Assembly: GCF_000315625.1 (NCBI RefSeq)
Contig: NW_005434584.1
Coordinates: forward strand, 1-64,000
Length of the DNA: 64,000 bases
Reading direction: 5' to 3'
Source: Guillardia theta CCMP2712
Lineage: Eukaryota > Protista > Cryptophyta
Notes under the pieces: model-generated
Databases searched by the model: none
What the model was told of the DNA's origin: nothing
The model's input: only the letters and a program-made list of their open reading frames with translations
Part shown: one piece after another, positions 1-64,000 of the stretch
Position numbering within the stretch: position 1 is the stretch's first letter
Layout of the letters: each line of letters starts with the position of its first letter
Translations under genes and position numbers: made by a program

Positions 1-3000
1 CCAGTCGCCCACCTCTTCCCTCCATGACCCTGAGCTGCGCCTGTCTCCTTGGTGCTAGGCTTGTTTTCCTTCCCTGCCTGTGCTCCATAGGTGGCTTGCC
101 CATGAGCCGCGCCTGCCCCCCATCGGACTAGGTCGACTCGCTTCCCCTTCTTGCCGTCCATAGCATGTGTTGCACCTCCAGCAGTTGCTTGATTGCTGCT
201 GTCTTGATGCCTTCCCATTCCGTGTCTTCCACCCTTAGCACCCTGAAATTCTCATGCCATTCCCTTTCCATGATCGATCCTTTCACTCCTGCTATGAATG
301 TTGCTTGTTCAACTTCATGGTCAGGTAGCAAAACTGTGATTTCTGCTCGTAGGGGGGCATATTTCTCTTCCTTTTCCTGAAATTTCTTCTTCAGGCATTC
401 CAGGCTTGTTTGTTCGACTCCGTCATATTCCGATGTCCTTGCAAATTCGATGAGGACAATGCGTTTGATGCTTGCAAAGTAGCAGCAACCGTCAGGTATC
501 CATTGCCCTTCTCGGTGCATTGAAGTCCCCATCGCTTCCATCACGATGCGTATTGGAGTGTCCCACCATGAATTGACCTGTACCCTTTGTTTCCTCCAAC
601 TCTGCTGCAGTCTTACCTTGATCTTCTTCATGACTTCATTGTGTGCTTTTTGAATCATATCTTGGAACTGCTTGCACGCTAGCTGAACATGACCCCAGGT
701 TTCTTCTCGGTCTGGACAGTGAGGACAACATGGTGAGTTAGTCTTCCCCCATTGAAAGAGCTTCTTCCTCGTCGGTGCTGAGAAGGTGATCGCTTGGATA
801 GCTGTTCGCGTAACTGACCCTTCGCATTGTTTGAACCCTCTCCCTAGTAAATCTCTTCCCACATGCATTTCGAGCATGAATTTCTCTGTCAAGGTGAGGT
901 CTCCCGCTCGAATCCTTGCCACCATTGTCTGTTTTCTGATAATGTAGTCCCATTTCTTCAAGCGATCGAATCCTGATGTAGGATTTTCTTCTCCTGCAAT
1001 GATGAATTCCATTGGACTATCGTACATTGCTTTCTCCCATCCCGAGGCAAATGTTTGTTTTGCTTGCTTGGCCATTTCCTTTGCCTCTTGAATGTTTCTA
1101 TGAGATTCTTTTGCTAGTTGGAGTCGGATCCTGATTCCCCTCCCTTCGAGTTTCTTCATGCAAGTGAGTAACCGATCATGTAAGTCCTCCAGCAGTTCGT
1201 CTTCGTATCGCATGGTATCCATTCGCAACGTATTTGTCATAAAGCGGTGGAAACGTGTGGACTGGTACATTATTGTGACTTGATTTCCCCTTTTGATCTG
1301 TATTCCTTCCTCAAGGACATGTTGCAGAAGTAAACCGATTGCGATTGTGTTCGCTCGGATGATGCTGCACTTCCCATTGATTTTCATCCCTCCTCCTGAC
1401 GTCATCTCTTTTTGTTGGAGAACATATCCTACTCGCATGGATCTGTTTTTTCTGCCCTGCATGATGTCTCCTTCAATAGCTGCTGTGAAATGCCTTCCGC
1501 CTTGATGATCGCTGCACGGCTGGATCTGATCCCTTCGTCTGTTACACAGCTCCTCATACGTTGGGAGGATGTTGTCCTGAAGCTGGACTCGTAAGTATGT
1601 TGGGAGTGTGTGCCTAACTAGTATCCATAACTCCTCTGCAGTCTTCATCAAACACCTATTCCCTGATTGCCAGAAGTTTGCTGCATAAGCTATTTGAGCG
1701 CCTTTCGGGACCCGGCTGATAATTTCAAAACCTTCTGGTATCTCATCAATGTTATTCTTCCATCCTATCAGAATGACATGTATTGTATCCAGGATTTGTT
1801 CACGAAATCTCTTTTGTTTGTCCATCCAAACCACCACTCTGTGCAGTTCCCTTGCTCTCTTCTTGTCCAGAGCCTGGGGATGTGTGTGTAGGGTAGGCCA
1901 GTTACGAAATGTACTGATGTCGCATGCTGTAATCTCTGCTAGATGTTGTAAAAACTCGTATGCCAATGGTTGTGTTGTTTCTTGGCGAACCTCTGATACT
2001 ACCTCCTCGAGTTGTTGCCACCATGCTGTAGCTTCTGTTTCGCCGTCGTCCAATGCATTAACTATTTCCAGCAGCAGATGGATGCTTTGATTGCAGTCTC
2101 TTCGGTTATTACCGTCCTCTTCCCTTGTTGCAGATGTGAAGGGAGCCGAGTCCAGTGACGCTTCCAACCATTCTATTGGTGGATCCACGGTCTTGCTTTC
2201 TTCAATTTGAGATCGCTCAAAGATGGCTATGTTCCCTTGAACTTTGAAAGGTATATTGCTTGTAGTGTAACAGAATCTTTCTTGCTGATTCCCTCCTTCA
2301 TCATAACAGGTGGGGTCATGTTGGAGCCACCGCCTCAAAATTACCCGGGTACAAGCCTTCGTATTCGTTTCCTCTCTCCCTTGGTCCGGTCTGGCTAGTT
2401 TCTTGTGTGGCTGAAGTTCATGTGGGCTAGCCTCCCTTTTTCCTTTCCTTCTCTTGTTTAGAGGCTTCCCCTCCTCCCTGGCTGGCCTTCTTCTCTTCCC
2501 TGTTCCTGCCTGCTCAAGTCCAAGTTTTGCCCAGATGACATTCGCTTGCAGATATTGTGCAAGGATTTCTTCTGCTTGTTCCCTTTGCTTTGGGAATGGC
2601 CAGAGTCGGATGGGCAGGTGCAGGGAGATGCCCTCGGTATCTGGGACGGGTAAGACACTTGTCATGGAGTGGAAGCCTACTTGGGGCAGTAGTCTCCATG
2701 CCTTTGCAAAACTCTCCCAGCCTTGCCGAGCAGGAGATGTAGGTAGGGAGTTTTCTCCGGACAGCAGGGAGTTTTCTTCTGAGATCATCTTGTCCTCCAG
2801 GTCATGTAAGATGGCTATTGTCCCCGGTTTCATCTTGCTTTCAATCATTTCCCAACTGATGGTGGTCTGCATTTTTTCCGCTATCCAGATTGCGAGTCTC
2901 TCCGGTCCTCTTATCGCTTCGTTCTCTTTGAGTCTGCCCGATCTGATTTCTCGTTGTAGCTGGTTTATTGTTTGACACCCCCATTGGTTGCACCATGATG

Positions 3001-6000
3001 TTAGTTTGTGGATCAGACTGCTTTTGATATCATCATCCACCCTGCATTTCTTATTCGTTTCTTTCTCTAGATACCGAATCGCCGCCCTTCCCAAGATGGG
3101 TGCTGGATGGGGGAGTTGGAGGCCTCCTTTGTCCCAAGGTAGGTGAAAGATAGCGTTGCTTGTACTCTTGCTCAATCCCATAGCTCTTTTGAATGCTCTG
3201 GTCCAGAGGGTATCTAAGGTTTGTAAGTCTGACCAAGACCAGCTCACCAGTACCGCCGAGTATCTAAATATATTGACGATGCCTACCTTCACCAGGTAAT
3301 ATTTTTGGGCTGCCGAGTAAGCAGATGATTCAATCAGCTTTGTCAGTTCTTTTGTCTTCTCCAAGATGTGTTCTTTCTCTCCCCACGTGAAGGGGCAGGT
3401 GTGCGCCTTGTTGCCTCTTCCTCCTGGTCTCCACAAGCTGATCCGGATCCCTAGATATTTGAACCATTTTGTCGGTGGTAGGTTCACAAACTCCTTGTCG
3501 AAGAACTTGATGGTCTGTGTTCCTGGGATCTCCCTTCTTAGCCGATAATCAAAGCTGGTGATTTCAGATTTCTTCGTGTTCAGTTCTAATCCACTCCATC
3601 GACAGAATCGCTCTACCACTTGGACAAGCGTTTTCATCTCTCTCACTGAATGTGCTATCAGGACAAGGTCGTCTGCAAATGACAGATTATTAGGGTGTTG
3701 AGTTGCAATCTCGTCTTGTTGTTGATCGAGTTGTTTTGACAAGATGCTAAGCAGAAGATTTGTTTTTGGCGGACTTGCGGGGCTGCCTTGGGGTAATCCT
3801 CTGAGAAGTGGGATGGCTGCTGTTTCGAACCTCTCTGTCTGAATTTGCAGCGCTATCCCTTGGCTACAACTGATTGCGACGTCTACATCACACTGGTGAA
3901 AGCCATATACTTCCATGATTTTTGCAATGGATTCGACTGCCACATTGTTAAAGAAGTTTGCAAAGTCGAGGTACAGCAGGATGAGGTCGTGTTGATTACT
4001 CTGAGCCTCCTCGATGATGTTGAGTAGACGATGACCCTGCCTGATCGTCCCCCCCTCTGGTCTGAAACCTTCCTGGTTGTTAGTGAGTAGCTTATGTTTT
4101 TCAGCAGCTTTTGCCAGTCTGTGCGCTATGACTGCCTGGAAGATCCGCGTTACCGAGGAGAGGACGCATATAGGTCTTTGATTCTCCAAGACGTGACATA
4201 TCTCATTTTTTGGGAGGAGCCTAACTCTCGCGAGCATCTTTAGTGTTTGCTTGTCTCCGATCAAGGCTCGGTTGATTGTCTTGCCTATTTCCTCCTTTGC
4301 ACTGTCAGGCAGAGCTTTCAGAATCTCGTTTGAAATCAAATCCATGCCTGCTGCTTTCCGGTTGGCCAGTTTTTGAATCCATACTTGGATCTCGCCTGGC
4401 TCCAGCGGGTAAGCTATCTCTACATCCCTGGTCGGGTGTTGATTGATTTGCTCTGGGGGTTCGAAGTCCGGTGGTTTGACGGAAGTCAGTGATTGACAGC
4501 TTTTGCAGAAGAAGAGGATTGATGCTTCTTCGTTTTTCTGGCTTTTGTCATATAACGGAATCAGTCGTCCTTTTGTTTGACATTCAGCTCTTGCACAGGT
4601 TCCGTTCATGGTACATCCGTTGACTGCAAAGAAGGTTGCCGTGTGGGTTTCATCTTCTAGATCTCTTGCCAATCTCATGGGGAGGAATTGCTCGATGTTT
4701 TTGTATCCTTCCAGGCGCCACCCTCCTGGCTGTGTGATCAGTCCTCGGATGATGGGTACGATTGCGTGTGCAGGCGCCAGCGTTATGAACAGCTTTTGTG
4801 TCAGTGTTGCCAGGTTCCTCGCCCCGAGAACCTCGACGTGCAGCATGGTTTGATGTCTTGCATTCCAAAAGGTTTTGCTTGATTCTTTGGAGTTGCTCTG
4901 GAGGAATGTCTCGATTAACGGGTTCAGTTCTTGAAGATATGCTGTCTCCGGCTGTTGCAGCGCTGGCTGGAGATCTCTCCATGACGTAAGTTCGATTGTG
5001 TTTGGGTGGCACTTCTCTGGCAGTTGACTCAGCATTGGGGCTTTGGGCTTAAAGTCTGACTTCTTGCCCATTGCATTTTGAGACTCTTTACTCCCTATCG
5101 TGCCCAAGCGTCTTCTTCGTTCTTCGCATGTTTTCAGGAATATCTCTTGGTCTTGTGCTGCGCAGATCTCCTTGAATTTGGTCATATTCTCTCTTATTTC
5201 TGCATGTAAGCTCGACTCCTTGTGTGCGCGATCAATAAAGTCTGGAATTTCTGAAGCGTTTCTTAAGTCCTTGTGAAGTTGCTTGATTTTGCGTTTCAGA
5301 TCCATCTGAATTTTGGATGCATGTCTTTTCCCGCTGGAGCCTCGTAGCGGAATTTCCTTGATGGGGAGGGCTGTTGTTATCAATTCGAGAATGTCGCAAT
5401 CTTGATGTAGAGCTTGTGCCGCTTTTATCTTCTCATCAAGTGCTATTGCCCATTCCACGCCTAGTCTTCCCGATAGCTTGTCCATCTCGACCACCCTTTT
5501 CTTTCGTCGAGGGGTTGCTTCTCGATCCCTCCTTTGCGGGAGGATTTCAATCTTTGGGATGGCTTGCTTACCCTCAGCATCGAGAGAGCTCACATTCACT
5601 ACAAGTGCTCTATGGTCGACTGCGGCTCCTATGATGCAATCCTCTGCGGTCTGCGAGATTAAGCTTACTGTGCAAGATGGATGGTGTAATGCAAAGACAT
5701 GATCCAGTTTTGCTTGGTGATGACCCTGCTTGTACCATGTGGAGAAGGTGAAGTGCGTGCTGCTTCTGCTCATCTTCTCGCAAGTGACCATCTGGGATCG
5801 TCCAAGTTCGTTTAAGCCTTGTTCCATTATCCGACTCTCATGGGGATCTCTGGATGTTGTCGAGATGCATTGAAGTCGCCTCCTATGATGGTGTCGAGAT
5901 GCATTGAAGTCGCCTCCTATGATGGTGAGCTTGACACTTGGCTCCGTCTTGAGCATCTGGCTCAGCGTTAAGTGGGTGTTACAGATCCCTATCGGTTCTT

Positions 6001-6760
6001 TTTTTCCGATCTGTAAAAGTTGTATTCTTTTTTGGAGATTCTGCTCTTCCAACATGTCAGCGCGGCGGCCGAGCAGGGGGGAGGGACGAGGGAGAAGGTC
6101 CGCATGTACTAGCGTCACAAGGCGAAGATCACTCTTACCCTTTCTCCCCTCCCCTGCACCTTTCGTCATGAACACTCGGTAGCATCCCCATTCTTTCTTG
6201 ATCATCATTCGGAGATCTGCCTCCTTTCGTTTTCCCCCGACCAAAACTTCTTGAAGTAGCACGACTGTTGGTTGATATGTTTCAATCAGGTATCCTAGGA
6301 TGTGTTTCAGCACAAATTGACTGCATCCATTGACATTGTGAGAAATGATGTTGCCAGGGGCGTTGTCCTTCCTGTGCGTTTCCACCCATGCTGATTGCAC
6401 TGACCTGTCGGTGGTAGTCGTGGGTGGTTTGCTGCCTGCTGGTAGGATTTGCTCCTCCGCCCCCGTTGCCCATTGAAGGTGAGACGAGTTCCCATCTTGC
6501 ATCTTTGTTGGGCCTGGTAGCTCCTCCTCTCCCCTTGTCTCCTTGTCGTTCTTCGAGATTGGCGCTGTGTGCATTGCTTGTGGCGGAGGAGGTGGCTGGA
6601 GTGGAGAGACGGGGCATGAAGCAGGAGGTGGGGGAGGGGAGGACGTCAGGATGTCTACCTGTGCTGACCTGTCTTGTAGTTGCAGGACCGTCGCGGCTAT
6701 GAGCTTCGTTGATCCTTGTCCTCCTTGCTCCTGCTCGTCTTCCAATCTCTCCTGTAGCCA
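1..6760 (-). mobile_element. Non-LTR retrotransposon (LINE), Dualen/RandI-like, 5'-truncated by gypsy sequence; 3' UTR runs off the window start
   Basis: One long ORF with APE, RT, degenerate RNase H-like region, CCHC knuckle and C-terminal PD-(D/E)xK endonuclease motifs. The 5' end abuts gypsy integrase sequence at about 6755-6760. Confidence 0.88.
128..6760 (-). CDS. LINE polyprotein: AP endonuclease - Cys cluster - reverse transcriptase - RNase H-like - CCHC - restriction-like endonuclease
   Basis: APE motifs: IISHNVNG, VLLQEV, IGGDFNA, KLDHVF, VDHRALV (~5590-6350). RT motifs: KAAGMDLISNE, QRPICVLS, NQEGFR, LDFANFFN, GLPQGSPASP, FADDLVL, KYLGI (~3440-4400). CPHC-x7-H-x4-C (~670-735). IPDG..VLIEF..KEEKY (~350-510). 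The called ORF start at 6913 lies inside gypsy sequence and is not a real start. Confidence 0.88.
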   Translation of the reverse strand, partial: WLQERLEDEQEQGGQGSTKLIAATVLQLQDRSAQVDILTSSPPPPPASCPVSPLQPPPPPQAMHTAPISKNDKETRGEEELPGPTKMQDGNSSHLQWATGAEEQILPAGSKPPTTTTDRSVQSAWVETHRKDNAPGNIISHNVNGCSQFVLKHILGYLIETYQPTVVLLQEVLVGGKRKEADLRMMIKKEWGCYRVFMTKGAGEGRKGKSDLRLVTLVHADLLPRPSPLLGRRADMLEEQNLQKRIQLLQIGKKEPIGICNTHLTLSQMLKTEPSVKLTIIGGDFNASRHHHRRRLQCISTTSRDPHESRIMEQGLNELGRSQMVTCEKMSRSSTHFTFSTWYKQGHHQAKLDHVFALHHPSCTVSLISQTAEDCIIGAAVDHRALVVNVSSLDAEGKQAIPKIEILPQRRDREATPRRKKRVVEMDKLSGRLGVEWAIALDEKIKAAQALHQDCDILELITTALPIKEIPLRGSSGKRHASKIQMDLKRKIKQLHKDLRNASEIPDFIDRAHKESSLHAEIRENMTKFKEICAAQDQEIFLKTCEERRRRLGTIGSKESQNAMGKKSDFKPKAPMLSQLPEKCHPNTIELTSWRDLQPALQQPETAYLQELNPLIETFLQSNSKESSKTFWNARHQTMLHVEVLGARNLATLTQKLFITLAPAHAIVPIIRGLITQPGGWRLEGYKNIEQFLPMRLARDLEDETHTATFFAVNGCTMNGTCARAECQTKGRLIPLYDKSQKNEEASILFFCKSCQSLTSVKPPDFEPPEQINQHPTRDVEIAYPLEPGEIQVWIQKLANRKAAGMDLISNEILKALPDSAKEEIGKTINRALIGDKQTLKMLARVRLLPKNEICHVLENQRPICVLSSVTRIFQAVIAHRLAKAAEKHKLLTNNQEGFRPEGGTIRQGHRLLNIIEEAQSNQHDLILLYLDFANFFNNVAVESIAKIMEVYGFHQCDVDVAISCSQGIALQIQTERFETAAIPLLRGLPQGSPASPPKTNLLLSILSKQLDQQQDEIATQHPNNLSFADDLVLIAHSVREMKTLVQVVERFCRWSGLELNTKKSEITSFDYRLRREIPGTQTIKFFDKEFVNLPPTKWFKYLGIRISLWRPGGRGNKAHTCPFTWGEKEHILEKTKELTKLIESSAYSAAQKYYLVKVGIVNIFRYSAVLVSWSWSDLQTLDTLWTRAFKRAMGLSKSTSNAIFHLPWDKGGLQLPHPAPILGRAAIRYLEKETNKKCRVDDDIKSSLIHKLTSWCNQWGCQTINQLQREIRSGRLKENEAIRGPERLAIWIAEKMQTTISWEMIESKMKPGTIAILHDLEDKMISEENSLLSGENSLPTSPARQGWESFAKAWRLLPQVGFHSMTSVLPVPDTEGISLHLPIRLWPFPKQREQAEEILAQYLQANVIWAKLGLEQAGTGKRRRPAREEGKPLNKRRKGKREASPHELQPHKKLARPDQGREETNTKACTRVILRRWLQHDPTCYDEGGNQQERFCYTTSNIPFKVQGNIAIFERSQIEESKTVDPPIEWLEASLDSAPFTSATREEDGNNRRDCNQSIHLLLEIVNALDDGETEATAWWQQLEEVVSEVRQETTQPLAYEFLQHLAEITACDISTFRNWPTLHTHPQALDKKRARELHRVVVWMDKQKRFREQILDTIHVILIGWKNNIDEIPEGFEIISRVPKGAQIAYAANFWQSGNRCLMKTAEELWILVRHTLPTYLRVQLQDNILPTYEELCNRRRDQIQPCSDHQGGRHFTAAIEGDIMQGRKNRSMRVGYVLQQKEMTSGGGMKINGKCSIIRANTIAIGLLLQHVLEEGIQIKRGNQVTIMYQSTRFHRFMTNTLRMDTMRYEDELLEDLHDRLLTCMKKLEGRGIRIRLQLAKESHRNIQEAKEMAKQAKQTFASGWEKAMYDSPMEFIIAGEENPTSGFDRLKKWDYIIRKQTMVARIRAGDLTLTEKFMLEMHVGRDLLGRGFKQCEGSVTRTAIQAITFSAPTRKKLFQWGKTNSPCCPHCPDREETWGHVQLACKQFQDMIQKAHNEVMKKIKVRLQQSWRKQRVQVNSWWDTPIRIVMEAMGTSMHREGQWIPDGCCYFASIKRIVLIEFARTSEYDGVEQTSLECLKKKFQEKEEKYAPLRAEITVLLPDHEVEQATFIAGVKGSIMEREWHENFRVLRVEDTEWEGIKTAAIKQLLEVQHMLWTARRGSEST

Positions 6761-8526
6761 GGTGAGTTTTGACGTTGCGGCCATAAATAATCTCGAATGG
6801 CGCAAGGCCTGTTGAACGTTTGACGGAAGAATTGTAATGCATCTCGAAGAGGGGAAGAAATCTGTCCCAGTCATGGTTGACGCGATTGGCACAGTAGATG
6901 CGAAGAGCTTCAATCAAGACGGAGTTGAGGCGTTCAGGTCGAGCATTGCCTTGAGGATAGTAAGGCGAAGAATGCTTGATTTTGACCTGCAAGATGTCGA
7001 AAAGTTTAGTCCAAAAGGCAGAAGAGAAGATTTTTGCATTATCTGAAATGATTTCGTTGGGAAGGCCTTGGTTGGCGCAGACTTTCGAAACAAAAAGATC
7101 GGCAGCTTGTTGAGAGGTGAGAGTCTTCTTGCATGGAGACAGAAAGACACGGCCAGAAAAGTTGTCAACACAAACGAAGATCGAGTCGTAATGAGAACGA
7201 GTAGGCGGGAAGCCGGAAACAACATCGATGGAGATTGTAGCAAAACGATCAGACGGAGCTGCTTGACTGTGCGACGGTCCCATCTGTGGCTTGCGATAAG
7301 ATTTGTATTGGATGCAAGATTGACAGGAAAGGATATAACGTTCGACTTGTTGACGCATAGAGGGCCAATAAACAACAGGAACAAGAGCCAGGTATGTTCG
7401 AGAGAAGCCGCGGTGACTGTGAAGGTCATGGGCACGGTATAGAACTTCTTTGCGAACGGATTGAGGAATGCAAATGCGTTGTCGGTGAAGACTGTCTGTT
7501 AGAATCAGGAGATGATGTTCAATGTGAAAATGCTTGTACGATGGGTTGTTTTGAACTGCTTGATAGATTGTAGAAAAGTATGAACACGAGGAATATGCTT
7601 GTACGATTGCGTCGTGAAGAGATTCAACGAGAGAAGCATTATCAGCAGGAGCATCGAGAGCAAGGAGATGATGAAAATCTTGATCATCTGAATGTAGGAT
7701 TGCGTCAGCGCGTGGAGGTGCGACGTCGTCGTCGGGATATTGGCGGCTGAGAGCGTCAGGGACGACATTATCGGTACCTTTCACGTGCGCGATCTCGACG
7801 ATAGAGAATTCACTGAGAGTTTCTAACCAGCGGCGAAGACGACCTTTGAGATCCTTTTGAGTTTGAAAGTACGTGAGAGCCTTGTGATCAGTACGAAGGA
7901 TGATGGGCTTGCCAAGCAGATAAAATTGGAAGTGAAGAAGCACGTCTTTGATGGCCAAAAGTTCGCGCTCAGTGGTTTGATAATTTCTTTCTGCATCAGT
8001 AAATAGGCGACTGTAGAATCCAATGACTTTCTCTTTGTTGGCAGCGTCGTACTGAAGAAGAACACCGCCGAGAGCTGTGTTTGAGGCATCGGTGTGAACT
8101 TCTGTTCTAAGCGCTGGATCAAAGTGAGAGAGAATTGGGGAGGAGGTTAACCGGTGTTTGAGAAGATCGAAGGCTTGCTGGCACTCGGGAGTCCATTGAA
8201 AGACAACATTCTTACGAAGAAGAGCATGAAGAGGAGCAGCAATGTGGGCATAGTTGCGAATAAAGCGACGGTAATATCCGGAGAGCCCAAGAAATATTTT
8301 GATCTCCTTTGCGTTGCTGGGTGGTGGCCAGTCAAGGATCGCGCTGGTCTTACTGGATTGAGTCGATATGCCATCAGCAGAGATTTGATGACCGAGGAAC
8401 TCGACACTATCTTGAAAGAGCTTGACTTTTGATTTCTTGAGGTAAACTTGATTCTCGCGGCAGCGCAGAAGAACGCGACGAAGAGTGTTGAGGTGTTGAT
8501 CAAACGTGCCGAAATCAAGGATGAGC
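6755..8526 (-). mobile_element. Ty3/gypsy pol, C-terminal part (RT thumb, RNase H, integrase)
   Basis: VEFLGHQIS, FLGLSGYYRRFI, HTDASNTALGGVL, NYQTTERELLAI, TDHKAL, NVVPDALSR, HHCC zinc motif, and the DDE core (ISIDVV, IISDN, GNARPERLN). No LTR seen. Confidence 0.92.
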
Positions 8527-9716
8527 ACTAACTTAGACCTAGCATCGGGTACATCTGTCGCGTGATGTATTGCAATGTTTACAGAGTCAACCGCCGCATC
8601 TCCCTGCAGCGTGCAGGCCCGCGGAATTGGTCTGTGGCAGTTTGTGAATCTACCAGACTTCAGGTATTTGTTGATAAGAGTTTGATCTCCAAACTCCGGT
8701 CGTTCCTGCAGTGTACAGTTAGCGACGAGTTCCATCATGTTCCTCATGGCTTTGCTGTTCCTTATGATAAAAAAGCCACTGTTGTAATCCATTTCTCCCC
8801 TTTCCGCCATGCCAAAATAATCTAAGTGAGCAATCCTTGCATATTCGAAGAAATCGAGAGTGATACTGGTGTTGAAAAACTGGATGTCACCATCGCACAA
8901 GAGCAAATAGTCGATTGTCGGATTTTCTGTCATGAACGTAACCAGATTGCGAATCTTTTGAGTCACAGAGAAATACCAAGACTCAGTCCTGAATCCAAAT
9001 TCTCTAAACCTTGCCAGATCGATTTCAAAAACGTGCACCACAAATTCCTGTCTTCCTGTGATTGATCGCATAAACCCCTGCTCGAACAGAGTTCTAAAAT
9101 TTTCTGAGAGGTTTACGACGACATGCTCCATGCGTTTCAAAACATTTTTCTTTGTCAGAGCACCAGTACTGCTCCTAGGTGATGGAATCTGCCTCCCATC
9201 ATCCGATCGCCTCTGCCTCCCATCATCTGATCGACTCTGCCTCCCATCATCCGATCGCCTCTGCCTCCCATCATCTGATCGCCTCTGCCTCCCATCATCC
9301 GATCGCCTCTGCCTCCCATCATCCGATCGCCTCTGCCTCCCATCATCCGATCGCCTCTGCCTCCCATCATCCGATCGCCTCTGCCTCCCATCATCCGATC
9401 GCCTCTGCCTCCCATCATCCGATCGACCCTGCCTCCCATCATCCGATCGCCTCTGCCTCCCATCATCCGATCGACTCTGCCTCCCATCATCCGATCGACT
9501 CTGCCTCCCATCATCCGATCGACTCTGCCTCCCATCATCCGATCGTCTCTGCCTCCCATCATCTGATCGAGTTTGGATCGAAACACGTGATCTTGCTGTA
9601 ACATTTGAAGTGTTGCGCAAGAAACTCATGTAAAGAAAGATCAAAAGGAAACTGCCTTGCAAACAAAGACATCGAAGAGAGCGTGAAGGAAGATGACCCA
9701 TTACTAGATCCATCAT
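8527..9716 (-). CDS. Type II membrane glycosyltransferase, nucleotide-diphospho-sugar transferase (GT77-like), 3'-truncated and fused in frame to gypsy pol
   Basis: N-terminal TM (FLLIFLYMSFL), repeat stem, then LLLCDGDIQFF (DxD), YNSGFFIIR, GDQTLIN, IHHA. The missing C-terminus is visible at 12541-12657. Confidence 0.75.
9188..9570 (-). repeat. 24-bp coding minisatellite (RSDDGRQ[R/S/G]), about 16 units, in the GT stem
   Basis: Tandem units of cgatcggatgatgggaggcagagg with minor variants. Confidence 0.95.
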
Positions 9717-10108
9717 TCCATGCGCACTCTGATTGGCAACGTTTACTCAACAGCAGCCAGCTCTGCAGGCGATAGGTAGACCTGACCAATCCGCCCCAGA
9801 GAAAAGACTCCCTATCAAGGAGAGGCAGCGAAAAAGTAGGCTTCCTACACTAGGCAAGCTGATTGTCCTCGTACCGGTTTTGCATTCAGCGCTGGCTATA
9901 AAACTCTTTTACACTGTCAGGGACGCCGTTTTCAACAGGGAAAATTTGTAGCCATTCTCTGGAATATTTGCCTGAGTATTCAAATTACTACTACAAGCAA
10001 CTTTCAAAACAATCGACGGCTACCCCTACCCATCATGCTTGCTAGCTGGCAACCTCTATGAACGGGTGGGCTAGGCCTCCCAGCTGCAGCGCAAGCGATA
10101 ACAGAACC

Positions 10109-11048
10109 ATGGTCGCAATGCTGCGCATGCTTATCATTTCCTGCTGTTATGGACTATCATTCGGTGGATACAGCCCTGCTGCATCTACAAATATAACTGA
10201 GATACTATCTCGAACTGCCGTTCAATATCGACATTGCTTGAACCCGTATTCAAGTTGGGATTCGTTGTATCAAAATCTTGCAGCAGGCCCAATTCAAGAC
10301 GGGTGGGCTTGGCCAACTGATGGAGATGAGCGTCTATGAAGTCTGGGTATGCCTGGAAAATCATCCATGTGCCTTACACCCGGTGGACACCTACTTTTGT
10401 TGGGTGTTCAACGAGATGACACAATCATGGGTCCCATTTGGGGAGAACGTAGATCTTAAGCTTGTACATGTGATCCCTCGCCCTTCGGAATGTGTAGGGT
10501 ACGTGAACATATCACATTGCGCGGTGAACATTTCGATGACGGCAGACAATGCATTCGAATTGTTCGTCAACGGTGTGTACTTGGGATATGAAGATAACTG
10601 CAACTTCTGCCATACCTGGAAGTCTCAATACCTCGTATATGACTACACTGTGAACATCGATGTCATCGATGGTGAGAGAGAGATGGTGGTAGCAGCAAAG
10701 ATTATAGATTGGCCTGGTGGCCTGACTGGCCTTATTGGAACCTTTGGAGGTGTTCCCACCAGCGCATCGGCAAACTGGAAGTGTGCGACATTTCCAGGAG
10801 ATGTTCCCCCGAGGGGATGGACTGCAAGATCTTTCAACGACTCGCAATGGTCACAAGCAGTGCAAACTTTCCCAGATAGTCGATTTTTGCAACGCCCGTT
10901 GGACAAACAAGCATCCTGGATTGCTTCCCCAACGTACAATCTGAGGTACTTCTGTCGCGGAGTTATCAAGAATCCAGAGGCCGTTTGCACTCAGAATGTG
11001 AAGCAGAAAGTCCAGCCATACGAAATCCAGCTGAATGATCTGGTTTGA
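10109..11048 (+). CDS. Secreted lectin-like protein with a galactose-binding-like/CBM67-type domain; frame break near 10320-10340
   Basis: Signal-like N-terminus MVAMLRMLIISCCYG in one frame. Downstream frame has ISMTADNAFELFVNGVYLG, VVAAKIID, GLIG, WKC and WTARSFNDSQWSQA. Confidence 0.6.
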
Positions 11049-11551
11049 TTGCTTTTGGGGCTCAACGCACTTTCGAAGCAATAAACAGAAGTCTCTGTAA
11101 GAATACGATTCTTTTGTGATCTTGTATACAAAGCAAAGCCGTCACTTTATTGAACCCCACCTAAAATCTCTAGTCTTTACAACTTATTCCATCCAGGCTA
11201 TGATACTTCGGATAAGCTTTCCCCTCTGGATCTCCTGTATGAAATGTAGAGAAGTCTTCCACTCTGTTCCAAAGCTTCATTGTCTGGCCGATCTATTTGA
11301 CTTCCAGCTCGTACAGGAACTGTTCTTGGAAGCATCTTTATCTTGCTGAACATGGGAATACACTGGTAATATCACGAAAGAGAGAGTAATCCATTCTTGA
11401 GACCTAGCATCGGGTACATCTGCCGAATGGAAGATTGCGAAACTGATATTTGCCAACTTGGTGATGATGGGCGACATATTTGCGATGATCAGGGGCAACA
11501 GGAATTTGCCAAAAACCGCGGAGAGATCGGAGAGCTGAAATCCAAAGTTTG

Positions 11552-11666
11552 NNNNNNNNNNNNNNNNNNNNNNNNNNNNNNNNNNNNNNNNNNNNNNNNN
11601 NNNNNNNNNNNNNNNNNNNNNNNNNNNNNNNNNNNNNNNNNNNNNNNNNNNNNNNNNNNNNNNNNN
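11552..11666. other. Assembly gap (N run)
   Basis: Run of N. Confidence 1.
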
Positions 11667-11940
11667 GTTTTCGCAAGTCAGTGCAAAGACGATAGCTGGA
11701 GGGATCTGTAGGAGATCGAGGGTCGTTTTTGCGGCGACTGTAAAGCACGGGGAAGCCAAAGGGGCTGTTGGAAGGTTGGATGATGTTGCGAGATAACAAA
11801 TATTCCAACGTCTTTTGAAGTTCTTGTTCGAGGAAAAGCGGGAGCCGATAGGGGCGTAGACTGACAGGTTTAGCATCAGGTAAAATGTCAATGGTGGCCT
11901 GAAATTCACGAGAAATGTTATAATTGGCGGGCAGATCATC

Positions 11941-12040
11941 NNNNNNNNNNNNNNNNNNNNNNNNNNNNNNNNNNNNNNNNNNNNNNNNNNNNNNNNNNNN
12001 NNNNNNNNNNNNNNNNNNNNNNNNNNNNNNNNNNNNNNNN
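11941..12040. other. Assembly gap (100 N)
   Basis: Run of N. Confidence 1.
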
Positions 12041-12326
12041 CGGAGAGAAAGAACTGGCTGACGGTGGCGTGGAGGATGAATCAACTTGGAGAACGCAAAG
12101 AAACCAATCGTCCTCATCGTTGTCTTGTTGTTGAGAAGCAAAAACATCGGTCAATGACAGGAAAGTAACTTGCGCAAAGGATTGGGGAGCTGTAAGAGAA
12201 TTAAGCGGAACCATTTCACATGTCGGAAGACGCACGAGTTGTTGCTTGTGGGAAGATTCAATCCATACTTCACGGGTTCGGGCACGAAAAACAAGTCCAT
12301 AGCGTTGCTTTTCCGGCCGGGCGCTC

Positions 12327-12657
12327 GAACATGATGGAACTCGTCGCTAACTGTACACTGCAGGAACGACCGGAGTTTGGAGATCAAACTCTTATCAACA
12401 AATACCTGAAGTCTGGTAGATTCACAAACCGCCACAGACCAATTCCGCGGGCCTGCACGCTGCAGGGAGATGCGGCGGTTGACTCTGTAAACATTGCAAT
12501 ACATCACGCGACAGATGTACCCGATGCTAGGTCTAAGTTAGTTCAGATCCAAGCTGTGCGTGGACGATATGAGCGTGCCAACGTTCAGCAAGATAAAGAT
12601 GCTTCCAAGAACAGTTCCTGTACGAGCTGGAAGTCAAATAGATCGGCCAGACAATGA
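12327..12657 (+). pseudogene. 3' fragment of the GT77-like gene, including its true C-terminus and stop
   Basis: NMMELVANC...ARSKLV is near-identical to 8527-8742 (one C/R difference), then continues QIQAVRG...RSARQ*. Confidence 0.85.
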
Positions 12658-12885
12658 AGCTTTGGAACAGAGTGGAAGACTTCTCTACATTTCATACAGG
12701 AGATCCAGAGGGGAAAGCTTATCCGAAGTATCATAGCCTGGATGGAATAAGTTGTAAAGACTAGAGATTTTAGGTGGGGTTCAATAAAGTGACGGCTTTG
12801 CTTTGTATACAAGATCACAAAAGAATCGTATTCTTACAGAGACTTCTGTTTATTGCTTCGAAAGTGCGTTGAGCCCCAAAAGCAA

Positions 12886-13825
12886 TCAAACCAGATCATT
12901 CAGCTGGATTTCGTATGGCTGGACTTTCTGCTTCACATTCTGAGTGCAAACGGCCTCTGGATTCTTGATAACTCCGCGACAGAAGTACCTCAGATTGTAC
13001 GTTGGGGAAGCAATCCAGGATGCTTGTTTGTCCAACGGGCGTTGCAAAAATCGACTATCTGGGAAAGTTTGCACTGCTTGTGACCATTGCGAGTCGTTGA
13101 AAGATCTTGCAGTCCATCCCCTCGGGGGAACATCTCCTGGAAATGTCGCACACTTCCAGTTTGCCGATGCGCTGGTGGGAACACCTCCAAAGGTTCCAAT
13201 AAGGCCAGTCAGGCCACCAGGCCAATCTATAATCTTTGCTGCTACCACCATCTCTCTCTCACCATCGATGACATCGATGTTCACAGTGTAGTCATATACG
13301 AGGTATTGAGACTTCCAGGTATGGCAGAAGTTGCAGTTATCTTCATATCCCAAGTACACACCGTTGACGAACAATTCGAATGCATTGTCTGCCGTCATCG
13401 AAATGTTCACCGCGCAATGTGATATGTTCACGTACCCTACACATTCCGAAGGGCGAGGGATCACATGTACAAGCTTAAGATCTACGTTCTCCCCAAATGG
13501 GACCCATGATTGTGTCATCTCGTTGAACACCCAACAAAAGTAGGTGTCCACCGGGTGTAAGGCACATGGATGATTTTCCAGGCATACCCAGACTTCATAG
13601 ACGCTCATCTCCATCAGTTGGCCAAGCCCACCCGTCTTGAATTGGGCCTGCTGCAAGATTTTGATACAACGAATCCCAACTTGAATACGGGTTCAAGCAA
13701 TGTCGATATTGAACGGCAGTTCGAGATAGTATCTCAGTTATATTTGTAGATGCAGCAGGGCTGTATCCACCGAATGATAGTCCATAACAGCAGGAAATGA
13801 TAAGCATGCGCAGCATTGCGACCAT
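12886..13825 (-). CDS. Second copy of the lectin-like gene, with the same frame break
   Basis: Translations identical to 10109-11048. Confidence 0.6.
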
Positions 13826-14217
13826 GGTTCTGTTATCGCTTGCGCTGCAGCTGGGAGGCCTAGCCCACCCGTTCATAGAGGTTGCCAGCTAGCAAGCATG
13901 ATGGGTAGGGGTAGCCGTCGATTGTTTTGAAAGTTGCTTGTAGTAGTAATTTGAATACTCAGGCAAATATTCCAGAGAATGGCTACAAATTTTCCCTGTT
14001 GAAAACGGCGTCCCTGACAGTGTAAAAGAGTTTTATAGCCAGCGCTGAATTCAAAACCGGTACGAGGACAATCAGCTTGCCTAGTGTAGGAAGCCTACTT
14101 TTTCGCTGCCTCTCCTTGATAGGGAGTCTTTTCTCTGGGGCGGATTGGTCAGGTCTACCTATCGCCTGCAGAGCTGGCTGCTGTTGAGTAAACGTTGCCA
14201 ATCAGAGTGCGCATGGA

Positions 14218-14620
14218 ATGATGGATCTAGTAATGGGTCATCTTCCTTCACGCTCTCTTCGATGTCTTTGTTTGCAAGGCAGTTTCCTTTTGATCTTTCT
14301 TTACATGAGTTTCTTGCGAACACAATCTTTGCAGGTCATGGCTTCACCCCGTGCAGTTGAGCGATGGATGACCAAGGAGGCATTTCATCTCAACACTTCA
14401 AATGTTACAGCAAGATCACGTGTTTCGATCCAAACTCGATCAGATGATGGGAGGCAGAGGCGATCGGATGATGGGAGGCAGAGGCGATCGGATGATGGGA
14501 GGCAGAGGCGATCGGATGATGGGAGGCAGAGTCGATCGGATGATGGGAGGCAGAGTCGATCGGATGATGGGAGGCAGGGTCGATCGGATGATGGGAGGCA
14601 GAGGCGATCGGATGATGGGA
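14218..14620 (+). pseudogene. 5' fragment of the GT77-like gene (TM + 8 minisatellite units) fused to unrelated sequence
   Basis: Same N-terminus as the 9716 gene; homology stops inside the repeat at about 14620. Confidence 0.8.
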
Positions 14621-14621
14621 G

Positions 14622-14745
14622 ATCTCTTACCGCCAGCTCTTCTATCCTTGGGGTTGATGTGACACCAACGCCAACGCCAACACCAACACCAACCAGAGCC
14701 GAAAAACAGTATCTGGAACGAAAACATCTCTTGTTTGCCACATCA
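14622..14745 (+). repeat. Dispersed duplicate of 42713-42912 with an internal deletion
   Basis: Shared atctcttaccgccagctcttctatccttggggttgatgtgacaccaacg...catctcttgtttgccacat. Confidence 0.9.
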
Positions 14746-14832
14746 GCCTTCATCTTGGTCCTGATTCAGCCTCCTTCAAAATGTATAAACTGAGACCAGT
14801 CAAGTCAAGACGAGAAGATGACAGGAGCTATC

Positions 14833-16646
14833 TGTCAGAGCTCATAGGAACCGAGCCCGAGTCAGACAAAGGTTTACTGGAAAGAAAGGACAGTTGGTCT
14901 CGTACTCGTGTGAAACTGACTTCTCTTGGATACCCCAGGATACTCTACCCCAGTGTGAATCTGCTGAAAAGGACCCCTCTGGAGGTCTTTGTTGCAGGAA
15001 CCGTGCACCCGTGGTGGCTTACAAGCTGAAGAGGACGGGAGAGTCTTGTGGAGTACAACCCGTTGGAAGCAGCCTGCTGGCATGCGAGGATGGGGTTCTC
15101 TACCCTGCGAGAGAGCAAGGTTTCTGCTCGAAGGGCTGACGGGATGTTCAACATCTAGAGAAGAAAGCTTGTCAACTTCCAAAGAGAAATCACCCCTACT
15201 TTCCTCAGCCAAGAGACGGGTACTCCTGTCTCCTTCCTCGAAGGTATACAAGGATCATTCTCGTCAGAACTAAGTGGTCTTCTTCCCCTTTCGTGTGTGA
15301 GCCACGTCTATTTATGCCACATCAGTGTGTGTGGGTTTGTTTTGTTTGCTGTGTGAAAATAACGAGAGATAGATCTCCTTCAGTCACGCTGCTTTCCTCT
15401 TAGTAGAGAAATTCCAGCGCAAGTTCTTGTTGAGCTTCGCTGAAGGTCAATCCTGTAAAGCTTGGTGCTGTGAACACAAAGCCTGGGGATAAATGGTGAT
15501 CCGATTGGGTTGAAACCATCTCTTGAGAGTATCACTGACAGCTGAGGTATCGCCAAAGAGTAAGTCCCAGTTGGCATGGTCGTCGAGGGGAAATTTCTTT
15601 GGCGACAAGCAACCATTGCCCAAGGACGAGATGATGTCGAAGATCACATCCTTGATTTCGAGATGATGTCGAAGATCGTCAACGCCGCAGGAGGATACTA
15701 TTTCAGTCTTGAGCCTGTTGACCCTAAGCAGCATGTGACTCTGTTCACGCCGAAGTCTTGGCACCACTAGCTCCTTGGCATGTTGGAATGGCATTTGCCA
15801 TGATGATATTCGGTGCCAGTCGCTTCTTACGCGATATGTGGTCTTTGTGAGGGTTGAGGCTCTTGTTTCACGTTAGTGTATGCGGGTTCTCGCCGCATTA
15901 TCTCGTGGAGAGCTAAATGATCGATATCACCGCACAAACCAGATATACAGTAGAAAATCTATTTTGTTTTTCTGGCTTAAGAAAAGTAAAAAATAATCAA
16001 GAAATGCTAATCTACTCTATAGAACTGAACGATCCACCTCGTCAGATGAGAAGTTTGAAGGTAAACAGAGCTTCTGCAATCCTGCCTAACACCGACCTAT
16101 CGCTGCTGCGAAACTTTGTAAACATGCCTTTTTCTTTCAAAAATTCGATCTGTTCACCGTGCTTCAGGATGTGATCTGATTTGATCAAATCAGAGTGTAC
16201 CTTACGCACACTTTCTGTTAAATCGTCCATTCAGGTCTTGTTCCAGATGAATTCGGCTGATCGACTAGTCGAATGGAGAAGCATGATACAACGAGCAGGA
16301 GATTACAACAAACTGCGTGATAAAGCAGGAGGGAACCATCTTGATACATCTTTGCACATGTCGGGCAGGATCATGGTGCCCTCCTGGGCGACTCATGGGA
16401 AGGCCGTCTCGCACCGCACGGGGATCACGTCCTCCTTAGGTTGATGATCTATACGAACATGCCCGATCTCATCATGAAATCCACGCACTCTGGGTGGAGC
16501 AGGGCCTGCTAATGCTTCCGGTTCTCCTTGCAGACCTGCTTGAAGTCGGGGCAGTGGATGATGCTGTTCATGCTGTGCACCCCTGTAGAAATCCCCGCCT
16601 GGCACCCTGAGGTCGAACATGTGCTTCAAGGATAAGACCCTGAGGC
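14833..16646 (+). repeat. Segmental duplicate A of an unidentified block with short ORFs (copies at 34795-36771 and 39160-39431)
   Basis: Near-identical ORF translations, e.g. 15917/36043, 16181/36307 and 14989/34857. Confidence 0.92.
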
Positions 16647-17157
16647 TGGTGGACAGCAAATTTATTTGTGCCGATGCTCTAGGCTTTGAAAGAATAAGTT
16701 GCATGAAGCATGAGATGAGAACGACTTCTATATGTAAAAAGATTGTCTGATATCGTAATCCGTCAAATCACAATCGAAAAAAAACACTTGACAAACCTCA
16801 CACAATAGACTGACATTTGAGAGCTTTGACAGAAGATTTGAAGCCAGAAGTTGTTCCACAAACAAATTTGCTTTTGGGAAACAGATTTTTCGTGTAACTT
16901 GGACCAATCTTTAACGACTATGTCCAGAAGGCATCAATTTCCCTTGGATTCAACACGTTCTGAACCAGAAGTCTCAATTATCAACTCTTGTCCACCTCCA
17001 GGCATGCTTTGTGTTTGTTACCCGAAATCTTACAACATTGGAAATGTTTCCAGCTGAAAAGCTTGCACAAGAGACTACAAGTCAACCTTAATATGAATCG
17101 AAGGGATGGGGAGGGAGATGCAATAGCGTTCAAAACAACGAAAGGAACGCAAGATGA

Positions 17158-18363
17158 TCACGTACACGTTTCGCTGAGGCGAAAAGAGGAGTTGAGTGAC
17201 GATTCGTCTCCCCAGCAAGGCCACAATTCTGATCGTTGACACTCCATTGTCGCGTCAAATGCCTCAGATTGGCGAAAGCCAACATGAGCGTCCATCTCTT
17301 GGTAACAGATCGGGAAAGGTCTGAAAGGAGTCCCAAAGGATGAGATTGCCCCAATGTGAGACATGAGGTTGAATCTGTAGACGAAATATGATCTATCTTG
17401 TCTTCTGATTGTGAATGTTTTGTGACCTTTGGCTGTCTTCCCAAGAAACCACTCGACTATGTTATGGTCAGACGGCTTGTTCCAAATGTTGAGAAGAAGG
17501 TAAATCATGAGATTTGGAATGTCATCATTGTTTATCAAGATTCCATTTAGTCCGTAGGAGACCCGGAGTGCCTTCCATTTCCAGGCTGCATCGTACAATC
17601 TTTTGAGAATACATTTCAAGATCTTCAGTCCTCCGGTACAGAAAACAAAATCATCTTCCATCAGCAAGATGTGCCGTGACTGACCGCACGACCTGGCCAA
17701 AGATGCGCAAAGGTTCAGCACTTGCCTGAGAAGGAGCTTCTTTATCAATTCAGTGCGGTTCGACGTCTTGATGTCGTCGACGGACTCATCAAGAGTTTCT
17801 GAAATCACCTCTATGGAGGGGAACTTTAATTTCAAAGAATTGAGTTGCCGAGTGAAAGTGCGATTTTGCGCATCATTGTTTGCCAGAACGACGTGGTTGT
17901 GTTGGTTTGTTGAAGTCATCTCTTGAAAGAGTCTGTAGACAACCTGGTCTAAGTAAAACGCGTGTTGACGAGAGGCTGTTGTTATCAGAACTGTAAGGTT
18001 TGGTCGGTTGGGATCGTTTCTCTCAGTAGCGCTGGAGCAGCAAACCTGCATAGCTTTCTCGATCCATTTGACACTCTGTTGTACGTAAGATTCGTTCCAA
18101 TCTTTCAAAACTTGTTGGTTCAACCATGAGATGTCTGAGATATTTGTTTGGCAGAAGCTGACATTCAACAGATCGCCCTCAATCAAGGGGTCTTCCTCTA
18201 GTATTTGTGACTGAGTTTGAGCTTGAGAAAGAGCATCCCTGCGTCTGAGAGTACCATATCGACTCATCACTACCACGTTAGTAAGTGAGTACAAGCAGAG
18301 GAATACGAAAGCTGCCCTGACCAGCGAGGCGCTTCCATATTGTCTCGTCAAGATTTCCTGCAT
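17158..18363 (-). CDS. Type II membrane glycosyltransferase, GT54/MGAT4-like (GlcNAc transferase-type)
   Basis: TM AAFVFLCLYSLTNVVVM; LTVLITTASR, ILLMEDDFVFC, LRVSYGLNGILI, PSDH, YRFNLMSHIGAISSF. Confidence 0.72.
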   Translation of the reverse strand: MQEILTRQYGSASLVRAAFVFLCLYSLTNVVVMSRYGTLRRRDALSQAQTQSQILEEDPLIEGDLLNVSFCQTNISDISWLNQQVLKDWNESYVQQSVKWIEKAMQVCCSSATERNDPNRPNLTVLITTASRQHAFYLDQVVYRLFQEMTSTNQHNHVVLANNDAQNRTFTRQLNSLKLKFPSIEVISETLDESVDDIKTSNRTELIKKLLLRQVLNLCASLARSCGQSRHILLMEDDFVFCTGGLKILKCILKRLYDAAWKWKALRVSYGLNGILINNDDIPNLMIYLLLNIWNKPSDHNIVEWFLGKTAKGHKTFTIRRQDRSYFVYRFNLMSHIGAISSFGTPFRPFPICYQEMDAHVGFRQSEAFDATMECQRSELWPCWGDESSLNSSFRLSETCT

Positions 18364-18537
18364 GAGAGTAAATAAAAACAAGCGTTTTTTAAAAATGAAA
18401 GTTTGACCATACTGACTTTTTTTTGTTTTTTTCTTTCTAAGTCAAAAAGGAAAAGAAGGCAAAACTAAGTTGAATAAATGCTTTGGTCCCTGGGCCGTCG
18501 CTTGCGTGGTTGGAGTGCCGGTTTTCGCTGCCTCCTT

Positions 18538-18632
18538 CGTTTCCTAGTATTTTATTGAGGCGGGTTTGTTGGCTCTATCCTCCCCCTCCTTTGTTTGCTT
18601 CGGTTTGTCCTTCTTTTTCAGTCAAATAAATT
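18538..18632 (+). repeat. ~95-bp dispersed repeat, copy 1 (upstream of the GT54-like gene)
   Basis: ttcctagtatttttattgaggcgggtttgt...ccttctttttcagtcaa recurs at 20929-21022 with a few substitutions. Confidence 0.9.
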
Positions 18633-18919
18633 AAGTCAGTGTGTGACGTCGGACTGACCCCCGGTGCCCGCCAGGCCGGGCCCGGGCTGCGGCCCGCCGC
18701 GTGACTTAAACGCAGATTCCGATCAGTCTCTTACTTCGAGTCAGTTCTAACAGCTAGTAGAATTATTTTCTACAAGTCACTGAGTTATGTTGAGGGAAAA
18801 CAAGCCAACAGCCAACGGCCACAGGTAGGGAACAACGCCGGTTGTCGCTATGCTGCTGCTTCAGGGTTGGAAGAGATCACGCCGATGATGCAAGGCCGTT
18901 CAACGGTTGAATGGGCCCG

Positions 18920-19005
18920 GGGAAGGGAGTATATGCGAGCACGGGCGGCAGCGATCGCGCTGCCGCTTGAAGGAATGGCATGCGGGGGGCCCGGGGGGGG
19001 GAGTA
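18920..19005 (+). pseudogene. Remnant of the 18-aa Cys/His repeat family
   Basis: GSICEHGRQRSRC, the same unit as in the 28134 and 31915 ORFs. Confidence 0.7.
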
Positions 19006-19134
19006 CTCGGAGACTTGCATGACAGGTCGAAGCGAAGAAGCATGTTTCAAAGTGTTTCACCATCAATTCCAAAGATCAGTACCACAGCTTTATCAAAGTT
19101 CAGTATTACAGCTGTATGAGATTCAAGCAAACTT

Positions 19135-20868
19135 TTAGAGGTTGCGCTCGAACTTCATAAGATGAAGCTCAACAGTCTTGATCGTACTGTTGACGTGTCG
19201 CAACACTGACTCGGGATGAGTCTGGAAGGGCTGAGTTAACATTCCTACAACTCTCTTCTTCATGTTGGCCTTGTCGACCTTCTGGTCCTCCCAGGCCTCA
19301 AGTTTCTTGTACAAGAACTCCAGAGGCCTTGCCCAACCGTAATGTGCCAGCGCGGGAGAGGTCACGAAGAAAACCAGAGCTCCAGTGGACCTCGAGCGAA
19401 ATCCTTCTGCAGGGAGCCCATGCGCCTCATCAGTCCAAGATCCCTTGGCTTGTAGGTCGTCACTCAACACAATCACTCTGTCGTGCCCATATGGTTGGTC
19501 TAGTCGGAATCTGAACACTCGTGATTTCATTTGTCTTGTCAGGGCCTGCGAGGCTTCTTGTCGAACAAGGTGAAGCCAGTCTAGCGAGGACTCAATGTCT
19601 CCCTGAACTAGCTCATACTGAGGCACCCACAATTTCTGGAAGGGCTTGTTTGTACAACGAACAGCTTCCATCATCTCTCTTGCATTGGCGTCATAAAAGA
19701 CATCATCTGCATCGATTTTCATGATATGTGCGCAAGATAAAGATCGGGCAACTTGAAGGGCAGCATTGCGAGCAATTGATGTGTGGATCGAGCAATTCAA
19801 CGTCAGAATGAAGAGCTTTTTCGAAACCAGATAGTCACTGAAAGTTTGACGTAGTAGGTTGATGGTAGTGTCCTTCGACCCAGTATCAGCCACTATGTAA
19901 TGATCTACATGCTCAATTAGCGCACCAATCGTGAAGACTATGGTATTGATCTCGTCCTTGCAAATGGTGATTGCCGCTATCTTACGTTTTGCATGTGTAC
20001 ATTTCTGCCCTTTTCCCATCAGTCCGCACGTTTGGATGATTTGTCCTATAGGAATAATCTTTCCCACGTGATACAAAGAAACATGCTGCAGAATCTTTGA
20101 TAGTGCAGGTGGTTTTCCAATCGTAGACCAGAGTCCTGTTAGAACATCGCTGCTTGAAAGTGAATAGCTTGACACTGCTTTTCTGCTAGGACTGCGGAGC
20201 AAAATGCTGTCAAAGACTGAGCATACGTAACTTCTCTCCTGCAATTTTGATTGATCGCTCATCGTTTGAGTAGTGTTAAGGCTGGTCTTGCGTCGCAGAC
20301 ACACTGTAGTCGAGTGCAGCACATGCTTGCAAGTAAGATATAGTTTGTATGCAATATCCGAATCAAGCCAATGATACAAATACCTGTCATAACTTGCAAA
20401 CCCTTGTACAACAGTCCTGTCACAACCACCATTGGCGTACTGACCATCATTGACATGAATATGTTTCATTCTCACTCCACTCCTTGCTAAAAGGTCACGA
20501 ACAAACGTATGACGGTGGTGTGAGCCGCCATATCCTCCGTACCACAGGATAGGGCCAGGATCTGTCATGTAACATCGTCCGGTCTCAGGGTCATACACAT
20601 CCGTACACGCGCACCTCGAAATATGTTGCTCTTCGACAAGGGTTGGTCTCCTCAACATGGTGAGAGCAGTTGGCTCCTCAACTTTCCGAGTCTGGTCAGG
20701 GAAGGATCGTAGACTGCCATGAAAGCGCATAGAGAACAAGACGTAGAGCGCAAACATGAGCTTCCATCGGAACTTGGAAATGGCCAGGATCCTATGCTTT
20801 CGTTGCTTATGTGGAAGGGACAAACAGGAGCAAGTTACGAGGTGTTGAAAACAACAATGACCTTCCAC
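19135..20868 (-). CDS. Membrane-anchored GT2-family glycosyltransferase with a possible N-terminal sulfotransferase-like domain; start uncertain
   Basis: TM LMFALYVLFSM. GT2: ITICKDE, YIVADTGSKDTT, ARNAAL, MKIDADD. N-terminal half has ILLRSPSRKAVSSY, resembling the sulfotransferase 3'-PB motif. Confidence 0.7.
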   Translation of the reverse strand: MEGHCCFQHLVTCSCLSLPHKQRKHRILAISKFRWKLMFALYVLFSMRFHGSLRSFPDQTRKVEEPTALTMLRRPTLVEEQHISRCACTDVYDPETGRCYMTDPGPILWYGGYGGSHHRHTFVRDLLARSGVRMKHIHVNDGQYANGGCDRTVVQGFASYDRYLYHWLDSDIAYKLYLTCKHVLHSTTVCLRRKTSLNTTQTMSDQSKLQERSYVCSVFDSILLRSPSRKAVSSYSLSSSDVLTGLWSTIGKPPALSKILQHVSLYHVGKIIPIGQIIQTCGLMGKGQKCTHAKRKIAAITICKDEINTIVFTIGALIEHVDHYIVADTGSKDTTINLLRQTFSDYLVSKKLFILTLNCSIHTSIARNAALQVARSLSCAHIMKIDADDVFYDANAREMMEAVRCTNKPFQKLWVPQYELVQGDIESSLDWLHLVRQEASQALTRQMKSRVFRFRLDQPYGHDRVIVLSDDLQAKGSWTDEAHGLPAEGFRSRSTGALVFFVTSPALAHYGWARPLEFLYKKLEAWEDQKVDKANMKKRVVGMLTQPFQTHPESVLRHVNSTIKTVELHLMKFERNL

Positions 20869-20928
20869 CGCAACCTCGGCATCGCCAAGGATTTTGACCC
20901 TGTTCTCAAGTTGACTAAAACCAAACTA

Positions 20929-21022
20929 TCGTTCCTAGTATTTTATTGAGGCGGGTTTGTAGGCTTTATCCTCCCCCTCCTTTGTTTGCTCCGGTTTGTC
21001 CTTCTTTTTCAGTCAATAAAAT
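20929..21022 (+). repeat. ~95-bp dispersed repeat, copy 2 (between divergent GT genes)
   Basis: Matches 18538-18632. Confidence 0.9.
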
Positions 21023-21041
21023 TTAGTTCTGCAGCATCGCG

Positions 21042-23939
21042 ATGTGGAGGAGGAGAGTGCGAGGAGCTCGGCGATGTTTGGGGATCATGCTAGTCCTCTC
21101 CTTTCTCCTCTCCTTCCTCCTCTCATTCCTGTATCTTCCTCGATTCACTTTCTCCCAGCATTGCAAACAGCAACACGCCATGCCCGGATCGCAGACCTGT
21201 CGCATGGAGGGGAGGGTGTACACGTGCATCACAGTGGAAGGATTCGTCGTTGACACCCCGGAAACTCCATCTCCGCACTTGATGTGCAAGGGAGGGAAAC
21301 ATAGTTGGGGGACGTGCTCAGAGGGGAAGTTTCTTTGCCTCGAGACCGTCCGACCCATCATGAATGGCTGCAGGGTACTCAAGACTAGAGAAAGACTCGG
21401 AGACGACGAGCAGCGGTTTTGGAAGAACAACTCATGTGAAGTTCTCGCAGCTGGTCAGCTTGGACTAGAGGCCATCCAGAGCTTCTCCAGGATCGCGACA
21501 TCTCCTAGCACATGTCGGGATCCGCCATTGAGCCGAGGCATCACAACAGTTTCCGTGGGTAGTGACCCGAAGCACTGGTTTGATTCTTTCATGTTGTGCG
21601 CTGCTCATGCCACGAGGATGGTGAATGGCCATGAGGCAATGCACGTCAGAGTGAGATCGTTTAGATTCTCGGATAAGCCAAGAAGCCTGTTACAACTCAT
21701 CGAAACTTTTCCTGCACAGCACATCGTATGGTTTCAGGACGCTTTCGATGTGTTCGTGACCAACGGGGTAGAGCCATCCGACATTGAATCCGCAAAGGCT
21801 TTCGACGTCAACGCGAATGAAATTCTCTTCAATGGCGAATGCAATTGCTTTCCGAGGATAGCTCCTTTATGTCAGCTGCAAGCGAGTTTGTTCGGAAGGG
21901 CTGGACCGCATAAGTATCTCAACTCTGGTCAATTCATAGGAAGAGCAAAGACCTTGAGATTGTTTCTAACAGGTCTGATGGCGATGATTGATGAGAATGG
22001 TGGAGATTGGCCGACAACAGATCAAGGTGCATTCATGGAGTACTGCTTCGGAAATGGCACATTCTCAGCAGAAAACATGGGAGTACGATGTAAAGTAGAC
22101 AGTGCAGCAGAAATCATGCGAACCATGATCAATTGCGAGGGACAAGATCCAATTAGATCTCTTCATGTACCCACGGATCTCGCTGAGTGTGAAGGAACTA
22201 AGAAGGGAAAAACATCATGTCTCACCGACTCGTACACAAAGCAGCAGGCGATCAGTTTTCATTTCAATGGAAAATCTTTGAATTCGAAGCTAGAATTCAG
22301 CCGGATTAAGCCTATCATTGGGTTTGCATTGAATATCAGTGACAGGGATCGGGTCAGACGGTGTGTCTTGCATTCTAGATCATCTCAACCTGTTGAGAAC
22401 ATGATCTTTACGTCCTCTACCATCTCTCAGCTTTGTCCGAGATTCCTTGATGTCCTGCTGGGAAGATTAGTCGAAGAAGAAATGGGCCTTGTCTTTGCTG
22501 ACACTAGAGATGACAAGTCCTACTGCCGCATTGCAGCATCAATGTACTCCTGCAAAGACGATAACGCTCAGACTCTCGTCACAGGCATGCAGAACAACGT
22601 CAATGACGACTGTCTGGCAATCCCAATAGTCTGTAACGGGTCCGCAGTAGTTTGTAAGGAGCCTAAAGCTCCCTCTGGAGTTCCTTATGTTGGAGGTGAA
22701 GCAGCAGGCAACAACTTCTGCAAGATTCAAGGTCTTCACTATCACTGTGTGAACTCAAAACATAAGCGCTGTCATGGTTATCCAGCCAGCAAACTAGTCT
22801 GCGGAGAAGACAGACATCTCTGTGAGCATCCATGCAATTTACCACCTCAGGCCCTCTTGCAATCCTATCTGGACTTTGTCAGAGTCAACGAGTGCAAACC
22901 GGAACATTACGTGAATGTTGCAAAGAGTTTTCTCACTTCTGAGTTCCAGGGGAGGCCCATAACTCATCACATGCTCTCTTCATATGTAAATTTCTCCAAG
23001 AATCTTTACACCATCAGAATAACCATCGTAAGCAATGTCTTGTATGTGCGAAACTATGATGCCGTGGCAGACAAAGGTCGAGCTCAGGAAGTTCTCAAGT
23101 ATCTTGACAATTTGCTGCAGCGCGTTAGTCTGCCCGATGTTGATTTCGTCATGCATGTTGGAGATGGAGTGCCTGAACATGCTTGGCCACTGAAAACGCC
23201 AACGGAGAGCTTCAATGTCCCTGTCTTCGTACAGGACATGTGGCCATCGGCTAACGCTGTCCTTGCTCCTTCTCGGTCGTCCATGTCTCATGAATTCGGA
23301 ACGTCCCTTTTCACAAGCTTTGAGGTCCCCTGGTCCAAAAAGCTCAACAAGGCCGTTTGGCGGGGATCCACTACTGGCGCTTTGTATACGAAGAAGAATT
23401 GGAGAGAACAGGTCAGGTCCAAGGTAGTGATGCTCAGCAGAAAGCGACCCGAACTCTTGGATGCCGGGTTCACAAACCTACGAGCACAGATCGACAGGGA
23501 AGAAACGTTCAAGGAAATGGAGGCAGCAGGGATGACAGGGCACTGGCTGCCACATGCCGATCAATTCAACTACCAAATCATAGTGGTTGTTGATGGAAAT
23601 GTCGTGCCAGATCGACTGCCGACACAAATGAATGGGAACAGCGCGATCGTGAAGCAGCTCACTGAACGGATAGAGCACTGGTATTCTTCTCTACGGCATG
23701 GAGAGAATATCATTCTCGTTAAGTCGGACATTTCTGACCTCGAAGAAACGCTGGAACGAGAGCTTAAGAATGCTTCAAGGTTGGCAAGAATCGCCAAGAA
23801 CGGAAAACTGCTTGTTCAGAAAGTTTTGAGTCAAAGAGCAGTTGATTGTTACTGGGCAGAGTTGTTGGAAGTCTATTCCAGCTTTCTCGAGAAACCTGTT
23901 GCTCCTCCTGAAGACAAGCATGCGTTCTGTAATCTTTGA
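21042..23939 (+). CDS. Bifunctional type II membrane glycosyltransferase: PLOD-type GT-A domain + GT90/CAP10 domain, with Cys-rich modules
   Basis: TM at aa 13-32. PLOD-like: FQDAFDVF, ILFNGECNCFP, YLNSGQFIGRAKTL, TDQ, FHFNG. GT90: LPDVDFVMHVGD, KAVWRGSTTG, PELLDAGFT, YQIIVVVDGN, EHWYSSL. Confidence 0.85.
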   Translation: MWRRRVRGARRCLGIMLVLSFLLSFLLSFLYLPRFTFSQHCKQQHAMPGSQTCRMEGRVYTCITVEGFVVDTPETPSPHLMCKGGKHSWGTCSEGKFLCLETVRPIMNGCRVLKTRERLGDDEQRFWKNNSCEVLAAGQLGLEAIQSFSRIATSPSTCRDPPLSRGITTVSVGSDPKHWFDSFMLCAAHATRMVNGHEAMHVRVRSFRFSDKPRSLLQLIETFPAQHIVWFQDAFDVFVTNGVEPSDIESAKAFDVNANEILFNGECNCFPRIAPLCQLQASLFGRAGPHKYLNSGQFIGRAKTLRLFLTGLMAMIDENGGDWPTTDQGAFMEYCFGNGTFSAENMGVRCKVDSAAEIMRTMINCEGQDPIRSLHVPTDLAECEGTKKGKTSCLTDSYTKQQAISFHFNGKSLNSKLEFSRIKPIIGFALNISDRDRVRRCVLHSRSSQPVENMIFTSSTISQLCPRFLDVLLGRLVEEEMGLVFADTRDDKSYCRIAASMYSCKDDNAQTLVTGMQNNVNDDCLAIPIVCNGSAVVCKEPKAPSGVPYVGGEAAGNNFCKIQGLHYHCVNSKHKRCHGYPASKLVCGEDRHLCEHPCNLPPQALLQSYLDFVRVNECKPEHYVNVAKSFLTSEFQGRPITHHMLSSYVNFSKNLYTIRITIVSNVLYVRNYDAVADKGRAQEVLKYLDNLLQRVSLPDVDFVMHVGDGVPEHAWPLKTPTESFNVPVFVQDMWPSANAVLAPSRSSMSHEFGTSLFTSFEVPWSKKLNKAVWRGSTTGALYTKKNWREQVRSKVVMLSRKRPELLDAGFTNLRAQIDREETFKEMEAAGMTGHWLPHADQFNYQIIVVVDGNVVPDRLPTQMNGNSAIVKQLTERIEHWYSSLRHGENIILVKSDISDLEETLERELKNASRLARIAKNGKLLVQKVLSQRAVDCYWAELLEVYSSFLEKPVAPPEDKHAFCNL

Positions 23940-24179
23940 TTTATTGCTTCATTGTACGCGTTAAGACTGTGCTATGAGAACAGTGCAACAAAGCTTTAAT
24001 GATGAATCTTTTCAAAACCTATTGGGGAATTATTGCAGGCAGTGGAAAGACATTTTTTTTGAGTCTTCCGTTTCCTGCTCTTCTTGAAAGGGATCCTTGA
24101 CTTTGGTAGAGTGAACGAAACAATAAAAATCTTTCGAGTAGCTTATCAGTACGTTTTCAAGCATTTGAAAGGTCAAAAG

Positions 24180-25913
24180 TCACATTGGCAGTGGTTCAAC
24201 ATCTCGTGATGACATGGTTGAGTTTAATCCCTCAACGACTGTCTCAAGCAGTAGGGGAATATCGTCCACCAACACCAGATAGTCCCTGGCATCATGAAGT
24301 TCCCAGTCTGGGCTCTCAGGTCGCTTCAAGCTAGTCCGCGTGTAGTCCGTGTGATACTGACCGAAAGACGCGCACATCTGAAAGTAATCAGGTCTCGGCC
24401 AGCCAACCATCAGCTCGATAACCATCCTCTTCGGTCGAAGCCACACAAGATTGGCAAGTCCAGCTCCATGCACACCCATAAAGATGTCAGCTTCTGAAAC
24501 AGATCGCAATATCTCCATGAAAGTTTCTCTGTCGAAATCATGCACAGAGAGATTGATATGATCTAGTCCCCTCAACTGACTTGTCACATTGTACTCGTTG
24601 ACAATCTCCCTCCGGCCATGTCGCACCAAGAATAGTACGCTACCTCTTCTGCTTCCCTCAAGCGGCCTAGACTGAAGGGGGATTCCAAGCCTGGACTTGA
24701 CCCAAGAACTGAGGAGGACTCCACTCAAGCTGACTTCCACTGCTTCCCTCCTGCCAACCTCCATGTCCCAACCCCCAGCTGTGACTCCAACGACGATGTT
24801 CTTGAAGCACACGGACTCACTCGAGTTTCCAAAGTTGAGCAACGACAGCACGCCTCGCCTGCACAGCAACGGGATGATGCCGCGTCCGAAAGGTCCCAGC
24901 TCCTTCATCTCCTGGTCGCGTGTGACAAACACGCAATCTGATCTCGCAGGAACGAGGCCGCCGGCCTTGCCTGACCTGCTGGGATCGAATCGATCTGATT
25001 CAATCAAGCTCGAGAACGAGACCCACCCGGCGAAAATGTTTCGAAACGACTGCAACATCTGGTGAAACGGGTTCCAGCCATCGAAGTATACGAGGTATGC
25101 TGTAACATTCACAGTTTGTGCACATGAGACGCTCTGGCCATCATCGATCGTTGCAACAACATCTACTCTATTGGAAGCCCTTGCATGTCTCATGTCTCTG
25201 ATCCCCGGACAGTCGCTGACAAAGGAGGTAATGTTGCTCTGATGAGAACCAGGAGAAGCTGCATGTGAAGTTTCATCCATTCGATCGCCTGGTAACTTGC
25301 ACTCAAACTTAGACATCTCCTCATTCCACTGAGCTAAACAGCCGAATGACAAACTTTCATTGAAACGCTGACTCCACTGGAGGTTGTAGAAGACATCCTG
25401 CAGTAAGCAACTACTGCCGATGCAGGAATGACGAACGATTCGATCTGCCGGAGGTAGATGTCGCACATCGTGAATCTTGCACAGGATTTGATTGTGTCTG
25501 CAGATCCCGTAGCTTGCTTCTTCAGACAGACAGTGCGTGGAGCATGCGAACGGGGCGGGCGTGCACGAATACTCAGTTGTGTGGAAACCCCACCTTATAG
25601 AGCACCTGGGCCCAGAATCGTGTACAAGCATGCTTAGGCATAGAAACTCTTCCCTGTCACAGATGCCCCATGACTCCAGTCCTCCAAGGCAGTTTGGAGG
25701 TCCACGGTCCATCCTTGTTTCCACCTGCACATGCTCGAACGACGTGCAAGTATACCGCGAGTGATTCACAATGCAGAAGCTCTTGCTGGGCTTGGGCTTG
25801 GAGCGAGTCAAGCTCTTGAGGCTGAAGTTGGCTTCGGGATGAGGGAAGCTGCTCCAAAGCATGAGGTGAAGAGACAGGGAGAGCAGCAGCAGCGACAACA
25901 ACCATCCTCTCAT
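24180..25913 (-). CDS. Type II membrane glycosyltransferase, GT61 family
   Basis: TM MRGWLLSLLLLSLSLHLMLW (an ATG at 25979 is also possible); NPFHQM, CFKNIVVG, RREIVNE, ADIFMGVHGAGLANLVWL, VIEL. Confidence 0.85.
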   Translation of the reverse strand: MRGWLLSLLLLSLSLHLMLWSSFPHPEANFSLKSLTRSKPKPSKSFCIVNHSRYTCTSFEHVQVETRMDRGPPNCLGGLESWGICDREEFLCLSMLVHDSGPRCSIRWGFHTTEYSCTPAPFACSTHCLSEEASYGICRHNQILCKIHDVRHLPPADRIVRHSCIGSSCLLQDVFYNLQWSQRFNESLSFGCLAQWNEEMSKFECKLPGDRMDETSHAASPGSHQSNITSFVSDCPGIRDMRHARASNRVDVVATIDDGQSVSCAQTVNVTAYLVYFDGWNPFHQMLQSFRNIFAGWVSFSSLIESDRFDPSRSGKAGGLVPARSDCVFVTRDQEMKELGPFGRGIIPLLCRRGVLSLLNFGNSSESVCFKNIVVGVTAGGWDMEVGRREAVEVSLSGVLLSSWVKSRLGIPLQSRPLEGSRRGSVLFLVRHGRREIVNEYNVTSQLRGLDHINLSVHDFDRETFMEILRSVSEADIFMGVHGAGLANLVWLRPKRMVIELMVGWPRPDYFQMCASFGQYHTDYTRTSLKRPESPDWELHDARDYLVLVDDIPLLLETVVEGLNSTMSSRDVEPLPM

Positions 25914-28133
25914 AGTCAATATATCGAGTGGTCCTGCTGTCACGCCATGAGCAATCGCGAGGCTTAAAAAAAAAGTCATGTTTTTAAATTTCCGAAGCGG
26001 GGCAGGGCTCTGGAGAAGGCGCGAAAATGGTGGCATACGAAAGAGGTTCCGTTTTGATGAAAACCGCACAAGAAGAGACCCATCCATTGCTGAGTTGGGA
26101 CAATTCAAAGATTACAAAATCTGGGAAATTGCCGCTTTGTTATGCGCGACATGGCTGCAAACATTTATGAAAGTGCTTACAGCCATGTCGCGCAGTGTGA
26201 AACGGTTGTACCAAGAACTAGGATTGAATCATAGGCACTCAATCGAACTTCAGATAGTGAAAACTAGATCATCAGAGTTTTTTTCGTTGTTTTTGTGCAA
26301 TCGAAATCAGCAAATAGTGCTATTTTCTTCATATTTTGATATGGCGTTCCGGGAAGATTACACGGGGAGCGTTGAAGTCTGGGTTGTTTTGGTTTGTGAT
26401 GGACATCCCTTGAATGGACAGTTGGTTCGGAGACGGCATGAGCTGCGATATCGTCTCCTTCCTTTCTGAGATTTCACATGCACATTCCCACTGAAACTGC
26501 AATGTTTCATCATGTTCTGTCAATCCTCAAACTGACAACCGCAAGCCTGATTTTTTCGTTGACAAATTGAACATTGAGAACTATAGAAGCACACTTCAAC
26601 CGTCAATGAATTTGGTACTTGGAAGCCTTTGTTTACACATGGATAATTCACCTTGAGGTGAGAATATGATGGTTTCATTGGCTCCCAATTGCTGCTAGGA
26701 TACATAAGTGTAGGAATGTTGGAACTGAGGTTTGCCAAGGCATTTCCTATAGGAAACTCAACATGAACAGCTCGAATATTCATTGCTCCACTCATGGACC
26801 CAAATTTACGCAAATGGAACTCAGTTCGTACCTGAAAGAAAGCTTCTATCACAGAAAACATGGAGATAATACTCCACTTACACGCTTCAAGATCGTGTTC
26901 TTGAAACAGGTCACCGCAGAAGAAAATTGTCAATGCAGATGATGAACAATTAAAAAATTGTTTACCATTGCAGTTTGATGCGTTGAGTAGACTTTCTGTG
27001 ACAGAGCCGCCGAGTTTGAACACGGACAGGTGTTTTATTCAGACCTCGCGTCAACCTTCGTTTCAGATGGTGATACGAGGCCCCTTCCAAATTATACATT
27101 TGCGGACGTAGCTCATCACGAACCACCGTTCGCGTCCATAAACGTGCAAACAAAGCTATCAACAATGTAAACCGATCCGATGTTGTAAATTCACATTTAG
27201 CAGACAATCTTAACAAAATCATAAGAAAGAAATACAAAAGGTACAATACGCAAGAGAATGAATGGAATTGTCAGTCATAGATACAGATTTCAAGATCATG
27301 AGAGTTTGAGCGTTGTGCAGCTTCATGATTCGCGTCTATACATACTGATATTCGGTCTGAATTCGTCATGTCAAGAATTCACAAACAGAAAAACTGTGTA
27401 AGAAGTCCATTTGTCGTTGTGTAATGAGCCTGTACTCGACTATCTCTGACTTTGATAGGTTTTTTACAGGGTAAAACATCGGCTCAGGTGGGGATTAGTC
27501 CACATGAATGATCTTTCATAACATTCAGAGTGTAGAGGAGAAAATGCAGTATGAATCGACCATGATTACCTATGACGAAAAGAACTATTAAATCTATTTG
27601 ATGAAATTCGACATGCTTGCAATATGTTCATAGTATGAAAATGTAACAGAATGAAATGTTGAACACACTCAACATACTTCCATCGCCATGTTTGGGTGTA
27701 GGGTTCATGAGTTCGGCAAGGAGTCCAAATCACATTTTCATAGTACAAAAAAATGAATAACTCATGATGTTACAACTTTCTCGTGAGTCATGTGCTTTTA
27801 GAATGATATTGGTTATGTTTGAACTGCAAGAAACTTGTTAAAAATATCAATATACAACCTCAGCATCAGCTTTCCTGCGACCTTCGTGCGCCATTGTTCG
27901 GCAGGAAATAGACCTCCACCAAAGCTCCCAATGCCCCTACCCTATAGTTTGACTGCTTTTTGCTTTCAAGAAACGGGGTCTAAATAGAGAGCGATGGACC
28001 CCTACCCTAAAATTTTGAGCTTGCCCCTGTGTTGGTCCCTCGCAGCCAGTGCGCAACACTTGCAACAGAGATCAACTCATCGAACAGCTTTTATTCTGGC
28101 TAAGAGTTCACTGAAGACAAGATTCCTATTTCT

Positions 28134-28739
28134 TTGAGCATGACCTCTCATTGCATTCACATGCGAAGGCGCACTCGTTGCCGCGAGTGTGGAGGGGGTA
28201 GTTTGTGTGAACATTTGCGGCAGCGATCACGATGTAAGGATTGCGGAGGAGGGAGCATATGCAAGCACGGGCGGCAGCGGTCTCTATGCCAAGAGTGCGG
28301 GGGGGGTAGCATATGCGAGCACCGGCAGCAAAGGTCCCGGTGCAAGGAGTGCGGAGGTGGAAGCATATGCAAGCACGGGCGACAGCGATCTCGATGCCAA
28401 GAGTGCGGAGGTGGAAGCATGTGCGAGCACGGGCGACAGCGAGCATCATGCAGAGAGTGCGGAGGAGGGAGTATATGCGAGCATGGGCGGCAGCGAGCAT
28501 CATGCAAAGAGTGTGGGGGGGGGAGCATCTGTGAACATTCGCGGCAACGGTCTCGATGCAGAGAGTGCGGAGGAGGGAGTATATGCGAGCACGGGCGGAG
28601 GCGATCAAACTGCAAGTGTTGCAGAGGAGGGAGCGTATGCGAGCACGGGCGGCAGCGATCGAGATGCAAGGGATGCGGGGGAGGAAGCATATGCGAGCAC
28701 GAGCGGCAGCGATTCCAATGCAGGGCATGCAGATGGTGA
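28134..28739 (+). CDS. Protein made almost entirely of 18-aa Cys/His repeats (CEHGRQRSRCKECGGGSI), about 11 units; putative zinc-binding
   Basis: 54-bp coding tandem repeat with synonymous variation; first ATG at 28140. Confidence 0.75.
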   Translation: MSMTSHCIHMRRRTRCRECGGGSLCEHLRQRSRCKDCGGGSICKHGRQRSLCQECGGGSICEHRQQRSRCKECGGGSICKHGRQRSRCQECGGGSMCEHGRQRASCRECGGGSICEHGRQRASCKECGGGSICEHSRQRSRCRECGGGSICEHGRRRSNCKCCRGGSVCEHGRQRSRCKGCGGGSICEHERQRFQCRACRW

Positions 28740-29654
28740 CCTAATTTTGTTCCCGTTTGTATTCCCAAGCGGAATGACATCACACAAGTATGACATTTGG
28801 GTCTACCTAAAGAGGCTTGGCCTTGCACGAAAGATGTTGAAATACGACTTACAAAGACAGAAAAGCAGAGCAATGCAGCATCGGGGATCTGATGAAAACA
28901 TAGGCTGCGTCAGAGGGAGGACAGATGGAAAATCGTGATCGATGGATGTGTTGGAAGGATTCCAGACCATCTTTCATTGATATTCAGCAAAGTCAGATTG
29001 GCCTGCAGAAAGGAATACTTTTGGTGGAAGGTGACTACCAAGTTAAAGACTTAAGTCCCTGTCTGCAAGAACAATACATTTGTTGTATTACATTCATAAA
29101 ATGAGCAAGCCAGAGATGGAGAGAGAGAAGGGATAGAGGAATGAAGAAAGAGAATGAAAGCAGGGTTAAAGGCGGAAGGGTGCATCAGATCCTGCTCCTG
29201 ACTCGGAAGTTCTGTTGTCTTGCTTTAGTCTTGTTCCTGACTTCTCAGATCTGTTGATATCCCTGGATGAGAATCCAACATGTCCTCCCAATCCTGAAAT
29301 TGATATGACAATGGCTTCAATTGAGAAACAACCTTGTTCGCGTCCTATGCAATGCATAAACATTAATCCGTCAGCACTTCAGCATATTAAAGAGGGCCTA
29401 ACGAGTCGTAATGCAAGCCGAGTATACTATCCTTGTCTTGGAAGAAGTCTAGCCAATGAGTCAAAGCTCGGTCAATAAAAGAAAGGAATGCAATTTCACT
29501 CTGTTACCATCAAAATCAATTCGCTTCCTACGATTATTGTTCGAAATATAGAAGGCTCAACCTAAGATAAAACAATGATTGGCAGGTGCCAGTGGCAAAA
29601 TCCAAAATGTTTGCTCCAAGTTTTACATGTACAATGCCAGCTTTGAAATCTAAT

Positions 29655-29696
29655 ATCTCTCACTCGCTCTCTCTCTCCCTCCCTCCCTCCCTATCC

Positions 29697-29767
<71 letters not shown>

Positions 29768-29782
29768 TCTCTCGCTCGCTCG

Positions 29783-29819
<37 letters not shown>

Positions 29820-30033
29820 TCGTCCTCTGTCTCTCTCTCTCTCGCTCTCTCGCTCTCTCGCTCTCTCGCTCTCTCTCTGTCTCTCGATCTCTGTCTCTCT
29901 GTCTCGCTGTCTCTCTCTCTGTTGCTCTCTCTCTCTCACTCTCTCTCTCTCTCTCTCGCTCGCTCACTCTCTCTGTTGCTGTCTCCCTCTCTCTCTGTCT
30001 CTGTCTCTCGCTCTCCCGCTCCCTCTCTCGCTC

Positions 30034-30065
<32 letters not shown>

Positions 30066-30279
30066 GCTCTGTCTCTCTCTCTGTCTCTAGCTCTCTCTCT
30101 CTCTCTCTCTCGCTATCTCTCTCTCGCTCGCTAACTCTCTCTCTCGCTCCCTCGCTCTCTCGCTCTCGCTCTCGCTCTTGCTCTCTCTCGCTCGCTTGCT
30201 CGCTCACTCTGTCTTGCTTGCTCTCTCTCTCTCTCTCTCTCTCTCGCTCTCTCTCTCTCCCTCTCTCTCGCTCGCTCTC

Positions 30280-30331
<52 letters not shown>

Positions 30332-30345
30332 GCTCTCTCTTTCTC
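29655..30345. repeat. Degenerate (CT)n microsatellite with a short (CA)n tract
   Basis: About 700 bp of ctct/ctcg/ctgt units. Confidence 0.97.
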
Positions 30346-30435
30346 TTCACTTCTCTCATCTATTTTACTTATTATCCGGCCGGCCTCAGAGGTCATCTTT
30401 TTTTTTTAATTTTTACTCTTCAAACAGCGTCGCGC

Positions 30436-31470
30436 ATGTTCGGTGAGCATGCGTCAGAGGTAAAACGGCGGATGAAGAGGCAAGGTGGGCCTCCGCAGGC
30501 TGCTTTGATCTTTCTGGGATTCATTTGTGGGTTTGCAATCGCTTCCACCATCTCATGGCTAACTCGAAGATCTCCGGAAACGCGACTAGAAGTGAACTCG
30601 CTTCAGCGTGCCTCTCAGACTCTTCATGTTTCAGCACCGTTGTCAGCCGGAGAATCAGGTTCTCTGAGCATTCTACAACGTCAGTTTGAGTACAAAGGCA
30701 CACATTGCTCGATGACTTTCGATGAGGCATCAGTCACCGAAGTATTTGAAGCTCACCAATCGGAATGGGCTCATTTTGGTCGAACTCAAGCCTGGTGGAG
30801 CGTTCTGACCGATGATCGCTGGAAGGGAATGAAGGATATCCCGACTGATGTAAAAACTAATTTCTACAACTCTGCTGGTGCAGAAGCTAAAGATATTCTG
30901 TCCCAACTCAATCGCTTCTCTGTGAAGTCCAGAAGATCAGCCTTGGACTTCGGCTGCGGAGTTGGGAGGTTATCAGCTATGCTGCATAAGACTTTGGGGT
31001 ATGAGAAGGTGATGGGAATTGACCAATCAGTGTGGCATATTATGATAGCTCGTCAAGAGATGAAACGAATGAAGATGAGTGAGAACGTTGAATTTAGAGT
31101 TTCGGGTCCAGACCTGTTGAAAACCCTCCAAGGACAACGCTTCGATCTTGTAATCTCTGTTATTGTTCTTCAGCACATGGTCCCATCCCTGATGGTCATA
31201 TACATCGAGCAGTTTTGCGACCTCTTGGAGGTTGGAGGGCATGGCTATTTTCAGGTCCCCACGTATTTGAAGGCTGATTATTCTCAGTTCAAGTGCGACT
31301 ACACTTGGTCGATCCAAGAAGGCGGAATGCAGGTGTGGTACTTAGAGCACGACCAAGTAGAGGAGGCCCTTCGACGCAGAGGATGTCGTGTGCTTGAAAA
31401 CTACCCCATGGATAGCATCGGAATTCCGGAATCGAAGAGCGAGCTGTTTTTCTTCACACGCGAATATTAG
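30436..31470 (+). CDS. Membrane-anchored class I SAM-dependent methyltransferase
   Basis: TM ALIFLGFICGFAIASTISWL; motif I ALDFGCGVGRL, GIDQS, FDLVISVIVLQHM, LLEVGGHGYFQVP. Confidence 0.85.
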   Translation: MFGEHASEVKRRMKRQGGPPQAALIFLGFICGFAIASTISWLTRRSPETRLEVNSLQRASQTLHVSAPLSAGESGSLSILQRQFEYKGTHCSMTFDEASVTEVFEAHQSEWAHFGRTQAWWSVLTDDRWKGMKDIPTDVKTNFYNSAGAEAKDILSQLNRFSVKSRRSALDFGCGVGRLSAMLHKTLGYEKVMGIDQSVWHIMIARQEMKRMKMSENVEFRVSGPDLLKTLQGQRFDLVISVIVLQHMVPSLMVIYIEQFCDLLEVGGHGYFQVPTYLKADYSQFKCDYTWSIQEGGMQVWYLEHDQVEEALRRRGCRVLENYPMDSIGIPESKSELFFFTREY

Positions 31471-31914
31471 ATTGAGCGGGGTTTTCATTATCATGAAACA
31501 GAAGTTGGGATGTTCATTGCTAAAAGTACAAGTCATGCAATGGAATAATTCGAAAACGATTGTTCATTTATTTAAATAGACAAAACGATCATTTAGACGA
31601 ATTCTTCGATTTGAGGAAACCTGAAATCCTAAACAACTCAGTTATGTCTCTCTAATTGACTAGAGTTCATCTTTCCCTGTGTTGACTTGTTTGAGGCAGC
31701 CTCCCAGATGAGCCCTGGGAAGCATGCCACCTGCCTGCTTGACCTTTCAAGTTCAACGGTTCCACTCCTATTCCGCACGCATCGGCTCTCGCCACTGACA
31801 TATTGAGCGAGTCAAAATCGAGTCAAAATCACGTACTACCCCTACCAGAGTGCTCGGTCTAGAGGGTACCATTCTACCTCACCATCCTGCTCTCTATATA
31901 TCTGCGCAGCAAAT

Positions 31915-32664
31915 ATGGAAGGAGAGGACTGCGGCAGATCTCAGAAACTGAGATGCATAAGACGAGCATTATGCCAGCATGGGAGAGTGCAATCGCAATG
32001 CAAGGCATGCGGAGGAGGGAGCATATGCGAACATGGGCAAGTACGATCACGATGCAAGCAATGCGGAGGAGGGAGCATATGCGTGCACGGGCGTCAACGA
32101 GCATCATGCAAAGATTGTTCAGGAGGGAGTATTTGCAAGCATAGGAAGGTAAGATCACGATGCAAAGAATGCGGGGGAGGGAGCATATGTGAGCACAATC
32201 TCCATAAATCATCGTGCAAAAAGTGTGGGGGAGGGAGCATATGCGAGCATGGGAGAGTTCGATCGCAGTGCAAGGATTGTGGAGGAGGAAGCATCTGCAA
32301 ACATGGTCGGAGAAGGTCACGATGCAAAGGATGTGGGGGAGGGAGCATATGCCAGCATGGGCGGCAGAGATCACGATGTAAAGAATGCGGGGGAGGGAGC
32401 ATATGCGAACATGGACAACGGCGATCTGGATGCAAGTCTTGCAGAGGAGGAAGCATATGCGAGCATGGAAGAGCACGATCACAATGCAAGGAATGTGGCG
32501 GAGGAAGCGTATGCGAGCACGGGCGGCAGCGATCGCAGTGCAAGGAATGTGGTGGGGGGAGTATATGCGAGCATGAACGAAGGCGATCACAATGCAGGGA
32601 ATGTGGGGGAGGGAGCATATGCGAGCACGGGCGTAGACGATTGATATGCAGGGGATGCAAGTGA
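31915..32664 (+). CDS. Second 18-aa Cys/His repeat protein, about 13 units
   Basis: Tandem CxHGRxRSxCKxCGGGSI units from ATG to stop. Confidence 0.75.
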   Translation: MEGEDCGRSQKLRCIRRALCQHGRVQSQCKACGGGSICEHGQVRSRCKQCGGGSICVHGRQRASCKDCSGGSICKHRKVRSRCKECGGGSICEHNLHKSSCKKCGGGSICEHGRVRSQCKDCGGGSICKHGRRRSRCKGCGGGSICQHGRQRSRCKECGGGSICEHGQRRSGCKSCRGGSICEHGRARSQCKECGGGSVCEHGRQRSQCKECGGGSICEHERRRSQCRECGGGSICEHGRRRLICRGCK

Positions 32665-33504
32665 CTTTGGGAGCTTCTTGTTCCTCCCGTATCTTGATAC
32701 AAGAACTCCTTTCTGGTCGACTTCAAGGCAGGAGGAACGAGGGACAGCTATCACTTCCTGGACCCTCAATCGTTTCCTATGTACGCAAAAATAAGGCAGG
32801 CAGCCTCCTTTGATGGCGTGATGCAGCTCTCGATGCGTTCTGTGTGCATTTTGCTTCAGTAAACGTGTTTCACATTTGTTTCTTGCTTACATGCTTCTAC
32901 ATTCATACAAAAATGTCTTGTTTCTTAATCATGTATTCAATGATCCTGAGAATTTTCATGATGATTTGGTGCCAACCAGACTGGAACACAACCTCACGTC
33001 AAATCCGGTTGCTCTTCGAGCTGTCTGAGAATGAGATCCGCTCAAATCCCTGGTTGAAGTCACAGAGTTGGCGGGGTTTACCAAGACTGAAGCCAGTCAA
33101 TATCTGTCAAATCTACATCAATTCTTTCTATTTTGATGATGGCTAGGCTGTAGAATGCTATGCCAGGAGGATTCAGTGACTTCAGAGCTCCTGTGATTGA
33201 TATCCAGCGGCCAAGTTGAGCAAAAGTAGAACAGAGCATTGAAAAATAGCAAGAAAAGAGGGAGGATGGGGAGGGAAGGAAGAACGAGAGGTATCAGAGA
33301 GACGAGCAAGAAGGAGAGTATAAAAGAGCATGAGGGTTGGATCAGGATGCGAGGGATGGAAAGGACATAGTACTCTCTGCACATACAGACAGAGACAGAA
33401 ATTGAAGAGAGCGTCCGAGATGAGTTAAGAGGAAAGTTTTGGGAATCAAATGGCTCGCATAAATCATCGGATCTATCTAAAGTGGATTTTCTTATATTCT
33501 CGTT

Positions 33505-34056
33505 TCATACGATGTGTTGACCTGAGCTCCAGCAGGTGTTGACCTGAGCTCCAGCATAGTCACATCTCGTAGCACTCCCGCAGGCGTACACATGTGAGCT
33601 TGACAAGTATCCGCTGCCTCCCGACACCACCGTCACTGAGCTCCCAGTGAAGTCGAGGATAGCCGGCTCTCCTCCCTCCAGGCTCGGCTCGGCATAGAGT
33701 CGACCAACACAGTCCGAGTACACGTTGGCGTTCGTAGCGTGTGTGGTTGCGTAGGTTGACCGCTGAGCGCGGACAACCGTGAGGGTATTTCCAGTGACAG
33801 CCGAGACCTTCATCACCTCATTGTCAATGCGGATGAAGCTGTTTACCGTGATGTACGAGAAAGCAGAAGTGAGCTGCAAGGAGGATGCAGATGCAGTCAA
33901 ATCAGAGCTGAGCATGGCTGGTGACTGCACTCCGGATGCCGCGACTGACTTGATGGAGTAGCCCAAGATTGGAGAGTAGACCTTGGAAGGAGCCCCCCAC
34001 ACGCTGCCCAGGCTAGAAAACTGCTTAGTCACCTTGTACGATGCCTTGGTTGTCAA
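33505..34056 (-). pseudogene. Isolated paralogous fragment of the giant surface-protein gene (matches about 46170-46692)
   Basis: TTKASYKVT...VNSFIRIDNEVMKV...DCVGRLYAEPSLEGGEP...GGSGYLSS is shared with ORF 45703-47244. Confidence 0.85.
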
Positions 34057-34700
34057 GGTCGAAGATGAATGAATGAATGCAGTACACTTAGCCCTTTTGG
34101 TGAAACTGAAATGGGAGGCAAAGAAGAGGATGAACCCGGTTTCAGAGAAGAAACGGGTGGGCAGGCGGCAGCAGGGAGAGACACAGACTGATATTTCTCA
34201 AGGTTCTCATGTTTGCCCGCTGAATGACAGAGGTGGTGGAAGGGCATGCGGCAGGTGCAACTCATGGCGGATACATTCAACCATTCGCATGAAAGTCACC
34301 ATGGTCGCATGGAGGATCGGTTGCGCGCGCCATAGGGTTGGTTCAGATACATATTACCAAAAATGGCAGGAAAAAAATGGCAGGAAACATGTGTAAATAT
34401 GGTAATACGTATCTTTATGCTTACGATTTCATCATACTAGGCTTTTTGTATACACGTGCGAAATGGCAGACGATGCTGAAGACAGTGGAGTTGTGGTTAT
34501 GACTGAGGGTAAGGACAGACTCTTCTGCCGAGCAGGTTTCTCTCGAAGAGGTTCCTGAAAATCTCGCCAAACATTGATATCAATGTTTTGCAAAGCCAAG
34601 TCATTGTCTAATGCACGCAGAACTCTCCTACAAGCAGAAGCATCTGGCGACATGTACTGGGCAGCGCTAGTAGTGGATTCTTGCGGTCAGCATGCGCCCT

Positions 34701-34769
34701 ATCCGGAGTACTCGTTCTGCTTGATCCGGAATACTCGTTCTGCTTGATCTGCAGTACTCGTTCTGCTTG
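34701..34769. repeat. 23-bp tandem repeat x3
   Basis: atccggagtactcgttctgcttg and variants, just before the start of duplicate B. Confidence 0.85.
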
Positions 34770-34794
34770 AGCGCAGGTGAAGAGAGCGTGCATG

Positions 34795-36771
34795 TGGATA
34801 CCCCAGGATACTCTACCCCAGTGTGAATCTGCTGAAAAGGACCCCTCTGGAGGTCTTTGTTGCAGGAACCGTGTACCCGTGGTGGCTTACAAGCTGAAGA
34901 GGACGGGAGAGTCTTGTGGAGTACAACCCGTTGGAAGCAGCCTGCTGGCATGCGAGGATGGGGTTCTCTACCCTGCGAGAGAGCAAGGTTTCTGCTCGAA
35001 GGGCTGACGGGATGTTCAACATCTAGAGAAGAAAGCTTGTCAACTTCCAAGGAGAAATCACCCCTACTTTCCTCGGCCAAGAGACGGGTATTCCTGTCTC
35101 CGTCCTCGAAGGTATACAAGGATCATTCTCGTCAGAACTAAGTGGTCTTCTTCCCCTTTCGTGTGTGAGCCACGTCTGTTTATGCCACATCAGTGTGTGT
35201 GGGTTTGTTTTGTTTGTTGAGTCAGAATAAAGAGAGATAGATCTCCTTCTGTCTTGCTGAAGGTCAATCCTGTAAAGCTTGGTGCTGTGAACACAAAGCC
35301 TGGGGATAAATGGTGATCCGATTGGGTTGAAACCATCTCTTGAGAGTATCACTGACAGCTGAGGTATCGCCACAGAGTAAGTCCCAGTTGGCATGGTCGT
35401 ACACTGGCATATGTAAATATGTCATCATACTTCCATCGAGGGGAAATTTCTTTGGCGACAAGCAACCATTGCCCAAGGACGAGATGATGTCGAAGATCAC
35501 ATCCTTGATTTCGAGATGATGTCGAAGATCGTCAACGCCGCAGGAGGATACTATTTCAGTCTTGAGCCTGTTGACCCTAAGCAGCATGTGACTCTGTTCA
35601 CGCCGAAGTCTTTGCACCACTAGCTCCTTGGCATGTTGGAATGGCATTTGCCATTGTTGTATCCATGAGGATCCGGAACCTCGGATACTCGTCGGATACT
35701 CTGCCGGATATTCCCTAAATAGGCGGACGCATCTCGTGCGGACGGCCTCCTGAATTTCCCCCACTTGCATGCACAGTGAGTGTGGTGGTTGTGCGTAGTT
35801 TACCTCCTAGTAAACTTAGAGACTTCTATTTCCTGCTTCTCAATCTTCTTCATCCTTACCTTACTCGTGTCGTTGACAATCTCTGTGTTGTGTATACAAC
35901 ATTCTGGAAGCGAAGTGGTTGAGCCATGATGATATTCGGTGCCAGTCGCTTCTTACGCGATATGTGGTCTTTGTGAGGGTTGAGGCTCTTGTTTCACGTT
36001 AGTGTATGCGGGTTCTCGCCGCATTATCTCGTGGAGAGCTAAATGATCGATATCACCGCACAAACCAGATATACAGTAGAAAATCTATTTTGTTTTTCTG
36101 GCTTAAGAAAAGTAAAAAATAATCAAGAAATGCTAATCTACTCTATAGAACTGAACGATCCACCTCGTCAGATGAGAAGTTTGAAGGTAAACAGAGCTTC
36201 TGCAATCCTGTCTAACACCTACCTATCGCTGCTGCGAAACTTTGTAAACATGCCTTTTTCATTCAAAAATTCGATCTGTTCACCGTGCTTCAGGATATGA
36301 TCTGATTTGATCAAATCAGAGTGTACCTTACGCACACTTTCTGTTAAATCGTCCATTCAGGTCTTGTTCCAGATGAATTCGGCTGATCGACTAGTCGAAT
36401 GGAGAAGCATGATACAACGAGCAGGAGATTGCAACAAACTGCGTGATAAAGCAGGAGGGAACCATCTTGATACATCTTTGCACATGTCGGGCAGGATCAT
36501 GGTGCCCTCCTGGGCGACTCATGGGAAGGCCGTCTCGCACCGCACGGGGATCACGTCCTCCTTAGGTTGATGATCTATACGAACATGCCCGATCTCATCA
36601 TGAAATCCACGCACTCCGGGTGGAGCAGGGCCTGCTGATGCTTCCAGTTCTCCTTGCAGACCTGCTTGAAGTCGGGGCAGTGGATGATGCTGTTCATGCT
36701 GTGCCTCAGGGTCTTATCCTTGAAGCACATGTTCGACCTCAGGGTGGCAGGCGGGGATTTCTACAGGGGTG
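34795..36771 (+). repeat. Segmental duplicate B (longer and mostly less deleted than copy A)
   Basis: Matches 14927-16646, with extra blocks at about 35401-35435 and 35655-35925. Confidence 0.92.
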
Positions 36772-37024
36772 GCCCCTCGTGTTATGGTTTTCCATAGTGT
36801 GATTTTCGGCTATCCTGCAAGGTGCTCCCTCCACATCGCTTCCATGCACACGCATGGTGTCGTTGAGGCCAGGCTCGACTCTCCCTTCCCCACACCGGCC
36901 TTTGACCCTCTGTACTCCTTTGTCGTCCTTGAGGAAGAGGTGTGGGACAGCGAGGCTAAACTGCGAGCAAGTGGACGCCGTGAGGGACTGGAACAGGGTG
37001 GCGGTGTTTGTCTTTGTGTTCAAT

Positions 37025-37519
37025 ATGAGCGGCACCATGAGGGTATTCCGCATACACATCCATGGGATCGTGATCGAGAAGAAGCTGCATGAGCTGGACA
37101 GGGAGGATATCGGGCCCGGGATACTCGTGCACGATGTGGAGTTCATCCTGGATGGCTTCTACTTCTACACTGCCAAGCCCGAGCACGTGATCATTTGGGG
37201 CCCGTTCCACAGCTTGGAGGAAGCATTGTTCTACTATGAGGAGCAGCGTGGGTTCACGGTGCACAACATGAGTGTGAAGGTCGTGTTGGATGAGGGGTAC
37301 AGCTCTAGGGCGCTCTTCCGGGACAATTACCATGCCTGCCTGCAGAATGGGGGCGGCATATTCGAGAATACCAGTCACGTCTACCATATCATGGGCAACC
37401 TGCTGCATCACGAGAGGTCGGACTCAGTGTTCTTCAAGGGTTCAGCCACACCAGCGATATCAATGGCCTTCTGGAGGAGATGGCAGAGCCGCTTATCGTC
37501 CAGGCCGGTTTCGGTGTGA
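37025..37519 (+). CDS. Hypothetical protein (~164 aa from MSGTMRVF), no recognised family
   Basis: Open frame with strong third-position GC bias and globular-looking composition. Confidence 0.45.
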   Translation: MSGTMRVFRIHIHGIVIEKKLHELDREDIGPGILVHDVEFILDGFYFYTAKPEHVIIWGPFHSLEEALFYYEEQRGFTVHNMSVKVVLDEGYSSRALFRDNYHACLQNGGGIFENTSHVYHIMGNLLHHERSDSVFFKGSATPAISMAFWRRWQSRLSSRPVSV

Positions 37520-38479
37520 GGATGAACATGTTTGTCGCAAGTTCTTTCACACACAAGACGGAAGAGTCACAATAAATCATGTTTGAGGCTTCGATTGAGT
37601 ATGATAGTACTGACGATGCTGAGTCAAAAGCAAGAAGACAAGTTAGAGGACCCCGAAATGTGCTTGTCTGAAATATCATCTCCAGTCGAGTATCAATTAA
37701 TGATGATGTGCAGTGACGTGCAGTGATTGCAATCCTTCCGGAGAAGTAGCTACAAATGCACACGGTAATACTGATCGTCTTCGATCATGCACTCGACTTT
37801 CTCGATGCACTTTCAGCCTTCATCCAGTGATTTCTAACGAAGTTGGAGAGAGCTCCCTCATTCATTTGACAGCAACTTAGGGCATGTGAAAGGCATTGCG
37901 GCTTTGTTATTTCGGGCTCGTAATTGATCAAATCAAAACAGAGACAACTGATGCAAAGATGAAATAACAACAGAAGACTTTTCGTGCGAAGAATAAACAA
38001 AGAAAGCAGACACCTCATCCTGTTTCTCAGGCGATAGGCTGCATGCCCTTGCCATGGCTGTAGCACCAGGCGTTGATGATCATGTTGTCCTTGGGTGGCA
38101 GGTAGGGATCGCTCTGAGAGGAGACTTGGTGGATGGAGACCTTTTCCTTATCCTTCAGCTCTTTGATGGACTTCCATGTAGAAGTGAATCGCCTTGTCCC
38201 CTGCTGTCTTGAGCTCTTCCCCCTCACCGCTATGCGTGGGTCTCCTTCTCCGATAACCTCATCGTCACTCTCCCACACGTACTGACCCGAACCAAGCCTC
38301 CAGATAGAGCTCACGGTTCATGCAGGACTGCACCATGTCGCATGAGAAAGCGATGAGACCCTTTGCTATAACGGTTGTTGTATGGAATGTAACGTCCAAT
38401 TCCTCTTGCACACGATACATGAGCATGAAAGCGCTGACGGCGGCCGTCGGAAATGGCGTTCGCTTCCTGTGCTTGCTCC

Positions 38480-38711
38480 TTCCTGCTGCTTCAGTAGTCC
38501 TCCCCTCCTGCTGCTTCCTGCTGCTTCAGTAGTCCTCCCCTCCTGCTGCTTCCTGCTGCTTCAGTAGTCCTCCGCTCCTGCTGCTTCCTGCTGCTTCAGT
38601 AGTCCTCCCCTCCTGCTGCTCCCTGCTGCTTCAGTAGTCCTCCGCTCCTGCTGCTTCCTGCTGCTTCAGTAGTCCTCCGCTCCTGCTGCTTCCTGCTGCT
38701 TCAGTAGTCCT
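38480..38711. repeat. 35-bp tandem repeat, about 6.5 units
   Basis: ttcctgctgcttcagtagtcctcc[c/g]ctcctgctgc units without spacers. Confidence 0.95.
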
Positions 38712-39159
38712 GAATAGGACAGAGATAGCTAGTAGAGGGATTGGAGATAGAGTGGAGATGATGAGAAAAGACTCAATTGTATCATCAGAGATCAGGACTG
38801 TCGAGATCCACAGGAGAGGAGCTATTGGAGATGCCCTTGCAGCAGGAGGTATGAAGTCGCGGTTGCACCAGTGACTGACGAGGAAGGACTGTGAGGAGGA
38901 GGAAGCACAGAAGACGGGAAGAAGTAGGCAAAACTAAATGAGGAAGAGTAGGAGAAGGCAGGACAAGCAGCAGCTCCAGAACTTCAACGCTTCTGCTTCT
39001 CCTCCATGTGTCCCCTCCATTCGCTCCTCTTCCTCAACTTTCTTTCTGCCATCCTCCGCTCTCTAGCTCACCTATGCATGCTGCGCACATGCTCGGAGGG
39101 AACCTTGAGCGATGTCCTTCTCCTGGTCTTCCATGTGCCTCCCCTGCCGCGATGTCGTT

Positions 39160-39431
39160 TGTCAGAGCTCATAGGAACCGAGCCCGAGTCAGACAAAGGT
39201 TTACTGGAAAGAAAGGACAGTTGGTCTCGTACTCGTGTGTGAAACTGACTTCTCTTGGATACCCCAGGATACTCTACCCCAGTGTGAATCTGCTGAAAAG
39301 GACCCCTCTGGAGGTCTTTGTTGCAGGAACCGTGCACCCGTGGTGGCGTACAAGCTGAAGAGGACGGGAGAGTCTTGTGGAGTACAACCCGTTGGAAGCA
39401 GCCTGCTGGCATGCGAGGACGGGGTTCTCTA
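39160..39431 (+). repeat. Segmental duplicate C (matches about 14833-15101)
   Basis: tgtcagagctcataggaaccgagcccgagtc...ggggttctcta. Confidence 0.9.
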
Positions 39432-40269
39432 GTACAAAATTACATCATGCTCAACTAGCGGGTGCTGTTGCCGTGGTCGTTGTGGACAATCAAAATACCG
39501 ACGTGTTCACTTCTATTCTGAGGTCACAGAAATTGATTGCAAAAAGAAATTGACTGCTGCTTATAGAGTGGAAGAAGGACCAATCTCCTCTGGAGTGGTG
39601 CCAGATGGAAATCCTCTCGTGCAAGTCAAGCTCCCAGCAGAAATGATTTTGCAAGTGAGCTGGATTCCTGCGTTGATGGCATCTAACTGTTCGTGTTGCT
39701 CATGCAGAAAGATATCTCGCTGCTTCAAGAAGTTGCCACTCACATAATTGCATTCCCACCCGTCCAGCCTGGAACAAATCTAGGCTACAGGGCAGGAATT
39801 GTAGGCTGTCCTCGCTAGGAAAGCAAATTCGGGATTTCTAAAAATGAGGCTAATGCGTTGATGAAAGAATTTTTTAACGCAAGGAAGCACGAGTGCCTGC
39901 AAGACCAATCTGTTAATCAACAATCACCTGTGCAGAATCCACTGCAAGATCCAGAATCCTCGGATAACATATTGGTATTTTTCCTGGTTAAGGAAGTGAG
40001 TGCCAGTTCAGAAATGACCGATTTGAACAGGAGAATCATGAGACGAGTGATTGGAAAGATCAAAGGTATCGCTGGACAACAGAATTGGGAGTGGATAAGA
40101 TATCGAGCATCAGCTGTGCTCGAACCTCTATGCCTCTCAGGTGGGAGAACAAATCACCACGTTCCTTCAGACAAGCAAGTATGATCCTATCAAACCAACG
40201 GCGAAACTCGAGAATCCGGTTAATCATTCCTATATGAATTTTGGAAATGTGACAATGTTCGGTACCTAC

Positions 40270-40690
40270 AGGCAAGTGTATGAGGGCTCGTTTGTATGCG
40301 GTCTGAACATATCTGGAAGGCTTGTATGGGCTAGACCGTAGTTTGCAGACATGCCTCTATGGAATGCAGATCAGGTAAACGAAGAATCATTTCTGTGCAG
40401 TCCATGATTTTCTCAAAGGTAGCTGGAAAGATTGTTGCGGTGAAGACAGGTCCTAAACCTTTTGATCCGCCTTGTAATTACAGCAGAAAACTTCACTTCT
40501 GTTAAAAAGCGGGAGCGATTGGCCTTATTGTCTTGGATTGGGATCCTTCAAGCAAGTTCACGATGATTCCTAAACTTGAAACAGGATCTCAGAATGATGA
40601 CGGCTGCATTCCTTTGCAGATCGAGATCCCCTGCTGTATGGTGCTAAATCAAGCTGAACCATTGTTGCAAGAAGGAACTAAACAGGCTGA
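40270..40690 (+). pseudogene. PA (protease-associated) domain pseudogene with a 44-nt intron (40375-40418); full gene extent unclear
   Basis: Splicing gt..ag gives SGRLVWARP*FADMPLWNADQ|VAGKIVAVKTG..CNYSRKLHFC*KAGAIGLIVLD..IEIPCCMV; two in-frame stops. Confidence 0.7.
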
Positions 40691-41935
40691 AGAGTGGATG
40701 AACGAATTTCTAATACCCAGGAAAGAGGAAAGGTCTTCTGAGATGAGGATGATTGAGAAGAAAACAAAGAATCAGAACAATTTCGAGAAGAATTAGGAGG
40801 AAAGGAGTGGATTGACGGAAATGTGTTTTCAAGCTTGATTCCTGTCACAGAAGATGAAATGGATGGTACTCATTCAACGAGATACGAAATCACTAAAGAG
40901 ATCATGTCAAAAATCACTTATTCACAAAAAGCTGCACAAATATTTCCGACACTGATGAATATCTAAAGCGAATCGAGGCACAGTTCGGAGGCTCCTACTC
41001 AAAATTGAATTCAAAAATTGTTCATGAGGTTCAGACTGATGCATGGATCGAAATGTTAAGCATTGACTTTGAAACCAGGACACAGGAAACTCTCCAAAAG
41101 CGGACGATGGAATCTCGCCAATCACCAGCCGGATTTGAGATAGAGCAGCCAATTTCTCCTCAAGAAAACTCTTGCAAGCGCGATGTCAGTGTACAGTGTG
41201 AAGCACAACAGAACAATTTCTGGGATAGTATCTTGTTTCAAAGCATATGGTAAGATTCGACATTGCTTTCAATATTCGCCGTAATGTTACGTGCAGGTCA
41301 CCTGCAAAACGAGGATAATGCCAAGTCCCGTACGTTGAGGAAAAGAATAAATTTCTTGAAATTCCATACTGACCAAACTAAAGTAAATATATCTCAAAGC
41401 ACAAGCAAAAACATTGAAAAGCATTGGAAGGGACTGGGGAAGGTTTTTGGGGAGGGTGTAGATTCCTTCAGGAGCACGGCACCTCCACGTCTATGAGTAA
41501 ATCTCATAACTTGTTGACGACAAGGAAGAGGTCCAGTAGTCGAATTGATTTTTCATTTTAGGTCCTTCGAAGGTCGCCTTTGTCACACCTGAAGCCCAGC
41601 TGCATGGTCATCGCCAGCACAGTGAAAAGATCTCCTGCTGCCGAACTCACTGCATGTAGCGAAAGGTCGGTTCCACCATCATTTCCATCTGTCATCGTGA
41701 CAATTCGTGACAGATTCAACAGCTGATAGATGTTCGAATGACATTCGAAGAGAAACGAAAGAAGCCCGTTTGCTGAGAAGTAACGAAGACAAAGAATTGA
41801 CTCATGGAGACATGGAGACCTACAAGCAGCTCATCAACACATTCACGCAGACACTCACCGCGAGGTTCATCGAGCGAGACAACGAGCTAGCAAGGAACAA
41901 CCGGCCCTGCAAGAAGCCCACCGACCTCATCCGAT

Positions 41936-42032
41936 CCATCAACAGCATCGTTGACAGCATCAAGTTACAGAGAAAAGTCTAAGATACATCAACAGCATCG
42001 TTGACAGCATCAAGTTACAGAGAAAGGTCTAA
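41936..42032. repeat. ~50-bp tandem duplication
   Basis: catcaacagcatcgttgacagcatcaagttacagagaaa[a/g]gtctaag occurs twice. Confidence 0.9.
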
Positions 42033-44111
42033 GTCCTCACACACACAGCCTGGAACGCCCTCTCTGCCGAGAGCGAGGCAGGTTGCATCATGCAGTCCAA
42101 CCTTAATCTCAGGGATGGCGCATACCCCGGGATCAGGAAGCTCAACGCCAATGACAACCGGACCATCGGGTACGTGCTGATCCTCAAGAGCATCATCCGG
42201 AGGAAGAAGACGAGATCCTCTCCCTGCTACGCAAGGTGGTGCGGCATCCCGAGAGGACGACGATGAGGACGGGACGAAAGGAATGCAAGGCCCACCAGGC
42301 ACTCTGTCCTGTCACGCCCTGGCAACCAAGGCCCTAAACCATAAACCTTAAGGCCGTCACCAACATTGAGCAGATGCAGAGGATTCAGAGGCACCACAAG
42401 CAGCAAATGTACAGGGCTGTATCCATCAACGGCCAGAATATGGCCCTGATATTCATGAGATTTATGCAGAGAGCGTATGAATTGTTCAGAAATCTTCAAC
42501 CATGAACAAACAGAGTGGGAAGACAGGTTTGTGGTAGATGCAGCAGTGAAAGGGAATAGGAAGGCGATTGTTTGCCAGATGATATGCTTCGTCCATTGCA
42601 AGGAGGTGCTACATCATCAGAGATTCACATTCAGACCGAGATTTATTCACCCCGCGGTCAGGAATTCCTCAAACAGCTCCACCTACCTCCAGGCTGACAC
42701 GCTGACAACTACATCTCTTACCGCCAGCTCTTCTATCCTTGGGGTTGATGTGACACCAACGCCAACACCAACCAGAGCCAAAAAACAGTGTCTGGAACGA
42801 CAACCCTGACATCTGCAACTCCATTGCAGGCAGCGAGCGCGAGTAACGTCGGGGTAGTTGTGGGTTTTGCGGTAGCAAACGTGACGAGAGCAGCATCTCT
42901 TGTTTGCCACATAAATGTATGGTGAGATCTTAAAAGCATTCCAGTTCCCTACTGAGGGACATTGTCCGTTCGTGAGTTGATGTAGAGGAGATGAAACTCT
43001 CGAGATAAAGGAATCGTTCCCAGAAAATAGCAATTTGAACAGCACAGTTAAAGGGAAGAAACACAGCTACAGCTTTCAGACATTTGACGGTATCTGAATA
43101 CGAACGTCAACCCCGAATCACTCGAAATGATCTCTGGGCATTTGACATCTTCCTGCGATGATTGAGTCACTTCAAGTATGGTTCAAATCCTGTGTAGTAG
43201 AACGTTTTCACTCTCACCAACGGCAGAGAGATCTGTAGGGATTTCTGACTTCAGCGTGCTGCACGTGATCTCCTAGTTGGACGAGAGGCTTCATTGACTC
43301 GCTGACTCGGCTAGGTAGTAGTATCAGATGATCTACCGCTAAAACGACAGATTACCTCGAGCCTCCAAATCTCTGTCCAGATTGCTTCCACGATGCCTTG
43401 TTTCCAATGGCTCATACTCTGATAGAGGGCCTCTTGTCTCTTTTCTTGTCTCTGGTAAAGCAATCGAGCATCACGCATAGACATGGTCACCTGTAGATCG
43501 TCCGGAACAGTCTCAGTTCAAGCTCCTTTGCAGTGTGCTTCCTGATGGGGTCGTCGGGGTAGATCCCGTCCCCCTCCAGGTTTTCCTTCGGCAGCTTAAA
43601 CTCTCCCCCGTAAAAGGTTGAGAGGACAGAGGACGAGCCATTGCCGGCACAGCTACTGCCTCATCTGGACAGCTCCTCTTCCGGCAGGTCTGAAAGGAGG
43701 AGGAAGAGGAGGAAGAGGAGGAGGTAGCCAGGGCGATTGTTGTGAGGTTGCACTGGAGCGGCTCTGGTCAAGGTGATACATCTCGCCCTTCTCCGTCACC
43801 GCATGCCCCGCGACCACCACTACCACGACAGGAAAGTCACTGGCCGTCAAGTGCGAAGTACTTGAGGACGCTTTTAACGTTGCTGCTGATCTGGAGGAAA
43901 ACCGTTCCCCAACCATTCCTTGGCTACTGCAGCAAACGCCGCCATGCGCTCCTCATGCCCAGGCGTGTGAGGGTCGGAGAAGAGGAGGGTCTCACAGGCA
44001 ACTGCAGCACTCTCCTATGGCGGGTCCCTCCTCTTCACCACTCGATCCTCTGCGGTCCTAGCGCTTAACCCGAACGGCATGCTTCTGTTGGGATACGAGG
44101 TGGCATCCTCC

Positions 44112-44435
44112 TCAGCATCGCTGTTGCTGTACACCACATGGACCGCGTCCCGAGTCCCGACGAGCAAGGAATAAGACCCACTCCACCATCGAGCTGGTGC
44201 GCTTGCCGCTCTTGTAGTTTTGTATCCTCCCATACGCGTACCAGTAGAGCGAGGGAAAGCCCATCACTTGCATTGACTGTGAAAGTCTCGGTTCGTCGAT
44301 CGCATCCATCTTAGCCAGCATCACGTTGACTTTCTCTAAGCGCAGGAGGGAGGCAATCTTGTGGTAGATGGGCTCAAACTTCTGGCATTGCCCGCACTAT
44401 TGAGCATAAAACTCCACCAGCATGTGCCGTGCCCT
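44112..44435 (-). pseudogene. Thioredoxin/PDI-family domain with a stop at the conserved Trp
   Basis: HMLVEFYAQ*CGQCQKFEPIY..VMLAKMDAIDEPRLSQSMQVMGFPSLYWY; TAG at 44397-44399 replaces the W of WCxxC. Confidence 0.8.
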
Positions 44436-47400
44436 ACCGGCCACAACGTCCCATTTTACTTGTCCGTCCCACGCTCGCACGTTCCATCTTTCCTGCTGTA
44501 TCCTCTGTTTCCTCTGCCTCTCCTCTCACCTTCATCGCCATCGCCACCAAACAGCTATGTCGCCAACAGTCGATGTGTCACCATGGCTGTCTACAACCCA
44601 CCCTCCTCTCTTGGAGAGTTTTGAAACGTCACTTCTAATTCTTGAAGTACCGGTTTGTCAACGTTCTCCTGAGTCTCCCGCTGAGAGATATCAGTGATCT
44701 CACAATGCAAATGTCTTGTGAGTGTACCAGATATGTCTAGCGGATGTTCCAGGCAGCGAGCGGCTGGGGATCTGAAATCGAATATAGATAACCTTTTACA
44801 TGTCGGGAGACGAAAGAGCTGATGATTGTTAAAATATTCAGTCAATGAACATCCATCATGGTTGGCTTCACGACAGGGGTATGGGCGGACAGAATAGTCC
44901 GTGTCTGGTATATTGGAAGTAGAACGAAACTTTTGATAATTGCGTTGTCCAATCTTCTCGTTTCTGTGGGAATAGTGAAACGGTTTGATGGATTTCATCA
45001 ATTTCTGGGCAGTCAAACGGAATTGTCTGAGCTTCAACTCTAGATTGAATTGGAGATTTCAATTGACCTACTTTGGCAATTGAGATGATTTGGCAAAAGC
45101 ATGTCTCGTGCCAGCTCTCGTTTTTCATATAAGATCTCTCATTCCGCCAAATGAGAGATGAACCTTGAGGCTGTCTATCGCACCAAGGTTCCTCCTTCAG
45201 GGCAAGATAGTCGTTTGAAGATGGTCGTTTGACGCACTGTCACTGGCTTAGTGACCTTCTGCCTTCAGCTGACTTCCAACTAACATTCAACCATCAATAT
45301 GACACAGATTCCTTTCTCTCTTTCAGATAGTTTACAACTTACTAACTCAGCTGGTCCTTGATATTGTGAACTCTAAAAATTCCGAAGCAATTCGCAACGC
45401 CATCCAAATGCATGCATCTGGAAGAAGCTTGCGACGCTTTGTAAAACGTGGCTTGTTCACCTCCATTACACCGATCAAACATGTTGAAGTGACAGTGCAA
45501 GTGGTATTCTGCATTCTTGATGCCTATTTTCACAGTGATTGATATACCGATGTTTGCTTGTGTTTAGCCTACTGCTTTCGTTTTGCTTCTTATGCACAGC
45601 AGGTCGTATTTATCTTTGATTTTTACTCACGAAGAAAAAACAGGAAAAGAGATGAACAGGCGTAACGGTCCGGTCAGATCATGAAAGAACTATCTATTCA
45701 ACCTACATTCCATACGCCATCGGCTGCTGACCGTAGAGAGGCGTCTGGACGGGCATTGGAGCAGCAGAGGCGTAGTCGACAGGGAGAACGGGATAGGTCT
45801 GTGGGAGATATACAGGAACCATCTCCTCAAGGGGAGGCTTAGCTACAGCAGCCGGGGCCAGAAACTTGTATGCCAAGAATGCAAGGAAGGCAGCTCCGAC
45901 CACTCCTCCGACCACTCCTCCGATGATGGCACCGACATTCGTAGAGCTTGATGATGGTGTGGTGGTAGTTGTTGTGGCAGGTCCTCCTGGCGTAGAGGTT
46001 GGCAATACCAAAGAAACTTTTCTTGACTGCGTCTTCTGCAAGACGAACCTGCTGCTCGAGGATGTCAGACCAGTGAGCTGTCCTCCAAGCGCCCGAGTAG
46101 CTACAGTCTCATTGAGGTACATCTCGCTCACGGCAGAGCCGAGAGTGGAGGTGAAGGTCAAAGAGCAGGTGTTCTCAGTCGCGATAGTATAGTTGCACCT
46201 TGTTGAACTGCCGCATGCATAGATTTTAGCAGAAGACAGATATCCGCTTCCTCCTGAGACCACGGTGATGGTGGTTCCGTCAAAGTCCAGGACGGCAGGC
46301 TCCCCTCCCTCGAGGCTTGGCTCGGCATACAAACGTCCAACACAATCCGAGTATACCTCTGCATCTTGATTGTGAGTTGTCGCGTAGGTGTATCGCTGAC
46401 CACGCACCACCGTGAGAATGACCCCAGAGACTGCTGTGACCTTCATGACCTCGTTGTCAATTCTGATGAAGCTGTTTACCGTGATGTAAGCGACAGCTGC
46501 TGAGAGTTCCAAGGACGTTGCTGTCGCTGAAGTCAAGGCAACTTTGAGCGTAGCTGGAGACTGCACCCCAGATGCCGCCACTGACTTGATGGGGTAGCCC
46601 AAGATTGGAGAGTAGACCTTGGAAGGAGCCCCCCACACGCTGCCCAGGCTAGAAGACTGTTGAGTCACCTTGTACGATGCCTTGGTTGTCAAAGACGACG
46701 AAGCAGTCGAGGATAACACGGGGTTTGTGGAGATAGCTGAGGTCAGAGCCTGCAGGGTCACGGCAATGCTCTCACTACCAACCACGTGATCGCCCAGCAT
46801 CTGTCCAAAAGAGTCGAGGACGTAGACCGGGCTTGTTCCGTTGATGCGGTTGGAGCTGCTCTCAAGAACAGGCGAGTTTGGACGCATCAAGTCGTATCCG
46901 TCCATCCTGTCCTGGTAGTAGAGCGGGTCGGTGCTGTACTTGGCCGGGTTGTAGATCACAGGATATGACAGGGAAGGAACGATCAGGTCCGGGTTCACCC
47001 CGGTATAAGCAGTCAAGGCAGGCGCGAGGTAGTTGAGGGAGATCACAGGAGCCTTCTGAAGTTTTGTGGGGCTGCTGATCACGGCGATGCTATCGAGGTA
47101 GATCATCGGGGTAGCGTCAGCTGTGTCGGGGTTGGTGATGATCGGACGTGCGTAAAAGCCAGAGTTGCTGCCAGAAACGGACTGAAGCACGCCTGTCGCT
47201 CCGATGATGGTCTCGATGAAGAACTGTGCCCCAATCGATAGCACAATCTCGGCACTCGCGTTTGTGCGATTACTGTGGTGCCCTGCTTTCCTCTGGATGC
47301 GGTGATGGTTTTAGCTGCTTTATCGACAGTCAGCACTAACATATTCTCGTTATCAACAAGAATTTTTGTTCCTTGGGCCGGCAGCGTTCCTGATACAGTA

Positions 47401-48729
47401 AGTGACGTAGCAGCCGCACTGATGCCTGCCGACAAAGACTGTAGGAGCCTGCGCCGAGAGGTCTGAGTCCAAGTGGAAGCAAGGACGGTTGTTGATTGCT
47501 CAATAAAGTTCACCGATGCGCCCACCGCATGATTAGCAGCAAACGTTCCCTGGACTCCTCGAATGACACCCACAAGGTTATTTGAAAGAGACTTGATCTG
47601 CACTCTTTCCTGTCCAATCGCGACAACGTCATTTACGAACAACCCAGTTGCATCGTTGACAATCATCGATGTAGCATTGAACATAATTGCAGCTAACAGG
47701 ATAGCATTCTTCAACCCTGTTCTAGACGCAACTGTTACAACATCGCTTGAAGAAGGGATACTGGGAACACTTCCGAACTGTCCTGGCTTAATGGTCAGCA
47801 GCTTTGAAGAAGATGCAATCACATATAGTCAATCTCGTTGTTAACTACCACAAAGTCTCCTGGCACAATCTGAAGCTGATCGTTCACATAGATCGAATCA
47901 TATACAGACAAGACTTTTCCTGCATTGTGTGGTACTGGGCTTGATGCCCTCGTCACATTGAGTGAGTTAGAAGAAGTAATTACACTGTTGACCAGCATGA
48001 GCTCGGATTCCACCCTAACGTACTGTCCAGAGGAGAAGCCTGTGATTGATTGAACAGGAATTGTTGTGGTTACATGATCGATGCTTGACCTGATGTAAGT
48101 GGGGTTGCTGACAATGTAGATCACTTGATCTGCAGCATGCGAGGAGCGATTGGTGATGTTCGCGGACTCAACAGCCACAACACTGGACGTGGGAGCATTC
48201 CTCACATAGAGGACTTCGTCGTCTATCTGAATGTAAGCTCCTGCTGTCAGAACTGAGTATCCTGTAGTCTCAATTGAGGTTGCATTGTCTGTGATGTCTG
48301 CCGACAATGTCAGGATTGAAGAGTTTACTGTTGTTGGGCCATAAGCCTTCTGAATGTAAACTGGGCTATGAGTTTGAGTTGTAGAACCTTGTTGACCTCG
48401 TGTCACTTGAATTGAACTTTTTGTGACGTTGGATACACCCAAAATTTCGTTGTTCACGAGTAGATAGTCATCGATTTGCAGCCCCAATGCTGTTGTATCT
48501 GTGGGGATTGATGTATTTTCACTGTTGAGTGAGGCAGACAACTGAAATGCATCGGTCGCAACTGATGCTACGGTGTGGACAGGCCAATCGGATGCAGATG
48601 TTCCGAACAACCCTCTCTTGATACCGATCGTGTTGCCGGAGATGGACGTGACACCCACCAATTCCTTCACCAATTCCTTCACCAATTCCTTCACCAATTC
48701 ATTTCCACTGCCTGGTCCTGTGCAGCCTC

Positions 48730-49030
48730 CCTGGCAACACACGCCGAGAGCATTGTCTCCATCGCATTCGTGGTCGCCCCAGCCGGCAAAAGGGCAAGTC
48801 TGCAGCGTTTGCTCGGCTCCAGTGCAATCTACATAATCCATCCAGATTGGTCCGCTTCCTCCTCCAAGCTTTTTCCACTGGACTCCCTCCGTGGGACAGC
48901 CGACTTGCCTGCACACTACTTGTGCGCCTGCATCTGAGAAGGCATCTGAATACCCGCACACCGTGCCCCACGTTCCTTCGTGATCGACTTCTACACGGCA
49001 GCACCCGTCGACGTTACAGTCAACAAGCCG
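48730..49030 (-). other. SRCR (scavenger receptor cysteine-rich) domain within the giant protein
   Basis: LRLVD..RVEVDHEGTWGTVC..AQVVCRQVGC..GGGSGPIWMDYVDCTGAEQTLQTCPFAGWGDHEC..GVCC. Confidence 0.92.
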
Positions 49031-52001
49031 AAGTCCATCAAATTGGTCAGGTACATTTGGTGATGTGTCAACATTTGGTGATGTGTCAGAATGCAACTCC
49101 ATGTACTCGCCAACGGTAAACGATTTGGATCCCAAGGCAGTAATCAACATGATCTCGTTGTCAATCTGGATGTATGTATTCGCTTTAAAGCCCCTGGTCG
49201 TAAAAACTGATAGCGTAGTTGCCGTTGCAGTGATGGATGCTTGTGTTCTAGCAACTGCAGCCAACGGGTTGTACAGCCCCACAAGTGAAGCAGCGGAATG
49301 TGAAGGCGTCTTTGTACCATCTGCCTGCGTGTATCCTCTGTGCACACTCAGCGTATTGGTCGCTGTATCAACGCCTGCCACAAGCATGAACTCATCATTG
49401 ATCGCAATCGAGCTCTCCACTGCAAACCCAACTGCTGATGCTACATAAACCGTCTCAAGCACGCCTGCAACAGATGCAGGTAAAGCTTTCTCAAGTGCGG
49501 TTCCTGGAAAGAACAACACGACGCTAGCTCCTGGCGAATGTGCTTCTCTTGCAGAACCGCCTAGAGCTCTCTCGGTCACAGTGATAGTGTTTCCAGTTAC
49601 CGTTCCAACCTTGAAGATCTCACTGTCAATCAAAATCAAGTCGTTGGCCTTGAAGGGAGACGCATCCTCCACTGGCAATTCAATGTTGGTGGTCGCCCTG
49701 AGGTCATTAGATTTCGCTGATATCAAACCGGCTTGTTTCAAGCTTCGAGCAGCGATGTTGACGTTTAAGAATGTGTGCGGGGTAGGAACAGTAGGGTTTG
49801 AAAAGAAGTGCCTTGACTCATACAGGAGATCGACACCCGTGACCTCTCCTGCATGATTTCTCCAGACAGATTGATCCACAGACATGTCACCTGGCCAGAA
49901 TGAAGGGAAAGGTCCTTGACCGTCAATCGACTTGGTGTCTTCGAAGAAGATAACCACTGTGGTGGATCCACACGACGCCCATGAGAGAACAAGAGGCTGA
50001 GATCCAAACGAGTACCCGTAGGCCCCATCGACCACATAAGGAGCATTGGACTTGCGATCCCAAGTGATCACCGCAGCACCCTGACTCTGAGCAGTTGTCA
50101 AGGTCTTGGTTGTAGGATTGAGGTAGTAAGTCTGCGCTGGGCAGATGTAGGATGGATATTCAGCAATCCGCACAGTGGAGACAGACATTCCGCCTTGAAG
50201 CGCTGCTGCAACAGTCAGGCCTGTGGTCGAGCAGGGATTGCTTCCGACGCTCACAAACGAGACTCTTGGGGCTGTGATGTACCCGGAGCCTGGGTTGACG
50301 GTTCGGATGGCAAGCTTGTACTGTGCGGCCTGTGCCGGAAGATCAGCGGCTGTGGCTGGACTCTCAGAGAGGTAGCTGTCAACTCTCGCACTCTCTACGA
50401 CGAGCTCGACGTGTGCGGCGACACCTGACCTGGACGTCGGAGGCTCCACGACAACTTTAGGAGGTGTGCACGTAGCTGAAAGAAGATTTTGAGCAGAGAT
50501 GTAGAAGTTCAATGATCCTGCAGATGCCATGAAGCCTCTGTTTCGCTTCGCCGCGTATGCAGTGGACGATGAGTACTGGATTGCTGACTGTCCAGATGCA
50601 ACTCGCATCTGGAGCGTCTTGCGTGTACGGTAGTCATTAGAAGCTGGGTTGCTCGCCTGGCAGACCTGGAGGTTATTTCTGTTGACAGGAGAGAAGAAGG
50701 CGTTGGCGTAGGAAGGCTGAGTGCACTGACCATTGAAGCATCCGCTCTCAAGAGTAGCTGTGGCCACGGCCTGTGAGGTGATGGTGCAGGACTTGCAGTC
50801 AAATGTAACAGTGGGAGCAGTGTCGTACCCGTATCCCCCCTGAGTCATGTACACGCCGTCGATGACCAACCCAACGCCCGATGCGAGATTAGTCAGCCGA
50901 GTCATATCAATCGCAAAGTACTGCGGGATGCAGTTTCCGGTAGCACCAGTGTACCCATCCTTGAGGAAGTACCTTCCGTCACTGAAGAGGATGTCGTACA
51001 CATAAGGGATTGAAGCATACCCTGATCCCTGCTGGTTGATCTGTGAAGTCTTGGATGCAACACTTGTGATCTTGATCTGTAGCTGCGTTCCTCCTAATCT
51101 TTCAGGATAGGAGAACAACAAAACGACGTTGTCGCATCCTGTTGCTGTGGACAAAGTGCCCCCCTTGTACAACAGGACGTTGGTATTCAAGGTAATTACA
51201 GCCCCAGTCGCAGTTGTCCTTGGAGGAAACGACCATGTCGGTACACCCTTGGCGGTCGCGTACATGTTGGAGGTACCAAGTGGAGATGCAGTGAAGGTCA
51301 CATTGGTTCCTTTGAAGGTGTATCCTGCTCCTGCGCTGGTGATGGTTACTCCAGTCACCCGAGAGTTCATGTAGGTAGACTGTTCCCATGTGTATGCTTC
51401 AGTCTGCCCATTCGAGCAGGCTTCGTTGAAACCTACCAAGACCGGAGAGTCCATGGCTGACGTGACCGGGTTGACAGTCTTGTACGAGTTTGAAGAAGAT
51501 TGGGTCACCTGATAGGGGCTCACCCCTCTGAAGCTGGAATATGAAGTAGATCCCCCAACTAGAACATCGACATTCGAGTAGCTCAAGAAAGCTTCTGCTG
51601 ATGCGCTTCCACAACCTGTGATGGTGACTGAAGGGGCTGAAGTGTATCCATACCCCGAGTATGTCACGTTGATTGACTGCAACACGTTGTTTATTGTTTT
51701 TGGTTCCGCCTGAGCTTGCGCTGTGCTCGACATTCCTGCCGGAGTGTCCACGGTAACTGTCGGATTGTTGCACGTGCTCCCAGCATTTGTCACGGCAATC
51801 GACACAACGTAACCGGACTTGATCTCTGCTGAGCCACTAGCCGCTGTTTCAAGGGAAAACATGGAAACAGAAGAGAACTCAGAAGAGTAAAGTCCCGTCA
51901 GAGTGTCGGTCTGGTCCCTGTTCCATTCGTACAAGAAGGAGTTTCCTGTCTCATACCGCATCGCAATGGTAGACGAGAAGTTCTGTGAAATGTATGCATT
52001 T

Positions 52002-52240
52002 GCCTGTGCGTTGCATGTGGCAGGAAATGTGACCAAAGGAGCTGAGATATACCCACTTCCCGCGTTCTGTAGGACTACTTGAGACACGCTGTTTCCATTC
52101 AGCAAGACGATGGCTGAAGCCTGTGCGTTGCATGTGGCAGGAAATGTGACCAAAGGAGCTGAGATATACCCACTTCCCGCGTTCTGTAAGACTACTTGAG
52201 ACATGCTGTTTCCATTCAGCAAGACGATGGCTGAAGCCTG
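52002..52240 (-). repeat. Recent in-frame 117-bp tandem duplication (39 aa)
   Basis: QASAIVLLNGNS[M/V]SQVVLQNAGSGYISAPLVTFPATCNA twice, nearly identical at DNA level. Confidence 0.93.
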
Positions 52241-55200
52241 CTGCCCCACGTAAGTCAATCCCGTCAAGCCATCAATATACGATCCCGAAGGATTGGGAGT
52301 TTCAATAGTTACAGTAGTTCCTGAGGGGCAGTTGTTTCCTTGTACTGCAACCTCAACTCGTCGTACACCTGAATTTCCCGACAACAAGAAGACTCCGTTG
52401 AAGTAGCTCGTCGTCCCCGTGCTGGTCACACACTGACCGATGAACCTCGGCGGGGTTGTGTATCCGCTTCCCGCGTAAGTGATCTCAAACTTGGAGGTGG
52501 TACCGGAGATGAAGCGAACCTCCGGCTTGTTTCCTCCCATGCTCTGAGGACCCTCCACGTACTTGATGCTGAAGTCACCGGTCAAGGTACCCAAGGTTAT
52601 GACCATCCCCGACACTCCGTATCCCTTCACGTACGAGCTCTTGACTGGCAGCGAGGTAGCGAAGTAGTACCTCGTCGTGTTGGAAGCGTCGTCGGTAGAT
52701 GGAGTGATGTAAGCATTGACGTCCTTGGGATACGACTTGAACCTGTACCCAGGTATGGTGATCGACACAGACTCGCCAGGCTCCACCCTCGCGCTCTTGG
52801 CAACAATCAGCTCCAACTGGGTGTAGATGGTGTAGGGCTTGTTGGCTATGTCAACGTTTCTTGGCTTGTTGCCGCTCGAGTCCACCACCCAGTACACGCC
52901 TCCTGCTCCCTGCTTGATCAAGTACTCGTTGGACCCGATCATGGCGGTCATTCCTGTGTATCGGCCAACGTTCTCCTTCACGTGGATGCTACAGTCGCTC
53001 AAGAAAGACGATGGGAACTCCTGCCCTACAAGGAAGCAAGGGGTCGGCGAGTAGTACGGGTTGTAATCGAGGATGGTCTGGGTGATAATATTCTGGTTGG
53101 CCGTAGACATGATCACTTCGAACACTGTTGCTGTCGTCACAGTGACACCAGTAGGGGCGGATGACAAGATAACGGATGGGATAGAGACGTATCCACTCCC
53201 CTGGTTGGTGACACTGACTGTTGCAACGATCATTTCGAGCTTGATAGTTGGAGCGTTGGCTCCTGTACATGTCGCAGTTGGAAAGGTCGTGTACAACCCG
53301 GGATTGGTGATGTCAATCCTGTAGCGAACGTCTGTGGTAGATGCAACAATAGACATAACAACTTCAGCCTTCGCTGCAATTAACTGAGTTCCAGCGGTGG
53401 CAGAGAATGTAATGCTCTGGCAGTTTGCCAAGTCCCCTGTATGGAGAGAGAGCCTTGCCACCTGATAAGAGATCGAAGCTGAGGCAGAGCTTCCAGATCC
53501 GGCATCTGATTGAGAGATCGTCACTGTCTGAGCAGATGCCTGTGCAGTCACTTCATAGAGTCCTGCAAACTTGACCTTGATTGCGGTCACAGAGGACCCA
53601 GGTGTTGTCGATGCTGAGAAGACGTTGTTTCTGCAAGAGATCTGCATGCCGACGTAATCGGATTGTGATGCTGACATAGAAGCGGTGTAACAAGCCTCGT
53701 GGGTGTATCCAAGAGGACTTGGTCCTGCAAACTGAACCTTCGAAAGAGTGTAGGATGCCTGATCCCCAACATCATAGTCCGACGCTCCCCAAGGGCACTG
53801 CTTGTGGCTCCAGCAGAGGTCCTTGTTCTTCTTGTAGCCGTCATCAGACGGTGACAACACAAACACTCCGTCCACGTCTGCATCCCCAGAGCGATGCGTG
53901 TTGCCGTCAGCAACATACCCCTTGGACAGATACGCCCTCGCCTTATCTTCGGAGCTGCCAAACAACTCCCATTCTAACTGTGAGGTGAAGGTGGTGAACG
54001 CCGGGTTCGAGGACTGAACTCCAAACAGAGGTCCAGACTCTTCGACTTCGTATGCTGGAAGGTTCACAAGCAGGGAGTCTCCTGCAAACAAGCGGACCTG
54101 CGGAACAATGTTCAAGACGACATCCGAAGAGGATGCTATCATCTGCAATCCGTTTGTCTGTGTTCCAGATACTATAGCCTGTGATGGAAAGTTGAATGTT
54201 GCTTGGATCGACAACGCGAGTGCGGACTGCTCTGCGCTTGGATTCTGAATCTGAAACTGAACGGTGTAGATGCTCCTGTCGTACAGATAAGCCTGCGCCT
54301 TAGCTGCAGTCACAGTTGCGGTCTCGGTTGCTGCAGGTATGACGATGACCACAGGAGTGATAGAGTATCCATGTCCAGGGTCGGTGATGGTGATCGCAGT
54401 GACCGCTCCACCCGAGATCGTTGCAGTGGCTGTCGCTCCCTGTCCCACTCCATACATCACATTGTTTGCAGTGCAAGTGGAGCTCAAGTAGAACTCAGAC
54501 CCACAAATCACAACCGTAGGGGTCTCAGTGTAGCCTGACCCGCCTGATAACACCACTATCTCGTAGATGCCGTTCGATCTCATCGCGTTTACATTGAAGT
54601 AAGGGTTGTAGACAGGCAGATTGGGTGATTGCTGGTAAGTCATCTTGAACTCGTTCTGCTTGAAGGTGCATGTTGATTCAAAGTCGCTTGCATGAATGTT
54701 TCCACTCACATCATTTGCAGCTACGTTGACATACTCGCCATTCCTGCTGATCCAGCAGGTAAACGTATCAGGCGAGGCGATGAACCCAGTGAGTGAAGCG
54801 ACTGTTACGGCCTGACTTGTTGTCAATGCATAGTTGGGTTGCAATTCCACAGTCATCCATACAGTGTTTGAGGTGACATTGGAGCTAGATCGAATGGTCG
54901 CATGCGGAAACGAAGGATTCACGATGTAGCCAGCGCAGCTTGACGGCTCTGACTCATACCCATAGACCCTCTTCACATCATCTTGCTTCATGGTGTACGT
55001 CTGTACACCAGGCGCTGCACTCGGAGCGTCGCTGGAGCTAACAATCAACGACACTGACGGACAGGAGCCCCCGTTCTTGTAGGCAGAGTTCTGATTGATC
55101 ATACGGAAGCAGAACTTGTACTTCGTTCCGAGAATCAATGTCTTGGTCACAAATTGAAACTGAATCTGTCCGTTGCCATTGTCGTAGTCTGCTTTGTCTG

Positions 55201-57261
55201 CGATGTTGTTACCAGAAATTGTGGTGAAGTAGCCCCTCAGTGAAGTGCTTGATAGAGGATGGATTCCGTACTCATCGTAGAAGTCAACTGTGGACGTGGA
55301 GGTAAACATCGGCAGTCCAGTCAAAGTAAACTTAGTCTGTTTGACAATGTTCTTGTTTGGTCTGAGGGTGACACATACAGGATTGACTGCACCTGGCGCT
55401 GGATACAACTGGCCGATCTCGTACTTGTTGAGCAGGTTGCTCGTCAAAAACAATGGATGTTTGTAACTTGACAGCGGAAGAGTTGCCGTCTGCGATTTGG
55501 TCTGTTCATCGTCCGCAAACGACGCGGAGATAGATACAGCGGGGTTGGACTGCTGGGTTTGACTATTCACAAAGGCATATTGAAGCACATAGGTCCAGCC
55601 AGCCATCATACAGTTGGTCGTCGCTCCCTTGATGGGCATCTGACAAGTGGAAGATGAAGGAAGGTGAATGATCATCTGACCGTTGGACTGAGACCACTCA
55701 GTCTTCTGGATGATCGGAGAGTAGTAGTCTGTTGACGCCGGTGATAGTGCAGTCAGAGATGTCTGCGTGGTGTCTGTTCCCGTCAAGCCCGCAATGGTGA
55801 TGGTTGCACCGTACCCATTCAAACCAAGATCAACATTCGAGCGGAGAGAAATGGTCAGTACGTTGTTCTCTTGGATCAGAGGCGTCTGCTGGGTGATCAA
55901 CCGGGTCAAGAAGCCCTTGTCGTAGACCTTCAAGGGACAGGCATCTCCGTCCATCTCTCCATCTTGCAGGGCACGATTCACAGGAGACACAACCATCTGT
56001 ACTGTCTGTGTGGCTGCATAAGACACCTGGCTGTTTTGACTCTGATACAAGGCATTGAAGGTCAGAGTGACTGTTTGACATGGCTGGGCAACCTTGGAGT
56101 TCTTCAGCGGGATCGCAAACTTGATCTCGTGATTTGCAGGAAGATTCTGAGCCGGATTCAAGACAAGTTTGGCTACTCCAGCAGCAAATTTTGCAACTTT
56201 GTTCGGTGATCCGGCTGTGACTGCACTGGTAAAATACGCAGTGGAGGCTTGTGATGGAGTTACAAGCGAGTGAGCGTTCCAATCAAAGGATGGACAGTGG
56301 TCAATGTCAGGGTTGGAGTTTTCCTGAGCTTGGCTTCCTGATAAGCCTGACAAAGTGATGGATGCCTCATTGTACTGGTCTGCATTCAGATACGTCTGAA
56401 GGTTGAAGTTGGTCTTCAGAGTTACACAGATGTAGTTGGTGACGTCAGGTCGAGTTGTAACTATTTGATGAAAGATGGCTTCTCCACCAGCCCCACTGAT
56501 CCTCCGAGGTTCGTGACAGCCTCATTCTGAACCAGGTTCGGGCCAGTCGTCAACGACACTGTCATGGTACAGGCGGAGTTCTCCTTGTCTGATACCCTCC
56601 AGCTCCATGCGAAGGCATAGGTACCTTCTGCTGCCAGAGCCTTTGTCAAGGTCAACTTCAATGTTCCAGACGACTGGCTCCAGTCCATTGTTGAACCAGT
56701 GTATCCGAGACTTGGATCTCCAATGTCAGTCTCGGTAGGAAACGAAGAGGTTGAGCACTTGCTAGTCAAAGGATTGCCCCCAGCAAACCTGTTACCCACC
56801 ATGTTTACCTTAGTTCCAAACTCCTGGGTCCCACACAGACCAGTGAAGGTGAGGATGGAAGATGTCTGGATGTCGAAGTTCGGGACCAAAGTCACAAACA
56901 TGTTTGATAAAGAGCCAGTATCTGAGGAGCTCTGGAACATAGTTGCCCGAATCTTGTTTCCGACTGCTTGGAGAATCTCAGTTGATGGGTTGAACGTAAC
57001 AGGACCAAGTGTAATGGACTGTCCAGTTGCTCCTGTACAGAAATCGGAGATCTGACAATACTTGCCCGACATCGAGATCGAAATGGACTTCGATGCCGCT
57101 GAAACAGTGCCTGGCGTCTTCAGCTGAAACGAGAAGATGACAACCTCGCCTGCTTGAATGTACATGCCAGGAAGAAGTTGGAAAGTCAAGGTTCCCGCTG
57201 CTTGAACAAAGTCTCCTTTGCCAAGTTGATTACCGTAGCTGATGGATTGGAATCTCGTTAC

Positions 57262-60200
57262 ATTTGTTCTGATACAATGACGTGACTTGATCTGGTAAAA
57301 GAATTACCGGAGACCCAGTCAGCGGATTCCAGACTCAAGGCTGGAAGAAGAAACAACAACAAGCTACTCGAGCAGCCGCACAGCAAGTTGGGAACCAACT
57401 GCCGAACAAGGGCTCCGCGTACAACAAGCCCAAGTTTCAGGGGAAACCCAACGCAAAAAACTTCCGTCAGAAAAACCCCAACTGTTCCAATGAGAATAGC
57501 GGGAACTACCCAAAGTCAAAGTTCAAAAAGAACATGACGACTACGGGAGGCAATGATTTCATTGTGAATCTTGCTGAAGCGTTAAAGCAGGTCGCAAAAC
57601 GCGGCCATCATCTCGCTGAATCTAACGATTACAGCACAGATGAGGAAAATGAAGAAGAACAAATTTCGGAAGGCGATGAAGAGGCTCCAACGCCTCCAAG
57701 ACGCCTCCAAAAAAGATTTGCATACGAGAGCGAAATCACCGGAGTCGGTGGCCAGAAAGTCAACACATCCATGGGTGGTCTACTCGTAGGCAAGATGGAA
57801 TCTGTCACCAACAAATCATATGCTTTCGCGACCCTTGCAACAATCATCCAGGACAAGAACGCTGCCTGTTATTCATCACGGGAGCGTAGCAAAAGGAACT
57901 CACGGTATCATCACTGCAAACAAGGATTTCATACCATTCTAGTTTTGCCCTAAGACATATCTATGGTATGTCGAAATCAAACCGTCAGATGAACAAACTA
58001 ATCGACTCTTCTCGTCAACAAACTCAATACAATGGGATAAGAAATCCTTGCTACGAGAAATACAACAAGGAGAATTTCCTCTCAACTCTAAACCGCGATC
58101 AACAAACAAAAACACAGAAACTAAAAAAGAACGCAAGTACCTACTACACCAAGGTACCGAACTTGAAAACTCGCGCAGATGGGGAGGGAACAAAGTGTAC
58201 TACGAAGCTGCGAAAGCTTTCCAACCGACACCTATGAAATCCATACCCATAAGCATGCGGGAAACCGAAAGTGATCACTCCAGCTCAGAAGAAGAAAACC
58301 TTACTGAAGAGTCAAGGATAAGTGTAACACAAGATGCTATCGACAAACAGACCAAGGACTACTTCACAGATCCAAAATCATTCGCGGATATCGACGACTT
58401 CACGAATACAACGATGGAAGAATTGGATGAAAATGACAAAGAATACGAGGAGCAACTAAAACACGACAAGTCCGACCTCAAGGATATCTACCTCTATTCA
58501 ACAGGAGAAAGAATACGAGGAACTAAAGCCTCAGCTATCCTCCTGAAATGGCATATCAACACAACCCAACTTGCAGACAGAATTGACGGGATGGAGGAAC
58601 TGAGGAGACTCAGCAAAAAGACCCCACTACCAACTTGTCATACTTGTCGCAGAGCAAAAAGCAAAGCGGCTGCATTACCGAAATTCAAAGAAAAGAGATC
58701 TGACAGCCGGTTCCATCGACTTCATGGAGATATGAGCACATACCGACTAAGGTCCATCGAAGGAGCAAAATACCTGATGCTATGGAAGGACAGTTATAGC
58801 TCATTCAAAATGCCAGTCGGAATGTACAGCAAAAAAGGTTACAGAAAATCTCTACGTCTAGTCACACGCAGATACAACAACGGGGTCTTCCCCAAAGTTG
58901 TACGCGTAGACAACGGCGGTGAGATGACGTCGAAAAAATCTCTGAGAATGTACGAAAAGAACAACATCTACCTGGAACGGGCTGCACCCTATGAGCACTG
59001 GCAGAATGGCAGAGCAGAATCTGGGATCTATTCATTAGACACCAGAACCCGACTCGCCATAATCCACTCCAACGTGCCGAAGAACCTGTGGCTCAATGCA
59101 ATCTATTACAACGCTGAAATCGAAAATGCATTCTTATCTATGAGCAGAGGATCAGACATGAGCTGCTACGAAGCGTTCACAGGGAAAAGACCAAACGCGG
59201 AGAAATTTCACCCATTTGGATGCCTGTGCTATGTCCATGTGTTAAAAGACAGGAGATTAGCGCAAGGAAGAGACAAAAAGCTAGGACCTACAGCAGAAGT
59301 CTGTGTATTCCTTGGATTCGCCCACCATCTAGGAATGAAAGGATTCCTCGCAGCGTCCCTAAATGGCAAACAACTCTACGTCACAGAAAACAACATAAGC
59401 TTCAATGAAGAAGTGTTTCTTTATCGATTCTCACACCCTGAAGATAAGACATGGAAAATACCATTCGGAGCTTGCAACGATTTCGGAGACGACAATGTCA
59501 CCATACTCAATCGAGCAGGTGAACGGTTAACAGAGATGTCAGGATCATCAGACTCAGAAGAAGAGATGATAGATAAGTCACATCACAGAAACCGACGTAT
59601 GACAACAACTTACAAGAAATCACCGGCACCAACCTCCGATACGCTTCATCTTGAAGAAGACGATGACCTTCGACAGGACCCGAAAGTAATCGAGTTGGAC
59701 ACCCCGTTGGAGGTAGACAACCACTTGACAAGATCCTGCGAACAAACATCAGTCGTCAGAAAAAGCGAAATAGAAGAGGAACCAGTCATCGATGAAGGAT
59801 TATCATCCCTCAACAAAGAGCTGGCAAGCCTTCAAGTTGAGACCCATAATAGCGGAGAAAAGGATTTCAGATGGGATTTAATCCCCGGGATACCTAAGAA
59901 TCAACTACGGTCAGGAAAAATAATCAACAAAGACACCGAACAATCTGGTGACTCCGACAATGAATTACCTGGAGGCCTAGAAGAATTCGCAACCTCCGAC
60001 TATGTGCGGCGTACCATACCAATTCCAGGCATCATCGAAAATGCAATTCTGCGGTGTCATGGTCGATTGCTTCAACACGTCTAGACATACAACTGCCAGG
60101 GTGGTCACACGGACCAGCACAGAGAAATATCTACGACGAAAACCACTACAACCAAGAAATCGATACATTGATGTCATTCCTTCGAGAATGCAAGAAAGAT

Positions 60201-61596
60201 GAGAAAAGAGAATCCTCAAGTATAAAGCACGAGCTATTATCCAAGGATACAACGCAGTACAAGGCACCGATTACCTGGACTCGTTCTCTGCCACAGCAAA
60301 CCCCGTCACAATCAGACTTCTCTTGATTGTAGCTCGAGCAAAAGGATGGCGTATCCGCTGTCAAGATATACCTACAGCATACCTCACAGCTTTCTTACCC
60401 ACCGAAGTATACATCAGGACGCCGAAAGAATTCCAAGAGTTCTGCAACATCCATTCAAAATTCCTCAAGATACTCAAATCAGTATATGGTTTACCAAGCA
60501 GCGGGCGAAATTTCTGGAAGAAGCTATGTCAAGACCTTCGCGAATATGGCTTCACGCCATGTACAGCAGTCGATTGCCTCTTCTTGTATCGTGACAAACG
60601 AGGGGGAGAAATCATAGTCGCGCTGGTGGTCGATGACATAATTCAAGCAAGCAACGACGAAAATCTTTTCACATCATTCGATGAATTCATGAACAACACA
60701 AAAAGATACAACACAACAACAGACAATGATTTGAGCTTCTATTTGGGAGTTGCCTACACCAAAGATTCAGCCGACAACCTTGTCAGCAATCAACAAGCTT
60801 ACATCGAAAAGTGTTTGCACAGATTCAACCTAGATGGGATAGACCCAACTGGCAAAATCACAACCCCAATGGACCCAAAGTTCACAATTGAACCAGAAGA
60901 TATCGACGAACATGCACCTGAAGACCTTGTCAAGTTGTACAGAAGCCAAGTTGCTAGTTTGATCTACATCGCAGCATGGACACGACCGGAAATAAGCTAC
61001 GCCGTATCACAACTGTTAACGGCAGTACACAGAGTTTATGCTTACCTCAAAGGCACAAAAAACTTACTGATCAAGATAGCGCTGGACACAACAAGATGCA
61101 CTTGATCGCCTATTGTGACAGTTCAGACGCAGACTGCAAGATTACGAGCAGATCTACCGGCGGATATGTCATTTTCCTCAACGGAGTACCAGTATCATGG
61201 AAATCTGCAAGGCACAATATCGTTTCGTTATCCACCATGGAGAGCGAATACGTACAATGCACCTTGACAGCAATCGAGATTCTGTACTTACGTGCAACAC
61301 TCGAATTCATGGGATACAAGCAGAAGACAACCATATGCTATCAAGACAATGCTGCTTGCATCAAGTTGAGCGAGAATCCTGTGCACAAAAGTCGATCCAA
61401 ACATATCAAACGACGCTGGCACTTTATCAGAGAATGCGTCGCAAGGAAAGAAATTACCCTGGAACCCATCAATACGAATGAACAGATAGCGGATATCTTC
61501 ACGAAACCGTTACCTGTGGATCAATTCCTTTATTTAAGAGACCAACTCTTAAATATCCCTGAAAGCGAACGCTATCAGCGAAAGAACAAAAGATGA
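57262..61596 (+). mobile_element. Ty1/copia LTR retrotransposon, decayed (frameshifts, internal deletions, no LTR pair seen)
   Basis: Order IN-RT-RH: CHTCRRAK, RLHGD, VRVDNGGEM, WQNGRAE, HPFGCLCYVHV; QDIPTAYL, LKSVYGLPSSGRNF, LVVDDII; AYCDS, STMESEY, YQDNAAC, KHIKRRWHFIRE, QIADIFTKPL. Confidence 0.93.
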
Positions 61597-61785
61597 TATT
61601 CACAAAGAAACCTATCTTTCTTAGGTAACTTTGATGAAAATAAATCACAATGAAAACACAAATTTACCTCACTTTTGAGAATGATGTAACTATGCTTTGG
61701 GAACAAGCTACACTCTCAAATCAAAGCGGAATGATGATAGTTTCTGAAACAACTGCACCACGAACACTGTTTGGCATTCCTGAAA

Positions 61786-61874
61786 GTTAACTTTCAGCGA
61801 ATAGTTATACTTTCAGCGAATAGTTATACTTCAAATATGTTACTTTCAGCGAATAGTTATACTTCAAATATGTT
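61786..61874. repeat. Short tandem repeat (actttcagcgaatagttat x3) downstream of copia pol
   Basis: Directly visible. Confidence 0.85.
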
Positions 61875-61999
61875 TCACGCACTTCTTATCACACGTACCC
61901 GAAACGTAATGATGAGAAACGATGAGACATGTGTGGAAACCTCGTGATCTGTTCACTTGGAGAGCTTTGAAGGCTAGTATGAGCAAAGATCTCGAACTT

Positions 62000-62324
62000 C
62001 TTGGTACCTGTTTCCTGCCATTTCACGTATCGTTGGGTCCGCGAGCGATCCTCGTACTCACTATCTCAATTTTTTAGTTGACAGCAAAATTTACTATGAT
62101 GTGTTGCCATACGGTTGTGTGGTCATTTGTATGGTAAATATGGTAACATGTATCTGTAAGGTGACGAATCTGATGTGTACCAGGACCAAGGGTATCATAG
62201 TAAATTTTGCTGTCAACTAAAAAATTGAGATAGTCAGTACGAGGATCGCTCCCGGACCCACCGGTACGAAAAATGGCAGAGATACAGGTACCAAGGGGTC
62301 CTGGTACAGATTCGTAACCTTACA
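62000..62324. repeat. Interleaved inverted repeats: A 62000-62100 / A' 62194-62295 and B 62155-62187 / B' 62297-62324
   Basis: ctatctcaattttttagttgacagcaaaatttactatgat is the perfect reverse complement of atcatagtaaattttgctgtcaactaaaaaattgagatag; the outer parts pair imperfectly. Confidence 0.9.
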
Positions 62325-62809
62325 ATTATGGGTAGGAGGTTTCTTCCGGATCATATTATTATGTATCCGATTTTCGGGTTGTACCAGAATTTATGAAAGT
62401 TTATAGTTCGCAATAAATTTCCCATAAAATTGCGCAATGGCTTCAGAAGAGGATGAAAGACGGTGCTGTGAGCGATTCTGAGTAGATGAGAGCATTCTTT
62501 TCCTCTTTACATCATAGCTAGCCATATGACAATGGATGTATGATGTACATAATTTTTATGGCGCAATCCCTATATATCTGTTGCTGTCCTTTTAGGGTTA
62601 TAGGGTTGCGCGCAGTAATAAAATTCATAAAAGTAGTTATTAAGCACGCAACTTGATATAGTTATATAATGTACGGGGTACTTTTCCATGCAAAATCAAG
62701 GACCGGTAGTATACAAGTTATCTAACATGACGTTCCTAGGATACGTGCGTCAAAGATTGCGCTGAAATAATTTGTACCAGGAAAAAGTTAAGTAAAGTAT
62801 TGTTGGTGT

Positions 62810-63934
62810 ATGCGAACAGTTGAACGTAAAACCACCCCACTGACCGAAAATGGATTGCGTCTGGGGACAGAGACAGCGGACAATGCAAGTAGTGTAGCCT
62901 CTTTCACGAGGGATGTGTCTACTAACAGAACAGACCGAGATATACATGCGTATGATGCGATGAGGAACAAACGAATCGCTGAGAGCACTCAGAAGGTATA
63001 TCGTTACAAAATTCTAAAACTCGTCGATATCCTCCGAAAGAAAGCGAAGCGCGCTCAAAGAGCTCAAAGAGCAGGCGAGTCCAACGAGTATGAAATATAC
63101 TTAAACGCTTAGAATGAGTCTGGACAATTGAATTTACCACTTTCATGGATGGCAGTTAAGGGATTGTTCGGCTATTTGACAAGAAGTACCGGTATGACAA
63201 AGAGAAGGAAGAGGAGGCGAGGGCAACATGGCGACATAGACGCCGATGACGACAGTAGCGACGAGAGTGACTCCGATGACGGTGAGCACATGGTAGAGGA
63301 AGCATCGAGCTCCACTGCCAACAATGTCAAACATCAGACGTTGTCTGTTGGCGCATTACAAGGATAAAAGAGCGCATTGAAGGACTTTTATTTCGAGCAC
63401 AATCAGGAATTTCACAGCGATAGGGGTAAAAGGAAATGACTGGGATGACTTTAGACCAGAACTTGGATAAAATCATCCAAGCATATGCGAAACATGTCAC
63501 TGAGAAAAAAGTCAATGGAGAGATGCGTATAAAAGAAGGCAAGAATTTGTTGACGGTGCAAGGATACTTGGAAGTATGCAAAAAGGGAAGAAATCAACAT
63601 GCTGCGAGAAGAGTTGAAGGTTGGAATAACGAAGATACCTGAAGCTGTGACAGAAACAATCCTAAAGAAAATCGAAATCAATGGTGTTGTACCTGTACAG
63701 AGAGATGATATAAAGGAATTGGAGCAACGACTGAACGAGTCTATTCAAGAATTGTCTCGACGCATTGAACAAATGTTCCAGTACAGGCGAAGTACGGGTG
63801 GATGTGACAGATCGGCAGGCATGACCTCGGAGTCGTCAGGTGGCGGCGGCAGTGGGCATGACATGACCTGGGGTGTTGGCACGGACTCATCAGTACAAGG
63901 GGCCCGGGGATTTGTTCAAGTGGGACACAGGTGA
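62810..63934 (+). mobile_element. Crypton-like (tyrosine recombinase) transposon remnant; catalytic domain apparently deleted at about 63590
   Basis: IAESTQKVYRYKI, LNLPLS, ALQG*KSALKDFY, AYAKHVTEKKVNGEMRIKEGKNLLTVQGYLEVC, then KIPEAVTETILKKIEINGVVPV. These resemble the N- and C-terminal parts of stramenopile CryptonS-type proteins as I recall them. Confidence 0.55.
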
Positions 63935-64000
63935 AATCTGTATGGCTCCTCAAAATTACGATTTTGTGCAGAAGGTAGACTGTAAGAACCTGTGTCAACG

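Follow-up and report, generated by a model that had tools for sequence, protein, structure and literature searches.

The start of a Guillardia theta scaffold carries a real and previously undescribed region rich in glycosyltransferase (GT) genes, with a composition like that of the Mamiellophyceae outlier chromosome (SOC). The sequence under study, hereafter the window, comprises positions 1-64000 of scaffold JH993054.1 (G. theta CCMP2712, GCA_000315625.1), so that window and scaffold coordinates coincide and the window is the first 64 kb of 336,493 nt. As the initial annotation had proposed, GTs of different families form a cluster of single open reading frames (ORFs), and Pfam places four intact genes at 17161-25913. 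We lean slightly towards reading the region as a native cryptophyte ‘glycosylation neighbourhood’, meaning a compositionally distinct, transposon-rich and intron-poor nuclear region. Cryptophytes, a lineage separate from the Mamiellophyceae, acquired their plastid through secondary endosymbiosis of a red alga. Domains were assigned by Pfam profile scans of the window's ORFs with curated cut-offs, and the features are collected in Table 1.

Table 1. Positions of the features described in the text, in window coordinates.
Feature	Position	Strand	Details
Non-LTR (LINE) retrotransposon ORF	131-6913	-	2261 aa; endonuclease and reverse transcriptase
Ty3-type pol, 5'-truncated	6285-8526	-	RNase H and integrase; RT_RNaseH_2, Integrase_H2C2, rve
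GT77-like gene	8527-9716	-	Anchor, repeats, GT-A-type domain with DGD motif
Palindrome	9616-14318		Arms 9616-11356 and 12578-14318, 100% complementary, 1.7 kb
242-aa beta-sandwich ORFs, one per palindrome arm	10320-11045; 12889-13614	+; -	Identical
Partial second copy of GT77-like N-terminus	14188-14790	+	About 8 repeat units, from translation
Dispersed repeat, 1.8 kb	14833-16578		Self-BLAST
GT54-like (MGAT4-related) type-II membrane GT	17161-18363	-	401 aa, single ORF; MGAT4_cons
85-nt high-copy interspersed element	18541-18625	+	Second copy 20935-21020
GT2 glycosyltransferase	19138-20757	-	540 aa, single ORF; Pfam Glycos_transf_2
PLOD-GT + GT90 fusion	21042-23936	+	965 aa, single ORF; Pfam
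GT61 (EOGT/POMGNT2-type) glycosyltransferase	24183-25913	-	577 aa, single ORF; Glyco_transf_61
Satellite region	28217-32641		Two 54-nt satellite arrays, 28217-28713 and 31964-32641
(TC)n tract	29656-30357		Brackets methyltransferase gene together with satellite arrays
Membrane-anchored class-I SAM methyltransferase	30433-31467	+	345 aa, single ORF; Pfam Methyltransf_25/31/12/23
Fragment copy of giant gene's C-terminal exon	33508-34197	-	77% aa identity
Giant Ser/Thr-rich membrane protein gene (predicted model)	45706-57303	-	4 ORF pieces, 3 GT..AG introns
Main ORF of giant gene	47822-56353	-	2844 aa; one SRCR domain (Pfam)
Copia-type retrotransposon ORFs	57943-61593	+	Pfam rve, SH3_retrovirus

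The initial annotation had suggested comparing the region with its genomic background in GT density, intron density and GC content, and the window departs from the background in each. For the 87.1-Mb genome of G. theta, about 271 GT genes have been counted (PMC6260743 Table 2), and five GT genes within 17.6 kb correspond to an unusual density of approximately 90 times the genome average computed from that table. Introns occur in 79% of G. theta genes, leaving 21% intronless (PMC6260743 Table 1), whereas the genes of the GT cluster are all single ORFs, separated by intergenic gaps of 174-750 nt. The GC content of the window is 48.0%, which is 4.9 points under the genome-wide 52.9% (PMC6260743 Table 1), as compared with 52.2% at a control locus (L005). 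Likewise, GC3 of the cluster genes ranged from 0.49 to 0.59 against 0.64 in the paralogous GT2. Transposable elements and repeats (LINE, Ty3, Copia, a 1.8-kb dispersed repeat and satellites) make up roughly 30% of the window, a figure that describes the window itself.

The six GT domains initially listed divide evenly by score: GT90, GT61 and GT2 exceeded their Pfam cut-offs, and the GT54-, GT77- and PLOD-like domains fell below theirs. All GT translations begin with an N-terminal hydrophobic anchor, and no gene of the glycan set spans an N gap. The GT54-like protein matched MGAT4_cons with an E-value of 6.9e-9 and 35.5 bits, below the cut-off of 51.5, over model positions 34-269 of 280. The same family was matched by 24 of 25 relatives (best E 2.1e-16), and an EDD motif was invariant across 489 relatives. 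Judged by its sequence, the protein is a distant relative of the family and not a member by Pfam's rule. With its relatives it makes up a clade apart, for which we counted at least 489 cluster representatives, mainly metagenomic. An exact look-up of the protein gave no match, and GenBank has no gene call at its position.

The adjacent GT2 gene has an annotated protein (P0010) and a G. theta paralogue that is 40% identical. Its protein scored 25.1 bits for PF00535 (cut-off 23.3), with an invariant DADD motif and a conserved N-terminal region that contains Cys. The AlphaFold2 model shows a GT-A domain at pLDDT around 90 and a low-confidence N-terminal part. Searching this model with Foldseek returned 336 PDB matches at E ≤ 1e-3, of which the nearest were the SunS/ThuS peptide glycosyltransferases (E 1.4e-10). 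We saw no sulfotransferase fold in the N-terminal region of the model, where confidence is low. A sulfotransferase-like domain had been part of the initial description of the region, and Pfam scans of about 130 ORF pieces yielded no match to any sulfotransferase family.

Two further genes converge on one another, one encoding a fusion protein and the other the GT61 protein. The fusion protein consists, in order, of an anchor, a Cys-rich module, a PLOD-type GT-A domain, a Cys-rich linker and a GT90 domain. Its Glyco_transf_90 match (PF05686) covers residues 634-962 at 84 bits, as compared with a cut-off of 24. GT_PLOD (PF25342) scored 24.9 bits, just short of its cut-off of 27; the family is recorded in homologues P0002-P0006, and the FQDAxDV motif is invariant. 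The GT61 protein scored 46.9 bits for PF04577 (cut-off 27) and matched EOGT in the PDB (9wjk, E 2.6e-5). It has an N-terminal Cys-rich module in common with the fusion protein (BLASTP E 1e-7), which suggests a shared targeting or substrate-binding stem. The GenBank annotation of the fusion gene is a 132-aa fragment. Given that this 965-aa protein is annotated as 132 aa and that the GT54-like gene is unannotated, the CAZyme numbers published for G. theta are too low.

Intronless genes packed this tightly, with GC and GC3 below the control locus, could also be a foreign island, that is, compact genes brought in by a giant or polinton-like virus or acquired from bacteria. Relatives of these genes on environmental contigs are single ORFs as well, and the giant neighbouring gene encodes phage tail-fibre-like repeats. 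We nevertheless consider a foreign island very unlikely. None of the scanned ORFs contained a viral hallmark gene, and three scans of IMG/VR (with GT90, with GT61 and with a 7-sequence alignment of the fusion) found no relatives, on which ground we rejected a viral origin. The closest named relatives are from the cryptophyte Hanusia phi, at 58% identity for GT90 and 50% for GT61. Because few proteins in the sources searched are named, this leaves some room for a more distant foreign origin. Moreover, the GT54, GT61, GT90 and PLOD-type domains are families of the eukaryotic secretory pathway, and a fifth of G. theta genes lack introns anyway. The prokaryotic or otherwise foreign origin that characterizes the SOC was thus not found here, as GT90 and GT61 have cryptophytes for their best named relatives and GT2 has its paralogue in G. 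theta.

We also considered a conserved GT cassette and rejected it. Metagenomic contigs that carry homologues of the fusion have no GT genes beside them. One of these is a Tara contig, and the homologue's lack of GT neighbours there indicates that the clustering is not conserved as a cassette.

The embedding of the region in transposable elements was borne out by LINE, Ty3 and Copia matches in Pfam. In the LINE ORF, RVT_1 matched with an E-value of 6.9e-28, and the Exo_endo_phos and zf-RVT matches were weak. Further copies of the 1.8-kb dispersed repeat lie at 34795-36704 (89-99% identity) and, in part, at 39160-39431; the repeat matched no Pfam family. The second copy of the 85-nt element ends just 5' of the GT90 ATG at 21042. 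Neither this element nor the window as a whole had a match in Rfam. Shuffled fragments, another element of the initial description, were evident in self-BLAST of the window.

The fifth GT gene, which is GT77-like, has been damaged by one of these elements. Its 3' end was removed by the Ty3 element, so that the domain stops at 8527, and the translation across the junction has the Ty3 pol fused to it in frame. Nucleotid_trans (PF03407) matched this protein with an E-value of 1.6e-3 and 18.9 bits, below the cut-off of 22. The protein has about 17 ‘SDDGRQRR’ repeats, encoded by a 24-nt tandem array at 9109-9660, and its partial second copy is an inverted match to 9337-9615.

The inverted repeat of the initial annotation has arms that are indeed perfectly complementary in the scaffold, and both N gaps fall inside it. 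The spacer of 1221 nt contains the two gaps, and at 12327-12550 it repeats 224 nt of the GT77 3' end; the piece between the gaps is a minus-strand Ty3 PR-RT fragment. An exact look-up of the 242-aa protein encoded in the arms found the 2012 scaffold only. Since the palindrome is carried by that scaffold alone, it may be an assembly artefact. The two identical ORFs in its arms had been described as lectin copies. Both exist, and their putative lectin-like nature is backed only by weak similarity to the Bac_rhamnosid_N beta-sandwich.

These features raise the alternative that the region is a decaying gene graveyard or an assembly product. The density and the palindrome would then stem from mis-scaffolding and from pseudogenes at the repeat-rich end of a scaffold, and the genes would have no joint function. 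In keeping with it are the truncated GT77-like gene, scattered fragments, the identical palindrome arms around two gaps in a single scaffold, and two GT genes that are silent. A PA-domain pseudogene also has an in-frame stop; the short intron noted initially at 40375-40418 is a 44-nt GT..AG interval within this pseudogene. However, four GT genes have unbroken ORFs of 401-965 aa, two of them are transcribed, and GT2 bears the mark of purifying selection. Independent contigs also reproduce 17100-18522, 18931-20960 and 21050-25916, with few or no differences. We therefore judge the graveyard or assembly account to be quite improbable.

The window also encodes a methyltransferase and a giant membrane protein, both of which had been recognized at the outset. 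The former is the single methyltransferase in the window, beside five GT genes. Pfam identified it as a SAM methyltransferase, and its translation shows an N-terminal transmembrane segment. For the giant gene, introns of 44-50 nt are predicted to join the pieces in frame into a protein of about 3,900 aa. This protein would combine a single SRCR domain with repeats like those of phage tail fibres and with a transmembrane segment and tail at its C-terminus, and it contains no EGF repeats.

The transcription of the cluster is uneven. RNA runs X8-X15 contained a share of 0.50-0.57 of the whole cluster versus 0.01-0.02 of 17100-20900. In culture, transcripts come from the GT90 fusion and GT61, which contig L003 also covers colinearly, and there is almost no transcription of the GT54-like gene and GT2. 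Shared expression of the four GTs was accordingly not seen in these culture runs. Raw RNA reads of run X23, sampled at about 6%, gave zero coverage over the three coding regions compared.

The claim that the region is hypervariable was not supported. Among cultured datasets, all of which are labelled as this species or strain, an independent contig (L003) over GT90 and GT61 was colinear and 99.5% identical across 4.9 kb, and a 2011 dataset was about 99.8% identical to the window with the same gene order where covered. An environmental relative was 2.4-4.7% diverged, with mainly synonymous change. In GT2 there were 7 synonymous and 0 non-synonymous differences, which points to purifying selection on a gene that is nearly silent, while the GT90 linker had 16 synonymous and 15 non-synonymous differences. 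A second allele of GT61 differed by 14 substitutions and a 9-nt in-frame indel, amounting to 9 amino-acid changes in patchy clusters, and the adjacent GT90 was identical.

Glycan coats determine which viruses and grazers attack a plankton cell. An alternative to a native glycosylation neighbourhood is that the window serves, as the SOC does, for contingency or defence: a hypervariable GT island would, by rearrangement and switching, shift the surface glycan coat and so escape viruses or grazers. This defence and variation reading is drawn by analogy with the SOC, and its link to virus resistance is a pure analogy. The window does share with the SOC a lower GC, a load of transposable elements, enrichment in GTs and methyltransferase, and, as assembled, an inverted duplication (PMC5082852). 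Two intact genes silent in culture, one of them under apparent purifying selection, would fit conditional use, and the patchy GT61 allele beside an identical GT90 is also in line with such a locus, as is the identity of only 50-58% between orthologues in the sister genus Hanusia. Furthermore, the fibre proteins of cryptophyte polinton-like viruses have been proposed to bind surface oligosaccharides (PMC12220804). Yet no rearrangement was seen in the same-label datasets, either in the colinear 4.9-kb contig or in the order of the 2011 contigs, and environmental divergence was chiefly synonymous. In place of the prokaryote-like genes typical of the SOC there are GT families of the eukaryotic Golgi that have relatives in cryptophytes, and the window contains no NDP-sugar enzymes or sugar transporters. 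On balance, we find a SOC-like locus unlikely.

Under the native-neighbourhood reading that we favor, the enzymes would be O-glycosyltransferases that modify proteins in the ER/Golgi. GT90 would be of the POGLUT type, GT61 of the EOGT/POMGNT2 type and GT2 SunS-like, and the PLOD domain would resemble collagen glucosyltransferases. Together they may build and extend lineage-specific glycans, with sugars methylated, on cryptophyte surface (periplast) glycoproteins, for which the neighbouring giant protein is a candidate substrate. The cluster would have grown as genes accumulated locally and domains were shuffled in a transposon-rich, recombination-prone region, and not by recent foreign acquisition. 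The fusion of a PLOD-type GT with GT90, and a Cys-rich module common to unrelated GT families, are targets for the biochemistry of periplast glycoproteins.

Several known enzymes offer points of comparison. Animal POGLUT/KDELC (GT90), EOGT/POMGNT2 (GT61) and PLOD/COLGALT belong to the same catalytic families according to Pfam and the PDB match, and like them the proteins here are built for the secretory pathway. Unlike in these O-glycosyltransferases, the PLOD-type and GT90 domains here are fused in one protein, which has an extra N-terminal Cys-rich module in common with GT61. The animal counterparts are also unclustered, whereas the genes here are clustered and their giant neighbour is devoid of EGF repeats. 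SunS/ThuS provide the best structural match to the modelled GT-A domain of GT2, including the DxD motif, with an identity of just 12-15%. In contrast to SunS/ThuS, GT2 has a eukaryotic membrane anchor and an N-terminal region of 250 aa, and the resemblance does not imply S-glycosylation. MGAT4 (GT54) shares its conserved region and the EDD motif with the GT54-like protein, which differs in forming a clade of its own and in its sub-threshold Pfam score.

To our knowledge, the Mamiellophyceae outlier chromosome is the one genomic compartment for ‘glycan variation’ that has been studied well in algae so far. By analogy with it, cryptophytes might have independently evolved a ‘glycan contingency’ region of more than 100 kb that is low in GC, driven by transposons and poor in introns. 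Such a region would combine several GT clusters with giant surface proteins bearing phage-fibre-like repeats. When viruses, polinton-like viruses or grazers attack, silent genes in it would become active or be rearranged, and the glycan coat of the periplast would change. We think this unlikely. A GT-rich region of SOC-like composition in a cryptophyte would provide a second, independent system in which to ask how general this kind of compartment is as a solution. The SOC, for example Ostreococcus tauri chromosome 19, is a whole small chromosome with 5-14 GTs per 100-290 kb (PMC5082852), and the window opens a scaffold of 336 kb. The SOC holds prokaryote-like genes along with NDP-sugar epimerases/dehydratases and sugar transporters, whereas the window has eukaryotic Golgi-type GTs with cryptophyte relatives and neither of these accompaniments. 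Variation in size or structure was not seen for the window in the datasets compared. In the SOC, a block-wise switch of expression is associated with virus resistance; in the window, two genes are transcribed and two are nearly silent in culture. The two are alike in their lower GC, many transposons, GT and methyltransferase enrichment (5 GTs in 64 kb here), inverted duplication, and the silence of some genes in standard culture.

An exact match of the GT2 product puts the window on scaffold JH993054.1 (336,493 nt; assembly GCA_000315625.1) of the cryptophyte Guillardia theta CCMP2712; the window is its first 64 kb, and coordinates agree between record and window. The initial annotation proposed an island of glycan-related genes. 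Pfam confirmed this in part, recovering the GT54-like, GT2, PLOD-GT plus GT90 fusion and GT61 genes, a weakly matching GT77-like gene, a methyltransferase and a giant SRCR protein (table below). The sulfotransferase-like domain also listed there was found neither in Pfam scans of open reading frames (ORFs) nor in the GT2 structure model. Translations of all six enzymes carry a hydrophobic N-terminal anchor. At least 489 cluster representatives make up the family of the GT54-like protein; in this family the EDD motif is invariant, and 24 of 25 sampled members match MGAT4_cons. The GT-A domain of the GT2 protein was modeled confidently, and its nearest solved structures were the peptide glycosyltransferases SunS/ThuS. 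The GT61 and GT90 proteins are otherwise unrelated but have in common a Cys-rich N-terminal module (C..GG..SWG.C....FLC; BLASTP E 1e-7; window 21198-25775), which is kept in the fusion's metagenomic homologues. In GenBank, JH993054.1 carries no annotated gene at the GT54-like ORF, and the fusion appears there only as a 132-aa GT90 fragment; the CAZyme totals published for G. theta are too low.

Positions of features in the window and the basis for each
Feature	Coordinates	Strand	Basis or description
GT77-type gene	8527-9716	-	weak Pfam match
Palindrome arms	9616-11356, 12578-14318		perfect inverted repeat
N runs	11552-11666, 11941-12040		gaps of the 2012 scaffold assembly
GT77-like 3' end, copy	12327-12550		224 nt
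GT77-like N-terminus, partial second copy	14188-14790
GT54-like gene	17161-18363	-	Pfam MGAT4_cons E 6.9e-9, under cut-off
85-nt element, two copies	18541-18625, 20935-21020	+	96% alike
Partial 54-nt satellite unit	18920-18965		between GT54-like and GT2 genes
GT2 gene	19138-20757	-	Pfam
GT_PLOD + GT90 fusion	21042-23936	+	Pfam; single 965-aa ORF
GT61 gene	24183-25913	-	Pfam
54-nt satellite arrays	28217-28713, 31964-32641		GC-rich
SAM methyltransferase	30433-31467	+	Pfam
Giant gene, last-exon fragment	33508-34197		diverged
PA-domain gene remnant	40099-40793	+	probable pseudogene
Thioredoxin-fold exon	44115-44396	-	Pfam Thioredoxin E 4.9e-11
Giant gene	57303 to 45706	-	four ORF pieces (inferred model)

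We compared GT density, single-ORF genes and GC with the genome background. Summing Table 2 of PMC6260743 gave ~271 GT genes among 24,822 genes in 87.1 Mb, or 0.055 expected per 17.6 kb. The five GT genes found within 17.6 kb represent ~90 times the mean genome density, far beyond Poisson expectation with ~5,000 such windows allowed for. Introns occur in 79% of G. theta genes (PMC6260743), and a run of at least six consecutive single-ORF genes would have a probability of ~1e-4 assuming 21% intronless genes and independence, the latter being doubtful. GC was 48.0% in the window versus 52.9% genome-wide (PMC6260743) and 52.2% at the locus of the GT2 paralogue, which served as control, while GC3 was 0.49-0.59 in island genes versus 0.64 in that paralogue. 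GT density here is thus not ordinary for the genome. The transposable elements (TEs: LINE, Ty3 and Copia) and shuffled fragments were real. The region that holds the glycosylation neighborhood is rich in TEs, poor in introns and low in GC.

Among named relatives, those closest to the fusion and GT61 came from Hanusia phi (58% and 50% identity, respectively), and GT2 has a G. theta paralogue at 40% identity that sits among housekeeping genes outside any cluster. Three scans of IMG/VR returned no viral relatives of GT90, GT61 or the fusion, and no viral hallmark domain appeared in the window ORFs scanned. A fusion homologue on a Tara contig had no GT neighbors. Judging from these sequence comparisons, they appear to be native cryptophyte genes, and their clustering appears specific to this lineage.

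The cluster was present in 19 runs from 10 studies. Eight of the runs (X8-X15) contained 0.50-0.57 of the words of 17158-26108 versus 0.01-0.02 of those of 17100-20900. Sequencing of DNA would yield both halves, so these runs behave as transcriptomes, in which the convergent GT90/GT61 pair is represented and the GT54-like and GT2 genes are not. Since the former pair occurs in these runs and the latter is nearly absent, the four genes are not co-expressed; expression of the GT54-like and GT2 genes is conditional or very weak. Raw RNA reads from run X23 (~6% of the run) left coding sequence in 17100-23099 uncovered, although holes in such coverage prove nothing. A 4.9-kb JGI contig (L003) spans exactly 21050-25916 with no intron removed, its sole gap being one 9-nt indel.

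Hypervariability, which had been proposed for the island, was not seen in the data compared. All cultured data compared were labelled G. theta or CCMP2712. Contigs from a 2011 dataset were ~99.8% identical to the window over 6 kb, and L003 showed no difference in GT90 over 2.9 kb. In GT61, L003 carried 14 substitutions, of which 9 alter the protein sequence, as well as the indel (in frame, 3 codons). These differences cluster in two patches (24640-24669 and 25651-25712), which points either to a second allele or haplotype mosaic or to patches of gene conversion. In a relative from a freshwater metagenome, 2.4-4.7% diverged, GT2 had 7 synonymous changes and no non-synonymous one; the fusion's Cys-rich linker had 16 synonymous and 15 non-synonymous changes (dN/dS roughly 0.3). 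This comparison reflects purifying selection, not diversifying hypervariability.

Both N runs, whose lengths are estimates, lie inside the 1221-nt spacer of the palindrome, and no glycan-set gene crosses a gap. The 274-nt piece between them matches Ty3 reverse transcriptase residues 51-118 on the minus strand (4ol8_A, E 1.8e-4). On visual inspection, the pieces beyond the gaps resemble the protease side at one end and the next RT motif at the other, correctly ordered and in the same orientation; database searches gave these no support. Together, the match and flanking pieces would fit a single Ty3 PR-RT fragment that extends across both gaps. Among the collections queried, the 2012 scaffold was the sole carrier of the palindrome. 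With 100% identical arms around two gaps, it may be real and young, or an assembly artefact. The "lectin copies" of the initial annotation exist as two identical 242-aa ORFs in the arms; their lectin identity, drawn solely from features and structure resembling a Bac_rhamnosid_N-type beta-sandwich, is a lead and no more. The GT77-like gene, with ~17 copies of an 8-residue repeat, is interrupted at 8527 by a 5'-truncated Ty3 element into which its reading frame continues. A string encoding DVPDARS occurs at this GT77/Ty3 junction (8519-8742), where the spacer RT fragment ends (11357-11420) and where the GT77 3' copy ends (12327-12550), which hints at microhomology-mediated rearrangement.

The giant gene's pieces can be joined in frame through three 44-50-nt GT..AG introns. 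Its product has a single SRCR domain (Pfam, in a 2844-aa ORF), 22% Ser+Thr, a C-terminal TM segment and repeats matching phage tail-fibre and virion structural PHROGs (E down to 4.7e-22); phage-like fibre proteins are reported in cryptophyte polinton-like viruses (PMC12220804), and the two may be related. The previously noted intron at 40375-40418 held up as a 44-nt GT..AG candidate, near the genome's modal 47 nt (PMC6260743). It lies inside the PA-domain remnant, probably a pseudogene, with an in-frame TAA at 40503. The lone thioredoxin-fold exon is PDI-like, with a CGQC motif.

Two GT-cluster intergenic spacers hold the 85-nt element, which had no Rfam match. Its summed contig depth is ~100 times single copy, and it occurs in RNA reads with varied flanks; the copy whose 3' end, a pyrimidine tract plus CAG, sits just upstream of the fusion ATG at 21042 is that at 20935-21020. 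The satellite arrays flank the methyltransferase gene, and summed depth of the partial unit is high in genomic contigs.

The best-supported interpretation is a native, lineage-specific neighborhood of secretory-pathway protein glycosyltransferases and a methyltransferase, adjoining candidate substrate surface proteins. A literature search found no description of such a GT cluster in Guillardia. Compared with the small outlier chromosome of Mamiellophyceae (PMC5082852), the region has four descriptive traits in common and lacks the foreign-gene trait; functionally, the traits that count would be rearrangement, expression switching and virus resistance. The reading as a candidate glycan-coat variation locus is therefore partly supported.

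Follow-up and report, generated by a model that had tools for sequence, protein, structure and literature searches.

We identified a unit of about 2.9 kb, consisting of a GT-A glycosyltransferase (GT) gene and a lectin-like gene, that is present in two inverted, differently permuted, near-identical copies around a broken gypsy element. The copies lie within the 64,000-nt stretch of Guillardia theta CCMP2712 DNA analyzed here (the window), and alignment of their arms confirmed the arrangement described in the initial annotation. The rearrangement is real but ordinary. We tentatively favor an account in which a two-break inversion occurred within a small tandem array beside the gypsy element and was followed by a change to the flip isomer; a 23-nt patch of GT sequence in the gypsy element would then reflect the mixing of reads, and nothing at the locus would now be mobile.

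Two permuted copies of one unit

Read in the GT sense, the left copy runs from the GT 3' end (11351 to 11277) through the antisense lectin-like gene and the intergenic region to the GT 5' part (9716 to 8527), which continues to ..ARSKLV. The right copy comprises the GT middle and 3' end (12327 to 12657), the lectin-like gene, again antisense (13876 to 12886, minus strand), the intergenic region, and the GT 5' part (14218 to 14621), with its outer end falling within an array of 24-nt repeats. The resulting inverted repeat pairs 9616 to 11356 with 12578 to 14318 (1741 nt per arm, one mismatch at 9883/14051) and includes a perfect core of 1468 nt (9884 to 11351 and 12583 to 14050). A second inverted block of 216 nt pairs 8527 to 8742 with 12327 to 12542, also with one mismatch.

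As reported initially, head-to-head and tail-to-tail gene adjacencies are both present in each copy. Because each copy carries the GT-3'/lectin-3' and the lectin-5'/GT-5' adjacencies, the donor must have been a circle or a tandem run of more than one unit. The earlier proposal of a circle or a tandem array as donor therefore stands as far as a multi-unit or circular donor is concerned; the circle itself is not needed, since an inversion fits the same letters.

The right copy had been described as the same unit, but the copies are not identical: they differ by two SNPs, a 72-nt indel, and the number of 24-nt repeats (about 17 in the left copy, at 9181 to 9592, and about 8.7 in the right). The extra 72 nt are in the right copy (14319 to 14390), with AACAC on their flanks. 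A distance of 40 nt in the GT gene separates the two ends of the left copy, in agreement with the approximate value given before, and the length of this copy is one unit minus 40 nt. The missing stretch (12543 to 12582) is retained in the right copy, and the left copy alone has the GT body from the repeats to 8742; thus, neither copy is derivable from the other.

The window is the sole place where the unit occurs, with no further copies elsewhere in the assembly (87-Mb genome), and no GT paralogue was found in the genome, which together indicate that this place is the native locus. Multiple capture of the unit, as first suggested, is not borne out: given that the right copy holds the 40 nt missing from the left and that the unit is found nowhere else, the right copy more plausibly represents what remains of the native locus than another capture.

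The right copy does not adjoin the gypsy fragment directly: the terminal 30 nt of an unrelated, multi-copy TIR transposon intervene. This fragment starts CATAGCGTTG and overlaps the gypsy sequence by 6 nt (TCCATA). On other contigs, at least 11 copies of the transposon have ends that match it at 100% identity; within the window, its motif occurs once. On the outer side, the right copy's GT 5' ORF (14218 to 14793) continues in frame into unique sequence. Positions 14600 to 14832 had no other match in the genome, and a multi-copy LTR-like repeat follows from 14833, with about 50 copies beginning at 14829 to 14833.

Table 1. Features of the rearranged region (window coordinates; L012 is the intact reference gypsy element)
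Feature	Position	Strand	Details
Non-LTR retrotransposon ORF, 2261 aa	128-6913	-	Pfam RVT_1 6.9e-28, Exo_endo_phos 5e-4
Gypsy G2: RT C-terminal part, RNase H, integrase	6756-8526	-	L012 5210/5211-6981
GT ORF, left copy	8526-9716	-	N-terminal hydrophobic anchor, 24-nt repeats, GT-A catalytic domain
Left unit copy	8527-11351	-	Junctions J1 = 8526/8527, J2 = 11351/11352
Lectin-like secreted protein gene, left copy	10058-11048	+	Two frames, 10058-10339 and 10278-11048
Gypsy G1a	11352-11551	-	L012 4995-5195; low-confidence consensus at contig end
N115, gypsy G1b, N100	11552-12040	-	G1b 11667-11940 = L012 4606-4879
Gypsy G1c	12041-12304	-	L012 4270-4530; 99-100% identity to copies on C49 and C13
TIR transposon terminal 30 nt	12297-12326	+	Between gypsy fragment and right copy
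Right unit copy	12327-14621	+	GT middle + 3' end, lectin-like gene, intergenic, GT 5' part
Unique sequence	14622-14832	+	In frame with GT 5' ORF of right copy

A single gypsy copy broken at its catalytic site

The fragments that flank the left copy are Ty3/gypsy, with the domain order RT, RNase H, integrase: Pfam matches on 6285 to 8525 were, in order, RT_RNaseH_2, RT_RNaseH, Integrase_H2C2, and rve, and colinearity with L012, whose LTRs are identical and 171 bp long, places the N-terminal part of RT at 11352 to 12304. They belong to a young family of six to eight copies at 97 to 100% identity, and one gypsy copy supplies both sides of the insert. Segment G1a is 91.7% identical to L012, with six single-base indels that include two +1/-1 pairs; the remaining pieces align gap-free at 98.7 to 100% identity to family copies (G2 at 98.7% to L012 over 1772 nt, G1b at 99% to several copies).

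The copy is truncated at both ends. Beyond G1c it lacks gag, the 5' LTR, and some of the protease region; at the other end, the L012 match stops at about 6756, where the 5' end of the non-LTR retrotransposon ORF abuts the integrase region. Comparison with intact family copies, which read FPYIDDLLILDFG across this site, bears out the reported absence of YxDD and shows that exactly 15 nt (the Y-I-D-D-L codons) are replaced by the left copy. With its catalytic YxDD lost, this gypsy copy is dead; the family assignment nonetheless stands.

Reciprocal junctions and a 23-nt patch

At J1, the GT sequence (..ARSKLV) is joined to L012 position 5211, and at J2, L012 position 5195 is joined to the GT gene 40 nt further on. 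Both junctions are sense-to-sense, and the intact copies read straight across the intervening 15 nt. Given 15 nt lost from RT and ends 40 nt apart in GT, the junctions are reciprocal: each partner was broken once, and the ends were exchanged. Microhomology amounts to 0 to 1 nt at J1, J2 has imperfect similarity alone, and no target-site duplication was found at the insert. The left GT is fused in frame to G2, forming an ORF of 1144 aa (6282 to 9716).

It had been allowed that the junctions might be mis-joins around N gaps. Both GT/gypsy junctions lie clear of the N gaps. The sequences on either side of each N run follow L012 colinearly and on the same strand, and by this alignment N115 corresponds to exactly 115 nt and N100 to 75 nt. 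J1 is deep within its contig, and J2 (11351) is 200 nt from the end of its own. An assembly artifact that goes beyond orientation, with J2 or the scaffold joins wrong, gypsy pieces drawn from different copies, or one locus assembled twice, would account for the nearness of J2 and of the gypsy/TIR junction (about 260 to 285 nt) to contig ends, for a visibly mixed consensus past J2, and for a contig B of merely 274 nt, and the high identity among the gypsy copies does make reads ambiguous. We nevertheless consider such an artifact quite improbable. A chance chimera or mis-overlap would not produce a J2 that is reciprocal to a clean J1 within 15 nt and 40 nt, the differences between the arms and their distinct flanks on both sides mark them as two sequences, and the colinear gap flanks also argue against it.

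A 23-nt patch in RT (11400 to 11422) is identical to GT sequence and was absent from the other gypsy copies fetched. When it was compared with the inner flank of the right arm, with positions counted from the arm boundary and shifts from -30 to +30 tried, the match fell at shift 0, in exact register. Because of this register and the six single-base indels at the contig end, some of them in +1/-1 pairs as is typical of a poor consensus, we read the patch as most likely a consensus that mixes reads from both arms. The patch and the 30-nt TIR fragment could instead be genuine templated fillers if a single replicative template-switching event (MMBIR/FoSTeS-like, or polymerase-theta end joining with templated insertions) had built the patchwork. 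Templated insertions of such size are known for TMEJ and MMBIR (PMC7165422, PMC8421209), and the locus has four novel junctions in 8 kb with 0 to 6 nt of microhomology, two short foreign stretches at or near junctions, and a 72-nt deletion between AACAC repeats. However, in its free form template switching predicts neither the exact register of the patch nor the surrounding single-base indels; were the switch guided by a palindrome, the register would be expected, and the indels would still be unaccounted for. In addition, the TIR fragment begins exactly at the element terminus and may be a true insertion that was truncated later. Overall, we find template switching very doubtful here.

The initial annotation saw in this locus a possible route for mobilizing glycan genes. 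This does not agree with a gypsy copy that has lost YIDD and is truncated at both ends, with the lack of any LTR match in window positions 1 to 20000, or with a family in which no copy carries the unit. Retrotransposon-mediated gene capture was rejected because this locus has no LTRs and the unit, unique to it, is carried by none of the other gypsy copies. A retrovirus-like transduction, in which gypsy RT left its own RNA for a read-through GT transcript, returned, and gave a chimeric cDNA that integrated, strikes us as highly implausible. In its favor, GT and gypsy share one sense and are in frame across J1, and aberrant structures, with inverted LTRs and protease-RT breakpoints, are seen in other copies of the family. 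Yet, with intergenic sequence and an antisense lectin-like gene in the insert, the template would have to be a read-through RNA across the tandem array; LTRs, a target-site duplication, and a second copy are lacking, and the right copy is antisense to gypsy. In LTR-retrotransposon gene capture, for example maize Bs1, mRNA-derived sequence lies between LTRs and is propagated. The present locus resembles Bs1 in having host coding sequence within a retrotransposon, in sense and in frame, and differs from it in the intergenic region and antisense gene of the insert, the absence of LTRs, and the single copy.

A proposed inversion in a local array and its flip isomer

Flipping the 1231-nt spacer between the arms (11352 to 12582) leaves the k-mer content unchanged up to k=1000. 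In the flip isomer, the locus reads as a local tandem array of 1.8 units in which one GT and the neighboring RT hold the breakpoints of a simple inversion; undoing this one inversion by coordinates yields a colinear gypsy element (6981->4270) and a colinear array. The segment between the junctions would be inverted relative to its flanks in the flip isomer alone. We take the assembly to be a Sanger-era JGI product with reads shorter than the 1468-nt perfect core.

Under the inversion account, the starting state would have been a tandem array of GT and lectin-like genes, probably of at least 1.8 units, adjoining a truncated and oppositely oriented gypsy copy. Two double-strand breaks, one at the YIDD codons of RT and the other toward the 3' end of a GT copy, would have been rejoined the wrong way round by end joining at a cost of 15 nt and 40 nt. 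Both sense-to-sense GT/gypsy junctions would be products of that inversion, as would the near-perfect inverted repeat with its 1.7-kb arms and 1.2-kb spacer. What was assembled may then be the flip isomer, whether the arms recombined in vivo or the assembler settled on that orientation. Counting against an inversion, the deposited assembly shows the other isomer, and if its mate pairs are sound, an extra flip is needed. The assembled order also has no stretch longer than one unit, the tandem array being our reconstruction, and the outer ends (the TIR fragment at 12297 to 12326 and the repeats and unique sequence at 14621) call for further, unexplained events.

The topology as actually assembled would follow directly if a circle of about 2.87 kb, or a unit-length fragment from the array, had been cut near the GT 3' end and reinserted inverted at YIDD, with 40 nt lost, a gypsy target 1 kb away, and the right copy as the leftover of the array. 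We judge this somewhat unlikely. The left copy is what one cut in a monomer circle predicts, a 15-nt loss without target-site duplication is compatible with end joining, and a circularly permuted insertion is the accepted mark of a circular intermediate (Durkin et al. 2012, doi 10.1038/nature10757, cited in PMC12235870). On the other hand, the flip isomer carries identical sequence content and makes the circle unnecessary, an origin-less circle must reintegrate about 1 kb from its source, the assembly has no independent trace of a circle or further insertion, and the event would be a single insertion, not two captures. That the assembled order is true and that an array-derived monomer circle reintegrated, permuted and inverted, into the RT catalytic site we consider unlikely. 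The insert is permuted relative to the GT reading frame, and the assembly has no linear source locus; the flip isomer abolishes the insertion.

Predicted functions of the two genes

The GT is predicted to be a GT-A fold nucleotide-diphospho-sugar transferase with a DxD motif, similar to PF03407. We found 123 homologues (best E 3.5e-34), and PF03407 matched 30 of the 32 aligned homologue members; the window protein itself matched at E=0.006, under the Pfam cut-off. D96 and D98 of the DxD motif are invariant in the homologue alignment. The AF2 model has a pLDDT of 92, and its top Foldseek matches are GT-A transferases (BoGT6a, PBCV-1 A64R, glycogenin, and LARGE1).

A frameshift common to both copies splits the lectin-like gene, and paralogues on contigs C117 and C1 are uninterrupted across the frameshift point. 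A Pfam search of the protein gave no match. A profile of the window protein and the two paralogues matched PDB "Lectin" chains (6T0Q, 6T1D, and 6KBJ) at E=3e-8, compared with 0.007 to 0.02 for single stretches; ESM Atlas neighbors have TM scores of 0.52 to 0.55, and the AF2 model is poor (pLDDT 33). We describe the product as a putative lectin or putative carbohydrate-binding beta-sandwich.

Comparison with known systems

Capture of stray DNA at double-strand breaks is known from filler DNA and from Ty1 cDNA or organelle DNA at yeast breaks, and such captured pieces are typically short or drawn from an abundant pool of extrachromosomal DNA. The left copy resembles them as a foreign fragment at a break with a small deletion and no target-site duplication, and differs from them as a whole gene pair of exactly unit length. 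The reciprocal junctions, small losses, and little or no microhomology are like those of a two-break inversion with end joining. Plastid inverted repeats exist as flip-flop isomers (PMC5430533), and the locus is similar to them in its long near-identical arms, short spacer, and two isomers of the same local sequence. Unlike in plastids, a tandem gene array supplied the arms here, which lets the flipped isomer pass for a permuted-cassette insertion, and flipping in this nucleus is presumed. Cattle KIT colour-sidedness, reported as a translocation through a circular intermediate (Durkin et al. 2012, doi 10.1038/nature10757), is similar in that the ends of the insert are adjacent in the source and the order is circularly permuted; there, the linear source locus is retained and the insert lies on another chromosome. 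By contrast, the assembly here holds no linear source, the insert is 1 kb from the sole other copy, and an inversion fits equally well.

If the circle reading is true, the locus would preserve, at the level of single bases, a rare trace of eccDNA re-integration in a protist, here a cryptophyte, and the in-frame GT-RT-RNaseH-integrase fusion ORF would be what that event left behind. Its main value is cautionary: once the repeat flips, an inverted tandem array looks exactly like a permuted cassette inserted in a transposon. Because an inversion and a flip mimic an insertion, permutation by itself is not evidence of a circle where long inverted repeats exist. Similarly, a mixed-read consensus beside a repeat boundary can mimic a templated insertion, and comparison in register with the other copy of the repeat reveals the mimicry.

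Comparison of the two copies of the unit

The initial annotation described the glycosyltransferase (GT) and lectin-like gene pair as two permuted copies in inverted orientation, and our comparison of the copies agrees with this description. Within the window, the repeat finder returned an inverted repeat with arms of 1,741 nt and a second, shorter inverted block (see table). Exact comparison revealed a single mismatch in the 1,741-nt block, the longest mismatch-free core of the arms being 1,468 nt, and one mismatch in the 216-nt block. In both copies, GT-3'/lectin-3' and lectin-5'/GT-5' adjacencies are present, so their source was either a circle or a tandem run of more than one unit.

The left and right copies are distinct sequences that are approximately 99.9% alike. 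A 72-nt segment with AACAC at both borders occurs only in the right copy, and the 24-nt repeat units (approximately 17 in the left copy and 8.7 in the right) are not alike in the order of their variants. We rejected the possibility that one locus was assembled twice as both arms, given the two SNPs, the indel, the unlike repeat arrays, and the unlike flanks on both sides. We also rejected a processed retro-copy as the origin of the left copy: GT..AG borders are lacking both at the 72-nt indel and at the boundary between repeats and body, and the unit includes intergenic DNA. Because each copy holds sequence missing from the other (40 nt of the right copy have no counterpart in the left, and the GT body of the left is absent from the right), neither was derived from the other. 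A search of the whole assembly (87.1 Mb, 669 contigs), in which the window makes up the initial 64 kb of contig C90, detected no further occurrence of the unit, and the proposal that it had been captured more than once is not supported by any second, independent capture.

Features of the rearranged locus and their positions in the window
Feature	Position	Strand	Remarks
Left copy of unit	8527-11351	-
Right copy of unit	12327-14621	+
Inverted repeat arms	9616-11356 / 12578-14318		mismatch at 9883/14051
Core of arms	9884-11351 / 12583-14050
216-nt block	8527-8742 / 12327-12542
72-nt segment	14319-14390
40-nt segment	12543-12582
Spacer	11352-12582
Junction J1	8526/8527
Junction J2	11351/11352
GT-identical patch	11400-11422
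Gypsy piece	6756-8527		L012 6981-5210; 98.7%, gap-free
Gypsy piece	11354-11551		L012 5195-4995; 91.7%
Gypsy piece	11667-11940		L012 4879-4606; 99.3%
Gypsy piece	12041-12301		L012 4530-4270; 99.2%
TIR fragment	12297-12326
Lectin-like gene	10058-11048; 12886-13876
Cys-containing module	10278-10470
GT stem repeats	9181-9592; 14414-14621
GT-gypsy fusion ORF	6282-9716	-
Non-LTR retrotransposon ORF	128-6913	-
LTR-like repeat pieces	14833-16578; 34795-36704; 39160-39431

Identity of the two genes

The GT label stands. Exhaustive searching returned 123 relatives (best E = 3.5e-34), and 30 of the 32 members of the homologue alignment match Pfam PF03407, the window protein itself falling below the Pfam cut-off. 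Both aspartates of the DxD motif are invariant in the alignment, and the closest PDB structures to the AlphaFold model (pLDDT 92) are the GT-A transferases BoGT6a, PBCV-1 A64R, glycogenin, and LARGE1. No GT paralogue was found in the Guillardia theta genome, and a word-index homologue search returned only the window's own protein. The GT begins with an N-terminal hydrophobic anchor, followed by a stem of RSDDGRQx repeats and then the catalytic domain; the stem is a coding 24-nt tandem repeat (RSDDGRQ plus R, S, or G). Because variant order differs between otherwise near-identical copies, this array either changes faster than its flanks or is poorly assembled. The whole GT (anchor, repeats, and catalytic domain) is in frame with gypsy RT-C, RNase H, and integrase, in a predicted fusion ORF of 1,144 codons, preceded by the upstream region that belongs to the GT.

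The lectin label is less secure. The lectin-like protein has no Pfam match, and a word-index homologue search found only the protein itself; a profile built from it and two G. theta paralogues matches PDB 6T0Q, 6T1D, and 6KBJ, chains named lectin by their depositors, at E = 3e-8. Its language-model and structure neighbours suggest a rhamnosidase-N-like beta-sandwich; an AF2 model from three sequences had a pLDDT of 33 and was set aside. The gene has a frameshift near 10300, identical in both copies and absent from the paralogues on contigs C117 and C1, which reflects either a pseudogene or a consensus error common to both copies in a CCC run. The second lectin ORF opens with a Cys-containing module of ~60 residues (..FKTGGLG..EVWVC..HPCAL..FCW..), which occurs in approximately 50 long open frames genome-wide and has no Pfam match.

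The interrupted gypsy copy and its junctions

We used L012, an intact member of the same gypsy family on contig C114 with identical 171-bp LTRs, as the reference for the gypsy sequence in the window. All four gypsy pieces lie on one strand and in one order relative to L012; the first N run (115) replaces exactly 115 nt of L012, and the second (100) replaces 75 nt. The sequences flanking the gaps therefore belong to a single continuous gypsy fragment, within the limits set by a repeat family of six to eight copies at 97 to 100% identity. No LTR of this family was found in window positions 1 to 20000. A non-LTR retrotransposon cuts off the fragment on the left, and on the right the gypsy sequence ends at L012 4270. 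The non-LTR ORF (2,261 codons, open, with an APE-type endonuclease and RVT_1) adjoins the gypsy integrase region with its 5' end at ~6756, and the contig begins within its 3' end.

Intact gypsy copies run through ..FPYIDDLLILDFG.., and the window lacks the 15 nt coding Y-I-D-D-L. The unit had been placed near the RT active site with the YxDD lost, and comparison with intact copies confirms this placement and sets the loss at exactly 15 nt; likewise, the left copy, said to open and close within ~40 bp of one point in the GT, has ends 40 nt apart. At J1, the GT after ..ARSKLV is joined to gypsy 5211 with 1-nt microhomology, and at J2, gypsy 5195 meets the GT at a point 40 nt farther downstream, where the match (CC.A.G) is imperfect. 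At each of the two junctions the partners are joined sense-to-sense. GT and gypsy were therefore each broken once and exchanged ends. The best evidence for the reality of both junctions is this reciprocity, with 15 nt involved in the gypsy and 40 nt in the GT; no chimeric clone or mis-overlap would hit such points by chance.

At the inner end of the right copy, the gypsy fragment overlaps the end of a TIR transposon by 6 nt, after which the GT begins mid-gene. The TIR fragment, which begins CATAGCGTTG, comprises the 30 terminal nt of an element present in many copies and matches at least 11 further copies at 100% identity. In three of four full copies read, TC comes before the terminus, and the gypsy sequence likewise has ..GTCCATA where it meets the fragment. 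We rejected the idea that the TIR transposon carried the unit as its cargo, given that no second terminus occurs anywhere in the window and that other TIR copies continue with unlike sequence after the 30 nt. The outer end of the right copy falls within the repeat array; the reading frame continues from there into 211 nt of sequence with no other match in the genome, beyond which an LTR-like repeat of high copy number begins with its terminus. This repeat has approximately 50 genomic copies at ~79% identity; its three pieces in the window are 97 to 99.5% alike and about 20 kb apart.

A GT-identical patch beside J2

The gypsy piece next to J2 contains 23 nt identical to the GT sequence just before J1, a 23-mer absent from the other fetched gypsy copies. 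The patch lies exactly as far from the inverted-repeat boundary as the identical 23 nt in the right copy. When shifts of up to 30 nt in either direction were compared, shift 0 alone yielded a run of >6 nt; outside the patch, in-register identity was 56 of 177 positions, compared to ~25% at two control junctions. The 200 nt holding the patch, at a contig end, carry six single-base indels relative to the gypsy family, including two +1/-1 pairs, and all remaining gypsy pieces are clean. Our initial reading, a polymerase-theta templated insertion, was dropped on the register test and the six surrounding indels. A palindrome-guided template switch could likewise account for the exact register, but it would leave the single-base indels unexplained. 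The simplest reading is that right-arm reads, which match the left arm as far as the boundary, entered the left-flank consensus, and the patch is probably technical.

Circle or inversion

Reversing the 1,231-nt spacer leaves the k-mer content exactly unchanged up to k = 1000, therefore reads shorter than the core of the arms cannot tell this flip isomer from the assembled order. Starting from the flip isomer and undoing one inversion between J1 and J2 by coordinates would yield a colinear ancestral gypsy (6981 to 4270, minus strand), the TIR fragment next to it, a colinear array (the GT from its middle to its end, a lectin-like gene, a full GT, a second lectin-like gene, and the start of a GT), and the unique flank beyond. 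A single inversion that lost a little sequence at each break would thus explain J1, J2, the inverted repeat, the proximity of all parts, and why the left copy is close to one unit in length, and it needs no circle. The assembled order would be its flip isomer, either real or picked by the assembler. Alternatively, one unit may have recombined out as a circle, been cut once, and re-inserted 1 kb away. This route takes as many steps as the inversion and gives the assembled order directly, but we rate it lower because an origin-less circle would have to re-integrate beside its source. Of the proposed origin from a circle or tandem array, the tandem or circular source stands; a circular intermediate for the unit is unneeded and is not secured by these sequences.

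The unit had also been suggested as a route for mobilising glycan genes, and no mobilisation was found. Agency of the retrotransposon's own machinery is not supported either: the insert includes an intergenic region and a gene in antisense, and it has neither LTRs nor a target duplication. Other copies of the gypsy family, L011 and L031 (contig C13) and L029 (contig C49), are rearranged as well, with internal sequence ending at 3130, 3358, or 3443 in the protease-RT region and an LTR (sometimes inverted) or an inverted segment coming next. The sequence is compatible with both isomers, and one of its striking features probably has a technical origin. The locus is a real, young, complex yet ordinary rearrangement in a transposon-rich part of a draft assembly and, because other family copies are also aberrant with breaks in the protease-RT region, it looks typical of the Guillardia theta genome rather than exceptional.
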